Shown here: positions 1-64,000 of the stretch, one piece after another | Numbering within the stretch: the first letter of the stretch is position 1 | Layout of the letters: every line of letters starts with the position of its first letter | Assembly (NCBI GenBank): GCA_964542645.1 | Contig: CAZIUG010000008.1 | Span: 17,848-81,847 of the forward strand | Reading direction: 5' to 3' | Length of the DNA: 64,000 nt | Origin: an uncultured Opitutales bacterium | GTDB lineage: Bacteria > Verrucomicrobiota > Verrucomicrobiia > Opitutales > UBA2987 | The notes under the pieces: model-generated | Databases searched by the model: none | Seen by the model: only the letters and a program-made list of their open reading frames with translations | Told to the model about the DNA's origin: nothing | Translations under genes and position numbers: made by a program

Positions 1-254
1 CATGCATGGAACTACCTATGCTATCGCTGCCGATATTTTGCAACGAGAAGGGAAGGTTTAACTTAAATATAATATGGATAAAAAAAACTGAACACCAATA
101 ACTTGAACCTTCAAATCTAATGATTGTCCAAAAAATCCGAGATTCCCAAAATCGTTTTCTCACGACGGGTTCCATTCGCAATACTGAGTATCCATTGCGC
201 AACTAAAGAAGTTAGATTAATAGCTTCTGGGTCCTATCCAGAAATATCCCAACA

Positions 255-1433
255 ATGAAAATCAAGTCAATAGAAGCATTTGAAGTCGATCTTTCAAGAG
301 GCCGAATAGACAGTACAGGGGAAAAGAAACAGACTGGATCCTACAAAATGAAGGATCGAGAACCGGCGAGCCCCATGGAATCTTATCCAGCCTACCATGG
401 GAAACGTTCCTCATGGGGACCGAAATGGCAATCTATGGCATGTATTGCCACAGCAGAAGATGGAACATTTGGAATTGGGTTATCAAACAATTCCGGTCCC
501 GTAGTACGGATCGTTAATGATCATTTTGCCTCCCACATTGTGGGCGGAGACTGCATGGCAACAGAAAAAGCGTTCGACATGCTCTGTCGTCTCGCTACCC
601 CCTACGGGGCCTACGGACTAAGCAGCTTTGCAATCAGTGCGGTTGATCTGGCTTTATGGGATCTAAAGGGCAAACTTCTCGAACGTCCCGTTTATGAACT
701 TCTAGGTGGCCCGCAGAAGGAGTCAATCCCGTGTTATGCAACGGGATTTGATCTTGAATGGTATATTGAGCTCGGCTTTCGCGCTGTAAAACTTCCTATG
801 CCGTTTGGACCCATGGATGGTCTAGACGGTCTAAAAAAGACGGAGGAATTGGTTGCAATAGCACGTCAACGCATTGGAGACAAAATCGAGTTAATGCTCG
901 ATTGCTGGATGGCTTTGGACGTGGAATATACTGTACGGCTGGCAGAGATCCTTAAACCATATCGCTTGAAATGGATTGAGGACTTTCTTCTACCTGAAGA
1001 TATGGAGGGTTTCGCTCGTGTGCGAGAACGCATACCTTGGCAGACTCTTGCAACTGGCGAGCATTGGTACCTGCCCCAGACTTTTTACACTGCAATGCGT
1101 CGAGGACTGGTTGATGTTTTTCAGCCGGATCTTCTCTGGTCAGGGGGAATTTCAGCGTGTGTACACATATGTCATATGGCCCGCTCAGCAGGTGTTTCGG
1201 TGATCCCTCATGGAGGCATGAATTGGCCATATGGGCAACACTTAGCATACGCCATGCCCGCAGTTCCCTTGGGAGAGCGATCAGGTGGAGTTTCCTCTCC
1301 GGGGGTAAAACTCGAAAATGTTGTGGCCATACCGGGAACCGCAGTCGTAAGAGGCGGTAATTTAATCCCTAGCGATGCCCCAGGGTTTGGGATCGAAGTG
1401 AATAAAAAGTGGTTAGATGCGATCTCGATTTAA
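255..1433 (+). CDS. Enolase-superfamily (mandelate racemase subgroup) dehydratase, L-rhamnonate dehydratase-like
   Basis: AISAVDLALWDLKGK, KLP motif (RhamD has KMP), metal ligands MLDCWM / WIEDF / TGEH, QPD and IPHGG. Overall similar to RhamD. Confidence 0.85.
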   Translation: MKIKSIEAFEVDLSRGRIDSTGEKKQTGSYKMKDREPASPMESYPAYHGKRSSWGPKWQSMACIATAEDGTFGIGLSNNSGPVVRIVNDHFASHIVGGDCMATEKAFDMLCRLATPYGAYGLSSFAISAVDLALWDLKGKLLERPVYELLGGPQKESIPCYATGFDLEWYIELGFRAVKLPMPFGPMDGLDGLKKTEELVAIARQRIGDKIELMLDCWMALDVEYTVRLAEILKPYRLKWIEDFLLPEDMEGFARVRERIPWQTLATGEHWYLPQTFYTAMRRGLVDVFQPDLLWSGGISACVHICHMARSAGVSVIPHGGMNWPYGQHLAYAMPAVPLGERSGGVSSPGVKLENVVAIPGTAVVRGGNLIPSDAPGFGIEVNKKWLDAISI

Positions 1434-1511
1434 TAAAGATTAAACGCCTCTAAACAGAAAACAAGACGTTAGATTCCTTCCAAGAAATCCGCTGGGTTTT
1501 TATTTTAAAAG

Positions 1512-2312
1512 TTAACCTTCGACCCAGTGCCGAAACAATCTTTTGGTGGCTTTCGGTAGATCATCATAGACATTACGCGGCACCAAGGGCTGGTCGTTTT
1601 CCATCGCCCCTGGTTCCTCCACCATCATTTCTCGTTCTTCCGATCCCGGTGCCAACACCCGTGTATTTAACCACCAAGGAGCATAGCGGATGACAACAGA
1701 TGCCCGTGACTCGTCCGAATAATTCGACGCTGTAGAATGCCAAATTCGACTATCCAACACAAGGACACTTCCAGCCTCACCTACAGCATGCATCTCCGTA
1801 GGATAAGGGGCCTCAGGATCGACACCAATGTTATCTGTGGGATTGCTCGGCCAACGGTGGCTTCCTGGAACGATCAGAGTGCCTCCGTTGTCCTTCGTGA
1901 ATGGAGAGAGCATCCACAAGGTCGTCAGATGCATAATCACGTCCGGATAGGGTGCAGAAATATGGCCAGCGTTGTTTTGATTAAAAGGCCAATCAGCATG
2001 CCATCTTCCACGGGGATTACCGGGATGATTGATAGTGGCAGTAATAAAAGAGACCTTCAGATATCGTCCTAACAAAGCTTCCAGAAGAACCATCAACTTC
2101 GGATCGGAAAGATAAGGGGAAAGCGACTGATCGTAGCGAATAAATCCAGGCACCTGTCCGATTCCTAATTTCGCAGCTTTGGCTCGCCCATGCTCAGCAG
2201 CGGATTGACAGACCTGATTCCGAATCGCATCTATCCTACCAGCTGGAATAACTCTAGGAACCACACTCCACCCATCGCGATGGATTCGATCTATGTGTTC
2301 CTGAATATTCAT
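1512..2312 (-). CDS. Phytanoyl-CoA dioxygenase (PhyH) family Fe(II)/2OG dioxygenase
   Basis: WHAD...NGGTLIVPGSH...IWHS facial triad and a downstream Arg. The ORF extends to 2360; the ATG at 2312 is preferred. Confidence 0.88.
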   Translation of the reverse strand: MNIQEHIDRIHRDGWSVVPRVIPAGRIDAIRNQVCQSAAEHGRAKAAKLGIGQVPGFIRYDQSLSPYLSDPKLMVLLEALLGRYLKVSFITATINHPGNPRGRWHADWPFNQNNAGHISAPYPDVIMHLTTLWMLSPFTKDNGGTLIVPGSHRWPSNPTDNIGVDPEAPYPTEMHAVGEAGSVLVLDSRIWHSTASNYSDESRASVVIRYAPWWLNTRVLAPGSEEREMMVEEPGAMENDQPLVPRNVYDDLPKATKRLFRHWVEG

Positions 2313-2679
2313 TGTTTCTTCATGACTGCTTTCAAATTCAAAAGCCTGAAGCGGTTTCATAAGTAGTTGTAAAGTGGCCTATTCATCTTCCACGATCTAG
2401 ATTAGATGGGCAGCAACTAAAACCAAAATACTCTAAACTAAGACAGTTTAATTTTACCATAAAAATTTGGCGAAAAACAAAAATCAAGGGGAATTAATAC
2501 TGCGCTAACAGCCCATCGCCACTACATGCCAGATGGAACTTTAACTTAGCCTGCAACTATTTAAATCAGCTCATCATGGAGTAGCTGAATTGTTTTTGAA
2601 TGATAACAAAATTAGTTTGAAAGTGTTCAGTAACTATCAAATTTTTGAGCAATAGGTCTTTTTGACGAATTCCATCTGT

Positions 2680-3450
2680 ATGACTTTAAATAATTCCAGA
2701 TCATCTCTAAATCGGCCCGAATCCTTCATTACTATTGCCCACCGTGGAGGTCTTGTCCCCGAATATCCTGAAAACACTATGATGGCCTTCCGTAAGACCA
2801 TTGAGACTGGGGCTGAAGTAATCGAAATTGACCTCCGGTCAACCAAAGATGCAGAAATCGTCGTTCTCCACGACTCAACCCTTAACCGAACAACCAGCGG
2901 CTCAGGTCCAATTACAGGAAAAACCCTGGCTGAAGTCAAAGATTTGGATGCAGGTGGAGGCGAGCAGGTACCCACACTCCAAGAAGTATTGGAGTTGATT
3001 GCAGGAACTGACATACAACTCCTACTTGATTTAAAGATCACCTCGCACCGAGAAGTCTGCAGGATCGTAAAACAAATAGAAAATCAGAGGTTAACCCTGA
3101 ACGTTATTCTAGCTACCAGATCGATAGACGAACTTGAAACCATTAAAAACTTAAACCCTAACCTTCGTACCTTGGGATTCATTCCTAACCAGAAAAGCAT
3201 TAAGATCTTTGCTGAAAAGGGAATCGACATCATAAGATTATTCCCAGATTGGATTCATAAGGATTCCACTCTGATTAATAGTACCCACACACTGGGTCGA
3301 CCCGTCTGGGCAATGTCGCTAACGGAAACCAAAGAAGCACTTGAAAAGTTGCTGCGTTACGGCGTTAACGGCGTCTTCACCGACTATCCGAAAATGGTTT
3401 CTGGATTGCGGCAAGAATTAAGGCAGAGTAGCCAAAATACTTTGGCATGA
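2680..3450 (+). CDS. Glycerophosphodiester phosphodiesterase (GDPD) family
   Basis: IAHRGG, PENTMMAF, IEIDL, VVLHD, GVNGVFTDYP. The ORF track starts at TTG 2662; the ATG at 2680 is preferred. Confidence 0.9.
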   Translation: MTLNNSRSSLNRPESFITIAHRGGLVPEYPENTMMAFRKTIETGAEVIEIDLRSTKDAEIVVLHDSTLNRTTSGSGPITGKTLAEVKDLDAGGGEQVPTLQEVLELIAGTDIQLLLDLKITSHREVCRIVKQIENQRLTLNVILATRSIDELETIKNLNPNLRTLGFIPNQKSIKIFAEKGIDIIRLFPDWIHKDSTLINSTHTLGRPVWAMSLTETKEALEKLLRYGVNGVFTDYPKMVSGLRQELRQSSQNTLA

Positions 3451-3467
3451 TTTCGGTAAAATTATCC

Positions 3468-4157
3468 CTATTGAGGCTTTCGAACATACCAGGATGGTAT
3501 TGGCAAATCCTCACAGAGGCAAACCGACTCCTTCTTCCTCGAAAAGAACTCGTCAACCGCCTTCTTCGCTCCGGGCCAATTCGGTGAGCCGTAATCGTCA
3601 AAGACAAAGACGCCTCCCGGCACGAGAGTATGGTAGAGAAGCTCGAGGCATTGTCCGTATGACACATATAAGTCACAGTCAAGATGGATGAAACAAAACT
3701 GTTCATTTGAGAACCGTTGAAGGGTTTCCGAAAAAAACCCCTTCACAATTTGCCCATTGACATTAAAGGATTCGGAAAATCGCTCTAATCGAGCAGGCGT
3801 ATCCTGACATAAACGATATTTTCGTCGAACTCGGCTCAGAATCCAATGAGTTCCTAGGTCAATCCTCCCCACCTTCTTCTTTGGAAAGCCTTCAAAACTG
3901 TCACACGCATAGATCCTCTTACCAGGGGAGGTTTCAGCCACAGCCCGACAGATCATTTGAAATGAATTACCTCGGTACACCCCGCATTCGATTACATCTC
4001 CCGGAAGATGGAGAGTCGATTCTAGCAAACTAATCATCGAGTCTTTTCGGCCTGCTTGGAGTAGAATCTCCCAATACGAAGATCGCCCGTATTCCGATTG
4101 GAGTAATCGGTCTACCCTTCGATCATTCTCCAACTTTCTTTTATCGTGTCTCCTCAC
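3468..4157 (-). CDS. TylF/MycF/NovP-family SAM-dependent O-methyltransferase
   Basis: GDVIECGVYRGNS, CDSFEGFP, HLDCDLY, LVPGGVFVFDDY. Confidence 0.85.
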   Translation of the reverse strand: MRRHDKRKLENDRRVDRLLQSEYGRSSYWEILLQAGRKDSMISLLESTLHLPGDVIECGVYRGNSFQMICRAVAETSPGKRIYACDSFEGFPKKKVGRIDLGTHWILSRVRRKYRLCQDTPARLERFSESFNVNGQIVKGFFSETLQRFSNEQFCFIHLDCDLYVSYGQCLELLYHTLVPGGVFVFDDYGSPNWPGAKKAVDEFFSRKKESVCLCEDLPIPSWYVRKPQ

Positions 4158-4368
4158 AGATAGTTAAATTTCGCTGATTTTGTTATGGGGTGGATAATGT
4201 AATTCTCCCTAGTATTCTAAAGACGCAAGTTAATAAACATCACATTTTAATTAACTATCCGAACATGCTTTATTACGAGATATTCTGAATAACGTTACGG
4301 CAATTCTTTTTGGTTTTCAGTTCTCTAAACTCGACTCACAACATATCCGACATCAAGATGCCTGGAGG

Positions 4369-7218
4369 ATGAAAAAATCGAATCTGTTCGATGTAGACTA
4401 CAGAAGATTAGTCTCACGGGCCGACGTAATCTACCACAGCCCTGCAGAGGTATCCATCGAAGGAACCCCTATTGGCAACGGCTGCATGGGAACAACGGTT
4501 TGGACTACGCCAAGATCCATCCGATTCCAAATTAACCGTAACGATCTCTTTTCTTCAGACAGAAATCATGCTGGATCCCACGGATGTCCGGTTGACTATA
4601 GAGGTCCATGTTCCCGCCTTGAAGTTGATTTCGGTGAATCGATTTTCAATAAAGCAAAATCCTTTTGCCAACGCCTTTCCATCTACGACGCCAATTGCAC
4701 AATCGAAGGTGACGATGTTCGTGTCCAATGCTTCGTTTCCTCGGAACGGGACGTCTTAGTCCTAGAAGTCGAAGATCAGCGGTCAATACCCAAGGATATT
4801 ACGGTCACAATATCGATGTGGCGGCCACCGAAAGTGATAACACCGCTTTATCTTTGGCCTTCAAACACTTGGGTGTCCGAAGAAATTGATACAGGAACTC
4901 ACACTGCACGGTACCAATTCAGCGAATTGGAAGACATAATCCTCGTAGAACAAAATTTTCATGAGACTCGGAAGTTTCGTAATGAAGAGTACAACGGGGG
5001 ATCTTCAGTTGCCCTCCACGTAGGAGGAGGTGAAACCCGAATCGAAAACCCTGAAAAAGCAACCTGGCAATCGGATGATTTGCAATGGGATGAGAAACCG
5101 CTTCATGCCAAATTCCAACGTAAAAGAATTACTGAGGGTATACCTCAGGCCCGCTCCATAGTAGCAGCCTCAGGCCAGGGGAAAAGGACGATCCTTGTTT
5201 CAACCACAGCCTCAAACAGAAAGGAAGACGCTCTCAGTAAACGTTGCCTGTTAGAGCTTCATAACACAAAGATACGTTCCTATAACTCCCTTCGTGTTGA
5301 GCATACTAGGTGGTGGCATAATTTTTGGTCCCGTACATTTGTCCATATCACAAGCCAAGATGGCTTAGCTGATTTCATGGAACGAATTCGGGTATTACAT
5401 CTCTACTACTCAGCATCTTCATCCCGCGGCGATGTGCCTGTTCCTCAGGGAGCCGGTTTGATTTTTCAAACTGAGGGTGACATTCCACATCTCGGTACAC
5501 AACTCTGGCATTGGATCGTCGAGTCGATGTACCGCCCTCTTTTTGCCGCCGACGCAATGGACATTACAGATCCATATTTTAATATGTATTTAAAGCAATT
5601 ACCTCTCTGCGAAAAAGCAGCCCAACAGCGTTGGGGTGTCGCTGGGGGAGCATATTTTCCTGAGACTTCTCCAGTTGATGGACCTACCCACCTCCCCGAT
5701 GAAAACAGCGAAGAGTTCCGGAATTACTTCCTCGGTCGTACCAGAAGCGACACTTTATCTCCTCCGACCTTAGCCCTTTGTCAGCACGATTCACACCTCC
5801 ACAATATCTGCAAACACCATCGCGATAGTGAATCCCCTGGGGCAAATCCATATTGTTCTATTGGCCATATTGCTTCTACTGGGAGTAAGATTGCTCTCCA
5901 GGCCTGGTGGCGTTACCGTTGCACCGGGAACACCCACTGGCTTCGTGATAAGGGCTATCCTCTTCTTCGTGGGACAGTTGAATTCTATCGGCACCTGATA
6001 AAAAAAGGAACAGATGGACGGTACCATTTAGAAGGTACCAATGTTATGGAATCTTTCTTTCTCGTGAAAGACAGCCTCAAGGATTTAGCTGCAATACGCG
6101 GCACTTTTCCGCCCGCGATACGAGCTTCCATAATTCTTAACGAGGACGCAGATCTGCGTTCTGAATGGCAGGACATAATCGATAACCTAGCACCATTCCC
6201 AATGGGCCACGAGACGGAATCGAAAGCACTGACTTGGGGAACACTGAATGAAAACGTCTGGGCAGCTGGGCACTTTGACGGAGTTAATATCAACAGCCGC
6301 CATTACCCATATGAAGACATATGGGCCCATCCGATTGAGACCTTTGAAGCATGGACTATGGAGAACAACGATCCGGACAAAGATAGGATTGTACAACTTC
6401 TCATCGACTTATGCCCCAATCACCTGAAGATTATGTCTGGGAGACATTGGCTTCCATCTCTAGTCCGTACGCCGATTGCCTTTGCCATGGCGGGACGTGG
6501 AGAGGATTTACCCGCGATTCTTGCAGCTAATTTTTACGTTTACAGGCCGCACCTCGCTAACGGACTCAGTACATTTGAACAGGGTATACAGTCAATGGGC
6601 CTTGAGCATTCTGGCTTGATTACAATGACCCTTCAGATTGGCCTAATGCAAAGTATCTCACCGACACCAGGGGAACCTGAGATTATTAATGTCTTTCCTG
6701 CATGGCCACGAGAATGGGACGCTTCCTTCAGCTTACTCGCAAGGGGGGGATTCCTAGTTACGTCATCAATCCGTGGAGGCGTGATTGAATTCATTCAGAT
6801 TGAGTCCCGTTTCGGCGAGACTTGCCGACTACGCAACCCATGGAATAAACCGTGTCGAGTGTCAGAGGGTAAAAACCTGGGAGGGGAAAACCCAACAGAC
6901 AATCTCGAAGGAGAAATTCTCCTTTTTGAGACCAAGGAAGGTGAACTTTATGAGGTATCACCAATTAACGAACCAACACCTAAAACGAGAACCATTTCTC
7001 CCGAAAAAACTAATCACCCATATCATTACTCTTTCAAGCTTCCAAGTGGTGTATCCGTTGGGGGCAAAATTGGCCGAGGGAAAGATGAGCCTTCCAAGGG
7101 CCTTGGGGCGTATGTTACAGGAAATCGTAGATTTCGAATCGAACAGGAAATCGTCACCGAAATTGCTGATTCGTTCAACATAGACAGATATGAGCATTCA
7201 AATAACTCGCAAAGATAA
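4369..7218 (+). CDS. Large glycoside hydrolase-like protein, GH95/six-hairpin glycosidase-like
   Basis: N-terminal GTPIGNG motif, central YPLLRGTVEFY helix region, C-terminal VFPAWP...FSLLARGGFLVT...CRLRNPW. No signal peptide. Confidence 0.65.
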   Translation: MKKSNLFDVDYRRLVSRADVIYHSPAEVSIEGTPIGNGCMGTTVWTTPRSIRFQINRNDLFSSDRNHAGSHGCPVDYRGPCSRLEVDFGESIFNKAKSFCQRLSIYDANCTIEGDDVRVQCFVSSERDVLVLEVEDQRSIPKDITVTISMWRPPKVITPLYLWPSNTWVSEEIDTGTHTARYQFSELEDIILVEQNFHETRKFRNEEYNGGSSVALHVGGGETRIENPEKATWQSDDLQWDEKPLHAKFQRKRITEGIPQARSIVAASGQGKRTILVSTTASNRKEDALSKRCLLELHNTKIRSYNSLRVEHTRWWHNFWSRTFVHITSQDGLADFMERIRVLHLYYSASSSRGDVPVPQGAGLIFQTEGDIPHLGTQLWHWIVESMYRPLFAADAMDITDPYFNMYLKQLPLCEKAAQQRWGVAGGAYFPETSPVDGPTHLPDENSEEFRNYFLGRTRSDTLSPPTLALCQHDSHLHNICKHHRDSESPGANPYCSIGHIASTGSKIALQAWWRYRCTGNTHWLRDKGYPLLRGTVEFYRHLIKKGTDGRYHLEGTNVMESFFLVKDSLKDLAAIRGTFPPAIRASIILNEDADLRSEWQDIIDNLAPFPMGHETESKALTWGTLNENVWAAGHFDGVNINSRHYPYEDIWAHPIETFEAWTMENNDPDKDRIVQLLIDLCPNHLKIMSGRHWLPSLVRTPIAFAMAGRGEDLPAILAANFYVYRPHLANGLSTFEQGIQSMGLEHSGLITMTLQIGLMQSISPTPGEPEIINVFPAWPREWDASFSLLARGGFLVTSSIRGGVIEFIQIESRFGETCRLRNPWNKPCRVSEGKNLGGENPTDNLEGEILLFETKEGELYEVSPINEPTPKTRTISPEKTNHPYHYSFKLPSGVSVGGKIGRGKDEPSKGLGAYVTGNRRFRIEQEIVTEIADSFNIDRYEHSNNSQR

Positions 7219-7226
7219 AACCTAAA

Positions 7227-8324
7227 ATGAAAAAATATCGCGCCTCCGTTATCGGACTCGGCTGGATGGGAATGCTATACGATTTGGCTCCGCGCTCAAA
7301 AAAGCGCTTTCATATAGATGATGTCAATCGCCCGACCCCTACTCTCGATATCCACCGACACACTCATCACCGCATTCGTCCCAATAGAGAAGGAAATCCA
7401 ACCTCATATTGCGATGCCCTCCACAATTGCCCTAAAGTAGAGCTCATAAGCGCCGCCGATAGGGATCCAAAACGACTCAAGATTTTTACCCAACGATATG
7501 GAATAGACGCTACTTACACTAATGCCGAGCAAATGCTAAAGGAGCTCAAGCCGGAAATCGTCGCGGTGGCAACAAACACTAAGCATCGAGCAGATTTGAC
7601 GTGTTTGGCAGTCGAATGCGGAGCTAAAGCCATCATGACCGAGAAGCCCATGGCCCACACTCTAGAGGAAGTCGACCGAATGGTTAATACCTGCTCAGAA
7701 GCCTGCGTTCCGCTGAGTTGTGGCTCCATCAGCACTACCCACGCCTCCTTCGAAATAGCAAAGAGACTTCTTAGTAACGGTCATATTGGAAAATTGTTGT
7801 CCATCGAAACTGGCAACGTTTTTGCACAACACCAGAACTGGTCATACTTCCTAGATAAATTGCCCGAATGGGTGGTTGGAATCGGCGATGAACATCGCCG
7901 GGAGAGCGGTAGCAATGAATTCGTTGGCCAAGGATTTGCTTGGAGCAATGATTTTGCAGTTCATTTCCGAAAAGGTTCTAGCGGCGTCAGGATTACAGGC
8001 GATACAGGTGAATTGGTATTTGATTTTGAAAATGGTTGGAGGTTGTGGAAAGATGTCCAGACGGATAACAACACTCAAGGGAGAGCGCAACTTCCTTGGC
8101 CGAAGCCGAACTTCAATGTTCCCTACGGCGCTGTTTATTGCCTCGACGATCTACTTCGGTGTTTAGCCGGGGAACTCGACGAACCTAAAAATTCTGGGCG
8201 CCGTGTCGGAATCGCAATCGAAGTAGAACTCGCACTTAAGGAATCTTCTACTCAAGGCGGAACTCGCATAGATCTTCCCCTTCAAAACCGAGACCTGGGG
8301 CTGCACTATGATTGGTTCAGATGA
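7227..8324 (+). CDS. Gfo/Idh/MocA family oxidoreductase
   Basis: VIGLGWMG Rossmann motif and EKP motif. Starts 8 nt after the GH95-like gene. Confidence 0.85.
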   Translation: MKKYRASVIGLGWMGMLYDLAPRSKKRFHIDDVNRPTPTLDIHRHTHHRIRPNREGNPTSYCDALHNCPKVELISAADRDPKRLKIFTQRYGIDATYTNAEQMLKELKPEIVAVATNTKHRADLTCLAVECGAKAIMTEKPMAHTLEEVDRMVNTCSEACVPLSCGSISTTHASFEIAKRLLSNGHIGKLLSIETGNVFAQHQNWSYFLDKLPEWVVGIGDEHRRESGSNEFVGQGFAWSNDFAVHFRKGSSGVRITGDTGELVFDFENGWRLWKDVQTDNNTQGRAQLPWPKPNFNVPYGAVYCLDDLLRCLAGELDEPKNSGRRVGIAIEVELALKESSTQGGTRIDLPLQNRDLGLHYDWFR

Positions 8325-8544
8325 TCTTATATTGTACCCGGATACTTGAAACTCGACGATGGAATGCATTCGTCGAGCTCGATCTGGAATTCCATGCCGT
8401 TCTAAAGACCACGCCGTATTTACTTTGGTATGGGAACTCGTGCTCAACAAGAAGAGACATTGGGTTTCTTTATTGCATACTTCTGCTACCCTCCATTAAC
8501 GAGACCGGAATCTCGTAATCCTTAATCAAAGTCCACCTCAAGTA

Positions 8545-10143
8545 ATGAACCAAATATCCGATCGCCCAAAATTAATGTTCTATCACGATGGCCGACATCC
8601 GTTAATCTACATGTATGAGCCACCAATTCAAAAGGAGGAATATGAAGCTTCAGTCGACGAATTGGCTGGAACCAATATCGACGCAATTATGTTCTGCCTC
8701 GGGGACGGTCGTACAGTCCTACACGAAACCAAGGTAGGCGAGCTATGGGGCCACAATGTAGAAGGATGGCCGCATCCAATCTTTCGTCGTGCCCACCAGA
8801 ATGCTAAACATCTAATAGAAACCGGCTGTGATCCCCTTCGCATTGTTTCCAACCGAGCCCATCAAAAGGGGCTTGCATTTTATCCAACGCTACTTGTGCA
8901 ACAAGAGCGAGGCCCTCGCGAATCCGATGTCCGCTGTTCTGACTTTAGGTTTGATAACACTCACCTGGAAATTGGTGCCAAACCTGGAATAGAAAAAGAA
9001 TCCACAGCTTTTACTTGTTTGGATTTTATGCACGAAGATGTACGGCGAGAACGTCTCTCCCTAATTCAAGAAACGTTGTCTAACTACGATGTTGACGGTT
9101 TCGAACTCCAAATGAATTACACACCATACTATTTTCATCCGAATGAGATAGAAACAGGACGTCCTATACTAACTCATTGGATCGCAGAAGTACACGAAGC
9201 GGTTAAATCCAGCGGAACAAACCGAGAACTCGTAATTCGCATTCCAGCAAGTATTGAGGGCTGTTACAGTGTCGGAATGGACGTCGAAGCCTGGATTAAA
9301 GCTGAGATCGTAGAAGCACTCGTCGGCCAAACCTTCTCGGGCCCCGAACTAGTCAATTCAAATGCTGATTACAGCAATCTCGTGCAAATTGCGCAAGGAT
9401 CCAGTTGCCGCATCATCGGAGCTATCCAGTCCCATGTTGACTCCGATCGACTCGGAGAGGGACCCATCTCGATAACACGGGCCTGTGCCTCTAATTACTG
9501 GGCCCAGGGTATAGACGGACTCTACCTGGCACACTGGTTCGGTCTCTGGCCATACAAAGCTGAATTTTACGAAAAATTGCGCGAATTACCCCACCCTGAC
9601 ATCATGGCACCAAGGGATAAATTCTATTATGTACCTACCACAACTGGAAGATATCCAGAGCCCAAAACCGAACCCGGTATAGGAATAGAACTACCCGTAG
9701 AATTGGTAGTTGGAGAACCGAGTACCGTGAATGTTAACATAAGCGATGATCTAAAAAGGTGGGACAAAGTCGGACGCGTGCACGAAGTTATCTTCCGTAT
9801 ACGTCTCAATAATTGCACTGAGCTTGATCGCGTGGATTTTCTTCTCAATGGAGTTGAGCTTCCAAATTCCTCCCTACGCAAGATTAATGAGATGTATAGA
9901 ATGAGCCGACCACGTTACCGTGCTGGTTCAGCCTACTGGTTTGTCTATAGACTCGAAAATAACCATTGGCCAAAGATGGGGGGGAACCAATTGCAAATCA
10001 TCCTGCGCGAACGCGACCCAGAACTCACCGTTCCCTTAATCGCACGCGATGTAGAATTGGAAACTCGATATCTGATGGGGAAAAACTACCACCGCTCGTT
10101 TGTCGACGATGAACTGGGCCCCTTCGAAATGATAGGCTCGTGA
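8545..10143 (+). CDS. TIM-barrel glycoside hydrolase-like protein (GHL10/DUF187-like) with C-terminal beta domain
   Basis: CLDFMHEDVRRERL...YDVDGFEL pattern typical of family-10-like uncharacterised hydrolases; GIDGLYL. No signal peptide. Confidence 0.55.
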   Translation: MNQISDRPKLMFYHDGRHPLIYMYEPPIQKEEYEASVDELAGTNIDAIMFCLGDGRTVLHETKVGELWGHNVEGWPHPIFRRAHQNAKHLIETGCDPLRIVSNRAHQKGLAFYPTLLVQQERGPRESDVRCSDFRFDNTHLEIGAKPGIEKESTAFTCLDFMHEDVRRERLSLIQETLSNYDVDGFELQMNYTPYYFHPNEIETGRPILTHWIAEVHEAVKSSGTNRELVIRIPASIEGCYSVGMDVEAWIKAEIVEALVGQTFSGPELVNSNADYSNLVQIAQGSSCRIIGAIQSHVDSDRLGEGPISITRACASNYWAQGIDGLYLAHWFGLWPYKAEFYEKLRELPHPDIMAPRDKFYYVPTTTGRYPEPKTEPGIGIELPVELVVGEPSTVNVNISDDLKRWDKVGRVHEVIFRIRLNNCTELDRVDFLLNGVELPNSSLRKINEMYRMSRPRYRAGSAYWFVYRLENNHWPKMGGNQLQIILRERDPELTVPLIARDVELETRYLMGKNYHRSFVDDELGPFEMIGS

Positions 10144-10369
10144 TAGCATTATCGAGCTTATCTATTCAACAGCACTCCATTTGGCACATATAACAACTTT
10201 TCCCTTTTAATTAGCCTAATCCGTTAAATCTTTTCGTCATATATTTTTGTCATAATAAATTGCAGCTTCGATTTCCTTTCAGGAACCTTCGTTCGACTAT
10301 AACTTATACTGAAAGCAAATTCTTATTTATGAACTCGCTTTTAAAGAGAGTTCTTCCAGGCTCAAAAGC

Positions 10370-11296
10370 ATGGCCACAGGTGTAATTGAACCACTCAAGG
10401 AATTAACAACCAAACCCCTACCCCATCGTATTCTGGGCAAGACAGGGGAATCAGTCCCGATGCTAGGTTTAGGAACTGGGCCTGGCGGTATCGGAATGGC
10501 AGACAGTAAAGCAACCTCACTTTACAATCGCGCCATCGATTTAGGCGTTACCTATATCGACACCGCTCCGAGTTACGGCAACGCCCATCATCAACTGAGT
10601 AAAATCATGCGATGCCGACGCAACGAGGTGTTCCTCGCCACCAAGACACAAGTTGATACAAAAGAAGAGGCACTTAAAATTCTTGAAACGAGTCTTAGGG
10701 ACCTACAGACCGACCACGCAGATCTAGTTTACGTCCATCACATGGGAGAACGTAATGTTGAGAAATTACTTGGCCCTGAAGGGGCACTTGAAGGTTTGCG
10801 TGAAGCACAAAAACGAGGTTGGACGCGCTTTATCGGTATCACGGCGCACAACCAGCCATGGAAGGTAGAAGAGATTCTGAAGAAAGCTCAAATCGATGTC
10901 ATTATGGTAGCACTAAATCCAGGCGACTTGCACACCTACAACTTCCAAGGAAAGGTCCTTGATCTTGCACACGAACAAAACGTTGCCGTTGCCGCAATGA
11001 AGGTCTACGGGGGTGCCGATGAAATGGAATATCGACTCTCTAAAGGAGAGGATGGACGCATATCGGCGATGGAAGCGGCGGGAAATTCAGAGTACGAACT
11101 CGCCCTGAGATATGCCCTGAGTTTGACCGGAATAACTACTGCTGTAATCGGAATGTATAGGGAAACAGAACTGTTGCAAAATATCGAATGGGTTCGTCGT
11201 TACCAACCGCTCTCTAAAGTAGAACGAGACCATTTGATATCCGCGGGACGCATTCTTTCGGATAAGTGGAGCACTCACTTCGGACCGGTGAAGTAA
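10370..11296 (+). CDS. Aldo/keto reductase
   Basis: RILGKTG, GVTYIDTAPSYG (catalytic Asp/Tyr), FLATK, DLVYVH. Confidence 0.9.
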   Translation: MATGVIEPLKELTTKPLPHRILGKTGESVPMLGLGTGPGGIGMADSKATSLYNRAIDLGVTYIDTAPSYGNAHHQLSKIMRCRRNEVFLATKTQVDTKEEALKILETSLRDLQTDHADLVYVHHMGERNVEKLLGPEGALEGLREAQKRGWTRFIGITAHNQPWKVEEILKKAQIDVIMVALNPGDLHTYNFQGKVLDLAHEQNVAVAAMKVYGGADEMEYRLSKGEDGRISAMEAAGNSEYELALRYALSLTGITTAVIGMYRETELLQNIEWVRRYQPLSKVERDHLISAGRILSDKWSTHFGPVK

Positions 11297-11529
11297 ATAG
11301 TAAATCTCACGGCAAGTAATATCTGTGACCATAAGGCTCAAGAACCAGCATCTTGTCTAGGGGATAACCTTCCAGACGCTTTTGTAACGTCTTAATTTCT
11401 TCGACTAGGGCATGATTGATTACACCCAGTTTCTTTTAACATGCTATTCATGTTTCCCAGCACAAGGAACAGGAACAAATGATTCAGCCGACATAAACAA
11501 ACCATTCCTCACAAAACCAAAATTTCGAC

Positions 11530-12624
11530 ATGCGTAATCCCCATCCCATCCGTCTTGGAATCATTGGTGCCGGGTTTACTGGTCGCCAAGCAGCCCTCGC
11601 CGCCTCTCAACTACCCTCTCGAATTAATTCAGTAGCAATGGCAGATCTCAATACAGATCGCCTTCAACCTGTAATTGACGAATTCTCAATTCCGAAGGCT
11701 TATCACGACTATCGAGAGCTTCTCGAAGATAAAACAATCGAAGCCGTCTATCTCGGTGTACCACCTAATATACGGCTAAAAATGGTAATTGACAGCCTTT
11801 CGGCCGGCAAGCACGTGATGGTTCAAAAACCGCATGCTATTAGAGCACCAGAAATCCTCAAGATGGAAGCCGCAGCCCAACGTGCCAAAAAGGTAATTCA
11901 ATTCTCTTATTACCTGAGGCACTATCCACAAAACCGTTCCGTTCGAGCGGCAATAAAATCAGGTAAGATTGGTCGGCCGTATCATGGCCGTTACTTCAGT
12001 AAAAATGCCCGCCCGGTTAATTCAAACGCTGATGCTGACCGCTGGCTTCTGATTTACGGCATGAAAGGAGGCGTACTAGCGCAACATATGTCTCACGACC
12101 TCAATCTTATCTGGTGGTGGATGGGTTCCCCGGCCCCAGAATGGGCGTTCGCCACCAAACATAATATTCACCCAACTTATAATGGGCCGGAAGGCCCATC
12201 GGAAGATTACTTTAGTGGCATTCTTGGTTTCGCCGAGGGAGCAACCATTCAGATCGACGTAACAAACTCTTCCCACTCCGACTCGCCCCGAATCTGTGAA
12301 TTGCACGGTGAAGAAGGAGCAGTTGCAGGAAACGAACGTTGTGGTCTCATCAACCCAAATCCCGACGAAAAACCTAACCAAGCGATTTTTAGACTAACCG
12401 AAAACGGCTACGAACGTGAGGAGATTACTGAGGAATATGATATCCCTCACACTACCGCACCGGCTGGAGCTTCCCCCTTCTATTACGAGATTGAACATTT
12501 CGCAATGGCTATTGCTGGAGAAGTAATGCCAGAAGTAAATGCTGAGGAAGCCTATACCTTTATGCGGATACTTGATGCACTCTATGATAGTGCAAAATCA
12601 AATGAGAAAATCGTGATTAACTGA
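11530..12624 (+). CDS. Gfo/Idh/MocA family oxidoreductase
   Basis: LGIIGAGFTG, GKHVMVQKP, GGVLAQHMSHDLN. Confidence 0.88.
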   Translation: MRNPHPIRLGIIGAGFTGRQAALAASQLPSRINSVAMADLNTDRLQPVIDEFSIPKAYHDYRELLEDKTIEAVYLGVPPNIRLKMVIDSLSAGKHVMVQKPHAIRAPEILKMEAAAQRAKKVIQFSYYLRHYPQNRSVRAAIKSGKIGRPYHGRYFSKNARPVNSNADADRWLLIYGMKGGVLAQHMSHDLNLIWWWMGSPAPEWAFATKHNIHPTYNGPEGPSEDYFSGILGFAEGATIQIDVTNSSHSDSPRICELHGEEGAVAGNERCGLINPNPDEKPNQAIFRLTENGYEREEITEEYDIPHTTAPAGASPFYYEIEHFAMAIAGEVMPEVNAEEAYTFMRILDALYDSAKSNEKIVIN

Positions 12625-12809
12625 CTCTAAAAGAAAAACCGCTTTCATGATTTGAAAAAGAGATTTATAAAGGCAACGTCTCTGCGTCGAAACGACAGTC
12701 ACCTCAATGGCTAATATCTAAAATATCTGAAGATTGTTAAAAGTGGAGACGGAATTTGCATACTAGAATTTCAGCCCACTAAATTTGTTAATAGAGAATA
12801 TCCCGTTAT

Positions 12810-14030
12810 TCAGGACCAACTCGCGATAAATTTTGTTGTGGTGTAATTTGACGGCATATCATTGAAGTAATACTTCATAGGCCCAGATTGAAAACCTGGC
12901 TGAAACTGTTCTTTATCCGTTTGAAGCAAAGTATCGAGAGGCTTGAAGCGATGCCAAAGTAATTCAGCTTCCGATTTTGAAAATCGACTAGAAAATTCAG
13001 GCCCCCAGTTAAGAGTTGTGTAGTGGGGGTTCCGGACGCTGTTCAAAAGATCTTCTGAAATACTAGGATAGGGAGGATCTTTTCCGAGTCGTATTGAAAG
13101 AGCAGCTTTGGATAGGAACACAGTGGTTAGAAGCTTACCCTTTTCACCCCGTTTCGGATGAAGCCTTTCTAAGGCTTTGTTGTATGCGGCTCCGTTCGCG
13201 TCAATTACGGCCCGCAACGCTGATTCCGTATGCGCCTTCATATCGTCAGATTGCCGATTCCAATGGTCGAAGACATGTTTGGACTCGGAGTCGAGATGTT
13301 CGATAAATGAGAGATCAGGAAAACAATTATAAGCAGAAAAACCTCCATGAATAGTTCGACGAAGTTTTGAACTGTAATTGCTGCCCCAATGCAGGATCGG
13401 AGTAATGTAGACAACGCCGTCTCCTGGCTCGAGAAATGTCTGCACTCCTCCAGGCAAGGGTCGACGAGGATCATTCAAAAGACTTACATTCTCTTCTACT
13501 GTGTTTGTCCTTAAATGACTGCCGGGAACAACCCACAAAACACTATCATCATAGAGAGGAATGTTCCATTGAATGTAGCGTGGACCACCCTCAATAATAT
13601 CGTCTATGTAGCCCTGCAGGGGAGCAGTATCGATAGGATGAATATCGCGATGCCACGGTGCCGGACCGTAGTCCCTTACGGGGCTACACATCATCATCAT
13701 TTCAGTAACAGCCGCCCTAGGCTCTTTAAGGAGTTCAATACTGATTCCCCGGATCTTCTCTTCCAACCAAACATTAACAGCGGGGGCCTCTTCCGGACCA
13801 AGCTGACGACCTAATGGCGGCCGCTGCAAGAGTAAGCGCGGTTGGTGACTAGTTTCCCATTCCCCACCAGGAGGATCCCCATCTTTACGCTGTTCCTTCC
13901 AGATTTTCCTCTGCCGATCGACGAGCGATTCGTATGCCTTTTTGACGAATTCGAGTTTATTATACGGAATGACTCCCTTAACAATTAAGTAGCCCTCTTT
14001 GAGAAATTTATCGCGTTCGACAGACACCAT
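12810..14030 (-). CDS. PhyH family dioxygenase with long C-terminal extension
   Basis: FLKEGYLIV, WHRD, VVPGSH, GDGVVY..ILHWG, RRTIH, followed by about 170 additional mostly helical residues. Confidence 0.85.
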   Translation of the reverse strand: MVSVERDKFLKEGYLIVKGVIPYNKLEFVKKAYESLVDRQRKIWKEQRKDGDPPGGEWETSHQPRLLLQRPPLGRQLGPEEAPAVNVWLEEKIRGISIELLKEPRAAVTEMMMMCSPVRDYGPAPWHRDIHPIDTAPLQGYIDDIIEGGPRYIQWNIPLYDDSVLWVVPGSHLRTNTVEENVSLLNDPRRPLPGGVQTFLEPGDGVVYITPILHWGSNYSSKLRRTIHGGFSAYNCFPDLSFIEHLDSESKHVFDHWNRQSDDMKAHTESALRAVIDANGAAYNKALERLHPKRGEKGKLLTTVFLSKAALSIRLGKDPPYPSISEDLLNSVRNPHYTTLNWGPEFSSRFSKSEAELLWHRFKPLDTLLQTDKEQFQPGFQSGPMKYYFNDMPSNYTTTKFIASWS

Positions 14031-14594
14031 TAGATCCCCTAGGACTCACCATCCAAAACCCGGTATATCTCCAACCGCCAAAACTGTCCGAAGGTTTGCC
14101 TCTGCTTCAAACACCTGTCAGAAGAAACGAGATTTCTCAGATCAGTCACAAATATTACGGCAATAATTTTACCATCAATTTACACAATGACAATACCGAA
14201 TGGATCGAAAACAAATATCACACTAAAGAAGCATACATCAGTCAATGTCTAGGATGTAATAAACGATCCATAAATTCCTTATGAAGCCTAAAATTTATTT
14301 AATTGAAGCTCTTATGTACAACTCTTTAAAATCCAAATATATCGAGGTAGTATCTTCGGTTAAATTCTTTCAGGTCCAGAGTATCCATTTTCTTTCTCAG
14401 CAAGCGGGACCTATAACAAGTGAACATTGAAATCTAGATGTAACTGGGCAATCTAGAACACTTGAACTTCTATTCAGCAGTCAATTATCTACTACTTTTC
14501 AAACTGAATACAATCCCCTTGATTGTAATCGGGAACCCATCCTTCCTGGTTTAAATAAGATAAGCCTTCGAAGATTGCTTCAGCATCTCAAACA

Positions 14595-15812
14595 ATGATG
14601 AAGAATTCATCATCCGATAATTCCAGGAAGCATCTCTGGTGGTGTAACTTACACCACATTGTCAACGATGGTTATGTCGCCAGTCTCTCCCTACTCCTCC
14701 CTTTTATCGCAGTTGATCTTGGGCTCGATTATACCGCATCCGGCCTGTTAAAGACCATTCACTACGGTGCGATCTGTGTAGCACAACTTCCGGCTGGATT
14801 CCTAGCCGAACGTCTTGGAGCAATCCTCCTACTTGGGTCAGGGACTGCCATCTTTGGCCTTGGTTATGCTGCTCTTCTCGTTGCATTCTCTTTTCCAATA
14901 GCATTGCTTGCCGTATTTGGAGCCGGTATCGGGGGAGGGGTGTACCATCCTGTCGGCACGGGTCTCATAGCTGACACCTTTACAGGAGAAAAATCGGGTA
15001 AGGCAATCGGAACATTAAACTTCTTTGGCGATATAGGAAAAGTTGTATTCCCAGCGGCAACCGGGATCATGATCGGATTCGTTGGATGGCGCGGCAGTTG
15101 TGGCCTTCTTGGCTGCGCCGGGGTAGCAGTAGGAATTATCTACCTCATCTCCTTTGGAAAAGATATAAAAATTCAGAAACTTCGAGGCAGAAAACAAGAA
15201 GATAAACCTGAAATTCCTCCCCAGGGAGGTTTGGGGCTCGGCCATCGCCTCCAGAAATGGGGTATTGCCCATCCTGGACAATTTGGTCTCTATGCTTTGA
15301 TTGGTTCCCTGGACACCGGCATTAGATCAGCGGTTATGGCCTTCCTCGGATTCCTGTTGATTCGAGAGGGAATCACGGAAACAAACGTAGGCTGGTGTAT
15401 ATCACTAACCTTTTTGGGAGGGGCAATGGGCAAGCTTATTTGTGGCATGCCTATGCAAAAACTAGGGGCCGCACGTCTTATAATCCTGACAGAGACACTT
15501 ATGATTCTGGGGTGTTTGGCTTTGCCTCATATTGGTAATAATCAGGCATTGTTCATTTTTCTACCCCTTTTTGGCTTTGTTCTTAACGGTACATCATCGG
15601 TGCTTTATATAGGACTAGTTCCGATTTTTACTCCAACACGACGCAGCCGTGGGTACGCTATGTATTACACGCTCAATTTTATTGCTTCAGCCTGTGCCCC
15701 CATCATTTTCGGACTTACTGGAGATAAATGGGGCCTAGATATCGCATTTTATACGGCCGGAGGGGCCATGTTGCTAATCCTCCCTCTGACGGCATTTTTA
15801 AGGAAAATCTAG
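14595..15812 (+). CDS. MFS transporter (Fsr/fosmidomycin-resistance-like)
   Basis: About 12 hydrophobic segments, HHIVNDGY N-terminus, GFLAERLG motif A, GVYHP. Confidence 0.85.
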   Translation: MMKNSSSDNSRKHLWWCNLHHIVNDGYVASLSLLLPFIAVDLGLDYTASGLLKTIHYGAICVAQLPAGFLAERLGAILLLGSGTAIFGLGYAALLVAFSFPIALLAVFGAGIGGGVYHPVGTGLIADTFTGEKSGKAIGTLNFFGDIGKVVFPAATGIMIGFVGWRGSCGLLGCAGVAVGIIYLISFGKDIKIQKLRGRKQEDKPEIPPQGGLGLGHRLQKWGIAHPGQFGLYALIGSLDTGIRSAVMAFLGFLLIREGITETNVGWCISLTFLGGAMGKLICGMPMQKLGAARLIILTETLMILGCLALPHIGNNQALFIFLPLFGFVLNGTSSVLYIGLVPIFTPTRRSRGYAMYYTLNFIASACAPIIFGLTGDKWGLDIAFYTAGGAMLLILPLTAFLRKI

Positions 15813-15850
15813 GAAATCCAGCAAAACGGAAATGCAGGCTGCCTATTCGA

Positions 15851-16654
15851 TTAATCCCGCTTCAATCCTGAAAATTCAGTCTTAGGTTCCCCTCTTTCTC
15901 GATCCCATTGCCATTTCTCAAGGTAGGGCTGGAGTGAATCGAATCCGAATATTCGTCTTCCCTCTTCTCCAGCCCGTTCTAGTACGTCAGACCTAACCAT
16001 CCGGCAGAGCTCGTAGGGACCTTTCGACCAATTACGACGCCACGGAGCGATCATAGCATACCGGTTCTGTGAACTTCTATTCTCCGATGTTCCGTGCCAA
16101 ATATTACAATGAAAGAGCAATACTGATCCTCGTTCTGCTTCAATGATGTGAGTCTTTTCAACAGCATCATCAGGAATGCCGAGAGATTCAATAAGGTGGC
16201 TTCCCGGCACCAGATGAGTGGCCCCATTCCTTTTAGTGAAATCACTGATACAAAAGATCGTATTGATACTCATAGCATGACTTGTAATTCGCTTATCGCG
16301 ATCAATCGGCGCTTGTGACCTCAGCCGTAAATGACCGGTAACATCGCCATCAGCATGCAAACCAGAAATCCCACCCCCAGGTTCAATAACCGAACCATGA
16401 ACCGCACAAAGAACGGCATCCTCTCCCAAAAAATGTCTCACAACTCGGAGCAATTCCGGAATCTGGTAGGACCGTTCAAAAATTTGAGCCTTATTGAAAA
16501 CACACTCAAAATTACCTGGTTCTTTACTCTTTAAGAGTCGGCTTAATTCATGAGTAGCAGTATCACATTCCTCTGAAGTAAGCATGCCCGGTATCACAGT
16601 GTAACCATTCCGAAGGACGTTCTCAGTGTGAATCGTGAATTCGCTATCATTCAT
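15851..16654 (-). CDS. PhyH family dioxygenase
   Basis: LHAD, NGATHLVPGSH, IWHG, NRY. Confidence 0.88.
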   Translation of the reverse strand: MNDSEFTIHTENVLRNGYTVIPGMLTSEECDTATHELSRLLKSKEPGNFECVFNKAQIFERSYQIPELLRVVRHFLGEDAVLCAVHGSVIEPGGGISGLHADGDVTGHLRLRSQAPIDRDKRITSHAMSINTIFCISDFTKRNGATHLVPGSHLIESLGIPDDAVEKTHIIEAERGSVLLFHCNIWHGTSENRSSQNRYAMIAPWRRNWSKGPYELCRMVRSDVLERAGEEGRRIFGFDSLQPYLEKWQWDRERGEPKTEFSGLKRD

Positions 16655-16834
16655 GTCAGACTATTTCCCAGCGACAAGCAACATTCCCGAAATATTTGGA
16701 GAATAAATCGATTGATCCAATCTACAACCCCGATCTAACCCGTTGTCTGATAAATAATTTACAACCTATGAAGAAATATTAGCAAGCTCTATAGAAAAGA
16801 ACATCATAGGTTTTCTCAATAGTCTCTGTTCTTA

Positions 16835-18220
16835 CTAAAGCGGTGGATGCTTCCACCCCCCCAATCTAGATTCTAGAAAAGCTGAAACCGCCAACACTAA
16901 ATCTTCGCGCCACGGTAGCGCCGCAACCTGAAAACCAATAGGCAACCCCTCAGGAGAAGTTCCTGCTCTTACCACTGAAGCAGGCCAACCTGTCATATTG
17001 AATACCCGAGTATAGGTATATCCATCTCCCCTTGCGAAAATCTCTCCATGCCGTGCGGCAGGAAAAGCATTTACCGGACACAGAATAAAATCGTAATTCT
17101 CCATAAACCGAAGCATTCCACTGCGAAAGCAATCAATCCGTGTTAGTAAAGCTGTGTATTCGGGAAGAGAGATCGGAGCCCTCCCGAGAAAACGATCCTT
17201 CAACACAGGATGCACCTCCGTAGTACCACATTCCTTTAATATTTTCTCGATCCATACGCCACCATCGGCGAGAATAAGCTCGTGAAACAACTCGGACGCT
17301 TCAAGTGCTTCATCAGGCCAAGCTTCTTCAAAGTTGATCCCAACGTCTTCGAGTACACTGATACTATCTTGAATCAGCTTTATAGTTTCTGAAGTCGGTG
17401 ACACAATTCCGTTGTCGATACAAAACACTCCGCGAAGTTTCCTAAGGTCTACCTGTCCAGGATCACCTAAAGGCATCGGAACCACACTGGGATCGTATCC
17501 GTCTACTCCTGAAATAATAGACAGAATAAGTTTTATGTCCTCAACCGACCGTGCAAGGGGGCCAATCTGGGTCAGAAGACTCAATACACCCAAGTCATAG
17601 GAGAGGACATGTCCAGTACTAGGAACACGGCCGGAGGTTGGCTTTAGCCCAGAGATACCACAGAAGTGTGCGGGTTGACGAATGCTACCTCCGGTATCAC
17701 TACCCAAATCAAACGCGGAACCACAGGAAGCTACGATTGCAGCAGGACCAGCACTACTTCCACCGGAAGAACGGGATGTGTCATAAGGATTATTTGTTCG
17801 ACCATACACCAGATTGTCGGTCTCAGCACTTAATGTGAGTTCGGGAGTATTGGTCTTCCCAAGAAGTATTGCTCCAGCCTTTCTTAAACGAGCCACCACC
17901 GAAGCGTCCCTACTCGGAACAAAGGATTCCCGTCCCTTGGTGCCAGCTGCCGTAATCAAATCGGCCGTATCGATCGAATCCTTGATCGTCATAGGGACAC
18001 CATGCAAAGGCCCAGTTTCATCGCCACGGGCAAGTGTGATATCAGCGGCACGAGCATCAGCCAAAGCTCCCTCAGCTCGCAACTGGACCACGGCATTAAG
18101 AGCCGGGTTCACTTCTGAAATGCGATCAAGATGAACCTGAATCACCTCTACCACTGAAATCGACTTTTTCTTTATGGCAGCAGCCTGATCCACCGCTGAC
18201 AAAGAAAGAATATCATTCAT
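16835..18220 (-). CDS. Amidase signature family amidase
   Basis: IKDS (catalytic Lys), GKTNTPE, GGSSAG, GSDTGGSIRQPA. ATG 18220 is preceded by GAGGA; the ORF extends to 18259. Confidence 0.92.
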   Translation of the reverse strand: MNDILSLSAVDQAAAIKKKSISVVEVIQVHLDRISEVNPALNAVVQLRAEGALADARAADITLARGDETGPLHGVPMTIKDSIDTADLITAAGTKGRESFVPSRDASVVARLRKAGAILLGKTNTPELTLSAETDNLVYGRTNNPYDTSRSSGGSSAGPAAIVASCGSAFDLGSDTGGSIRQPAHFCGISGLKPTSGRVPSTGHVLSYDLGVLSLLTQIGPLARSVEDIKLILSIISGVDGYDPSVVPMPLGDPGQVDLRKLRGVFCIDNGIVSPTSETIKLIQDSISVLEDVGINFEEAWPDEALEASELFHELILADGGVWIEKILKECGTTEVHPVLKDRFLGRAPISLPEYTALLTRIDCFRSGMLRFMENYDFILCPVNAFPAARHGEIFARGDGYTYTRVFNMTGWPASVVRAGTSPEGLPIGFQVAALPWREDLVLAVSAFLESRLGGWKHPPL

Positions 18221-18402
18221 AGAAAACCCTTCCTCAAATTTTAAACTTACATTTGGCACTCTCAGAATGCCTTAATTTAAATCAAACCCGGGGAAATTTT
18301 TTTAACAGCGAAAAGAGCCAGGAATCCTTATCCTACTTGATATTGATAAAACCGATGGGATCAAAAGGAAGTGACAAGGTATCAAGGTTGGGGAATTACA
18401 TG

Positions 18403-18924
18403 TTACTTGTGCAGCGCAATTTGATACAACCCGACGCTATAGAACTCATAAGAAGCAGCCTTATCTGGAAAATCCACGACATGTACCGTAAATCTCGAAG
18501 GCACCCCAGTATGACTCATGTGGTTCCTAAAGAATCCGCTGTAAGCATCAGCATAGGCCTGATATAGACGTTTCTGCTCGTTCAAGAACCCAGCCGGATC
18601 AAGTCGAGGATCCGGTGCTTTCGGCTGTGAAGCGAAAGCGTGTAATTCGACGAAGTCAATCTTGCCAATGGAGTCACAAATCTCGGCATCTTGCAACCAC
18701 TTCTCCCAGGAACGGAAAACCAGTTCGACCTCTATCTCAGGCTCCATTGTAACAAGCTCCTGACGATTCAGAACACTCTTGGCTGAGTAGCCGCCTGTAA
18801 GGCCAGCAAAGTGAATTTTCAGGTCACCACCTCCAAGTTCCTCGGTTACAAGGTTAGAAAGAACCGGAGCGTCTCCGGTGTAGTAGTAGGTCAAACGGCC
18901 CCGTTTCTTAACTCTAAAAGACAT
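18403..18924 (-). CDS. Hypothetical protein, probable highly divergent RidA/YjgF (Rid) family member
   Basis: Aligns by eye with YjgF elements: IHFAG, YADAYSGFF, VPSRFTVHV (conserved Arg), YEF (conserved Glu). Confidence 0.5.
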   Translation of the reverse strand: MSFRVKKRGRLTYYYTGDAPVLSNLVTEELGGGDLKIHFAGLTGGYSAKSVLNRQELVTMEPEIEVELVFRSWEKWLQDAEICDSIGKIDFVELHAFASQPKAPDPRLDPAGFLNEQKRLYQAYADAYSGFFRNHMSHTGVPSRFTVHVVDFPDKAASYEFYSVGLYQIALHK

Positions 18925-19100
18925 TATGGACCGGAAGATCTACCTTTTTTAGGTTTCAGTCAACACTGACTGAGAACTTCCGTACCGCCAAAGGTTGCCC
19001 TCTTCCCCATTCGTTTCACCTTTCAATGCACAGTTAATAATTGGGCCTTTCCCGAAGAAACTCTGTAATCTAAAAACCTACGATCCTTACTGAAAACACC

Positions 19101-20051
19101 TCAATACAACGCAGCCAAAAGAGCCTGGACATAGCCAACAGCTTGTGCCCAAGCGATTTTACGGTGTTGATCGTCGTAGGCATAATCAGGCATATGATCG
19201 AGTTGGAGGCCGCCATCAAATCCCACTTCACGAAGGGTCTTCAGAACAGCGAACAGATCGATATCCCCGTCATCAATGGAAACCTCCTGGTAACCTCCGT
19301 GAGTAGGGATTTGTCCTCTTACATTTCGAATATGTGTGTGAAATATCTGACCCTTCCTCCCATACCTCCGGATATCGTCACAAATATTCACACCTGACTC
19401 ATAGCGTGTGCCAACGCAATATAGAAGACCATTATGGGTACTTGGAACCTGATACATCAAGTCGGTCCAGCGCTGTGGGGATACGTAAGCATTGGATAGC
19501 GGAGGGTCGCCTGGATGGGTTATCAGTTTGACGTTGTTTTCTTCCGCCACGGGAACTAGCGCTCGCAAGAGCTCGAGAGATCGTTCCCAATGCTCTTCGA
19601 TTGTAACCCTGGATTTCCAAGATTTTTCGGTCCTGCTAGCGTTCATTTTATCAACACTGAACCCGCCCATTTGGTAACCACAACGATGAGTGAACTTCAC
19701 AGCTCCATAATGACCTGGATGATCAAAATGAAAGGGCGTAGAGAGAAAAGGAATTTCGAGCCGTCCCATAATTTCTATGGTCCTTTTCAAGTCCTCTATA
19801 TCTTTTTCACCTCCGGGATTCCCCAGCATAAAATCTAGCGGATCGTCCTGCGGAGCAATTCGGTAAAGACCTAGACCAAATCCATTTATTCGCTCCTTAA
19901 TTCTGCGCAACGCTTTCTCGTCAGGATAACCCTGTTCGATGAAGCCAGGAATACTCTCCGCATTATGAATATCGATCCCATCAGCCCCTATCTGAGCCAC
20001 AAAGTGGAGGTACTCGTCGGATAAATCACACTGGCGGAGAAGGATTTTCAT
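19101..20051 (-). CDS. Mannonate dehydratase (UxuA)-family protein
   Basis: THPGDPP, CVGT, HTHIRN, DDGDID, LDHMP, GYVQAL. Confidence 0.8.
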   Translation of the reverse strand: MKILLRQCDLSDEYLHFVAQIGADGIDIHNAESIPGFIEQGYPDEKALRRIKERINGFGLGLYRIAPQDDPLDFMLGNPGGEKDIEDLKRTIEIMGRLEIPFLSTPFHFDHPGHYGAVKFTHRCGYQMGGFSVDKMNASRTEKSWKSRVTIEEHWERSLELLRALVPVAEENNVKLITHPGDPPLSNAYVSPQRWTDLMYQVPSTHNGLLYCVGTRYESGVNICDDIRRYGRKGQIFHTHIRNVRGQIPTHGGYQEVSIDDGDIDLFAVLKTLREVGFDGGLQLDHMPDYAYDDQHRKIAWAQAVGYVQALLAALY

Positions 20052-20082
20052 TTGGTGATGCTAAATTAATTCTTCTAACCAA

Positions 20083-21663
20083 CTATACTCGGTAGGCAAA
20101 AATTTTAGCCTGAAACATTTTTAGGCGGACCGCAAGCATCTCTCCGACTTCTGATAGATCGCTCCTGTCTCCCCAAGTAACGACACTGTCTATAGAGTCA
20201 CCTGTGAGACGGTCACTATCCGTGAATGTAAATCCGGCAACCGGGTCGACATCTGGATGAACTCGAGAAGGAATCTGGCGAAGTATCTCAACTTCAATCC
20301 ACCCGCCTGGCTTACAGTGGTAATTTAATCTAAGTTCGGCAGCCGTGCGTTTTATTGTAGCAATGGTAAAACGGCCCTCGGCCTTGGATTCGATGCCGCA
20401 AAATCGAAAGGGCTTCCAACGCGCCCACCTCAACGAACATGAATTTACCCCATCTAAACGAGGCTCGTTGTGCAATTTATTGTGGGCACCGAATAGAGAA
20501 CCCCATAATCCATCCGGGAGTTCAACGATTCCACTACCCCAAGAATACACCATAGACGGTCCATTAGATCCTGCCACACCAGCTGGAATAATGGCCCTAC
20601 GCTCTGGTCGCTGCCAAATCACACCATCTCGACTAAAAGCAATCTGGCTATCCATATGATCTGTTATGTGGTGGTAAACCTGTACTAACATGCAGTGGAG
20701 ATCATCAAGACCCGGATGGGAAAAATAGTCACCCCCATAAAAGGAAGTATCAGGAGGATCCTGCCCGTCAGGAAAAAGGACAAGCTTAGGAGCCGACCAG
20801 TTGAGGAAATCCCTAGTTTGGGTCAGGCCAATTGCTCGATGGAAAATCTCGCTCTCCCATTTGCCTTTACCCATTAGGTCGAACTGCTCCTGTGGAACCC
20901 CCTGTAGGCGACAATAACCGTAGAAGAAGCCAGAGGATTCATCATAACTGATAGAAAGACCACCATCCATCGGAAAGTTAGCGAGAATCCGATCACACCG
21001 TTTCCAGTGAATGCGATCCGGAGAGGTCCATCCAATCACTCTCCCTTTCAGAACTAATCTAGGTCCCTTAAATGATGGCCCAAGATACTCCTGATCTGCC
21101 CACCATTGCTCAATCAGCTCGTCGTCGACATCCTCCCCTTCATTTGCCACCTCCCAAGTCGCAGAATTTAGTAATGCACCCTCACACCCCATTCCCTTAA
21201 AGCGTTCATTTGGGGACGCAGTTGGATCCTCAAAAACGCATTTCAAAGCATCCCCACCCACTTCGGTTACCAGATTGTTTTCTGTACTACCGTTTTTCTC
21301 AACAATACCCAATGAAGGTCTCCTCCAATGAAACGCATCTTCACTTGAAGCGTAAGCAACTCGCCCACCCTCATAATAGAGTAGATGGTAACCTCCTTTA
21401 GATCTCCAAACTTTAATTGAATTTCCCAAATCATCAACCTGCCCATCGAATGCGAGCGGTTCAGACCCTTCGGCTTCTTCAATGGCAAGACGAACGTCGA
21501 CGGGTGCGTCGTAGAGATTAAACTGCCTTTTCCGATCGACCGATCGGTGCCCTGGAAACACCTCCGTCCAATCAACCAGCGGACGCCATGAACCTCCATT
21601 GCTTCTAGGTCTAACCCAATCGCCGGGATAATATCCGCGGGATTTTTTCCATAAGTCACTCAT
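20083..21663 (-). CDS. Hypothetical beta-propeller protein (GH32/GH43 clan-like five-blade fold)
   Basis: Repeated blade-end motifs YASSEDAFHW, TSPDRIHW, TRDFLNW, FSRDGVIW, plus a C-terminal beta-sandwich-like segment. Confidence 0.55.
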   Translation of the reverse strand: MSDLWKKSRGYYPGDWVRPRSNGGSWRPLVDWTEVFPGHRSVDRKRQFNLYDAPVDVRLAIEEAEGSEPLAFDGQVDDLGNSIKVWRSKGGYHLLYYEGGRVAYASSEDAFHWRRPSLGIVEKNGSTENNLVTEVGGDALKCVFEDPTASPNERFKGMGCEGALLNSATWEVANEGEDVDDELIEQWWADQEYLGPSFKGPRLVLKGRVIGWTSPDRIHWKRCDRILANFPMDGGLSISYDESSGFFYGYCRLQGVPQEQFDLMGKGKWESEIFHRAIGLTQTRDFLNWSAPKLVLFPDGQDPPDTSFYGGDYFSHPGLDDLHCMLVQVYHHITDHMDSQIAFSRDGVIWQRPERRAIIPAGVAGSNGPSMVYSWGSGIVELPDGLWGSLFGAHNKLHNEPRLDGVNSCSLRWARWKPFRFCGIESKAEGRFTIATIKRTAAELRLNYHCKPGGWIEVEILRQIPSRVHPDVDPVAGFTFTDSDRLTGDSIDSVVTWGDRSDLSEVGEMLAVRLKMFQAKIFAYRV

Positions 21664-21847
21664 ACCTAGTAGACTGAATGTTTCGGTTAACTTGCCAATA
21701 GGAATCCCAGGTTATATCGTATTTTTTCACCTCTTAAAAATCCCTAAATTTGTCTAAAATTTGCTTTAGAAACAAGAAGATAGAATCTGCTATCCCGTCC
21801 TTGAACAGAAGTATTTATGGCATTCGATAATCTCAACTAACATCCAT

Positions 21848-22936
21848 ATGAAAATAACGCATCTGGAACTAGAAACGGTAACGGTAAACAATTATGAGAC
21901 CTGGGTATTCGTACTTATTCATACAGATAGCAATATTACTGGGCTGGGAGAGCTGAATCCATCTGCGCCTCGCGCAGCATGCGTAGCAACACTGAAGCAG
22001 ATGGGAGACAATCTCCGAGGCCGTGATCCTCGAATTATCAATACAATCATTTCAGATCTGAAAAAAGATACACTGGGACTCGTTGAAGTACGCTCTCTCA
22101 GCGCAATTGAACAATGTCTATGGGATATCCTTGCTCGGTCGTTGCAGGTTCCGCTCCATACACTCTTGGGTGGAAGCAATCACGATACTATCCGACTCTA
22201 TGCTAACATCACCCGGGCCACCCATCGATTGACCCCAGAGGCCTTCGCTAAGAGCGCTAAGGGTGCAGTTGCAGATGGATTTAGCGCCGTTAAACTCGCC
22301 CCATTCGTAGGACCGGGTCCCATAGAAAAAACAGAACATCTGGAAGAATCCCTACAATGTGTGCGTTCCGTACGAGCTGCCGTAGGTCCCAATATTGACA
22401 TCATGCTGGACTGTTACGGCCTCTTTACTCCACAAGCAGCTCTGGCAATAATCGAAGACTTGAGTGATGTGGGCCTCTACTGGTTTGAAGAACCTGTGGC
22501 GAATGATGATTGGGAGGGATATTTGAAAGTGAAAGAGCGTTGCGCAGTTCCTCTCGCTGGAGGTGAGCGTTACGAATTCCTCCAGGGATTCTGGCCAGCT
22601 TTCCAAAGGGAAATCTTTCATATCGCAATGCCCGATGTAGGAATCGTTGGAGGGATTGGGGAACTTCACAAAGTATCGATAATGGCCGAGAGCTGCGGCA
22701 TTCGAGTGGCTCCTCACGGTCCCTTCGGGCCCGTAACACTAGCAGCCAGTGCTCAGGTCATGGCGGCACACACCGGCTTCTTAGTAATGGAATATCCATG
22801 GGGCCTGAACACATGGCGTTCCGAGTTGGTCGACCCTCCGGAACACATCACTAATTCGCATTACCACCTTTCCAATCAGCCTGGAATAGGCACAGTCTTA
22901 AATCCGAAACTACTAAAAGAACATCGGGCGAAATAG
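21848..22936 (+). CDS. Enolase-superfamily dehydratase, galactonate dehydratase (DgoD)-like
   Basis: WVFVLIHTD, SAIEQCLWDI, KLA, MLDC / WFEEP / GGER, MPD, APHGP. Confidence 0.85.
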   Translation: MKITHLELETVTVNNYETWVFVLIHTDSNITGLGELNPSAPRAACVATLKQMGDNLRGRDPRIINTIISDLKKDTLGLVEVRSLSAIEQCLWDILARSLQVPLHTLLGGSNHDTIRLYANITRATHRLTPEAFAKSAKGAVADGFSAVKLAPFVGPGPIEKTEHLEESLQCVRSVRAAVGPNIDIMLDCYGLFTPQAALAIIEDLSDVGLYWFEEPVANDDWEGYLKVKERCAVPLAGGERYEFLQGFWPAFQREIFHIAMPDVGIVGGIGELHKVSIMAESCGIRVAPHGPFGPVTLAASAQVMAAHTGFLVMEYPWGLNTWRSELVDPPEHITNSHYHLSNQPGIGTVLNPKLLKEHRAK

Positions 22937-23227
22937 TGTGTTCTGAAACCCTTGAGATCACTTCTATAAAGCCTGAAAAGCATGAAACCAATCTTTTCTA
23001 GAGGAGGAAAGGAGTCAGATTAAGGATCCTAGATACAGCTACCTTCATCACCAATACTTGACTAATCATTTCACAAACCAGGACTTAATGTATTGAATGG
23101 AAATGGTCGAAACCAAAATAATATCAGGTTGGTATTCAGGTATTTAGAGATCCTCTACGTTGAATCTGTTGAATTCTAATTAGCCTGGCATGTTTGACTT
23201 TTCCATTTTATCGTTTAGAAGGAATTA

Positions 23228-24205
23228 ATGGATCCCTTACGAGTGGCAGTGATCGGTGCCGGGCAGCATGCTCGATCCCATTTAGACATGATCCATCAAG
23301 AGCCTGAAATGATGCTAGCCGCAGTAGCTGAGATTAATCCCGATCGTCTCGAGGAGGCTCGGAAGGAATACGCTCCAGAACAAGTTTTTAGTAACTACAG
23401 CGAAATGCTCGACGTCTGCCAGCTCGATGTCGTCTACGTAGAAACAATGCCTGCTCATCTCACCGAGATAGTCCTAGACTGTCTAGAACGCGATCTTCAT
23501 ACCTCTATCGAAAAACCAGTGGGCATGTCTTCTCAGGAAGCTGAGCGAATGCTGGCTGCTTCTGAAAAAAGCAATGGGAAGACAATTGTCTCTGTCAATC
23601 GCCGCTACTATCCCGAAGTTCTTGCGGTCAAGAACCTCATCCTGGAACACGGTGGCGCCGTTCATGTATCAGCTACTTACAACAAGGGATTAAATCCCCT
23701 GTTTGCTCATGGATCCGACGATGCTATACCCAGTCCAATAATTTGCGATGCCATACATCATGTGGATCTAATCCGTTGGCTTGCTGGACCATCTCTCGAA
23801 GAACCAGCAGATTTCGACGAGGTCTTCGCATATTCCTGGAAGGGAAACCATCCGGGAAGTTATCACTATAATGCACTCATCCATTTCACAAATGAATGCA
23901 ATGCCGTTATGATGAGCCACTACTCTGTCGGTTCCCGTATCCAACGGACCGAAGTTCATGCCGATTCCTTTTCGGCCTACCTGGATCTAACAAACAGTAT
24001 CCGAAAAACCGAACTTTACGAATCCGGAAGCCCCCTTCAGATACAACTCGACCTGGATTCCGTAGGCGGCCGGGACTTCAACGAAACCCGCCACTTCGTA
24101 GAATGCATACGCAAGGATAAAGAACCATGGAGTGGGCTCAAAGACCTCGTTAAAACCATGCAGTTGTGCGAAGCAATCGATCAAGGAATGAAGGGCTTCG
24201 AATAG
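23228..24205 (+). CDS. Gfo/Idh/MocA family oxidoreductase
   Basis: VAVIGAG, IEKP, VNRRY, DAIHHVD. Confidence 0.88.
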   Translation: MDPLRVAVIGAGQHARSHLDMIHQEPEMMLAAVAEINPDRLEEARKEYAPEQVFSNYSEMLDVCQLDVVYVETMPAHLTEIVLDCLERDLHTSIEKPVGMSSQEAERMLAASEKSNGKTIVSVNRRYYPEVLAVKNLILEHGGAVHVSATYNKGLNPLFAHGSDDAIPSPIICDAIHHVDLIRWLAGPSLEEPADFDEVFAYSWKGNHPGSYHYNALIHFTNECNAVMMSHYSVGSRIQRTEVHADSFSAYLDLTNSIRKTELYESGSPLQIQLDLDSVGGRDFNETRHFVECIRKDKEPWSGLKDLVKTMQLCEAIDQGMKGFE

Positions 24206-24398
24206 TCGAAAAAACTATTAACTCTACAGCTTCGATTCCCCTCCTCGGCTGCCTCTATTCAACCCAAGGTTAACATATAATCAGGTCCGTTAGATCTCAT
24301 CTTGGCTTTAAAATGAGGTTTAACCGGTCGTCCTATAAAAGGTACCTCAACTGAGAATGCTCGTTGTCCCCCAAAGCATCATTGAAGCATATAATATC

Positions 24399-26018
24399 CT
24401 ACGATCTATCGTAGATACTTTTCATCTGCCAAGCGTCCAGAGATATAATTCGCGATCCTTGACCCTGGGAAAGAACAGAAACACCAGTACTATCCTCACG
24501 TCCAGGGTAGACACGAACCGCAATGCACTGTTTATCATTAACAAAGACTTCAACGATACTTCGGTCCACAAACACGCGCAATTTAAGAAATTCATCTGGC
24601 TCCAAAAAAACAGGAGCTGTTTCAGGTGGTCTTGATCGAGCCTCGAGTAAAATTGAGGAGCAAGAGGAATCAATAGAGATCAAACTGTGAACTCCAACGC
24701 CATCTGCTGGGGTGCTCGAACCCATACCAGGAAGGACCGGTTTCAATCCTCGGTTACGGTAGAATGCTATACGGGTGTACTCCTGTTTGTCTGGCGCCCG
24801 AAGAACATCCAAAGCAACCATAGGTGAATCTTGGGTGTCAATTTCCACCTTGAGCTCAAAGGAACTACCAGCGATTTCGGAAAGGATCGTCTCTTGGTTG
24901 CTAGGGATCTCCCGGTCAACCAATTGAACATTATCGCCACGCAGTGACTCAATATCACCGGCGGGTGTGATCCTAAGTTCATTTTCATTTGTTAGATTTA
25001 GTCGCCTCGGAAGGCTCATTATCTGTTGGCCTGCCCAACATCCGAAAAAGAAAGAGGCGCGATGCTCATCGTTCCACCCCGTTGATGGGAGCGCCCAGTT
25101 CACGTTGAAAATAACGATGAGGCCTCCCTCCCCATCTGGTACTGCCGATGGAGCATGGACACCACCAGGCAAGGCAGCACCGAAATTGAAACGACCGTAG
25201 TCGGTGGCAATCAGCTTATCACGACCTTTATCGTAATCACCGATGATATAGCGCCCTCCGCGCATATGACTAAAGAAAAGCAACATGTGCTTGTTGCCAA
25301 TAGGCCAGAAGTATGGACAAGCCCCATCATCACCGTTCTCAGAAAACAGATCATCTTCAACGAAAGGATGTAGGTATTCCCACCTTTTCAGGTCGGAGGA
25401 CCGAAAAAGAAAGTTTGCTGGGCGCGCTCTTCCCCCAGGTCCAATTGGAAGGCGACCACCAGATAAGGAATAATAAAAACCATCCTTCTTCCATATACAT
25501 GGATCATAAATACGATAACCTGCCCAAACTTCTGGGACAGGGATAATTTCGTCTAGTTTCTCCCAATTTAACAGTAGTGGATCACGGCTGATCGCTGTCA
25601 TGTTTCCCCTGGGATGGCCGTAATAGTGAGCAAGGACCCGATCCTCCTCCACTAATGACGCACCCGACCAACAGCCATCCTCTGGATTGGGATAAAGGGC
25701 ATGAGGCAGATCGCGCCAATGGATTAAATCATCGCTAACTACATGTCCCCAGTGAGGACGGGGATCCTCTGGCGGCATAGTCTGATAGAACATATGCCAG
25801 CGGTTTTGCCAAAAACAAAGTCCGTTAGGATCATTAAGGCGACCCTCGGGATTGCAGTAATGATAGCGCGGCCTAACAGGATCATTTGCATGCTTTTTTC
25901 GTGAAGCAAAAAAGCTTTGCAGCAGGGGGTTTGACCGCAGTTGTTCTTCCTGCTCCTCGAGCGTATCACCGAATTTGGACTGCGGGACTTCCGATATATA
26001 GTCTTTTGAATCAGTCAC
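24399..26018 (-). CDS. GH32-family (beta-fructofuranosidase-like) protein with atypical catalytic motifs
   Basis: LNDPNG, HWGHVVSDDLIHW, WSGA, YDP, GACP, C-terminal LRVFVDRSIVEVF. GTG start. Confidence 0.85.
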   Translation of the reverse strand: MTDSKDYISEVPQSKFGDTLEEQEEQLRSNPLLQSFFASRKKHANDPVRPRYHYCNPEGRLNDPNGLCFWQNRWHMFYQTMPPEDPRPHWGHVVSDDLIHWRDLPHALYPNPEDGCWSGASLVEEDRVLAHYYGHPRGNMTAISRDPLLLNWEKLDEIIPVPEVWAGYRIYDPCIWKKDGFYYSLSGGRLPIGPGGRARPANFLFRSSDLKRWEYLHPFVEDDLFSENGDDGACPYFWPIGNKHMLLFFSHMRGGRYIIGDYDKGRDKLIATDYGRFNFGAALPGGVHAPSAVPDGEGGLIVIFNVNWALPSTGWNDEHRASFFFGCWAGQQIMSLPRRLNLTNENELRITPAGDIESLRGDNVQLVDREIPSNQETILSEIAGSSFELKVEIDTQDSPMVALDVLRAPDKQEYTRIAFYRNRGLKPVLPGMGSSTPADGVGVHSLISIDSSCSSILLEARSRPPETAPVFLEPDEFLKLRVFVDRSIVEVFVNDKQCIAVRVYPGREDSTGVSVLSQGQGSRIISLDAWQMKSIYDRS

Positions 26019-26214
26019 CGATTGAAAATCTCACCAAATATTCAGAATAGTCCACAATAAACCTGGAAAGACTCTCTTCTCCAGATTTATCAACAATCTG
26101 AATTGAAACCCTATTTGGAAAATTCAATGCGTCCCGCATCTCCCAAACAACGGAATACTTATGAACCCAATTCTATCCTAGTCCCAACCTAAACGGGAGA
26201 TTTAAGTCAGAATA

Positions 26215-26251
26215 TTCTAGGATTCATTAGTTTCCACTGAGAATCCTAGAA
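26215..26251. terminator. 11-bp inverted repeat hairpin just downstream of the MFS stop codon (possible terminator)
   Basis: TTCTAGGATTC (26215-26225) and GAATCCTAGAA (26241-26251) with a 15-nt loop. No clear U-tract. Confidence 0.35.
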
Positions 26252-26267
26252 GACGCAGCCCAGGATT

Positions 26268-27467
26268 CTAAGCGTTGGATGTTGAACGAGGAAGAGAGGT
26301 TTCTTGGATTGGCAAATGAAGTAGCGCAGCGACGACACCCAATATTATGGCACCAATCCAGACAGAATTATAGGATCCAGTCTGGTCATAAATCCGCCCT
26401 CCGAGCCAAACGCCGAAAAAACTACCAATCTGGTGGGAAAGGAATACGATTCCATAAAGTGAAGAGAGATGCCCAGTTCCAAATATCTGGGCGACAATTC
26501 CGCTTGTTAACGGGACCGTAGCCAGCCAAAGAAATCCAATTACAGATGCGAAGATTAGGACTGTAACGCCGGTGACAGGGACGATCAAAAAGAAGCAAAT
26601 AACAATGGCCCTCGATAGATACAGAAAGCTCAGAAGATATTTGGGGGGGTGACGGTCACCCAACCGTCCGAAAAGAAAACACCCGATCATATTAAAGAAT
26701 CCAATTAATGATAGAGCCGTTGCCCCAATCATATCAGAAAGACCATAATCCGCAATAAATGAGGGCAAATGGGTAGCAATGAAGGCAACGTGAAAACCGC
26801 AAACGAGGAATCCACAATTGAGCAACAAATACCCTTGGTGTTTGAACGCTCTAGATAGAACTTTTGCAAAGCTCTCCTGATTCGCAACTCCTACAGAAAC
26901 CGGATTCTTCCATGACTTAGAAGGTAATCCCAGGGCGAAAAGGGCAATAGTCCCAACTGCTAAAGAGGCATAAAGAAAAGTTATTTGCCAGTTAACTTCG
27001 CTTAGGAGCCACTGTAAACCCGGCACCACGATAAAGGTCCCAAATGAACCAGATGCAGTAACAATCCCAAATGCAGTTCCACGGCGTTCAGGTGGGACAA
27101 CCTGGGCTACCGCTCCCAATACAACAACATAGGATGTTGCACTAAGAGCGAAACCAAGCAAACCTCCCAGCCCTGTATAGAGACTGGCTAAAGAAGGAAG
27201 AAGTGCAAGAATCGCAAACCCTATAGCGTATAGAATCGCTCCGACGCCAACAACCATTCGTGCTCCAATTCGATCCGCAAGTATCCCTGCCAATGGAATA
27301 CCCAACAGGATATTTTGAATCGCCAATGCGAAACTGAAAGTTTCGCGGCTAGATGAAAGAGTGTCAGCTATGGGCTGGAGAAACAATCCCAAGGACTGTC
27401 GCACTCCCATTGCAATAGCCATAATCAAAGCACTAAACAGAATGGTCAAATGGGCCCTTGAAGACAT
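26268..27467 (-). CDS. MFS transporter
   Basis: GVRQSLGLF, GILADRIG, GFLVCGFHVAF, GRLGDR; about 12 TM segments. Confidence 0.9.
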   Translation of the reverse strand: MSSRAHLTILFSALIMAIAMGVRQSLGLFLQPIADTLSSSRETFSFALAIQNILLGIPLAGILADRIGARMVVGVGAILYAIGFAILALLPSLASLYTGLGGLLGFALSATSYVVVLGAVAQVVPPERRGTAFGIVTASGSFGTFIVVPGLQWLLSEVNWQITFLYASLAVGTIALFALGLPSKSWKNPVSVGVANQESFAKVLSRAFKHQGYLLLNCGFLVCGFHVAFIATHLPSFIADYGLSDMIGATALSLIGFFNMIGCFLFGRLGDRHPPKYLLSFLYLSRAIVICFFLIVPVTGVTVLIFASVIGFLWLATVPLTSGIVAQIFGTGHLSSLYGIVFLSHQIGSFFGVWLGGRIYDQTGSYNSVWIGAIILGVVAALLHLPIQETSLPRSTSNA

Positions 27468-27673
27468 GTGACTCTAAAGTACTCTGAAATTGAGAGATTA
27501 CTACTAAGGAATCCTGAATCAAGTTTCCAAAGACTTTTATGTTACGACCGACTATTCAGTCTCAGGTTGTTTTTCACCCAAAATCCGCAAACAAATTCAG
27601 GGAGAATCATATATGGTAGTTAGTAAGACTGAATATGGGAATAATTTAAGAAGCAATCGGAAGATAGACTATA

Positions 27674-28501
27674 TCAATCCTGATCTCCCATCGATATTCC
27701 CTTCATTTGCAAAACGATGCTTCCTTTATTAGTTTGATTGAAATTCTCAGTGAAAGCTTCTTGGTCAAAGAACTGGGTGGTATCGTAAAGGAAATCGTAA
27801 CGACCGTTACGACCCAAACCTTGGGCCAAGGCCGTCCGGTTAATCTCCGTATGCCTCTTCATTCCTCCGTAAGTGGGCCACAAAACACCGTTTTGACAGT
27901 AGGAGACATCGATAAAATAGCGTGACTCGTCCTCTCCGCCGGATTTGGGTCGACGGGCGTGCCAAAGGGCCGAATGAACAATGACGGCACTACCAGGAGA
28001 TAAGTCGTCAAAGCATAAGGATCCGGGAAGGTCCTCAGTGCCAAAAGACATCATTGCATCCCTAGCCACAATACGATCCTGAGAGCACGGCAGGACCAAT
28101 AAATCACCAACTTCGCCATTAAGACCATTGAGGTAATAAAAAACATGAACCATCAAATGAGATCGATTCGTTTGGGGCAACTGCTCGTAGTCTTGATGCC
28201 AATACACGCCTTGGGTTCCGGCGTCTTGGCGTACTGCGTGAATGTGATGCATGGCGAAATTTCGCCCCATCAATGTCTGGAGAATATCTATCAAAGCTGG
28301 ATGAGAAGTAAGTAACCCGAGCTCAGGATAGCCAACCAGCAAGCGTTCGCTCTTATTTTTTCGGTCTAGCATAAGCTGGTCAAGGTCTGTTCGCAAACGA
28401 GCGTTGAACTCTGTTTTTAAAAAGGAGGGAATGACCAAATAGCCCTCGCGGTGAAAGAAACCTTCATCCTCTCTACTTATGGGTCTTGAATTTCGATTCA
28501 T
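27674..28501 (-). CDS. PhyH family dioxygenase
   Basis: FFHREGYLV, WHQD, LWHAR, SRYF. ATG 28501 has GGAGG upstream; the ORF extends to 28555. Confidence 0.85.
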   Translation of the reverse strand: MNRNSRPISREDEGFFHREGYLVIPSFLKTEFNARLRTDLDQLMLDRKNKSERLLVGYPELGLLTSHPALIDILQTLMGRNFAMHHIHAVRQDAGTQGVYWHQDYEQLPQTNRSHLMVHVFYYLNGLNGEVGDLLVLPCSQDRIVARDAMMSFGTEDLPGSLCFDDLSPGSAVIVHSALWHARRPKSGGEDESRYFIDVSYCQNGVLWPTYGGMKRHTEINRTALAQGLGRNGRYDFLYDTTQFFDQEAFTENFNQTNKGSIVLQMKGISMGDQD

Positions 28502-28743
28502 CGTTACTTTCCCTCCCTTTATCAAGGCCTTTTTAACGCGATTCTCTGGATACAACTGAGCCCGGTCTAAAAGATGAATGACCTAGGGTATATCAAAATC
28601 AAGGGTTAGTTATCCCAAAGGACCATACTTTTGAATTCCCTATATCTTCTTTAAGATGCAGAATGATACTCCGGTCAGTGGAACGAGAGCACACACCAGT
28701 CTCGTATATTCCGAACACTGGATCTGGATCCATTAAATTATTC

Positions 28744-29799
28744 TTAGTCGACAACAGGGAAATTTACGGTCTGACCGCGTTCTACAGAACGGAAAACAGC
28801 CTCAGTGAATTCCATGTACTTAACACCCTGATAAAAGGTCGATTCGGCATGCTCTCCTGTCTTGATAGAATTGATAAAGTCCGCTTCAACCGTCCACTTC
28901 CGAGCCTCTTTCCTAGGAACAGGAAGTTCTTTAAGCTCTTTTCCCGTTCCTTTGGCACCAAGTATACGTTGGTCATCGAGGTTGACAGCAGTTTCGTAAA
29001 CCAAGGTGCCCGCACTTCCATAAATCTCGATACGTTCACTCGGTGAATGGTGAGCTGCACCCGAGAACATGTAGACGGCAGTAGCCCCACTTTCCATGAC
29101 AGCAAGAATGTTGACCGTATCTGGACGATCTACATCTCCCATTTTCTCTCGGCCGACCGGACGTTGTTTCGTGAATGTAACGGCTTGGGCAGTCAGAGAG
29201 GAAGTGTTTCCACACCACCGATTGACAAACTCATAGAGCATACCGACGCTCATAGCATTTAGACCAGACAATTGCCCTATTTGTCTCCAATGCAGTGGAG
29301 TTCTTGGATTGAGTAAGGCCGGAGCCATGGACCGAATAACGATATTCGTGATATCACCAACATAACCATCAGCTATCAGGCGACGCATGTAGTAGTCGCC
29401 TTTCATAGCATGCGGCGGTTGACAAATTTGAGTAGCGAGCCCGGTTTCCTCTGACTTAGAGTACATCTCACGGGCTTCTCTAAGATTCATCGCCATCCGT
29501 GCCTGAACCCAAGTGTGTTTACCAGCATCGAGTGACTCTAAGACATACTCACAGTGCTTGTAAGGCCAAGTCCCGATCATCACTGCGTCAATGTCATCCC
29601 GTGCAATTAGGGCATAAGGATCCGTCATAAGATCTGGATCGAGTCCGAATTCCCTCGAAATTTTCCGACCACTCGCAATTGATCGGTTGCAGATTGCAAC
29701 AACTTCAGCGCCTTTAACCTTGGCCAGGCCAGGAAAGTGACGGGTACGGAAAATTCCGCCAGCTCCTATGACACCAACTCTAATCTTATCTTTTGACAT
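28744..29799 (-). CDS. Gfo/Idh/MocA family oxidoreductase
   Basis: VGVIGAGG, IDAVMIGTWP, GKH, IEIYGSAG. The usual EKP is replaced by QARM. Confidence 0.85.
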   Translation of the reverse strand: MSKDKIRVGVIGAGGIFRTRHFPGLAKVKGAEVVAICNRSIASGRKISREFGLDPDLMTDPYALIARDDIDAVMIGTWPYKHCEYVLESLDAGKHTWVQARMAMNLREAREMYSKSEETGLATQICQPPHAMKGDYYMRRLIADGYVGDITNIVIRSMAPALLNPRTPLHWRQIGQLSGLNAMSVGMLYEFVNRWCGNTSSLTAQAVTFTKQRPVGREKMGDVDRPDTVNILAVMESGATAVYMFSGAAHHSPSERIEIYGSAGTLVYETAVNLDDQRILGAKGTGKELKELPVPRKEARKWTVEADFINSIKTGEHAESTFYQGVKYMEFTEAVFRSVERGQTVNFPVVD

Positions 29800-29879
29800 A
29801 GCCTATCCTTGAATAAAATTTAATTTCCCTGTACTGAATTCCGACTCTTCTTAGTAGACGAGGTTATTCACAGTCTCAT

Positions 29880-30590
29880 TTAGGGCATCAAGTTAATCTT
29901 TGCCACCCACCCGGAACTAGCATCGCAGTACATAAAACCCTCTCCGTATAGAGACAATCCATGAGGTTGCGGATATGGCTCCGGTACCTCAATGCAATCA
30001 AGCTCTTCACCTGAATCCAGATCTAACTTCACAATCACCCGATCCCCGGTGAAAGTCACCCAAATCCCATCTTCCATGCGAACGACACCATGTGCCCTTT
30101 CGCGAGGAAGCTGGTAGACTCTCTCAACCGTCCAGTCCGGCAAAAGGACCTTGCTCATCTCCTTACGTCCCGGATGTGTTACCCAAACGACATCCTGCTC
30201 CAGATGATCGTATTCAAAACCATGGACCCCACCGCCACCAGGAACCAAATAGCGATTCACCGTGCTTCCATTCTCCGGATCAATCTTGAAAATTTCAGAT
30301 GTTCCACTTTTGGGATCCGTCTCACGAACCGGCCGCCATCTTGACCCATCCCCGTTCGCCGCAAGCCAAAGGGCGCCACCTCCAAATGCCATCCCACTGG
30401 TATTAGACGATTCAGAAGGAATATCCCGAATAAACTTCGTATTCCCGTAGTCTGGATCAACACTCTCAATCTCCATTAAAGCAACCCGGCCTGTAATCTG
30501 ATCCACAATCCATACCCCTTCATCCACCACCTGCAATCCATTGGGTAACGAATATGGCGCTCGAAATAATCTTTCAATGTTTACCTGCAT
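29880..30590 (-). CDS. Hypothetical beta-propeller protein (SMP-30/Vgb/glutamine cyclotransferase-like fold)
   Basis: Repeated blade starts PNGL, TSGM, VHGF, AHGV, PHGL, each followed by an aromatic xW/xF strand. Confidence 0.55.
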   Translation of the reverse strand: MQVNIERLFRAPYSLPNGLQVVDEGVWIVDQITGRVALMEIESVDPDYGNTKFIRDIPSESSNTSGMAFGGGALWLAANGDGSRWRPVRETDPKSGTSEIFKIDPENGSTVNRYLVPGGGGVHGFEYDHLEQDVVWVTHPGRKEMSKVLLPDWTVERVYQLPRERAHGVVRMEDGIWVTFTGDRVIVKLDLDSGEELDCIEVPEPYPQPHGLSLYGEGFMYCDASSGWVAKINLMP

Positions 30591-30773
30591 ATATCCTTTC
30601 TTTCTAGCACTGCTGTAGACGATTGAGGGATCAAATCAAAAATCAGTCAAGACGCGATGAATCGATCAGACAAAGAACTTCCTTGATTTTCGACCATCAA
30701 CAAGGACTAAAAGCTTACGTCTCGCGAAATAAGACTTCATAAATCGATCTAGACACTGAGAGGTCGGTTGATC

Positions 30774-31934
30774 TCAATCGTACACACCCTCTCCTGTCTT
30801 ATGGGCCTCAATATAGTCCCAATCAAGCTCAACTCCTAATCCAGGGCCTTCAGGCACTTCGACACAACCTTTCTCATCGACCGAATCGAGCTCATCAAGC
30901 CAGCGCCGCTCGCAGAAGATTGGCGGTTTTGTGTTTGAAATCTTCGGATGTACAAGCCCGAGCTCATAATAGTTGGCGTTACGTAGGGTCGACATAATAT
31001 GCCGATGTGCTAAAGAGCCACCGTGCAACTCCACGTCTAACCCATGAGCTTCGGCCAGTGATGCAAGCTTCATTACACCCGTTATCCCTCCGTCGGCATT
31101 GGCGTTGGCGCGTACAAAATCGGTAGCTCCTGTATATATAGTGTCTGCCTTCGCCTCTAGTCCTCGGACATGCTCTCCCATTAACATAGGAGTCTTGATT
31201 AGTTCTCGGAGTTTTGCGTGTGCGAAACGTGAGAATCCCCCACCTCTAAAAGGATCCTCATACCACATGTAATGAGCCTCATCAACAGCACGCCCCACTT
31301 TAAGAACATCCTCAAAGGTCTGAAAAGCCCCTGCGGGATCCAGTAAAAGGTCCATTTTTTCTCCTACGGCTTCCCGTATAGCCAATACCGCATCAATTTC
31401 CCGGTCAATAGGACCGTTGACCCAACCATGAATTTTAAAAGCGGGGTATCCATACTCGTCTTTACAGTACTTGGCAAATTGGCCAAAATCTCCTGGAGTT
31501 GTGAGGCCTCCATTCTCATCACCATGATAGGTTGAGGCATATGCGGGGAGTTTTTTGCGCCAACCTCCTCCGAGGAGCTCGTAGACGGGAGCACCGTATA
31601 ACTTTCCAGCAAAATCCCAAAGAGCAATATCGACTGCTCCTGGTGGCGTACCGTCCGACGTTCTATTAGCACGTTTGAGATCATGCCAAATAATCTCACG
31701 GTCTAACGGATTCCGTCCTAGCAAATAGTGCGCACTCCTTTCATCAATCCCTCCAAGGGTCTGGCCACTAACACCAGCACTGGTTTCAATGGTTAGAATA
31801 CTCCCTTTTTGGGGCAAGGTTGCACCCGCCTTGTAAACGAGATCAAATCCATATCGTGACTCTAGGCTCAGATTTTCCGTTTCATGGCTAAACTGAGTAA
31901 CTGAGATTCGTGTAATCTTAATGTCCTTGGACAT
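30774..31934 (-). CDS. Enolase-superfamily (mandelate racemase subgroup) enzyme
   Basis: VDIALWDFAGK, KIH, LLDP / WYEDP / MGEH, ELHGG, PGLGVELD. Confidence 0.88.
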   Translation of the reverse strand: MSKDIKITRISVTQFSHETENLSLESRYGFDLVYKAGATLPQKGSILTIETSAGVSGQTLGGIDERSAHYLLGRNPLDREIIWHDLKRANRTSDGTPPGAVDIALWDFAGKLYGAPVYELLGGGWRKKLPAYASTYHGDENGGLTTPGDFGQFAKYCKDEYGYPAFKIHGWVNGPIDREIDAVLAIREAVGEKMDLLLDPAGAFQTFEDVLKVGRAVDEAHYMWYEDPFRGGGFSRFAHAKLRELIKTPMLMGEHVRGLEAKADTIYTGATDFVRANANADGGITGVMKLASLAEAHGLDVELHGGSLAHRHIMSTLRNANYYELGLVHPKISNTKPPIFCERRWLDELDSVDEKGCVEVPEGPGLGVELDWDYIEAHKTGEGVYD

Positions 31935-32274
31935 GAAATTCCTTTCGCTAATATTTCACAATGATAACCCCTACTCATTAAAACCCCATGATTAAGAATT
32001 TCTCGAGAAAAAATCCACCGAAATTAACCCATAGGATCAAAATTAAGCAATTTAGGCTATGTCTGATTATGAATATTCTTCCACCCAAACTGTAAACCAA
32101 TCTTACAGTACCACTCGAAAAGAATATTTTGACGTCTAATAGTAAGCTGTTCCCAAACCCAATCATCTCCTTTCTTGCATTCACAATAGAGCTATATTAA
32201 TGTGTTTATTTACAGACTAAGTCTTGGGTAATGCAGCTAACTACGAACCATCACTAGAAACTTCCTTTAGAACC

Positions 32275-33519
32275 ATGAATTCCGAACCACTCTCGAGAAA
32301 TCGCCACCATCCTCTTGAGGGTATCGAGAGACAGAATATTAAAATTACCGATCTGAAAGTCACCCTCCTCTCTGTCGAATATCCACCTGAGGAACAACTT
32401 TTGGTTGGCAAAGGGATTTGGTGGAAGTCGGATTCCATTATAGTCGAAATATTCACTGACCATGGGATCGTTGGTATTGGTGGTTCTAGCCGCTATAGCG
32501 GTCAGGGTTGCTGCATCCCGGTCAAAACATTTCTCGAGGCAATAGTAAAACCGGCATTAGTCGGGAAAAACCCATTTGATGTCCACAAGCTCGCCTGGGG
32601 AGGAGGAAGTGGTGTGGGCCGATCTGCCTGGGCTGGAGCCGAGGCCGCGATGTTCGATATTGTTGGCAAAGTAAGCGGTCGTCCGGTTTATGACTTGCTC
32701 GCTGTTGATGCAGAGCCAAACACCCACCTACGAGTATATGCCAGCGCCGGAGTCAAATACGCTTGGTACGACCGTCCCGAGCAGCTGATCGAAGAAGCGG
32801 CCGCGATTAAAGAGCAAGGGTTTACTGCTTACAAATTCCGACCTGGAACCTATTGGGATTACAGCGGTATAACAGTGGACAAGTTCATTCCCTACCTCGT
32901 TAAAGTCCGAGAATCAGTTGGTCCCAAATTTGATCTCGCACTAGAACTAAGGCCCTGGTCCCTTGAAGAAGCCCTCCAACTTGCTCCAGTTTTGGAAGAC
33001 TTAAATTTCACCTGGTTTGAAGAACCCATGGTGCGTAATAGAAAAGACTCATTCGAACAGCACCTTCGCCTTCAGGAAGCTCTGCCTACAGTTATGATCT
33101 CGGGTGGAGAAGGATTGATCAATCCGCATGAGTTGAAAGAGTGGTTCGACCGCGGTGCCTACGACATGCTTCAACCAGATGCCGGCCGGATCGGACTAAT
33201 GGAAGCCTGGCGGGTCATTCGTATGGCCGCCCTTGAAGGGAAACCGTTTTGCCCCCATAATTGGGGTGATGGGAGCTGCACCTTGGCTAACGCTGCTCTT
33301 GTCGCCGCTAGTCCTAATGCGCTCATGCTTGAACGCTTCGAAACCTTTGATCCACTTCGAACAGAAATCTTCAAGGAACCCCTAGATGTCGTGGATGGCT
33401 ATATGGATTTGCCTAATAAACCTGGATTTGGAGTCGATCTCGCGGAAAATCTGGAAGAGAAATTCCCCTATCTACCAGGTGGCTACAGCGATCGGCCAAA
33501 TACCATAATATGCGGGTAA
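32275..33519 (+). CDS. Enolase-superfamily (mandelate racemase subgroup) enzyme
   Basis: AEAAMFDIVGK, KFR, WFEEP, GGEG, QPD, CPH, PGFGVD. The ORF extends to 32224; ATG 32275 is preferred. Confidence 0.88.
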   Translation: MNSEPLSRNRHHPLEGIERQNIKITDLKVTLLSVEYPPEEQLLVGKGIWWKSDSIIVEIFTDHGIVGIGGSSRYSGQGCCIPVKTFLEAIVKPALVGKNPFDVHKLAWGGGSGVGRSAWAGAEAAMFDIVGKVSGRPVYDLLAVDAEPNTHLRVYASAGVKYAWYDRPEQLIEEAAAIKEQGFTAYKFRPGTYWDYSGITVDKFIPYLVKVRESVGPKFDLALELRPWSLEEALQLAPVLEDLNFTWFEEPMVRNRKDSFEQHLRLQEALPTVMISGGEGLINPHELKEWFDRGAYDMLQPDAGRIGLMEAWRVIRMAALEGKPFCPHNWGDGSCTLANAALVAASPNALMLERFETFDPLRTEIFKEPLDVVDGYMDLPNKPGFGVDLAENLEEKFPYLPGGYSDRPNTIICG

Positions 33520-33752
33520 CAGTTTGTACTGTATAGCTTCCGTGAATAAACTTTATATTAAGCACAGGATCTTAATAAGTAAAACTAACCGGATTAATCA
33601 GGCATGCGGTCCCAAACCATCCTATGATTTTGTTCTCTCCTGGGGTCAGGCGAACGTTTATAGAGCATAGGCTGCGGCCGACATTAATCTTTCAATTCGT
33701 CAAATTTTCTTGAACAATAGATAGTGCACTCGTGTGACGATGAGCCTCTAAG

Positions 33753-34547
33753 ATGCGCCAGAAGCTAACTAGTAAAGAGTGGGAAACCTTCGAGACACAA
33801 GGATTCGTTCGTCTGGGCAAGGTCGTAGACAATGATGAACTAGACAAGCTGCGAGTGCGCATAAATGAAATCATGATGGGAACAGCCCAGGTTCCTTATG
33901 ATCTCATGATGATGCAGCTTGATTCAAAAACTGGTGGATATAAGGATATGCCGAAGCAAACACTTGGCCATAAAGGAGCTACACTGGCTTATCGGAAAAT
34001 ACAAGGGCTTGAATTTGATCCCCTTTTTCTCAACTACCTTCAAAAGCCGCTTTTTCTGAATATTTGCGAACGAGCCTATGGCAAAGGAATTCCTTTCTCG
34101 ATTTTCCGAGCCATGTTCATGAACAAACCCGCTGGGAAGGGAACTGTGCTACCTTGGCACCAGGATAACTTCCCCGGAGTTGACAAGCCTCCCTTTATCA
34201 CTGTTTGGATGGCCTTAGATGATTCAAAAGTAGAGAACGGATGCGTTAAAGTCCTCCCTGGCTCACATCACCAATTCGAGATAAATGATCCTACTGTCTT
34301 TCTTAACCAAGAACAGATTAATGAAGTCCTCCCCCGCTATTCTGATGAAATGCTGGAATGCAAAGCTGGAGAAGGGTTTCTTTTGCACAATTTCCTGTTA
34401 CACAGCTCCGAGGTTAACTCAACAACTGAGCCTCGTCGTGCTTTCAGTGTCTGCTATATGAATGGTCGCTCCACCAGCATAAAAGATCATACGGGTTTTC
34501 CGATAGCTTTTGGTGAAGGCGCTCTAGTACCGAAGTCTATTGGGTAG
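33753..34547 (+). CDS. PhyH family dioxygenase
   Basis: WHQD, ENGCVKVLPGSH, LLHSS, RRAF. Confidence 0.9.
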   Translation: MRQKLTSKEWETFETQGFVRLGKVVDNDELDKLRVRINEIMMGTAQVPYDLMMMQLDSKTGGYKDMPKQTLGHKGATLAYRKIQGLEFDPLFLNYLQKPLFLNICERAYGKGIPFSIFRAMFMNKPAGKGTVLPWHQDNFPGVDKPPFITVWMALDDSKVENGCVKVLPGSHHQFEINDPTVFLNQEQINEVLPRYSDEMLECKAGEGFLLHNFLLHSSEVNSTTEPRRAFSVCYMNGRSTSIKDHTGFPIAFGEGALVPKSIG

Positions 34548-34671
34548 AATAGTGGGATTAAAGATTGAGATAGGGTTTATCTACAGGGGTAGTGCTATTT
34601 TTTCATTATAGTGTAGGAGACAAACCGGGTTTCTCGGCAAGAATTCACCTATCGGCAATGAAAGCTAAGCC

Positions 34672-35208
34672 ATGAAATCCTATTTCAAGCCATTGTTGAT
34701 TTCCTGTACCTTTACGTTTATGACAGAGATGCAAGCTGACAAAGAAAACTATACACCCATCGAGTTGATCGTCAAATCGGAGGCCGAATGGCAGCAAGAA
34801 CTGAATCATGAAGAATACCAGGTCCTTCGCAAAGAAGGCACTGAAAGGGCTGGCACCAGTGAACTTCTCAACGAGAAACGGTCAGGAATCTACACCTGTA
34901 CAGGATGCAACCTCCCCTTGTTCTCATCTGTAACGAAATTCGAAAGTGGAACCGGATGGCCAAGCTACCACGCGCCGATCGACTCCAGACATGTTGGAAT
35001 GAAGGTAGACAAAAAGCTCTGGACAACACGAACGGAAGTGCATTGTTCACGATGCGGAGGACACTTGGGTCACGTTTTTAAGGATGGCCCCGCTCCTACA
35101 GGTCTACGTTATTGTATCAACGGAGTTGCTCTTGATTTCGTCCCCATGGGAGAAGAAAATATCGGTCAAAGCGAACCCGATATCACCCACAAAGACATCC
35201 TAGATTGA
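34672..35208 (+). CDS. msrB: Peptide-methionine (R)-S-oxide reductase MsrB, with N-terminal signal-like segment
   Basis: GTER, CTGC and CSRC Zn ligands, SGTGWPS, HLGHVF, RYCING. Confidence 0.95.
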   Translation: MKSYFKPLLISCTFTFMTEMQADKENYTPIELIVKSEAEWQQELNHEEYQVLRKEGTERAGTSELLNEKRSGIYTCTGCNLPLFSSVTKFESGTGWPSYHAPIDSRHVGMKVDKKLWTTRTEVHCSRCGGHLGHVFKDGPAPTGLRYCINGVALDFVPMGEENIGQSEPDITHKDILD

Positions 35209-35249
35209 TCTGCTCTACCCGAACATTCTCAACTTGCTTCGTATTCTCT

Positions 35250-35849
35250 ATGTACCGATCTTCTCTACTACTTGCTTCTGTCTTTATTCTCTTTTCAACC
35301 ATCACGCAGGGGGAAAATCGTACTGCGCTATTTGCCGGCGGCTGTTTCTGGTGCATGGAATCCCCCTTCGACAAGTTAGCCGGGGTCATAGAGACGACTT
35401 CAGGTTACGCTGGAGGCAGTTTAGAGTATCCAACCTACAAGGAGGTTTCAACAGGGGAAACAACACATTTAGAAGTCGTTCAGGTGACATACGATCCTGA
35501 GAAGTCTAGTTTCAAAAAGCTGCTAGAAGTTTTTTGGGTAAACATCGATCCCTCAGACTCGCTTGGCCAATTCTGCGACAGGGGAAGCTCCTATCTGACT
35601 GCAATATTTTACGGTTCCAAAAACGAGGAAAAACTAGCACAATATTCCAAAAATTATGTGGCTAGAATAATAAAACAACCGATCGCTACAAAGCTTGTTA
35701 AACTGACTAAATTCTGGCCAGCGGAAACCTACCATCAAGACTATTACAAAAAGAACCCGAAGCGGTACAGATTCTACCGGAAAAAATGCGGTCGAGACAG
35801 ACGGCTAAAAGAACTCTGGGCTAGTAAACCATTGGTACTAGACATCTAG
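35250..35849 (+). CDS. msrA: Peptide-methionine (S)-S-oxide reductase MsrA, with N-terminal signal peptide
   Basis: FAGGCFWCME, SGYAGG, AETYHQDYY. The ORF extends to 35205; ATG 35250 is preferred. Confidence 0.95.
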   Translation: MYRSSLLLASVFILFSTITQGENRTALFAGGCFWCMESPFDKLAGVIETTSGYAGGSLEYPTYKEVSTGETTHLEVVQVTYDPEKSSFKKLLEVFWVNIDPSDSLGQFCDRGSSYLTAIFYGSKNEEKLAQYSKNYVARIIKQPIATKLVKLTKFWPAETYHQDYYKKNPKRYRFYRKKCGRDRRLKELWASKPLVLDI

Positions 35850-36103
35850 TCTTTGGAGGGATCGAAACGCAACGTCGTTCCCCAGCGAGTTACAACTTCA
35901 ATAATTACCGATTGATTAAAATATTTCCGTCTATGAGATCGCTGTATCAAAGTGCGTTTTCATAGTTTGATCTCCGCACCCCTTTGGAAACACGTCATCT
36001 CACTAGGTAAGCGTATCTCGTTGACTATTTAAGGGCGTAATTCCATTTAGATGAGTTAATCCCATTCGCCAATCTCTGGTTAAAATCTAAGGAAATAAAC
36101 AAC

Positions 36104-36700
36104 ATGCAAGCAATCGTCTTATCCGGCCAAAATCATCGATTCAACGAAAGCGCCCAGGTGATTCAAGACTTCCTGAATCAAAACGCTGAAATCAAGGCTG
36201 AATTGATCGAGGACAAGAATATCCTCCTAGATCTAAACCGATACGATGTCTGTGTATTTGGAACAGGGTTCACTGATCTGACTCACGAACAAGAACGCGG
36301 ACTGTTCGACTATGTTGCAGGTGGTGGTGGGCTTGTTGGTGTACATGGAGCTGCCTGGCAGATCCCTTCCCGCGCTGTCCCCTTGTTGGGTGGACATGCT
36401 AATTGGCATCCACCTGGTCTTACTTTCGAGGTCGAGATCGAGGACCACGAACATGAGATTACTTCTGGAATCCAGAGTTTCGAGGTTGACGACGAGATTT
36501 ATATGTCCGCTTGGGATCCCTCGATTCATATATTGGCATCAGCAATATGGGAGGATAACCCCGCCCAGCCTATGGCCTGGACCCAAAAATACGGTGAGGG
36601 ACGAGTGTTCTATACAACCCTTGGACATGGACCAGACACCTTTAAGCGGGAAATGATGCAACAAATGGTGACAAACAGTGTAGTATGGGCTGCTGGCTAG
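36104..36700 (+). CDS. ThuA-like (class I glutamine amidotransferase-like) domain protein
   Basis: GGGLVGVHGA, HEITSGI, DEIY, MAWTQKYGEGRVFYTTLGH. Confidence 0.85.
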   Translation: MQAIVLSGQNHRFNESAQVIQDFLNQNAEIKAELIEDKNILLDLNRYDVCVFGTGFTDLTHEQERGLFDYVAGGGGLVGVHGAAWQIPSRAVPLLGGHANWHPPGLTFEVEIEDHEHEITSGIQSFEVDDEIYMSAWDPSIHILASAIWEDNPAQPMAWTQKYGEGRVFYTTLGHGPDTFKREMMQQMVTNSVVWAAG

Positions 36701-36724
36701 TGGTTTAATTACTATTTGTTCGAA

Positions 36725-37864
36725 TTATAGCACCGCTGTCCGAATCTTCTCAAAATAGGAACGATCCCAATCGGCGCCCCATCCTGGGCCTTCAGGCGGA
36801 GCAATTCTCCCATTAACGGGAACAGGTGGATTTAACAATCCTATCTCCTTCCCTGCCTCATCTCGCGATCCGCACGGAAAATACTCGTAGTAGGTCGTAT
36901 TCCCAATGGCACACATCATGTGTGAGTGTACCAACCCAAATAGGCCTCCTGGCCCGTTTAGTTCGACAGTGGTATTGTGCAATTCAGCCATATGAGCAAG
37001 CTTCACAAGAGAGGTAACCCCATGTCGCGCATTAGCGCGAATCCGGTCTGTAGCACCTTTGATTAACCAAGTCGCACTCAATTTTAAATCATGCATCATC
37101 GATTCCAATGCCATGACAGATATATCAAGAGCTGCACAAAGCCGTTGTAAGGGAATCATATCTCGGTCCGGGAGGGGTTCCTCAAACCAAAGAAACCCAA
37201 GTTGCTCCAGAGCTCTTCCAACTTGCACGGCTTCTTCGAATGTATAGGTACAGACGGCGGCGTCGTGCAATAGCTCAACATTAGGGCCTATCGCTTCACG
37301 CACTGCTTCAGACCAAGCAACATTCTCACGCCCACGACCAGAAAAGTGGTCCTTCAATGCAGAAAAGCCCATATCTAGGGCTTTATGTGCGTCTTCAATT
37401 GCAGCCTTCTTGTCTTTACCACCGTAATTGTAGTAAGCGGGCGCCTCGGATCGTGCTCTACCCAGCATTCGGCAAACCGACATGCCCGAGACCTTTCCAG
37501 CAATATCCCAAAGACAATTGTCAAATGCACCGAACCATCCTGGCTGAATAAATATAAAGCGTGTCGCGTAACTCAATTTTGAGTTCAGCCTTTCGCGATC
37601 GAGAGGATCCTCTCCGACCGCAAGATGACGAAGATGATCAAGATCGCTCTGCAACATCTTGCGATAACGTGCATCACCCACCGTGCACATCCCCTCAACA
37701 CCGTCATCAGTCGTAACATGCATCACATGTATAACACCTTGAGCTTGTGTACTTTCCACACGAGACCAATAGCGCCAGGATCCTTCCTCCATATTGACCA
37801 GGTTAAAACGACCTGTTTCGCCCAATTTTTCAAAAACGGATAGAGTGATGGATTTGATCTTCAT
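36725..37864 (-). CDS. Enolase-superfamily (mandelate racemase subgroup) protein with atypical catalytic residues
   Basis: FDNCLWDIAGK, KDH, LLHD / WFEEP / ALES, PEGPGWG. RAN and ELNG occur at the usual Asp/His positions. Confidence 0.85.
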   Translation of the reverse strand: MKIKSITLSVFEKLGETGRFNLVNMEEGSWRYWSRVESTQAQGVIHVMHVTTDDGVEGMCTVGDARYRKMLQSDLDHLRHLAVGEDPLDRERLNSKLSYATRFIFIQPGWFGAFDNCLWDIAGKVSGMSVCRMLGRARSEAPAYYNYGGKDKKAAIEDAHKALDMGFSALKDHFSGRGRENVAWSEAVREAIGPNVELLHDAAVCTYTFEEAVQVGRALEQLGFLWFEEPLPDRDMIPLQRLCAALDISVMALESMMHDLKLSATWLIKGATDRIRANARHGVTSLVKLAHMAELHNTTVELNGPGGLFGLVHSHMMCAIGNTTYYEYFPCGSRDEAGKEIGLLNPPVPVNGRIAPPEGPGWGADWDRSYFEKIRTAVL

Positions 37865-38267
37865 ATTACGTTCACCTAAAAAGAAAGGGTTATAGATTTG
37901 CTTAAGGGCATTTGAACAATCAGGTAGATGAAACAGAATTTTTGATTTAAAATAATACCACCTAACCGGTTAATTTGATGTTTAAAAGGATCAAGTCAAT
38001 GTCACCAGGGTTAAAACAAAGAGACGCTAAACATGGTTCCCCAAAACACTAACGAGAAAATCACCTTAATGAAATCTACAAAATGGCGATTGTATTACAA
38101 TTCTAGATGGTCGAATTCTTTTCAATCCAGAGGAGCAATCTGTAGGTCAAATTTTCGATCTATCTTCAATCTAACACACAACCCAATCTAGAAAATTACT
38201 CCACCGAGGATTCAGCACACCGAATAAGGCTGGACATTCTTAATCTACGCTACACGATCTTGCGCAT

Positions 38268-38885
38268 ATGCGTATCATTGTGGTGGGCTGCGAGTACTCT
38301 GGCGTCAGCACCCTGATTGACGGGATCTTTCAGTGGGGCAAGGAACGTGGAATCAATCATCATCTGGACGACCATTTCACAATCCCTGACGGAATGCATC
38401 TCGCGCCTGCTGAGCAACAAGCAATGCTCGATATGCTACCAGCCATTAAAGAGCGCTACCAGCGCTTCCAAATTGCCTATCACGTTTTACTTCTACATAA
38501 ATACGACCATATCCTGCTTGGGGGTTTCCATATCGAGGAGAAAGTTTATGGCCCCAAGTATTACTATCCAGGAATCAATATCGAAATTCGGGAATATGAG
38601 CCAAAATTCCCTGATGATGTAGTTCTAGTTCACCTGTATGCGACTCCCGAAGTCATTCGATTACGTATGGATGCAGCTCCCCATCCCCACCAGCTCGTTC
38701 CTTCCAAAGACGTGGAAGAGGTTCTCGATAAATTCGATGCTGAAGTCCGATCTTCGTGGATTCAACGCCGATTCTCTATCGACACCTCCACTCTGACACC
38801 AGATTCGCTTGTAGAGGCGTTCCTGAAGGGATCGGTTCCATTCCTCAATACTGAAGATGGGAATAATAGGTTACTTCTTGGATAG
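38268..38885 (+). CDS. Hypothetical protein with NMP-kinase-like P-loop fold, degenerate Walker A
   Basis: IIVVGCEYSGVSTL, VVLVHLYATPEVIRLR, FSIDTS match the dNMP-kinase fold layout. Confidence 0.5.
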   Translation: MRIIVVGCEYSGVSTLIDGIFQWGKERGINHHLDDHFTIPDGMHLAPAEQQAMLDMLPAIKERYQRFQIAYHVLLLHKYDHILLGGFHIEEKVYGPKYYYPGINIEIREYEPKFPDDVVLVHLYATPEVIRLRMDAAPHPHQLVPSKDVEEVLDKFDAEVRSSWIQRRFSIDTSTLTPDSLVEAFLKGSVPFLNTEDGNNRLLLG

Positions 38886-38948
38886 ACGGGATATTCTACA
38901 GGGCCACTTAAATTAGTTTTGAAAAACAAGACAATATAACAACGGCAA

Positions 38949-39959
38949 ATGAGCTATTTAACAGACGGCCAGGTTAAACACTTTAACGAAAACGGCTATG
39001 TCGTAGTAGAGAACTGTATCGATGGGGAATCGCTCGATGCCATGATCGATGAGTATAGCGGAGTCCTGGATACTGTCATTAATAAACTCTATGAACAAGG
39101 GACCCTAAAGGATCGTTTCGAGGATCTGGACTTCGGAGATCGATTCATAGAGCTTGTGAAAGCTACAGGCAGTGCCCATTCACAACACTTTGATTTTTCT
39201 CTGCCCTTTCAAAACGTGGAACCCAATACTCCATTTTGGTTCGGCCCGGCTTTGCTGAACCTACTTACCCACAATGGCCTATTAGATTCAGTTGAGTCTC
39301 TCATCGGCCCTGAGATCTATTCTAATCCCGTGCAGCACGTGAGAATCAAGCCTCCCGAATCTATTATGCCTAAAGATGAATTGGGCAACCCTAGCCAAAG
39401 GGGTGCAACTCAATGGCATCAGGACAGTGGAGTCGTGGTCTCCGAAGCTAGTGAAACAGAAATGCTTACTGTATGGTTTTCACTTCAAGATACTGACCTA
39501 GAGCAAGGACCCCTCAAGGTTGTTCCTGGTAGCCATAAAAGGAAACTACTTACACACTGTCCAAATTACACTGGAAACGGTCCTGAATCTTCGGGAAAAA
39601 CTCAAATTCCAGAGAAGCTCTTTGAAGCTGATAAGATGAAGCCACTAACCGTTAAACGTGGAGATGCCATATTAATGAACCGCTACACCGTTCATGGATC
39701 ACTCTCCAACGTTAGCAACCGTATCCGCTGGAGCTTGGACCTTCGCTACAACCCCATTGGGCAGACCACCGGTCGTGAAGCTTTTCCCGGATTCATCGCG
39801 CGGAGCCGGCAGCACCCAGAGCGTGAGTTTCGTGATGCAACTAAGTGGAAGGAAAACTGGCTTGATACCCGTGAACGAATGTCCAAAATCAACCAAGGTG
39901 GACAAAAGGACATCAAGTTCGGACGATGGCAAGAAGAGGGACACCTTGATTGCGCCTAG
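38949..39959 (+). CDS. PhyH family dioxygenase
   Basis: FNENGYVVV, HVRIKPP, WHQD, LKVVPGSH, TVHGS, RWSLDLRY. Confidence 0.9.
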   Translation: MSYLTDGQVKHFNENGYVVVENCIDGESLDAMIDEYSGVLDTVINKLYEQGTLKDRFEDLDFGDRFIELVKATGSAHSQHFDFSLPFQNVEPNTPFWFGPALLNLLTHNGLLDSVESLIGPEIYSNPVQHVRIKPPESIMPKDELGNPSQRGATQWHQDSGVVVSEASETEMLTVWFSLQDTDLEQGPLKVVPGSHKRKLLTHCPNYTGNGPESSGKTQIPEKLFEADKMKPLTVKRGDAILMNRYTVHGSLSNVSNRIRWSLDLRYNPIGQTTGREAFPGFIARSRQHPEREFRDATKWKENWLDTRERMSKINQGGQKDIKFGRWQEEGHLDCA

Positions 39960-40149
39960 CCAGACTTGAGGTTTCGAAAAAGAATTACATTTGTGATATT
40001 CGACCGAATCCGTTGACGGCTATCTTCTTGGCCCTCTACCGAACAGTTGAATATTGTATCCTCCAGAGGAATCCTCATTCTATTATAAGCCATTATTTTA
40101 ATGGCCAATCTTCGCTGATTCGAGGGATTACGCGGATTATCAATCAGAT

Positions 40150-41451
40150 CTATATTCCCACCTTCAAGCGGGCAAAAGAGATCTGATCGTCTAGGATAGT
40201 CAACGCAGCCCAACTTTTAAGCTCTCTTCGTTTCGGATCGAGGTCTCTAATAGCTTCGCGAAAGAAGGTAAGTTGCTGGTCATTATCCGGGCCCATTGTA
40301 AGAAGTTTATTGTTGAATCCCGTCTTTTCTTCCACGCTCTTCCGAACCAAACAGTTGCTCAGACTATTCAAAAGAGCATCTTCGCTGTCGCTCGTCTCCA
40401 CGGCCTGAGAGAATTCGCTCGAATCTAGACCTAGAAACTCCAAGATACTTTTATCGAAACCTGAGTCCTCGCCAACCCAATAGTCGCCAAGACTACATCC
40501 GTGAAGGGCTCGATATTTGTCGACCATTCGGGCTAAGCCAGCAACTCCTCCTAGCGTCTCATCATAGACACTTCTAGGTGGGTGCCTAGAGAGATCTGTG
40601 AGACCAAAACACCTTTCATCATCTAAGTCCATTAAGTCAAAAAAAGTCTCGATGTCGGCTCGATCGGGATGGAGTTCTGTCCGCCGTATCTTGAGTTGGG
40701 CAAATGCCGTTCCATACCGCCCGAAATTTACCTCATGGGCGTTGAATGTACTGATTTCTTGAGGATTCTTATTACAGTTTCCTCCCAACCATTCACTCAA
40801 CTCGCAGTCATTGGGATGGGTATAAGCAGCCTCACGAAAATGATCTGCATCGATCCCAGTGAAATCTAAAATCCTCTTATCAAGACCCGAGTTTTCACCA
40901 AACTGGTATTCACCTAGCTTACCTCCCATAGAAGCCCGCGCCTTGTCCGCCATCCGTGCTACACCCACAACAGCAAACACGTCTCTAACATATGGACTGC
41001 GAGGAGGGACTTGGGTCAGATCCCTGTCTCTGAAACAACCCCAATCATCCAGTTCAATGGAGGCAAATACCGTCTTAATATCGTTGCGACCAGGAGCAAA
41101 CCTTGCCAGCCGTTCCTTCAGCAGTCGCACGTGCAGCTCATCCTGAGGCTCTCTCGTAATTGCTTCTTGATTAAATTGTAAAATTGCTTCCTTTTTTCCG
41201 GCTATCTTGCTTATTACCCACTGGGATAGCTCATCATCGGTCTTATCTCCTGCAGCAATTGCGAATTCCTTTGAATCTATACCGATTAAGCCGAGAACTT
41301 CGCGATCTAATCCTGATTCGTCTCCATATTTAAAGTCACCAAGCTTCTCATTATTATTTGCTCGAGCCTTATCTGTCATACGAGCTAGTCCTGCGATACC
41401 AGCAACGATGGTGTTTGAGGGTCGCCGAGGCGGTTGTTTAGTTAGATCCAT
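40150..41451 (-). CDS. Protein of three tandem DUF5069-like domains
   Basis: Three ~142-aa repeats starting at aa 2, 144 and 286, each with DL...PPR, ARMxDKxRA, LGxY/F, SGxD and LDD motifs. Confidence 0.75.
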   Translation of the reverse strand: MDLTKQPPRRPSNTIVAGIAGLARMTDKARANNNEKLGDFKYGDESGLDREVLGLIGIDSKEFAIAAGDKTDDELSQWVISKIAGKKEAILQFNQEAITREPQDELHVRLLKERLARFAPGRNDIKTVFASIELDDWGCFRDRDLTQVPPRSPYVRDVFAVVGVARMADKARASMGGKLGEYQFGENSGLDKRILDFTGIDADHFREAAYTHPNDCELSEWLGGNCNKNPQEISTFNAHEVNFGRYGTAFAQLKIRRTELHPDRADIETFFDLMDLDDERCFGLTDLSRHPPRSVYDETLGGVAGLARMVDKYRALHGCSLGDYWVGEDSGFDKSILEFLGLDSSEFSQAVETSDSEDALLNSLSNCLVRKSVEEKTGFNNKLLTMGPDNDQQLTFFREAIRDLDPKRRELKSWAALTILDDQISFARLKVGI

Positions 41452-41564
41452 TGGGATATCCTTTAATATATGCTTCAGCTTACAAAGACTAGTTTCTTAG
41501 ATTTTAATATTGGCTGAGAAGGAATCCCACCAGCTCTAACCTCTCCAGAAAATACCAATACTCA

Positions 41565-42368
41565 TCAATACCCTATACTCCTCATGTATCCGTACATAGA
41601 CTCACTTTCTTGAGCCATGGAAATAGGATCATCTCTACCTGGATTAGGGATTCCAGGCACGCCCGTGACCCAACGATCATAATTGATTTCCTGAAGGACA
41701 GAAAGAATAGCTGGAAAGTCACAAGCATTGCCCTCTCCAACGGGGCACCAGGCACGTTTGTCTTTTCCGTCGTCGGAATGCATTGGGCCCTTCCAATCCT
41801 GGAGATGGACGTAGTTCAATTGATCCTTAAACTCCCGGATTGAATCGACAGGATCAAAGTCCCAATAAGCCGCATGCGAAACGTCGATACACAACTTGGC
41901 CTTGTTCGAATAGCTCATGTAGGTTCGCCATTCCTCCAACGAGTCAACAATGTGGCCGGAATGAATGTGATAGCTTAATTCCAACTTGTATTGCTCGGCA
42001 TACTCAGCCCAATCCTCAGCTCCTTCAGCTGCGGCTTTTAAGTCATCTCTCGTCACTATTCGTTCCGGTCTTGGGCCCGTCATAAACATGAAACAGTCGA
42101 CTTCAATCTCAGCTGCAAAATCAATCCGGCGTCTATTGACTTCAATATTCTCCTGGCCCCGATCGGTCGGTGGACCATCGGCTACAAGAATCTTGAGAGG
42201 CATCCCAGTATTATTGCAGATTCGTCGGATCCTACCCGGTGTCCCCAACCAATTCAGAGGTAACCGACACTCCCATCCATCCCAACCAGCTTTCTTGAGC
42301 GCCTCCAACGCTGGCTCTAATTCCGGATTTATCCATCGCAATGCACAATAGCCCAATCGATATGCCAT
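41565..42368 (-). CDS. Sugar phosphate isomerase/epimerase, xylose isomerase-like TIM barrel (IolE-like)
   Basis: GWDGWEC, LSYHIH, CIDVSH, YVHLQD, PVGEG. Confidence 0.8.
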   Translation of the reverse strand: MAYRLGYCALRWINPELEPALEALKKAGWDGWECRLPLNWLGTPGRIRRICNNTGMPLKILVADGPPTDRGQENIEVNRRRIDFAAEIEVDCFMFMTGPRPERIVTRDDLKAAAEGAEDWAEYAEQYKLELSYHIHSGHIVDSLEEWRTYMSYSNKAKLCIDVSHAAYWDFDPVDSIREFKDQLNYVHLQDWKGPMHSDDGKDKRAWCPVGEGNACDFPAILSVLQEINYDRWVTGVPGIPNPGRDDPISMAQESESMYGYMRSIGY

Positions 42369-42382
42369 AAGTCGTATTTGGT

Positions 42383-43438
42383 TTATGTTACGTTCGCTAC
42401 CTCTGCGGGGAGTTTAACTCCAAGCACATCCGCCGTTTCTATAATATCACTCCAGACCTTTTCCGGCAAATCAATCCCTTCTTTTATCCGGCGCTCTTTC
42501 GTTTCTTCCTCAATCTCACCGGGAGCATAGATCTTTTTGAATCCCGGGAGAGGGCGGGCTGAGCAGACCCAATCTCTAAGCCCTTCCACCTCGTCCTTAT
42601 ACGTATTGAGATCAGTGAAGGCCTCTATGTCTATGGCTAGAACCATGACCCCTCCGCCTCCACCGTCTCCTTTCGTGCAGCCAGCGTGACTTAACGGTCC
42701 CACTAGCATTTCAACCATCATAGCCAATCCGAAACCCTTGTGACCAAATTGAAGCCCTCCAAGAGGAAGCACCCCATTGGCTTCTGCGTCCCGATATTTG
42801 TGAGAATCCGTGACATGATTTCCTGATTGGTCAACCACCCATCCGTCCGGAAGCGGCTCATCCCTAACAATTTTCTGCTCTATTTTCCCACCCGCAACTA
42901 CAGTCATGGTCATATCAAGCATAAAGGGGGCCCCGTTCCTTCTAGGAGCAGCAAAAGAAATAGGTTCTGGTCTCAACCGACGGTCAGCGCTACCGAACGG
43001 TACCATAAATAATCCACCTCCATTGAGCCAAACCATCCCAAGCATTCCCTTCTCCGCAATTCGCGGAGGATAGTCACCTAAACGCCCAATATGTGATATG
43101 TTTCGGAGACCGATAAATCCGAAAGTGGCCTTACGTGCCTTTTCAACCGCTAAATCAACAGCCTTCGTACATGCGACAATTCCATTCGCACCGTGTCCAT
43201 CGATAATCTGCAAGGTCGCATTTTCTCGTAACACCTCGCGATCTTCCCACAGCCGGTAATTCTCTTTCATAGCTCGAGCGTAACCCGGCAAAAACCATGT
43301 TCCATGGGAATCATGTCCTGCTAGATGGTTGTTAACTACGTGATCTGCAACTATGAGAGCGTCTTCATTTGGGACTCCAGTAGCACAGCAGATAGCACGA
43401 CTGATTTTACGTAATAAGTCTTCCTGAACTAGAGGCAT
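42383..43438 (-). CDS. Ldh_2 family (malate/L-lactate/sulfolactate/ureidoglycolate-type) NAD(P)-dependent dehydrogenase
   Basis: GHDSHG, IDGHG, SHIGRLGDY, LDM, GHKGFGLA, YAPGE. Confidence 0.9.
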   Translation of the reverse strand: MPLVQEDLLRKISRAICCATGVPNEDALIVADHVVNNHLAGHDSHGTWFLPGYARAMKENYRLWEDREVLRENATLQIIDGHGANGIVACTKAVDLAVEKARKATFGFIGLRNISHIGRLGDYPPRIAEKGMLGMVWLNGGGLFMVPFGSADRRLRPEPISFAAPRRNGAPFMLDMTMTVVAGGKIEQKIVRDEPLPDGWVVDQSGNHVTDSHKYRDAEANGVLPLGGLQFGHKGFGLAMMVEMLVGPLSHAGCTKGDGGGGGVMVLAIDIEAFTDLNTYKDEVEGLRDWVCSARPLPGFKKIYAPGEIEEETKERRIKEGIDLPEKVWSDIIETADVLGVKLPAEVANVT

Positions 43439-43878
43439 AGCAAATTCCTTTCTACAGTATCATTAAGAACTAAGCGACACGCCTCGGAATCACATTGAGG
43501 CTCCCCGCCTACAAGAGGTATTTTGAGAAGGCCAGCAATAGCCGACGGTGAGACACGAGAGTCGCATTCACCGACCGATACTCGTAACTCGTTTAATCTT
43601 CCACAAGGAAATTCCACTTAAGAATCTTAAATTTTGATGTACACCTGCTCATTCGGATTTCAGTTAGAAACGATATTAGGCAGGAAGAAATATTAAGGCA
43701 GGAGTACACCTTGACCGAATGTCGCATCAATTCCAAATCGAATATCCGAGAATCATACCTAATAATCAACCAGACAATTAGCCCTCGATCATTTGATTTT
43801 TTTGTTCTTATGTTTCTCCAGCAGTCTAGATTCCGGGCAGCGGAATAAATTTCATTCCCTCAGTCCTACATCTCTCCT

Positions 43879-44955
43879 CTACCGTACCAAAGGTTCTAGC
43901 TTCATTTCCTCTGTTGCCGAATCAAACCATGAAATGACCTCTGCATGTAGAGGTATCCCGATTTTCTTTCGTTTCTCCGCTTCCTCATATTCGATAAGAC
44001 CAGGATAATAGACTCGGTCGTAACCCTCGGCAGGAGGGGTCTCACGCAGATAGCGAAGAAACCGATCCATATCGCTTTTGAATCGAGAAACATCGGTAAA
44101 AGCATCAATTGAATAAGCAGCAACACAATGGCTCATATGCCCCATACCATAGGGACCGAAAGCACCATTTGAAAGTAAACCCGCGAGGATCTGAGATACC
44201 GCCGCTAAACCGTATCCCTTGTGGGACCCGAGTTCGGGTGTAGCACCGAGAGGCAACAAATTGAATTCATCGGGAAGCGGTCCCTCCTCCATAACCGGGA
44301 TTCCGTTAGTATCCGTGATAAATCCAATCGGCACGTCCTTTTGCATCCGCTTTAAAAGACCTAATTTATTAAATGCCGAACGGGTAGCAGATATATCCAC
44401 TATAAGCGGAGGCTCTTTTTCGGCGGGAACGGCCCAAGCGTGAGGGTTAGGCGACAATCGAGGTTCTGCTCCGTAGGTTGGAACCATGGTATCCCCACCG
44501 GAAGTGATAGCGTAGCCAATCATATCATGAGGAAGCGCCAACATAGCATGGTAGGCCACCATCCCGTTGTGTCTTCCATTACCCATGGTAACCATACACA
44601 TCCCCGTCTTCTCAGCCTTCTCAATTGCAATTTCCATAGCCTTCGGGCACAAAACCAGCCCAAGTCCCGCATCGCAGTCAATGTTCACCGCGGATGCTCT
44701 TTCCCGAATGATCCGCCAATTGGGCTTTGTATTAAGGAAGCCTTTCCTCACTAATTCAACATACTGCCGCATCATATTCGAAACCCCGTGTGTATCAACC
44801 CCCATGGTATCGGCCAAAACTAAAACATCGCTCGCTATTCGAGCGTCATCTTCTGGGAATCCGAGCTCTTCAAAAATCTGGCTCACTGTACGACGAAGAT
44901 CATCTGGCATCACTCTTATTGCATCCGCATCGTCCACACGGAAATAATCGACCAT
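43879..44955 (-). CDS. Ldh_2 family dehydrogenase (second, tandem paralog)
   Basis: GVDTHGV, IDCDAGLG, RHNGMVAYH, GSHKGYGLA, RVYYPG. Start is uncertain (44955, 44997 or 45015). Confidence 0.9.
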   Translation of the reverse strand: MVDYFRVDDADAIRVMPDDLRRTVSQIFEELGFPEDDARIASDVLVLADTMGVDTHGVSNMMRQYVELVRKGFLNTKPNWRIIRERASAVNIDCDAGLGLVLCPKAMEIAIEKAEKTGMCMVTMGNGRHNGMVAYHAMLALPHDMIGYAITSGGDTMVPTYGAEPRLSPNPHAWAVPAEKEPPLIVDISATRSAFNKLGLLKRMQKDVPIGFITDTNGIPVMEEGPLPDEFNLLPLGATPELGSHKGYGLAAVSQILAGLLSNGAFGPYGMGHMSHCVAAYSIDAFTDVSRFKSDMDRFLRYLRETPPAEGYDRVYYPGLIEYEEAEKRKKIGIPLHAEVISWFDSATEEMKLEPLVR

Positions 44956-45084
44956 ACTTTGGCCTTTATGCACTTGTTGTTGCAGCTTCTTAGACATCTT
45001 CATATCTCTGAGCATGTAAAGTGACTAAGCGCAACACCATATTGGAAAAACACACGAAAATCGATATACTCAAGGTAGCTTAAA

Positions 45085-45834
45085 ATGGACATAAACAACC
45101 GGTTGAAAAAATGGGAAGGCAAAGTCGCCCTAGTGACTGGGGCCACTTCCGGCATCGGCCAGTCAACCGCACGCGCCCTAGCAAAATTAGGGATGAAACT
45201 GGCAATCAGCGGCAGAAGACTTGACCGTCTCAGGAAGTTGAAAACTGATTTTGAGGAATTGGGAATTGAGTGCATCATCCTTGTTGGTGATCAGACAGAA
45301 ATGGATACAAGTCGCGACTTTTTTGATCAAATTCGCCAAAAATGGGGAGGCATCGACGTCCTGATTAATAATGCCGGTACTGGCGGAGGCCAAGGTATGG
45401 TCGACGTTGATTTGAAAACCATCAATCAGTGTATTGATCTCAACATCAGAGCGGCAGTAGCATGCATGCAAGAAGCAGTTAGTGATATGCGTGTGAAGCG
45501 AGAAGGCGCAATTGTTAACATTTCGTCCCTGGGCGGGCATAGGATGATCCCAAGACCAAATAGTTCTGTGGTCTACAGCGCCAGTAAGCATGCTCTCCGA
45601 ATTATCACAGACGGGTTGCGTTCCGAGATGGCTGAAAAAAAAATTCCGCTTAAAATCGCTTTAATCTCTCCCGGGATGGTCGATACTGAATGGCACAATC
45701 GTCCCCGGGCAGAATACGAATTCGAGCCACTCGAACCCGAGGATGTTACCGATGCCGTGCTCTACATACTTTCTACTCCACCTAACGTACAGGTGTGTGA
45801 CATCCTCATCCGTTCCGTTGAACAAATCGTCTAG
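45085..45834 (+). CDS. Short-chain dehydrogenase/reductase (SDR)
   Basis: TGATSGIG, NNAG, NISS, YSASK, ISPG. Confidence 0.92.
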   Translation: MDINNRLKKWEGKVALVTGATSGIGQSTARALAKLGMKLAISGRRLDRLRKLKTDFEELGIECIILVGDQTEMDTSRDFFDQIRQKWGGIDVLINNAGTGGGQGMVDVDLKTINQCIDLNIRAAVACMQEAVSDMRVKREGAIVNISSLGGHRMIPRPNSSVVYSASKHALRIITDGLRSEMAEKKIPLKIALISPGMVDTEWHNRPRAEYEFEPLEPEDVTDAVLYILSTPPNVQVCDILIRSVEQIV

Positions 45835-45920
45835 AAAATAGATTCTGATGGGCTTTATGGCTCACTAGACATTCTAGGTTCTTGGAATTCGCGATTACCT
45901 TATAATGCTAATTATCCATC

Positions 45921-46042
45921 ATGAAAATAACTGGCTTGAAATTCGCTTTAATTGGACGGAATCCGATCGTAAGGGTTACTACCGATGAAGGAGCGGATAT
46001 GGAGAAGTAGAATGGCCAAAGTTAGATCTTATAGATTTATAA
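45921..46042 (+). pseudogene. Frameshifted, truncated N-terminal relic of an enolase-superfamily gene
   Basis: ATG 45921 reads MKITGLKFALIGRNPIVRVTTDEG. A shifted frame continues GYGEVEWPK and then stops at 46040-46042. Confidence 0.65.
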
Positions 46043-46235
46043 TCATATTTATCGGACCTAATCAGAAATAAAGGAATCCCATTCTTATGACCTAATTACC
46101 CGGAAGACAGCTGCTCGAGAGGGGAAATTTGAGGAAAATCAGGTCACCAAACAAAATTCAAGATGGCCATGTCCAATCTTAACCGTCTATCTAATAGGAT
46201 CGAACTATCCAAAATAATTGAACAAAAGGAAAATC

Positions 46236-46643
46236 ATGGCTATCCAGAACCCGATACTCAGCGGAGCCCTTAACAGTATCAGTCTTGAAACGGTAAAAAA
46301 AGAAATGGGACCGCCAAACTGGAGTCGGTCAGTTGTTGCTCTCGACCATATTAATGGCAATATTATTTGCCAGAATTCGGGGACCATAAACGATAACCAT
46401 TGCCACAACTACGATGAGTGGTGGGTCATCCTAGAAGGTGAAATCGACTGGGTGATCGAAGGAAGGGAAAACAATCCTGTCCAGGCGAAAACTGGCGATT
46501 TTGTTTTCGTTCCAGCCCTCACCTTCCACCATATCTTCCCAAAAGGAGGAAAACCATCTATTCGCTTAGGAATGGCACTACCTGGACAAGGTCATGTACA
46601 TGAACGGCCCAAGCGAAAAATCAAAATTAAAACGGAAGAGTAG
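46236..46643 (+). CDS. Cupin domain protein
   Basis: HCHNYDEWWVILEG and GDFVFVPALTFH metal-binding cupin motifs. The ORF extends to TTG 46218. Confidence 0.85.
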   Translation: MAIQNPILSGALNSISLETVKKEMGPPNWSRSVVALDHINGNIICQNSGTINDNHCHNYDEWWVILEGEIDWVIEGRENNPVQAKTGDFVFVPALTFHHIFPKGGKPSIRLGMALPGQGHVHERPKRKIKIKTEE

Positions 46644-46704
46644 ATCATGACCAAAATTTATTCTCATCGAGAACTTACAACTACCCCTCAGAAATCCTAA
46701 CCAC

Positions 46705-47829
46705 ATGAAGATTACAAGTGTTAGCACAGCTCTTCTCGAGCCAATGCCTTGGGTTTTGGTAAAAGTTCGAACCGATGAAGGCCTCATCGGGATAGGAGAA
46801 GCATATCACGGAGCAGGAGTACACCAGATCGCAGTAGACCATAGGTTGATGCGCCCTCTTATTGGTCAAGATCCTCGCAATGTAGATAAACTGTTTCGTG
46901 ATATGCGCAATGCCATGTCTGCATCGGGGTTCTATCAGGGTGCGGTCATGAGTGCCATTAGCGGAATCGAGATGGCCCTATGGGATATTACTGGTCAGTC
47001 GTTTGGAGTACCTATATGGCAGTTGTTAGGCGGCAAATTCCGCGACCGAATTCGTGTCTATAATGATTGCCATGAAGGTGAGGACAATACACCAGAGTCG
47101 TGGGCTGAGAAAGCAAAAGCAGTGGAGGCTCGGGGCTTTGACGCCATCAAATTTGATATAGACCCCCAACCGACGCAAAGGGACAAGTATAATCGGGGCA
47201 TTAGCAACGAGAATATCGATTTTTTTGTCAATGCAGTAGCCACAATCCGTGAAGCGCTTCATCCGAATACCGATCTCCTTATCGACGCTCATTGGTTCTA
47301 CTCCCCCTCAGACATTCTTAAAGTAGCCCAGGGTCTTGAATCTTTAAATCTTCTTTGGCTCGAAGACCCCATTCCTCCGGAAAACATCGATGTTATGGCG
47401 ATGGTAACCCGAAGCACCTCCCTTCCCATCTGTACAGGCGAAAACTTCTATACGGCACACGGATTCCGTGACCTTATTGAGAAACAAGCTTCAGACATTA
47501 TTTCACCAGATCTAGCTAAATCGGGAGGATTGCTAGAAGGCCGAAAAATAGCTGATTTAGCCAACCTTTATTACATCCCATACTCACCCCATAATATCTC
47601 TGGCCCGATTGGGACAGTAGCTGCATGCCATGTCTGCGCTGCAGTTGAGAATTTTCAGGTTTTGGAATTCCATCACCTTGATAATGAGCTGTGGAACGGG
47701 CTGACCGTAGAACAAAACCTAATCATAGACGGACACATCACGATCCCGGAAAGGCCCGGTCTTGGCGTCACACTGAACGAAAATGTGGCCCGTGAGGCAT
47801 GCAAGGAAGATTTAGGATTCTTTGAGTAA
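46705..47829 (+). CDS. Enolase-superfamily dehydratase (galactonate/gluconate dehydratase-like)
   Basis: AISGIEMALWDITG, KFD, LIDAH / WLEDP / TGEN, SPD, SPHN, RPGLG. Confidence 0.88.
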   Translation: MKITSVSTALLEPMPWVLVKVRTDEGLIGIGEAYHGAGVHQIAVDHRLMRPLIGQDPRNVDKLFRDMRNAMSASGFYQGAVMSAISGIEMALWDITGQSFGVPIWQLLGGKFRDRIRVYNDCHEGEDNTPESWAEKAKAVEARGFDAIKFDIDPQPTQRDKYNRGISNENIDFFVNAVATIREALHPNTDLLIDAHWFYSPSDILKVAQGLESLNLLWLEDPIPPENIDVMAMVTRSTSLPICTGENFYTAHGFRDLIEKQASDIISPDLAKSGGLLEGRKIADLANLYYIPYSPHNISGPIGTVAACHVCAAVENFQVLEFHHLDNELWNGLTVEQNLIIDGHITIPERPGLGVTLNENVAREACKEDLGFFE

Positions 47830-47979
47830 ACTTGATTTACTCATACTGAAACATGGAAATGGTAAATTCGATTTCCGATTATCCCAATATCTAGAGAGCT
47901 CAATCGAGACATATAGGTTTCCGGGGATGGCTACGGGACTCCGTGAATTGCTTCATAGAGATCCAATATAGGGCCCGGA

Positions 47980-47999
47980 CTAGAGATTAAAATCTCTAG
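47980..47999. terminator. Near-perfect 20-nt palindrome between convergent genes (possible bidirectional terminator or binding site)
   Basis: CTAGAGATT-AA-AATCTCTAG. Confidence 0.3.
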
Positions 48000-48089
48000 C
48001 GTTCTACTAATAGTTGGAGGAAATGGAGAATCGAAGTCTCCTCACCGGATTAAATTCTCTCAAACTCCTCTAATCCTAAGACTCCAACA

Positions 48090-49178
48090 CTATGGACCCC
48101 AAGTTTCCTTCAGCAATCTGATCCAGTTCCCCGATAGAATCCCTTGGATGTCAGATTCCGCAAATCCACGTCGCTTCATTTCTGGTACCAGTTTCTGGAG
48201 ATCCGCAATTGTATCTAAATCTCTAGGGGACTGCTCCTGCCCGTATCCACCATCCAGGTCTGTACCTATAGCAGCATGCCGAGCGTTGCCGGCTAATTGG
48301 CATACATGCTCGATGTGATCAACTACTGTGGCGAGGGTCGCATCCGTTGTTTGCTGAGAAGCAGGAAGATCTGGATTCCAATTCGGGTCTAACATCCATG
48401 CATCGAAAGCTGTACCTACAACTCCTCCTCGCTCAATGATCACCTGAATCATTTCGTCGGTTAATTGTCGCTGCCCCGGAGTCAAGGATCGGCAATTATG
48501 GTGGCTCGCTCCAACAGGCCCATCATAGACCTCTATTATATCCCAAAAAGCCTGATCTGTAGTGTGGGTTAAATCGACAATAATGCCCGCCTCCCTCAAG
48601 GCAGTTAGTAGATCCCGTCCTCGAGGAAGGAGCCCACCCTCGGTTCCAGTTCCATGACAATAAGAACTCACCCCATAGTGGGAGAGGCTTACAATTCTCA
48701 AACCCCGATCATACCAGAGAGGGACTTGATCCACATCGAGAATGGGATCCGCACTCTCCATAGCCAAAACCAGCCCTATAGGAGAATCGGGAGCCGGATT
48801 ACTCCAGGTCTCGACAATGGCATTGATGTCATCCGTTGAAGTGATGAACCGGAGTATCCCTTCCTTCTCCATTGCCCTGTAGTAAGCGTAATGCCCAGAC
48901 CCAACCCCGTAGCATTGAGACTGATCATACATACCGGTTCCAGATAAACGGTCCCTAGGATCAAGGCGGGACATTACGGTTCCAAAAATGATACCTACAT
49001 TTCCACGACGCAGATCAGGGAAAGCAACAGTACAAGAACCGAACTGCTCCCGCACCCCCTCCATGTCATGAGTCCTTACGGTTCTCGACGGCATCGTCAG
49101 GTCCCGATTCACCTGAATAGCACTAAACCCTAGGTCTAAATGGCTATCGACGATTAGATAAGGGTTTTGTCCTGTCAT
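48090..49178 (-). CDS. Membrane dipeptidase (peptidase M19) family amidohydrolase
   Basis: VDSHLD, MESAD, DLTH, ASHHNCR, GTDLDG. Confidence 0.88.
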   Translation of the reverse strand: MTGQNPYLIVDSHLDLGFSAIQVNRDLTMPSRTVRTHDMEGVREQFGSCTVAFPDLRRGNVGIIFGTVMSRLDPRDRLSGTGMYDQSQCYGVGSGHYAYYRAMEKEGILRFITSTDDINAIVETWSNPAPDSPIGLVLAMESADPILDVDQVPLWYDRGLRIVSLSHYGVSSYCHGTGTEGGLLPRGRDLLTALREAGIIVDLTHTTDQAFWDIIEVYDGPVGASHHNCRSLTPGQRQLTDEMIQVIIERGGVVGTAFDAWMLDPNWNPDLPASQQTTDATLATVVDHIEHVCQLAGNARHAAIGTDLDGGYGQEQSPRDLDTIADLQKLVPEMKRRGFAESDIQGILSGNWIRLLKETWGP

Positions 49179-49287
49179 AGCACTCTCTTCCGTTTGATGC
49201 TGTAGCTATAGACCTTCTCACTCTCCAAAAATTCGTAATAATTCTAATTTCAAGCAGACCTCAATCTGCCAAATACAACAGCTGCTT

Positions 49288-50433
49288 TTAAGTCCAAATC
49301 TCCCGAAAAAACCTTACCAAATTCCCATTAGCAAATTTTTCAACCTGTTCCTCGCCGTACCCAGCATTACGCATAATCTCCAGAAAATCCTGCAGGTCAT
49401 CAATCGTATTAAAATCTGTTGGTGAAAGCTCGAGGCCAAACCCACCATCCAGATCAGTTCCAAAAGCAATACAATCTGTATTGCCCACCAAATCGCAAAT
49501 ATGGTCGATGTGTTCTATTACAGCTCTCATCGGGCGAGTAGCAGTAGGATAATGAGTCTTACGATCCTCAAAATTCCATTTTGGACTTAAAGTGCCTTCC
49601 GCAAACATTAGACCAATCACACCCCCGCGTTCGGTAAGGGCTTTAATCATATCATCACTCAGGTGTCTCTGACCCGGGACCAAAGCTCGACAATTACAGT
49701 GGCTAGCATGAACTGGCCCTTCCCAGTAGTCGAGGATCTGCCAAAAACACTGGTCTGAGGCGTGGGTCAGGTCTATAGCTATATTGGTCTCCTTAAGAGC
49801 ATCCATCATAGCATACGCAGGGGGAAAGAGCCCCCCTTCCGTCCCCGTCCCGTGGCCATAAGTGTTTACCCCGAAATGAGTGAGTGTAACTGAACGAAGC
49901 CCAGCTTCCCACCAAAATGAAACATCGTCAGGACCAAAGATTGGATCAGCGCTTTCCATCGTAAGGATCAAACCCACTGGAGTATCATCCGCAGGATCTC
50001 TCCACGAAGCCACACAGCTGTCAAGATCAGCTCGATCTTTAATGAAAACGATCTCCCCAGCCCTTTCTAGGGCTTGGTAATATGCCAAATGCGAGACACC
50101 TCGGGCATGGGCCACGGCTTGGGTTCGAACTGAATTATGGCTATAAAGGTCCGGATTTTGCACCCTTGCCATAATAGTAGAAAGCATGATTCCAACCCGG
50201 CCCTCACGCATATCTGGGAGCGCCACAGTAGGAGTATACCATCTTCGAACCGGCCCTTTGCGACGCAGAAGGTCCTGTGGTGAAAGCTCTGGAATTTGCG
50301 AATTCCCTCCTCCATAGGGATCTTCACGCTCCCTAAGCACTTTAACTGGCTGGGTAAGGTCCCGTCTGTAAAACAGCGCGTTGAAGGCCATATCGAGATG
50401 GCCATCGACAATGAGTATGGGTTCGGGAGACAT
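49288..50433 (-). CDS. Membrane dipeptidase (peptidase M19) family amidohydrolase, tandem paralog
   Basis: VDGHLD, MESAD, DLTH, ASHCNCR, GTDLDG. Confidence 0.88.
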   Translation of the reverse strand: MSPEPILIVDGHLDMAFNALFYRRDLTQPVKVLREREDPYGGGNSQIPELSPQDLLRRKGPVRRWYTPTVALPDMREGRVGIMLSTIMARVQNPDLYSHNSVRTQAVAHARGVSHLAYYQALERAGEIVFIKDRADLDSCVASWRDPADDTPVGLILTMESADPIFGPDDVSFWWEAGLRSVTLTHFGVNTYGHGTGTEGGLFPPAYAMMDALKETNIAIDLTHASDQCFWQILDYWEGPVHASHCNCRALVPGQRHLSDDMIKALTERGGVIGLMFAEGTLSPKWNFEDRKTHYPTATRPMRAVIEHIDHICDLVGNTDCIAFGTDLDGGFGLELSPTDFNTIDDLQDFLEIMRNAGYGEEQVEKFANGNLVRFFREIWT

Positions 50434-50777
50434 AAAAACTAATCAAAGAAGCTCCGAGAAAAAGATCATCACGTCACAAAAAATCTCAAAAGTCCAGATG
50501 TCAGTGCCAAGGAGTTTCATTTCAGTATAATAAAAAAGCGAAGAAACGGATAATCAGCTACCATGGGTTGCCTAACAGAGCCAGATTTCAGGAGTATTTT
50601 TGTATTCTACTGGAACGATCGCATTCATAATAGGATGGAAATTAGTCATTCAATCCTCCGGTTAAATCTAGCAACGATTCTATTTTCTAAAAGCTTGAAT
50701 ATCGATTTGGTACTATAGAGATAAACTTTGAAAACGAAAAAAGCCATACTTGATAGCTACAAGATGGCCTGCGAACG

Positions 50778-51842
50778 TCACAGTATTTCCAAACCTGGAA
50801 CGGGTGCCTCCTCATCAATCAATCTCTCATTTTTCAATTCAGCCCAAAAATCCGATGGAATATCCTCCTCCAGTAATTCCGTATTGGCTTTAACTTCTAA
50901 GGCAGTACGCCCTCCGGGTATAACACTAGCAACGGCAGGATGCGCCAAAGGAAACTGAAGAGCCGCAGCCGGCAACCTTACTCCATACCTCTCACAAACT
51001 CTCTGGATCTTCGATACCTTCTGAAGAATGTGAGGGGGAGCAGCCGAATAATTGTAATAAGCTCCCTCGACTGCACCTGTTACCAAAATCCCGGAGTTAT
51101 ATGGTCCCCCAATCACGATTTGAACTCCCTTCCTCTCGCAATCTGACAACAAACCACGCAATGAATCCTGCTCTAGCAATGTATAGCGCCCTGCAAGAAG
51201 AAAACAGTCGAAGTCTCCTGCTCGAGCAAAATCAGCCAACATTTGCCACTGATTCATCCCCACCCCGATTGCTTTTACTACTCCCTGGGAACGTAACTCA
51301 TCGAGTACCTTGTAGGCACCATTCATCGCCTCCTTAAAATGGCTGGATACATATGGATTGAGATCGGGTTTCAGGCTGACCCCTTCGTCAGGATCGTGAA
51401 TATAAACGATATCCAATCGATCAGTCTTCAACCGCTCCATGCTTGCATCCAGAGATTTTTTTACGGCCTCCGCAGAATAGTCGAAGACGGCTTTGAACGG
51501 AGGATGGTCAATGAAAAACTGATCTGAGTTTGGAATCTTCGGATTTAGGGGATCGTTTTCTTGGAGCGGAATAAGCGAATAACCTACCTTCGTAGAGATA
51601 GCGAATTCGTCTCGCTTAAACCGTGAAAAATTAGCTCCATACCGTTGTTCGCTTAGGCCATAACCATAAAGAGGTGCGGTATCAAAGTAGCGGATTCCAA
51701 GGGAATGAGCGGTAACTAAACAATCCGTAACATCTGACTCCGCTACGGTTGCAAACAGATTCCCAAACGGTGCTCCCCCGAAGCCCATACAAGTTATTTC
51801 TAGGCCATGAATACCAACTTCCTGTCGTTTCCCTACTTTCAT
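50778..51842 (-). CDS. Aldo/keto reductase, D-threo-aldose/L-fucose/pyridoxal dehydrogenase-like
   Basis: GFGGAPFGN, GIRYFDTAPLYGYGLSE, STKVG, IHDPD, FLLAGRYTLL. Confidence 0.88.
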   Translation of the reverse strand: MKVGKRQEVGIHGLEITCMGFGGAPFGNLFATVAESDVTDCLVTAHSLGIRYFDTAPLYGYGLSEQRYGANFSRFKRDEFAISTKVGYSLIPLQENDPLNPKIPNSDQFFIDHPPFKAVFDYSAEAVKKSLDASMERLKTDRLDIVYIHDPDEGVSLKPDLNPYVSSHFKEAMNGAYKVLDELRSQGVVKAIGVGMNQWQMLADFARAGDFDCFLLAGRYTLLEQDSLRGLLSDCERKGVQIVIGGPYNSGILVTGAVEGAYYNYSAAPPHILQKVSKIQRVCERYGVRLPAAALQFPLAHPAVASVIPGGRTALEVKANTELLEEDIPSDFWAELKNERLIDEEAPVPGLEIL

Positions 51843-52386
51843 TTTGTACTACTATTGCTGAAGATGTTTTCTCTTTAAAGCAAGCCTCCACCAACTGATT
51901 TAGAGGGTCAGATCAACACTTAATAAACCGTATTCTTAGTTAAATTACTGATTACTAATCCAAATGGAAGTCGGTCTTTCCGTTACGCTAAATTCTAGGG
52001 AATGCCATATAAGTCTACACTATTAAATAATAACTTAGAAATTAGCTCTCGATGCTAACAAAGGACCTGGAACATCGAAAATTCCCCTGAGAATTCCGCG
52101 CCAAATCCCCATCTTAACTCCACATTACACTAAGCAAGTCAAACATCTCATAACCAATGTTATATCTTTGAAATACCATTCCTAATATAGTTCGAGTTCT
52201 CCACGATAAATTGATAATAATGGTCTTTCCTATTTAGTGCTTTAAGTCAGACTAATTTAGCTAACATTATTAATCTTACTCTCAATGGGTCGGTGAATTC
52301 ATAGCGGAACATGAGTGCTCTAAAATGGAGTTCTACTCGACTCTTCTATAGACATCTGAGGATAATTTTGTAAGCATAATTAAATC

Positions 52387-53442
52387 ATGATGCGCATATC
52401 TGTATCCAACGATCCCGAGCTCTCTGAAAACTACCTTCGCAAAATGGTACAGCTAGGAGTCGATTGTATCGACTTCGGAGACGGTGCCTGGTTTCCCGGT
52501 GTCGCCGAACAAGGTTATCCAGATTTCGATGAATTAATAAAGATCCGCCGTAAGCTGCGATCCTGGGGGATGGATTGGAACCGCGCTACTTTACCCGACA
52601 TAACAGAAGATTTTTTTCTGGATCGAGAGGGCGCCGATCGAGAACTTGAGAACAGTATTAATGCTCTAAAAGTTTTCGCTGAAGCTGGAGTTCCTATCGC
52701 TCGCCAACGTTGCGAAGGGGACACATTCAACCATTTATTGCGGTTTAATCGCCCGGCTCATCGCGGCGGTTATACAGGGCATGGGGCTACAATGCTTCAA
52801 GGCCACGCTCACAAAATTACAGATAGCGAGTTGCAGGCTCGGAGGGTCCACGTTTGGAATCCTACCGACACAAGTGCTCCCGATCCCGAGCAACTGGATA
52901 ATTGGTGGAAACATTTTTGCCTTGTCTACCAAGAACTCGTGCCAATCGCGGAGGAACACAATATAAGATTGGCCATGCACCCCAGTGATGTCCCTCTTCC
53001 TGAGACACCCTTCGGCTCCCTAGGATTTCACCGCATTATCGATGCTTTCCCAAGCAAACAAGTTGGTTATCTCTACTGTTGTGGTACACGAGCCGAAGCC
53101 GGAGGTCTACCTCTGATTCTAAATGAATTGAATAATTATGGACGCAAGGGACGGCTTTTTATGATCCACCTCCGTAACATTCGGGGATCATTGGCCACTG
53201 CCCAAGCCTACGAAGAAACAGCCCTAGATGATGGCGATATGAACATGTTCAAGATCATACTAGAACTAGACAAAGTGGGCTTCGATGGTTGTATCAATCC
53301 GGACCACATTCCCATTCTCGAAGGCGATTGGGAAGAGAATATGAATCCTTCCAGCAGACAGGTGGCACATCATGGTCTATCCTATGCTGTCGGCTATATC
53401 AAAGCACTGTTAGCTGCACTGGCGGTTTATAAGGGCACCTGA
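52387..53442 (+). CDS. Mannonate dehydratase (UxuA)-family protein, second paralog
   Basis: MHPSDVP, CCGT, IHLRN, DDGDMN, NPDHIP, GYIKAL. Confidence 0.8.
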   Translation: MMRISVSNDPELSENYLRKMVQLGVDCIDFGDGAWFPGVAEQGYPDFDELIKIRRKLRSWGMDWNRATLPDITEDFFLDREGADRELENSINALKVFAEAGVPIARQRCEGDTFNHLLRFNRPAHRGGYTGHGATMLQGHAHKITDSELQARRVHVWNPTDTSAPDPEQLDNWWKHFCLVYQELVPIAEEHNIRLAMHPSDVPLPETPFGSLGFHRIIDAFPSKQVGYLYCCGTRAEAGGLPLILNELNNYGRKGRLFMIHLRNIRGSLATAQAYEETALDDGDMNMFKIILELDKVGFDGCINPDHIPILEGDWEENMNPSSRQVAHHGLSYAVGYIKALLAALAVYKGT

Positions 53443-53504
53443 TAAAACTTCGAAGACATTCTAGAACTTATTTCTGATCCCGTTATAGGAGAATGTTCCC
53501 TAGG

Positions 53505-54308
53505 TTATCCTACCCTGATAATGTCCCGGTTTTGTGCCCAAATAGGATAGAGATCTAGAATTTTTCCGTCACCCGGTAGGGGTTTACCCAATGGTTGAGG
53601 TGGGACCTTAAACGGACCCCGGTTACCTGTGAGATCACTCAGCGTATATCGTAATCCTATAGAGCGCAATAGACGCACTGAGGGAATATTCCACTGAGCA
53701 GAACGAGCCAAAATCAACCCTTCACGATCTAAAATCCATCGACAGGCGGCACTCATAACGATTCGCCCCAAGCCACTAAGTCCTAATTTGGGAGCTACAT
53801 CTATGCCGATCTCGTAGACCGGACCTCCAAGAGGCCATACTGTCGTAAGTGCTACGAGCTTGTTATTCTCTATAATCCCAAAGTTCGCAGATGATCGCTT
53901 CCAATCGCAATGCCAGAATATCTCTGAATCGGCCATTCTAGAGACCTCCTCCTTAGACAGCAAAACCGCAATCTCCTTTTCGCAGGGCTTAAATGTCCCA
54001 GCATCTCCAAAGTAGTAAAAATTCGGACCAAATACGCTTACCCCATGAGGCAACGTAGCTCTAGACAGTTCGTAAGAGCCGAAAATCGAAAAAAGTTCGT
54101 CTTCAGAAAGACTATTTGTGATACTTCTTACTTCGTCAGACAATTTCTCTATCGTTCGTAACATCGACATCTTGCCGATGCGATAGGCCAGCAACGATTC
54201 AGGATAAGCTTCCGCGGGATATTCGAAAAATCCCGATTTAAGCGATCTCCCCATTTTTGAGACAAGCCATTCTTCAAGCCCTGTGAAGGCTGAGATCTCT
54301 TTTAACAT
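53505..54308 (-). CDS. GNAT family acetyltransferase-like protein
   Basis: C-terminal EIGIDVAP..GLSGLG (degenerate motif A) and NIPSVRLLRSIG (motif B). Confidence 0.65.
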   Translation of the reverse strand: MLKEISAFTGLEEWLVSKMGRSLKSGFFEYPAEAYPESLLAYRIGKMSMLRTIEKLSDEVRSITNSLSEDELFSIFGSYELSRATLPHGVSVFGPNFYYFGDAGTFKPCEKEIAVLLSKEEVSRMADSEIFWHCDWKRSSANFGIIENNKLVALTTVWPLGGPVYEIGIDVAPKLGLSGLGRIVMSAACRWILDREGLILARSAQWNIPSVRLLRSIGLRYTLSDLTGNRGPFKVPPQPLGKPLPGDGKILDLYPIWAQNRDIIRVG

Positions 54309-54395
54309 CCTGAGTTTCCAACTCTATAGAAAGGTCACAGCTGACAACTACCACAAATAGATGCCTGATATAGAGGACAAAAATACCAAGATTTT

Positions 54396-55163
54396 CTACT
54401 CATTTTTCGGACGCAAGTCAATATACCGCTCTCCGTGTTTCCCAGCTTTCCCGCGTACGAGATATACAGGTATGGGATGCTCATCCAGGTCCACCCAAGA
54501 GGTATCCGTACTACAGTAGCGAATTGTATATCCAGCTCGCCGTCGTCCCGTTCTGTTTTTTTCACTGCTATGGTATAAGAAGGAATCGTGAATAGACACG
54601 CTTCCTGCAGCCATCTCTAAAGTCACGGCGCACGCTTCCATTTCGGGGGAAACTACTATCTTTTTATTCAACATTTCATTCCCCACTGAGGGAACAGTAA
54701 CTTGTTCCTCGAAACCAACATGCGAGCCTGGAATTACCCTCATAGCCGAATTCTTTTTATTGGCATCATCTATGGCCATCCATACCGTAACAACCTTGGT
54801 GCCGTGCACACTTGGCCAATAATTATTATCCTGGTGCCAGGGTACTGTATCTACACTCTTCGGTGGTTTGATGAATACACTAGAATACACTAGAATCAGA
54901 TTCGGACCCAATACGGATTCTACTGCATCAAGTAGTCGCTGGTGTCGACAAATCTGCAGCCAACGATCATCACGAACATGCGGTTCACCCAAATAGTTAG
55001 GCCTATCTAGTTTACCGATACTGCTGAACCCACCGCAGCTAAGTCCGGCTACACTGGCTTCGTTCATAAGGATCTGATTCGACTTCACCTCCTCATCATT
55101 GAACACTCCCTTGAATAAACAGTATCCATCTATTGAAAAGTGCTTTGGATTTCGATTTAACAT
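54396..55163 (-). CDS. PhyH family dioxygenase
   Basis: VFIKPP, WHQD, MRVIPGSH, LYHSS, RRAGYTIRY. Confidence 0.9.
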   Translation of the reverse strand: MLNRNPKHFSIDGYCLFKGVFNDEEVKSNQILMNEASVAGLSCGGFSSIGKLDRPNYLGEPHVRDDRWLQICRHQRLLDAVESVLGPNLILVYSSVFIKPPKSVDTVPWHQDNNYWPSVHGTKVVTVWMAIDDANKKNSAMRVIPGSHVGFEEQVTVPSVGNEMLNKKIVVSPEMEACAVTLEMAAGSVSIHDSFLYHSSEKNRTGRRRAGYTIRYCSTDTSWVDLDEHPIPVYLVRGKAGKHGERYIDLRPKNE

Positions 55164-55580
55164 TCTAAGTTAATTTCTCACCGTTTTGTTCTACAGATTT
55201 TTATCAGGAGTCCAGGTAGTTCGCCCTACCCTAAAGTCAAGGAAAGAAAATTGAAACGCCGGATAACAAATCCGACAAAAGAGTTCATTCCTCGTTCCTG
55301 AGACTCATAGCCAAATAAGAGACTGGAAATCAGAGGGTCGATACTGATACACTGGAATGCAGCAGTGGAAAATGATCACGGTTACAAATCATTAAAGACA
55401 AAAGAAACATAAACCCAACTCCAATACTTTGTTAAGGTTGTGCAATATTAGAAACGCCTCAACTGATACCGCCTTTAATAAGTGATCCGGGCTCAAATCT
55501 CCACCCGTTAACGGATCTTCCTCAAATCCACAAATGAATACCCTAAATACCGGAATTAAGGGAATCCGTGATTTTTTTTG

Positions 55581-56543
55581 ATGGAGTACACAAGATTAGG
55601 AAGAACAGAACTTAAGGTCAGTGTAGCCGGACTTGGCTGCGGTGGGTTCAGTAGGATCGGACAGGGGACTGGAAAGAGCGATACCAATTCCATTTCGATT
55701 ATCAGAAAAGCACTTGATTTGGGGGTTAATTTTATTGATACGGCAGCGGCATACGGCACCGAATCATTAGTTGGCAGAGCGATCAAAGGATACGAACGGG
55801 ATGGACTTGTCCTTTCAACGAAAGCGGCAGTACACAAAGCCAATGAACTACAGTCTCCAGAAAAGTTGACGCTAAGCCTCGAACATTCACTTCAATCACT
55901 AGGAGTCGACTACGTTGACGTATTTCATCTACACGGAGTACGCCCGAAAGAATACGATTACGTATGCCAAACTCTCTTACCCTTTCTAATAAGACAGCAA
56001 GAAAAGGGAAAGTTCAAATTCCTCGGTATTACAGAAGTTCCTCCCGAAGATTCTGGGCACAGCACATTGGCACGCGCTGTAAAAACACAATTTTTTCCAG
56101 TAATTATGGTCGCTTTCCACATGCTGCACCAATCAGCCCGAAAACTGATATTCCCTACAACACGGAAAAAAAACATTGGCGTGCTTTGTATGTTTGCGGT
56201 CAGACTGCTGTTTAGTGAATCGGGGCGCCTTAAGCGCGTGGTTAGAAATCTGGCAGAAAAAGGGCAACTTCCTGTGGAATTCAAGAAGGACGCTGAACCG
56301 CTTGATTTCCTCATTCACGAAGCTGGTGCGCTATCTATAATCGACGCTGCCTATCGCTACTGCCGTCACTCAAATGGTCCCGATGTGGTCTTGTTCGGTA
56401 CAGGAAATGAGGATCATTTAAAAGCAAACATCGACTCGCTTCTCCGTCCCGCCCTTCCCGAATCAGATATAGCCAAATTGGAAGCCTTGTTCGGAGCTCT
56501 GACCAATATAGGACTCGATGCACCCGGAAAAGGTCAGCATTAG
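55581..56543 (+). CDS. Aldo/keto reductase
   Basis: LGRTELKVS, GVNFIDTAAAYGTE, LSTK, DVFHLH. Confidence 0.9.
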   Translation: MEYTRLGRTELKVSVAGLGCGGFSRIGQGTGKSDTNSISIIRKALDLGVNFIDTAAAYGTESLVGRAIKGYERDGLVLSTKAAVHKANELQSPEKLTLSLEHSLQSLGVDYVDVFHLHGVRPKEYDYVCQTLLPFLIRQQEKGKFKFLGITEVPPEDSGHSTLARAVKTQFFPVIMVAFHMLHQSARKLIFPTTRKKNIGVLCMFAVRLLFSESGRLKRVVRNLAEKGQLPVEFKKDAEPLDFLIHEAGALSIIDAAYRYCRHSNGPDVVLFGTGNEDHLKANIDSLLRPALPESDIAKLEALFGALTNIGLDAPGKGQH

Positions 56544-56816
56544 TCTTCTATTCTGACATGTCCCTGAAGCGTCACTTTGCTACATTTTGTCCTATAACGA
56601 AAGCTGTCCAGAGCCACAGAGACGTCTAACTTAGCGCACCGCAAAGATCTTTATCTATCGTGATTCCCAAAGAAACACCCAAGAATCTTTGGTACAGTTA
56701 ACGCAATAAAATGGAGATTTTATAGCTAATCAAATAAAAGCAACCACAGAAGCATTGTTCTGTATAGACTACATTGAACTTGCAATTCCTTTCCTCCTTA
56801 TCAATCGCTTTAACCA

Positions 56817-57671
56817 GTGACTGAAATTTGTGTTTTCCCCGGCCAAGGTTCTCAAAAAGTCGGTATGGGGGGGGGCTTGTTTGAACGATTTCCCGATGAA
56901 GTGGCTCTGGCAGATCGGATTCTAGGTTATTCGATATCCAGCCTCTGTCTCGATGATCCGAAAAAGCAACTCCACCTGACCGAATATACACAGCCAGCTC
57001 TCTATGTTGTTAATGCACTCTCCTACAGAGCTTTAATCCAGCAACTTGGGAAACCGCCTGTAATTGTTGCTGGACATAGCTTAGGGGAATACAATGCATT
57101 ACATGTAGCCGGAGCTTTTAACTTCGAAGAAGGGTTGAGAATTGTCCTTCGCAGAAGTCTACTGATGAGTCAAATCTCCACTGGAGGCATGGCAGCAGTC
57201 ATAGGGCTAACCCCGGAATCCGTGATTCGTATCATAAAGAAAGCAGATTTTGAAAGTATAGATATTGCTAGTTACAATGCTCCAAATCAAATTGTCCTAT
57301 CCGGCCCATTGGATATCCTCAAGCTTGTCCGGGAAGTCATAATTAAAGAAAATGCTCGTTTTTTTCCGCTTAAAGTCGGCGGACCATTCCACTCTCGCTA
57401 CATGAATAAAGCCGCATGCGGCTTCTCGGATTATCTCACTGAAATTAATTTTCTTCCTCTGAAAATTAAAACCATATCGAACTATACAGGCCGCCCGTTC
57501 CAAAATGACTCAATTAAAGCAAGTCTTGAAAATCAGATTAATCACACAGTTCGCTGGGTAGAAACGGTCGAATATCTTCTCGATCAACCTAACCCAAGAA
57601 TCACAGAGGTCGGTCCAGGGAATGTCCTTACCGGACTAATAAAGAAAATAAAGACAGCTCAAAATCCTTAG
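56817..57671 (+). CDS. fabD: ACP S-malonyltransferase, most similar in pattern to PksC/BaeC-type stand-alone (trans-AT) acyltransferases
   Basis: FPGQGSQ, TQPALYVVNAL, GHSLGEY, PFHS, EVGPGNVLTGL. GTG start. Confidence 0.92.
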   Translation: MTEICVFPGQGSQKVGMGGGLFERFPDEVALADRILGYSISSLCLDDPKKQLHLTEYTQPALYVVNALSYRALIQQLGKPPVIVAGHSLGEYNALHVAGAFNFEEGLRIVLRRSLLMSQISTGGMAAVIGLTPESVIRIIKKADFESIDIASYNAPNQIVLSGPLDILKLVREVIIKENARFFPLKVGGPFHSRYMNKAACGFSDYLTEINFLPLKIKTISNYTGRPFQNDSIKASLENQINHTVRWVETVEYLLDQPNPRITEVGPGNVLTGLIKKIKTAQNP

Positions 57672-58450
57672 GGGTCAATTACGATCAAAGGATTCTCCCG
57701 ATCCTCTAATCCTATGATCCTAGTTTTGACCCTGAATACCGATTCTAAGTTTTCGGCTACCAATATCTCATTCGTTGGGCCAAAGGCTACCAGTTCCCCT
57801 CCGTTCAACAAGACAACTATATCAGCATAACTCATCGCCAAATTAAGGTCGTGTAGGATAATAAAAATCCCTATTCCTCGGTCCGCCCATTGCTTTGCGA
57901 TCCGCAAAATGGAGTGCTGATGTAAGAGATCAAGACTGGTGGTAGGTTCATCGAGGAACAAGTATTTATTCTTACCTTCATCCACTTCCCACACCTGGCT
58001 CAGCACCCGTGCAAAATGAACTCGTTGGCGCTCGCCGCCGGAAAGGGTGGTGTAGTTTCTCATCTCGAACTCTTTCAGATCCACTATCTCAAGCGCGCGG
58101 CGTGCGATCTCAAGGTCCTCGCTACCTTTAATTCCCAAATTGTAAGGTATCCTCCCCATCAATACGACATCTATCACGGTAAAGGGAAATGACAGACTGG
58201 AAATTTGAGGGAGTACAGCCCTTTGGCAGGCCAAATCCTTAGGGGACCATTTTCCTACAGGCCGATCCTCGAATTGGATCTCCCCTCCACTCTCTCTCAG
58301 TTCGCCGGAAAGGATTTTGAGTAACGTTGTTTTTCCCGCCCCATTCGGCCCAATAACAGCAGTAATCTGACCTGGGATAATCGTCAACGAAACATTTTTC
58401 AAAATATCCTTCCTGCCTATGCAAGCAGAAACATTCTTGGCCGTAATCAT
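57668..58450 (-). CDS. hmuV: Heme/iron-siderophore ABC transporter ATP-binding protein (HmuV-like)
   Basis: GPNGAGKTT, LSGGERQR, FLDEPTTSLD, RAVLPQ, LHDLNLA. The ORF extends to 58492. Confidence 0.85.
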   Translation of the reverse strand: MITAKNVSACIGRKDILKNVSLTIIPGQITAVIGPNGAGKTTLLKILSGELRESGGEIQFEDRPVGKWSPKDLACQRAVLPQISSLSFPFTVIDVVLMGRIPYNLGIKGSEDLEIARRALEIVDLKEFEMRNYTTLSGGERQRVHFARVLSQVWEVDEGKNKYLFLDEPTTSLDLLHQHSILRIAKQWADRGIGIFIILHDLNLAMSYADIVVLLNGGELVAFGPTNEILVAENLESVFRVKTRIIGLEDRENPLIVIDP

Positions 58451-59039
58451 CCTTTTAACGGTGTTTGGCCACAATGATAAGCCTTCCACCATCCTCCATC
58501 AATCTCTGCCCATCCTGAGATACTATAGGCAAAAACACCACCGTAATTCTGCTTTTTATAGGCATTCGATTCCTGAATCAACAGAGTGCCCTGTCCTAGT
58601 TTTTGTTTTTAGCCAGGAAATTCCACCAATCAGTATCCACAGGAATCATAAGCGTAAGTATTGACTGGAAAGGTAAACTCTTCCCAAATCGAGTAGATTT
58701 AATCTATTTTATAAACCAATTTTGCGTTACCTCAGCTTCAAATCTAAGGTCTCACTATCATCGAATCTCAAATATGTATTAGAACAAATCTTTCTACAAC
58801 CGGAACACTCCTTCCCTGCCAATGTCCTTAAATATCGTCTCCTAAGCAGATTTATAAGTGCATATTAGCAACAATTTTTCAGTTCCAGGCTAAACCCTCA
58901 AATTTCGAAGTTTTATTTGACCCTACATTAGATCGATACCATCCTCGCCCATTCCAATTTTTAAAACACCTGTATGTCCAACCTCTTTATTGCTTCAAGC
59001 TTGAACTGGGATATTGGTCAATAGATATCCAGAGGATCT

Positions 59040-60155
59040 ATGACTACAATAGCCGAAACTGTTATCGAGAAACGGCTCCTGCTTGGACCAGGGCCGAGTA
59101 ATCCTTCGCCCAATGTTATCCAAGCATTGACAAGGCCTATGCTGGGACATCTGGATCCAAAATTCCTAGAAATCTTTGATGTATGTAAGGCCAGATTGCG
59201 CCAAGTTTTTCGCACCGAAAACGAACTCACTTTTCCAGTCTCTGGCACCGGGACTTCGGGTATGGAAATGCTACTGAATAATTTTCTCGAGGCAGGAGAC
59301 GAAGCCCTCATCGCGGTAGGAGGCTTTTTTGGAGGGAGGATGGCAGATTTCGCAGAACGGATCGGAGCAAAAACAACACGCTACAATTACGAATGGGGTA
59401 CCTCTATTAATAAGGATGAATTTCTTTGCTTAATCGAGAAAACGAAGCCGAGATTCGTTGGAATAGTCCACGCTGAGACATCGACTGGAGTTATCCAGCA
59501 TATGGATGAAATCTCGGCAGCTGTACATAAAAACGGAGCAATTCTATGTCTCGATTGCGTCACTTCGCTTGGTACTTGTGAATTAGAGATTGACGGCTGG
59601 GATATCGACATTGCTTTTTCCTGCAGTCAAAAGGGTCTCGCATGCCCTCCTGGACTCTCCCCCATCACTGCTTCTCCAAGAGCGATGGATCGATTGAAAA
59701 AACGACAGACTACGATTCCAAGTTTCTACTTTAATCTAAAGGAAATTCTGGCCTATATCGGCGATTCTGAGAAACGAGCGTATCACCATACTGCTCCTAT
59801 TAGCATGATCTATGGAATCCACGAGGGGCTGAGGGAAATTCTGGAAGAAGGCCTCGAAGCTCGCTGGCAACGCCACCGAGATAACGCCCACTACCTTATT
59901 AAGAATGCCACAGGAATCGGGTTAACCCCTTTCGTCAAAGAAGAGGACCGACTAAATGCAGTGACCACATTCACGATTCCCCATGGAGTTGATGATCGAT
60001 CCGTTCGATCTCAGTTACTCAACAAATACGGCATTGAAATCGGAGGTGGATTCGGGAAGCTTGCTGACAAAATTTGGAGAATTGGCCTGATGGGTTCCAA
60101 TTCAAAAAAGGAAACCGTCGATAGGCTATTCGAGGCTTTGGGAGCAATTCTTTAG
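59040..60155 (+). CDS. Alanine/serine-glyoxylate aminotransferase, class V PLP-dependent
   Basis: LLLGPGPS, GTGTSGME, VHAETSTG, DCVTS, SQKGL (PLP Lys), WRIGLMG. Confidence 0.92.
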   Translation: MTTIAETVIEKRLLLGPGPSNPSPNVIQALTRPMLGHLDPKFLEIFDVCKARLRQVFRTENELTFPVSGTGTSGMEMLLNNFLEAGDEALIAVGGFFGGRMADFAERIGAKTTRYNYEWGTSINKDEFLCLIEKTKPRFVGIVHAETSTGVIQHMDEISAAVHKNGAILCLDCVTSLGTCELEIDGWDIDIAFSCSQKGLACPPGLSPITASPRAMDRLKKRQTTIPSFYFNLKEILAYIGDSEKRAYHHTAPISMIYGIHEGLREILEEGLEARWQRHRDNAHYLIKNATGIGLTPFVKEEDRLNAVTTFTIPHGVDDRSVRSQLLNKYGIEIGGGFGKLADKIWRIGLMGSNSKKETVDRLFEALGAIL

Positions 60156-60203
60156 ACTACTAGAATCCTTTAGCCAGAGATAAATCTCGATTACCTATCA
60201 TTC

Positions 60204-61820
60204 CTAAATAGCCGCAGCGTGACGGCCCGCTTCTGGATCGCCAGCAACGCAGTAAAATCCGTCTGAGGAATTAGAGTAGAGCATCACGGGCGTTGCAATA
60301 GGTCCTATCCGCGCTTCAATCTCATGACCGCGAAGCGCTAGATCTTTTCCAACCTCCTTGGCCAGACCCTCGCTAACAGCTAGTGAACCGGACCTGATGA
60401 AAGTTCGGCCTCGATCCGGGTTAGGATCAAAGGAATCTTCATGATGGTCGGTAGCAAAACGAGGCTCTCGCACAGCTTCCGCGGGTTCCATACCGAATTC
60501 TATAAAATCAAGAAGCAAATTTAGAGTTGCCTGATCTTGCAAATCCCCCCCCGCTACACTGATCGCTAGGACAGGAGACTTATCCTTGAGCACCAAAGTT
60601 GGAGTTAGGGTAATACGCGGACGTTTGCCAGGAGCAATACAGTTAGGATGCCCAGGTGTGGTATTTAGGCTTCGCAAGCGATTACCGTAGCTGATGCCAG
60701 CCCGGCCAGTTCCCCCATCATTGTAAACATTGGCACTCGGCGTTGCGGAAACCACGTTTCCCCACCGGTCAGCAACAACACAGGTAGTGGTTCCCCCCTC
60801 TCCAGGACGGAATTGACCTGGGCCCTTTAATGCTTTTATCCGATAGGGATCTCCTGGTCTAGCCTCGTGGGAGACTTCTTGCATATCAATTAGGGTTCGA
60901 CGGATTTTAGTATAATCATCCGAAAGCAACTCTCTAAGCGGAACATCAACAAAATTTGGGTCCCCGTAGTACTCATCACGGTCGGCCATCGCTAATTTGA
61001 TAGCCTCAATTACTACGTGTACATAGTCTGCTGAAAGATATCCCATCTGCTTCAAATCGAATCCTTCCAACAGGCGAAGAGCCTGGCACAAGTACGGGCC
61101 CTGAGTCCAAGGGCCACACTTGTAGACAGTAAAGCCTTTGTAATTGATCGAAACAGGCTCCTCAATCAACGTCTTGTGAGCCGCGAGATCTTCCCGGGAG
61201 AGAAACCCTCCTTTCTCAGCATAAAATGCTTCGAGATCTTCTGCAATATCGTTGCGCTCAGGATTTCGACCATAAAATCTATCTGTTGCTGCCTGCAGAC
61301 GTTCTTCTCTTGAACCCCGAGCCAGATTCTCTTCTTCCACCATTCGACGAAGCGTAACCGCAAGATTTGGATGCCAAACCTCACTGCCTGAGTCGAGTAA
61401 GGCCAATGTTGGCGAGACTATGTCCTCGAACGACCTGGTTCCATAGCGCTGCAGAAGGGTCACGCAAAGATCAACGACTGAAGGAACTGGAGCCATCTTA
61501 ATATCCCCATAAGGAATCCCGTTCTTCATGTACCAATCGATAGCATCCCGAGAGAGAGGCGCTCCCCCCTGGCCCGAGAGGGATTTTACCTCCCTCGTTT
61601 TTACATCAAAGATCAAGACTGGAACCTCTCCACCAATAGAACATTGGCCATGATCCGTTACATTAAGGGCTAGGATAACACCCGCCGCAGCATCCGCTGC
61701 ATTCCCTCCTCCTTGCAAGATCTCTATACCAGCCGCAACTGCTTCAGCAGCACCCGCAGCAACTGCTCCCTCTTTCCCCTTGGCATTCCATCCGATCGAT
61801 TGAACTTTTGTTGCTTCCAT
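60204..61820 (-). CDS. ggt: Gamma-glutamyltransferase family (Ntn-hydrolase) protein
   Basis: GGNAADAA, IGGE, MADRDEYYGDP, GG-TTTCVVAD autoprocessing site, GGDLQDQ. No signal peptide. Confidence 0.88.
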   Translation of the reverse strand: MEATKVQSIGWNAKGKEGAVAAGAAEAVAAGIEILQGGGNAADAAAGVILALNVTDHGQCSIGGEVPVLIFDVKTREVKSLSGQGGAPLSRDAIDWYMKNGIPYGDIKMAPVPSVVDLCVTLLQRYGTRSFEDIVSPTLALLDSGSEVWHPNLAVTLRRMVEEENLARGSREERLQAATDRFYGRNPERNDIAEDLEAFYAEKGGFLSREDLAAHKTLIEEPVSINYKGFTVYKCGPWTQGPYLCQALRLLEGFDLKQMGYLSADYVHVVIEAIKLAMADRDEYYGDPNFVDVPLRELLSDDYTKIRRTLIDMQEVSHEARPGDPYRIKALKGPGQFRPGEGGTTTCVVADRWGNVVSATPSANVYNDGGTGRAGISYGNRLRSLNTTPGHPNCIAPGKRPRITLTPTLVLKDKSPVLAISVAGGDLQDQATLNLLLDFIEFGMEPAEAVREPRFATDHHEDSFDPNPDRGRTFIRSGSLAVSEGLAKEVGKDLALRGHEIEARIGPIATPVMLYSNSSDGFYCVAGDPEAGRHAAAI

Positions 61821-62093
61821 GATTAAAACCCACGTTTAAGACTTCTACCAAACAGAGCCTGTCTATGTTTGTTCAGACAGGTTACTGCAGAGGATGATGA
61901 AACTGAATTCTAAAAAAGGGCTACTCAAAAATGTCCAAAATGAAAATTAGATGGAGTCTTGAACAAGATCAAAAATGATCATAGCACCATTTTTAGCAAT
62001 TTCAGGATTCCGCAAAACATAAATCGTTTTGATTCTGATATTCAAATTCATCTTCTTGAAAGGTGTCTGTTGGCTTCAGTATCCAGAAAACCC

Positions 62094-62549
62094 CTAGAAT
62101 TTTTTATTCTTCGTATCTATGAACAACGTAACGGGACCATCGTTAAAAGCTTCGATTTCCATCACAGCGCCGAATTTACCCGAACGGATTGGCCTCTGTA
62201 AATTTCCCTCTAATTTCGTGAGGAATGACTCATAAAGGGGAATAGCTAATTCCGGACCAGCAGCTCGATTGAATGAGGGACGGGTTCCTTTCCTGAGATT
62301 TCCGAAGAGTGTAAACTGACTGATCACGAGCACTTCTCCATCGCAGTCAGATACTGAACAATTCATCAGCCCATGATTATCCGGAAAGATTCTTATCGAA
62401 GGAATCTTAGTGCTGAGCCATTTAACATCCTCCATCGTATCCAACTGATGGATCCCTACAAAAACGAGCATTCCTGGGCCAATGCTCCCGCCTTTCTCAC
62501 CAGCTATGCTTACCGATGCTTTATGTACCCTCTGGATGACGGCTCTCAT
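62094..62549 (-). CDS. dtd: D-aminoacyl-tRNA deacylase
   Basis: MRAVIQRV, SQFTL, RPSF, NDGPVT. Confidence 0.96.
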   Translation of the reverse strand: MRAVIQRVHKASVSIAGEKGGSIGPGMLVFVGIHQLDTMEDVKWLSTKIPSIRIFPDNHGLMNCSVSDCDGEVLVISQFTLFGNLRKGTRPSFNRAAGPELAIPLYESFLTKLEGNLQRPIRSGKFGAVMEIEAFNDGPVTLFIDTKNKKF

Positions 62550-62676
62550 AACTGCTTATACCAGAGATTCAACACTGACAAAGGACCTCGATCTCCAAAT
62601 TCGGATATCTATTATCCATCATTAATTTTAAAATTAATAATAGTCCAGTTACAGATTCTTTCTCTCTGCTCACTTA

Positions 62677-63585
62677 TCAATAATCTCCCCTGGGTTTCTG
62701 AAGGATGTGTGTCAACGCATCCAGAAGTGTCGGATGCCGAAACTTATAACCTTTCTCAATCAGCACATTAGGACTAGCAGAAACATCGGAAAGAAGGGTC
62801 TCCCGACCCATTTCCCCTAACAGGCATCGAATCAATGTAGCCGGTATTTTAAAAAAACATGGGCGATTCAACACTTTTGATAAAGTCATACTGAAAAATC
62901 GATTATTAATCTGGTCTGGGGCAATAGTATTTACTGGACCTTGGACCCTCATGTCCGAGATGCAATGGTCGACTATCCCTAAGACGTCCTCTAGAGAGAT
63001 CCAAGAAACCGCCTGCTTTCCATCACCAATCGGACCACCTAAACCCATTCTAAACGCCGGCAGCATCTTTCTTAATACTCCTCCGCTACTTCCCAGGACG
63101 AGACCGAGTCTCAGGGTAACCACACGAATACCTGCCTTACATGCCGAATTTGTGGCAGCCTCCCACCTCATGCAGACGTTAGCTAGGAATCCACTTCCAT
63201 AAGAATCCGCTTCTGTGTGGACATCACTACCTAACCCCGAATAGCAACTGATTCCCGATGCAGATATTAAAACATCGGGAGGGTGCTCCATCTGTGCAAT
63301 CTTTTCACAGAGCAGTTTGGTTCCTCTTTCCCGACTCTCAAGGATTCGCCGTTTCCTCCTGACGGTCCAATATCCAGACCCGATGTTTTCCCCAGCCAGG
63401 TGAACCACAACATCCAGGCCATCTAACTTGGAGATGTCTAAAATCCCCTGCTCGTTATTCCAGTATATATCTTGGGGTCGGGATGGTGAACGAGTCAGCC
63501 GATAGACCACGTCACCGCGTCTTTCAAAAAACCGCACCAACTCTGCGCCTATAAACCCCCTCGCGCCCGATACTAGGATTCTCAC
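62677..63585 (-). CDS. TIGR01777 family NAD-dependent epimerase/oxidoreductase (YfcH-like)
   Basis: GARGFIG, HLAGENI, LRLGLVL, LGGPIGDGKQAVSWI, GPVN. Confidence 0.92.
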   Translation of the reverse strand: MRILVSGARGFIGAELVRFFERRGDVVYRLTRSPSRPQDIYWNNEQGILDISKLDGLDVVVHLAGENIGSGYWTVRRKRRILESRERGTKLLCEKIAQMEHPPDVLISASGISCYSGLGSDVHTEADSYGSGFLANVCMRWEAATNSACKAGIRVVTLRLGLVLGSSGGVLRKMLPAFRMGLGGPIGDGKQAVSWISLEDVLGIVDHCISDMRVQGPVNTIAPDQINNRFFSMTLSKVLNRPCFFKIPATLIRCLLGEMGRETLLSDVSASPNVLIEKGYKFRHPTLLDALTHILQKPRGDY

Positions 63586-63859
63586 TAATTCCTAACTCCT
63601 ACCATCTGACTCTGTCGGGCAGACAGAAAGCACTGAGAGTTCCAAACCCGTATCATAACAATCGTCTCCAGAGGTCGTAAGATCATCCGATTTGTCTGCC
63701 AACGATTGATTAAGAAACTCGTAAATGAATCACAAACCTATGGAAAATTTAGTTCTGCCTAGGACTGACTAGGGTGTTTGCTATTCCTAGTTTAAACAAG
63801 GTTCAACATAGGTTTCATTCGTCTATTTTGACTATTACCGATTAAAAAATGTAGCTGAA

Positions 63860-64000
63860 TCAGCGCCATCCCCGCGACTTTGAAAGAGCAATCATAAGGA
63901 GAAAAAAAGGCGCCCCAAAGATAGCGGTAACGATGCCAATGGGAAATTCATCCGGTGCGAGAACCCACCTGCAAAAGAAATCAGTCGATATTATCAAGAA
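63860..64000 (-). CDS. 3' end of FecCD/HmuU/BtuC-type iron-chelate ABC permease (partial, runs off the window)
   Basis: My translation of the minus strand from 64000 gives FLIISTDFFCRWVLAPDEFPIGIVTAIFGAPFFLLMIALSKSRGWR*, with the typical PIGIVTAxxGAPFF terminus. Confidence 0.85.
   Translation of the reverse strand, partial: FLIISTDFFCRWVLAPDEFPIGIVTAIFGAPFFLLMIALSKSRGWR

Follow-up and report, generated by a model that had tools for sequence, protein, structure and literature searches.

A conserved hot spot of divergent sugar- and acid-modifying enzyme paralogs in an open-ocean Verrucomicrobium

The DNA analyzed here, a stretch of 64,000 nt referred to as the window, contains a real and conserved hot spot of enzyme paralogs: more than 56 kb of divergent genes for sugar- and acid-modifying enzymes in an open-ocean Verrucomicrobium. 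The interpretation offered in an initial annotation, that of a gene-by-gene accumulated and largely unregulated catabolic toolkit, was partly supported overall, as discussed below.

Gene content, layout and boundaries

A six-frame listing of open reading frames, together with a Pfam search of each of the 52 long ORFs, placed 46 genes between positions 255 and 56543 (Table 1). The family counts given previously were reproduced exactly: 6 enolase-superfamily proteins (MR_MLE_N and MR_MLE_C), 7 PhyH, 4 GFO_IDH_MocA, 3 Aldo_ket_red, and 2 each of UxuA/AP_endonuc_2, Ldh_2, Peptidase_M19 and MFS_1. Exclusive of the MFS transporters, these seven families supply 26 of the 46 genes, representing a strong family bias. 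The description of the genes as almost all catabolic is slightly generous given the interspersed MsrA/MsrB, TylF-type methyltransferase and GNAT genes, which do not fit a purely catabolic account, and 4 proteins without a Pfam match.

Almost all of the genes stand singly, each behind a separate spacer (median 185 bp), and strand switches 18 times across the 46 genes; the spacers are AT-rich (GC of 0.376 vs 0.477 for coding sequence), in agreement with the frequent flips and AT-rich spacers originally noted. Paralogs share 22–31% identity, with the M19 pair (43%) the sole exception, confirming that they are old and too divergent for recent duplication. The left boundary at 255 is artificial, being set by where the window starts: the collection runs on for at least 5 kb further left, with another MR_MLE, 2 GFO and a flavin monooxygenase as the adjoining genes. 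The right boundary at ~56.5 kb, in contrast, is the real end of the collection. Beyond it are FabD, an ABC ATPase, an aminotransferase, GGT and Dtd, followed by IF-1, SOD and SRP54, and Pfam found no member of the collection's families among the 19 genes of this flank. A 42-nt inverted repeat has one arm in the last PhyH gene and the other in the last Aldo/keto reductase gene.

Table 1. Features of the window, with positions, strand and remarks.
Feature	Position	Strand	Remark
Flavin-monooxygenase-like gene, 3' end (Pyr_redox_3; protein P0001)	1..61	+	Collection continues leftward; GFO, GFO, MR_MLE beyond
Enolase-superfamily protein	255..1433	+	Nearest relatives in L-rhamnonate dehydratase subgroup; score below curated cut-off
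PhyH-family Fe(II)/2-oxoglutarate dioxygenase	1512..2360	-	
Glycerophosphodiester phosphodiesterase (GDPD)	2662..3450	+	Pfam
TylF-type O-methyltransferase	3468..4157	-	Pfam
GH95-like/DUF5703_N glycoside hydrolase, 949 aa	4369..7218	+	No signal peptide
Gfo/Idh/MocA oxidoreductase	7227..8324	+	Starts 8 bp past GH95-like gene
532-aa protein	8545..10143	+	Weak GHL10 match below cut-off
Aldo/keto reductase	10370..11296	+	Pfam
Gfo/Idh/MocA oxidoreductase	11530..12624	+	Pfam
PhyH-family dioxygenase, 406 aa	12810..14030	-	Divergent member
MFS transporter	14595..15812	+	Generic type
PhyH-family dioxygenase	15851..16654	-	
Amidase-signature enzyme	16835..18259	-	
173-aa protein, no assigned family	18403..18924	-	Sole unannotated protein of regulator-like size
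UxuA-like/xylose-isomerase-type TIM-barrel protein	19101..20051	-	
526-aa beta-propeller protein	20083..21663	-	Distant member of five-bladed glycosidase/phosphorylase superfamily (GH130/117/32/43-like)
Enolase-superfamily protein	21848..22936	+	
Gfo/Idh/MocA oxidoreductase	23228..24205	+	Pfam
GH32 beta-fructofuranosidase-type hydrolase	24399..26018	-	No signal peptide
MFS transporter	26268..27467	-	Resembles oxalate/formate and monocarboxylate carriers
PhyH-family dioxygenase	27674..28555	-	
Gfo/Idh/MocA oxidoreductase	28744..29799	-	Pfam
236-aa five-bladed beta-propeller enzyme	29880..30590	-	Glutaminyl-cyclase/Vgb-lyase/strictosidine-synthase-like fold
Enolase-superfamily protein	30774..31934	-	Orthologs in Latescibacterota and Moanabacter-labelled relative
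Divergent non-coding spacer between two enolase genes	31935..32223	.	
Enolase-superfamily protein	32224..33519	+	
PhyH-family dioxygenase	33753..34547	+	
MsrB	34672..35208	+	Pfam
MsrA	35205..35849	+	Hydrophobic N-terminus
ThuA-like protein	36104..36700	+	Pfam
Enolase-superfamily protein	36725..37864	-	
205-aa protein, no Pfam match	38268..38885	+	Weak similarity to P-loop kinase-like structure
PhyH-family dioxygenase	38949..39959	+	
Three tandem DUF5069 domains	40150..41451	-	
Xylose-isomerase-like TIM-barrel protein (AP_endonuc_2)	41565..42368	-	Pfam
Ldh_2-family dehydrogenase	42383..43438	-	
Non-coding spacer, 440 bp	43439..43878	.	
Ldh_2-family dehydrogenase	43879..45015	-	
Short-chain dehydrogenase/reductase	45085..45834	+	Pfam
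Cupin_2 protein	46218..46643	+	Pfam
Enolase-superfamily protein	46705..47829	+	Closest solved structure 2qq6 (unknown function); dN/dS 0.036
M19 dipeptidase-like protein	48090..49178	-	
M19 dipeptidase-like protein	49288..50433	-	43% identity with adjoining M19
Aldo/keto reductase	50778..51842	-	Pfam
UxuA-like/TIM-barrel protein	52387..53442	+	
GNAT acetyltransferase	53505..54308	-	Pfam
PhyH-family dioxygenase	54396..55163	-	
Aldo/keto reductase	55578..56543	+	Last gene of collection

Host lineage, conservation and history

The host is a small-genome pelagic Verrucomicrobium that belongs or lies close to the genus Moanabacter (GTDB order Opitutales, family UBA2987). The flanking SRP54 is 61–63% identical to that of Cerasicoccus, Coraliomargarita and Rubellicoccus (Puniceicoccales, Verrucomicrobiota), a syntenic relative MAG carries the label Ca. 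Moanabacter, and the 46% GC of the window is the same as that of M. tarae (PMC6256433). Among the 2,246 CDS of M. tarae, 120 domain hits to PF02746/PF13378 correspond to ~60 enolase-superfamily genes (2.67% of CDS), and the species ranks 14th among 47,894 genomes in enolase-superfamily content, without comment in the text of that study (PMC10444878 source data). Compared with this background, which is that of the type species of the genus and not of the present genome, enolase density in the window (13%, or 6/46) is ~5-fold higher, and 6 or more enolase genes among 46 would occur by chance with P = 0.0014. The refutation proposed at the outset, an equal density of these families across the genome and in related genomes, thus applies in part: the enolase superfamily is expanded genome-wide in the genus, yet the window is denser still. 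The window probably represents a local concentration of catabolic enzyme paralogs that are expanded across the genome as a whole.

In relative L061, at ~93% nucleotide identity, 20 genes are identical in order and orientation, and each displayed a dN/dS of 0.04–0.24 relative to the window, indicative of purifying selection. Ten genes are still syntenic at 68–86% amino-acid identity. In the more distant relative L009, order is conserved in part: the genes keep their sequence, but MsrB is missing and there are inserted genes for a sulfatase, 2 Amidohydro_2, a peroxiredoxin, a glyoxalase and a PIN protein. Gene-sized insertions and deletions also distinguish the window from L058–L060, and in other assemblies of the same population the GH95-like gene is fragmented and a GFO gene shortened. 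Given this conserved order and the purifying selection on all 20 compared genes, the arrangement is old and inherited; it is vertically transmitted, held by selection and remodelled by gene-sized insertions and deletions. This collinearity, together with a GC and GC3 that are uniform over the collection and the housekeeping flank, argues against the view that the region accumulated gene by gene. Only the enolase at 30774 has a clear signature of cross-phylum transfer: with 78–82% identity to orthologs in ~35 Latescibacterota species and 86% to the Moanabacter-labelled relative, it looks to be horizontally shared with Latescibacterota.

Enzymes, regulation and a proposed metabolism

Catalytic residues are preserved: all 7 PhyH proteins retain the HxD...H triad and Arg, and all 6 enolases share an invariant Glu (WxE) as well as the beta-2 Lys. 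The remaining ligand positions of the enolases align as Asp or Glu without forming invariant columns, and their acid/base residues vary. The nearest solved enolase structures are rhamnonate dehydratases or structural-genomics entries without a stated function, and none of 20 proteins scanned reached an NCBIfam curated cut-off, so that substrates are not assignable, in line with the earlier suggestion that many members may act on undescribed compounds. The enolase at 32224 probably starts ~50 nt downstream of the listed position, because gene calls on other contigs give it a length of 414 aa. Signal peptides are present on MsrA/MsrB only, and all other enzymes would therefore act in the cytoplasm. 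The propeller protein at 29880 is a candidate lactonase, although its fold is closest to glutaminyl cyclases and not to known lactonases; its relatives are named 'sugar lactone lactonase YvrE' by JGI. The 526-aa propeller protein belongs to a large uncharacterised family. The window lacks both an aldolase and a kinase for 2-keto-3-deoxy acids, lactonases of the amidohydrolase type were found only in relatives, and a complete pathway is not readable from its genes.

Pfam scans confirmed the reported lack of regulators and scarcity of transporters: a helix-turn-helix or other transcription-factor domain was found in none of the 46 proteins, a TRAP or ABC sugar system is absent from the 46 genes, and only 2 MFS genes are present. 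A search of the 173-aa protein at 18403 for a DNA-binding signal was likewise negative. Assuming that 1–3% of genes encode regulators, as for a genome of ~2,200 genes, the chance of finding none among 46 is 0.25–0.63, and hence the absence is not in itself remarkable. Moreover, the spacers at 31935 and 43439 (93.4% and 91.7% identity to L061, respectively) clearly exceed four-fold degenerate sites (~82%) in conservation, which argues against the region being unregulated. A conserved ORF, an Rfam match and an unusual RNA fold are all absent from the latter spacer, and an Rfam scan of the whole window returned no matches.

In SAR202 group I, enolase, dehydrogenase and AKR paralogs are proposed to support parallel non-phosphorylative breakdown of sugars as well as sugar acids, alongside many MFS carriers (PMC10444878, PMC6946804). 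The comparison with SAR202 made at the outset stands in concept, as a similar toolkit of catabolic-enzyme paralogs is found here, but SRP54 and the Moanabacter-labelled syntenic relative place it in Verrucomicrobiota, a new lineage for the same phenomenon. By analogy, a few MFS carriers would import small polar compounds from algal and bacterial glycans, namely sugars in plain, decorated or O-methylated form, sugar acids and some acids that contain nitrogen. The GH95-like, GH32 and GH130/117/32-like propeller proteins may then trim small glycosides in the cytoplasm. The PhyH-type Fe/2-oxoglutarate dioxygenases would hydroxylate or O-demethylate; PF05721 enzymes, one of them from Poribacteria, O-demethylate the sugar hydroxyl of 2'-O-methyl nucleosides (PMC12709175). 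Oxidation and reduction would fall to the Gfo/Idh/MocA, AKR, SDR and Ldh_2 enzymes, and dehydration or epimerisation to the enolase-superfamily and UxuA-like enzymes, together making up numerous short, non-phosphorylative routes that run in parallel. For the PhyH, M19, amidase and Ldh_2 genes, the substrates may instead be amino-acid derivatives. Control, if any, might come from constitutive promoters or from regulators located elsewhere, and occasional cross-phylum gene transfer would have supplemented vertical inheritance and gene-sized insertions and deletions.

Competing explanations

Verrucomicrobiota are known glycan specialists (PMC8857213), and the region could be a polysaccharide-utilisation-type locus devoted to one complex glycan and co-regulated by a distant ECF sigma factor or two-component system. 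The 4 CAZyme-like genes (GH95-like, GH32, weak GHL10 and the GH130/117/32-like propeller), the sulfatase in L009 and the 2 conserved spacers, which are compatible with cis-regulatory sites, are in line with such a locus. We nevertheless consider it unlikely, as the CAZyme-like enzymes are all non-secreted, TonB-dependent or SusCD-type transporters are absent, the spacers share no common word beyond shuffled expectation, strand switches are frequent, and the mutual divergence of the enolases and PhyH proteins points to many substrates and not to one. Alternatively, unrelated accessory genes may have gathered at a permissive chromosomal site prone to recombination, their clustering being functionally meaningless. 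The gene-sized insertions and deletions, the broken and shortened genes in other assemblies, the interspersed odd members and the ~neutral rate of most spacers (with indels of 113–292 bp) are in keeping with such a site. In contrast, the family bias, the enolase enrichment even relative to an enolase-rich genome, purifying selection on all compared genes, and similar mixes (MR_MLE, PhyH, GFO, SDR and the 526-aa family) adjoining the shared enolase in Latescibacterota make this reading quite improbable.

Acquisition as a genomic island, in one or a few blocks from other marine phyla such as Latescibacterota, Poribacteria or Chloroflexota, would account for several cross-phylum similarities. Orthologs of the enolase at 30774 in Latescibacterota, Gemmatimonadota-labelled and Caldilineaceae MAGs (~35, without synteny) are more similar than host SRP54 is to that of other Puniceicoccales, the propeller protein at 29880 and the monooxygenase at the left edge of the window have named relatives at ~60–64% identity in Chloroflexota, Poribacteria, Latescibacterota and Gemmatimonadetes, and IS elements occur in the syntenic region of one relative. 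However, the uniform composition, the order kept in 2 relatives of unequal divergence, and a window devoid of tRNA, integrase, transposase and flanking direct repeats render an island decidedly improbable; the shared enolase has unrelated neighbours in other phyla, indicating that single genes, and not blocks, were shared. A last possibility is that the enzymes build or tailor a sugar-derived product (a glycoconjugate or natural product) instead of degrading substrates; the biosynthesis of aminoglycosides and deoxysugars likewise employs TylF-type methyltransferases, GNAT, Gfo/Idh/MocA proteins, PhyH-type dioxygenases and TIM-barrel epimerases. For the enolase paralogs of SAR202, Saw et al. 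offer a biosynthetic role as an alternative interpretation (PMC6946804). For this region it is barely credible: the window lacks glycosyltransferase, nucleotidyl-sugar enzyme, NRPS/PKS and exporter genes as well as operon structure, and its 6 distinct dehydratase/epimerase paralogs are hard to reconcile with a single product.

Gene content, lineage and extent of the collection

A six-frame ORF listing gave 52 long non-overlapping ORFs in the window, 46 of which lie at 255-56543 and constitute the collection, and no ORF of at least 80 aa ran off either end. Pfam scans of all 52 ORFs matched the family counts of the initial annotation exactly: 6 enolase-superfamily proteins (MR_MLE_N plus MR_MLE_C), 7 PhyH, 4 Gfo/Idh/MocA, 3 aldo/keto reductases (AKR), 2 UxuA-like TIM barrels, 2 Ldh_2, 2 M19 and 2 MFS. 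The collection further encodes a GDPD phosphodiesterase, a TylF-type methyltransferase, an amidase, MsrB/MsrA, ThuA, a triple-DUF5069 protein, a 949-aa GH95-like protein, a weakly GHL10-like protein, a GH32, one further TIM-barrel protein, an SDR, a cupin, a GNAT and 4 proteins without a Pfam match; the 3 AKR and 1 SDR are the non-phosphorylative partner families present. Pfam revealed no TRAP or ABC sugar system in the window, which likewise contains no tRNA and no Rfam match at the gathering threshold. Amidohydro_2 and HpcH/DapA aldolase genes, both present in the syntenic regions of relatives, were absent from it.

The layout first described, with frequent strand flips and AT-rich spacers, was borne out: strand switched 18 times among the 46 genes, the median spacer was 185 bp long, spacer GC content was 0.376 (vs 0.477 for coding sequence), and only 16% of spacers were shorter than 50 bp. 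Spacers in the flank were shorter (median 107 bp, P = 0.049), which fits stand-alone genes in the collection. Pairwise identities of 22-31% among paralogs (43% for the M19 pair) agree with the earlier view that these are not recent duplicates.

The suggested likeness to SAR202 proved wrong with respect to lineage, since three lines of evidence place the window in Verrucomicrobiota. SRP54, encoded 7 kb to the right, finds its named relatives exclusively among Verrucomicrobiota/Puniceicoccales (Cerasicoccus, Coraliomargarita and Rubellicoccus; 61-63% identity); the central enolase has its best genome match on a contig of 2.13 Mb that bears the label Ca. Moanabacter sp. and has gene order in common with the window; and the window has the GC content (46%) of Ca. 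Moanabacter tarae, a pelagic Opitutia member with a genome of ~2.6-2.85 Mb (PMC6256433). On the first two of these, an origin in SAR202 was rejected. Exact matches to window proteins place the window on a 728,907-bp metagenome scaffold (ENA ERZ23495038, LUOE20-1_SAMN05991696 scaffold_2, at 468,807-532,806) and on several shorter contigs from open-ocean samples.

Right of 56.5 kb, none of 19 housekeeping-type genes belongs to the families of the collection. On the left, the window opens with the final 61 nt of a flavin-monooxygenase gene, which 2 Gfo genes and another enolase precede, indicating that the collection reaches at least 5 kb past the window; its left end lies beyond the flank sequence seen. 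In the source data for Fig. 4a of Lim et al. 2023, M. tarae has 120 PF02746/PF13378 domain matches in 2,246 CDS (2.67%), ranking 14 of 47,894 genomes. It is the top genome outside Chloroflexota in that table, where it is labelled merely 'Others', and receives no comment in the paper text; other high-ranking genomes include those of marine Latescibacterota (UBA8231) and Poribacteria. Enolase density in the window is 13%, or ~5-fold that of M. tarae (P(≥6 in 46) = 0.0014), where the genome-wide value is that of the type species of the genus and the source genome itself was seen over ~85 kb. Thus, judged by M. tarae, the enolase expansion is genome-wide in Moanabacter, and the window is probably a local hot spot within it. 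An equal density elsewhere had been named as a finding that would speak against a special toolkit at this site; it holds in half, since the expansion extends across the genus but the window is markedly denser.

Integrity and assignment of the encoded proteins

All 6 enolases match PF02746 and PF13378 above the gathering score. In their alignment, the Glu of the WxE motif and a Lys of strand 2 are invariant. Carboxylates are conserved as metal ligands where barrel strands 3-5 end; the residue at the GE position, like the first ligand, is Glu or Asp rather than invariant, the first ligand being Asp in 5 paralogs and Glu in 32224 (genes are named by start coordinate). The His/Asp acid-base residues vary among the 6 paralogs, suggesting that they may catalyze different reactions. 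Each of the 7 PhyH proteins matches PF05721 above the cut-off, and the H, D and H of the iron triad (HxD...H) together with the 2-oxoglutarate-binding Arg are invariant in the seven-way alignment.

None of the 20 proteins scanned reached a curated NCBIfam cut-off. Accordingly, no enolase was assigned to a characterized isofunctional family (rhamnonate, galactonate, mannonate or fuconate dehydratase, among others), the best equivalog scores being 85-258 bits compared to cut-offs of 311-750. Among solved structures, those closest to the enolases are of rhamnonate dehydratases or come from structural-genomics entries without a stated function. Hydrophobic N-termini were restricted to MsrA/MsrB and no CAZyme-like protein carried a signal peptide; judged from sequence, all of the collection enzymes look cytoplasmic.

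The 236-aa protein yielded a confident five-bladed propeller model (pLDDT 92), closest in fold to glutaminyl cyclases, Vgb lyase and strictosidine synthase. Searching PDB sequences with its profile gave no match, while JGI names for its relatives are 'sugar lactone lactonase YvrE' or 'streptogramin lyase'. It may be a lactonase, in which case it and its neighbors would make up a dehydrogenase-lactonase-dehydratase set. The 526-aa protein is a member of an extensive uncharacterized family that Pfam does not cover (2,495 representative clusters), and its profile weakly matches five-bladed propeller glycosidases/phosphorylases of GH130, GH117, GH32 and GH43. Single-sequence structure prediction for the 173-aa protein (18403) was of low confidence (pLDDT 41). 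Full-length relatives of the triple-DUF5069 protein (42-49% identity) occur on metagenome contigs L062-L070, which span a GC content of 0.39-0.61, indicating that this architecture is widespread.

Gene order, turnover and spacer DNA

The proposal that the collection was accumulated gene by gene was not borne out. Gene order is kept in both the close relative L061 and the more distant L009 (see table), GC and GC3 are uniform over the collection and the housekeeping flank, and dN/dS was 0.04-0.24 in each of 20 genes compared with L061. By these comparisons, the arrangement is old and inherited, with gene-sized turnover and no recent accretion.

Features of the window and of contigs syntenic with it
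Feature	Position	Identity or divergence	Remarks
L061, 86.8-kb metagenome contig, GC 0.459	window 29.9-51.8 kb	genes 87-96% nucleotide identity	20 genes collinear; no order differences
L009, Moanabacter-labelled MAG, GC 0.55		68-86% amino-acid identity	10 genes in order; inserted sulfatase, 2 Amidohydro_2, peroxiredoxin, glyoxalase, PIN gene; MsrB absent
L058-L060, contigs of a relative	left flank, partly shared	flanking monooxygenase 77% identical	aldolases, luciferase-like monooxygenase, IS elements
526-aa propeller protein	20083-21663
236-aa propeller protein	29880-30590	dS 0.45 vs L061
Spacer	30591-30773		117-bp indel vs L061
Constrained spacer	31935-32223	differs 0.066 from L061 (93.4% identical)
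PhyH 33753 with both flanking spacers	within 33520-34671	PhyH dS 0.48; spacers differ by 30-33% from L061
Triple-DUF5069 protein	40150-41451
Constrained spacer	43439-43878	differs 0.083 from L061 (91.7% identical)	440 bp
Spacer	45835-46217		292-bp indel vs L061
Spacer	47830-48089		113-bp indel vs L061
PhyH, minus strand	54396-55163		contains left repeat arm
Inverted-repeat arms	55015-55056 and 55619-55660	39/42 complementary	42 nt each
AKR, plus strand	55578-56543		contains right repeat arm
GH95-like gene, same population	L055 7192-10032		in three reading frames
PhyH 1512, same population	L055 4335-5183		in two pieces
Gfo gene 28744, same population	L001 12279-13163		called 57 aa shorter

Divergence from L061 is locally raised in 2 genes, the 236-aa propeller gene and PhyH 33753 (dS 0.14-0.36 in the others), and extends into both spacers around the latter. 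The raised divergence at these two places suggests that older alleles may have been brought in via recombination. Three further spacers carry sizeable indels. Two further assemblies of this population (L001 and L055) have the GH95-like gene, PhyH 1512 and Gfo gene 28744 in broken or shortened form, reflecting either strain-level pseudogenes or assembly errors. The left-flank syntenic region of the relative represented by L058-L060, a relative with a 3.2-Mb contig, contains DDE transposases and a Transposase_29-like gene; one protein on L059 fuses a DruA domain to transposase domains, and one of the IS elements is found in some, but not all, of the three contigs.

Pfam detected no DNA-binding domain among the window proteins, and no regulator was present among the Pfam matches of the flanks and of the relatives' syntenic regions, where several called genes lack a match. 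At ~2,200 genes, regulators are expected to account for 1-3% of genes, at which rate the probability of finding none in 46 genes is 0.25-0.63. The local absence of regulators is therefore weak evidence, and the 'regulator-free' aspect carries little weight. The view that the toolkit is largely unregulated is not supported: no local regulator is present, but zero is expected by chance and two spacers are constrained. Compared with L061, four-fold degenerate sites differ at 0.18 and most spacers at 0.10-0.17, while the constrained pair falls below this range. Neither of the two contains a conserved ORF, and the longer has no Rfam match at the E-value threshold and an ordinary RNA fold (z = -0.74). 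Based on this conservation, both are candidate cis-regulatory DNA. No contiguous, non-degenerate operator word was shared across the 45 spacers above the level of shuffles. Scans for sigma-70 promoters and intrinsic terminators returned counts equal to the shuffled expectation, and so are uninformative in this lineage.

Small spacer ORFs were considered as hidden regulators and rejected: 5 that were Pfam-scanned gave no credible match. Among 5 compared with L061 (2 of the Pfam-scanned ORFs included), 3 were interrupted by stops and 1 lost its frame through a 4-nt gap, and substitutions across all 5 lacked codon periodicity; the compared ORFs are, by these alignments, non-coding. Each arm of the inverted repeat lies in the 5' portion of a coding sequence, one in PhyH and the other in the divergently oriented AKR gene, and the two flank a 562-nt promoter spacer in an inverton-like geometry without an invertase. 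Both arms share codon phase, so that PhyH and AKR carry a near-identical 14-residue peptide, SVAGLSCGGFSSIG / SVAGLGCGGFSRIG. Inversion between the arms was rejected, as all 6 independent contigs spanning both were in the orientation of the window.

Relation to SAR202 and to other catabolic systems

The window is best read as a hot spot of a SAR202-type paralog expansion in Verrucomicrobiota; the observation made in the initial annotation is confirmed, and its interpretation is partly supported. SAR202 group I (Ca. Lucifugimonas marina) combines expansions of the enolase superfamily (COG4948), SDR and AKR with parallel non-phosphorylative sugar/sugar-acid catabolism (PMC10444878, PMC6946804). 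Both are marine oligotrophs with genomes of ~2-3 Mb and deeply divergent, mostly unassignable paralogs, the enolase superfamily making up ~2.7% of CDS in the genus of the window by the count for M. tarae, and both have AKR and SDR partners and MFS carriers as the visible uptake systems. SAR202, however, belongs to Chloroflexota, its co-abundant families are amidohydrolase lactonases and HpcH/DapA aldolases instead of the PhyH, Gfo/Idh/MocA, UxuA-like, Ldh_2 and M19 of the window, and its isolate has few cytoplasmic GH-like genes of the sort found here. Unlike those of SAR202, the window paralogs cluster together on the chromosome, in a conserved hot spot that spans at least 60 kb. It is the PhyH/Gfo-rich partners, this concentration and at least one gene shared across phyla that make the window distinct.

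Three better-known types of locus share features with the window. Like polysaccharide utilization loci (PULs) and verrucomicrobial CAZyme-sulfatase clusters (PMC8857213), it places GH-like genes beside downstream sugar-processing enzymes in a glycan-using lineage; in contrast to them, its 52 proteins include no SusC/SusD-type or TonB-dependent transporter or receptor, no secreted CAZyme or other secreted enzyme, no sulfatase and no dedicated sensor or regulator of the hybrid two-component/ECF or other kind, and its genes are not co-oriented. With classical sugar-acid operons (dgoRKADT, uxuAB-uxuR and garD/gudD, with GntR/IclR/LacI regulators) it has in common enolase-superfamily or UxuA-type dehydratases together with dehydrogenases, but the window lacks a kinase, an aldolase, an adjacent GntR/LacI/IclR/LysR-type regulator or local repressor and a dedicated acid-sugar transporter reaching its family cut-off, and its genes are monocistronic, on both strands and without co-oriented tight spacing. 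An accessory-type gene load, gene-level variation among relatives and at least one gene common to several phyla recall genomic islands. Nevertheless, no compositional deviation, integrase or transposase was found in the window, nor any boundary marked by a tRNA or repeats, and its gene order is kept in relatives.

As a SAR202-type expansion, the collection would act on many small sugars, sugar acids and related acids imported by a few MFS carriers. Its cytoplasmic enzymes would trim, hydroxylate or demethylate, oxidize, and dehydrate or epimerize such compounds along many short parallel routes, a scheme put forward and in part tested for SAR202 group I (PMC10444878); among PF05721 enzymes, there is recent precedent for O-demethylation at a sugar hydroxyl (PMC12709175). 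We infer the substrates, the order of the pathways and the mode of expression, and a complete pathway is not readable from the window because it holds no aldolase and no kinase. Expansions of enolases and partner paralogs are the leading genomic explanation for the use of diverse, dilute marine organic matter by SAR202, and the window appears to show this strategy in a free-living Verrucomicrobium. It also offers a compact set of 46 intact genes under selection (measured in 20) for substrate discovery.

Orthologs of enolase 30774 at 78-82% identity occur, without synteny, in ~35 MAGs of Latescibacterota, Caldilineaceae and a Gemmatimonadota-labelled group. Since this level far exceeds the identity of SRP54 within the organism's own order, the comparison marks 30774 as the one clear signature of probable horizontal transfer in the collection. 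The 236-aa propeller and the flanking monooxygenase have named relatives in those phyla at ~60-64% identity, and in Latescibacterota the shared enolase lies amid SDR, PhyH, Gfo and further enolase genes with several copies of the 526-aa family. No account linking PhyH and mandelate racemase with Verrucomicrobia or Latescibacteria was found in the literature. The PhyH/Gfo partners, the hot spot and the member shared with Latescibacterota suggest that the trait is convergent or cross-phylum. A bolder reading, which we consider unlikely, is that enolase, PhyH, Gfo and propeller genes form one pool exchanged horizontally across marine lineages (the Moanabacter group, Latescibacterota UBA8231, Poribacteria, Caldilineaceae and SAR202, all enolase-rich), of which pelagic small-genome members keep stand-alone constitutive copies in hot spots; if true, it would amount to a regulation-light life on chemically diverse, dilute organic matter. 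In several Latescibacterota genomes (L013, L016, L011, L024 and L043), the shared enolase has 2-3 copies of the 526-aa family in its vicinity, no more than 10 kb away.
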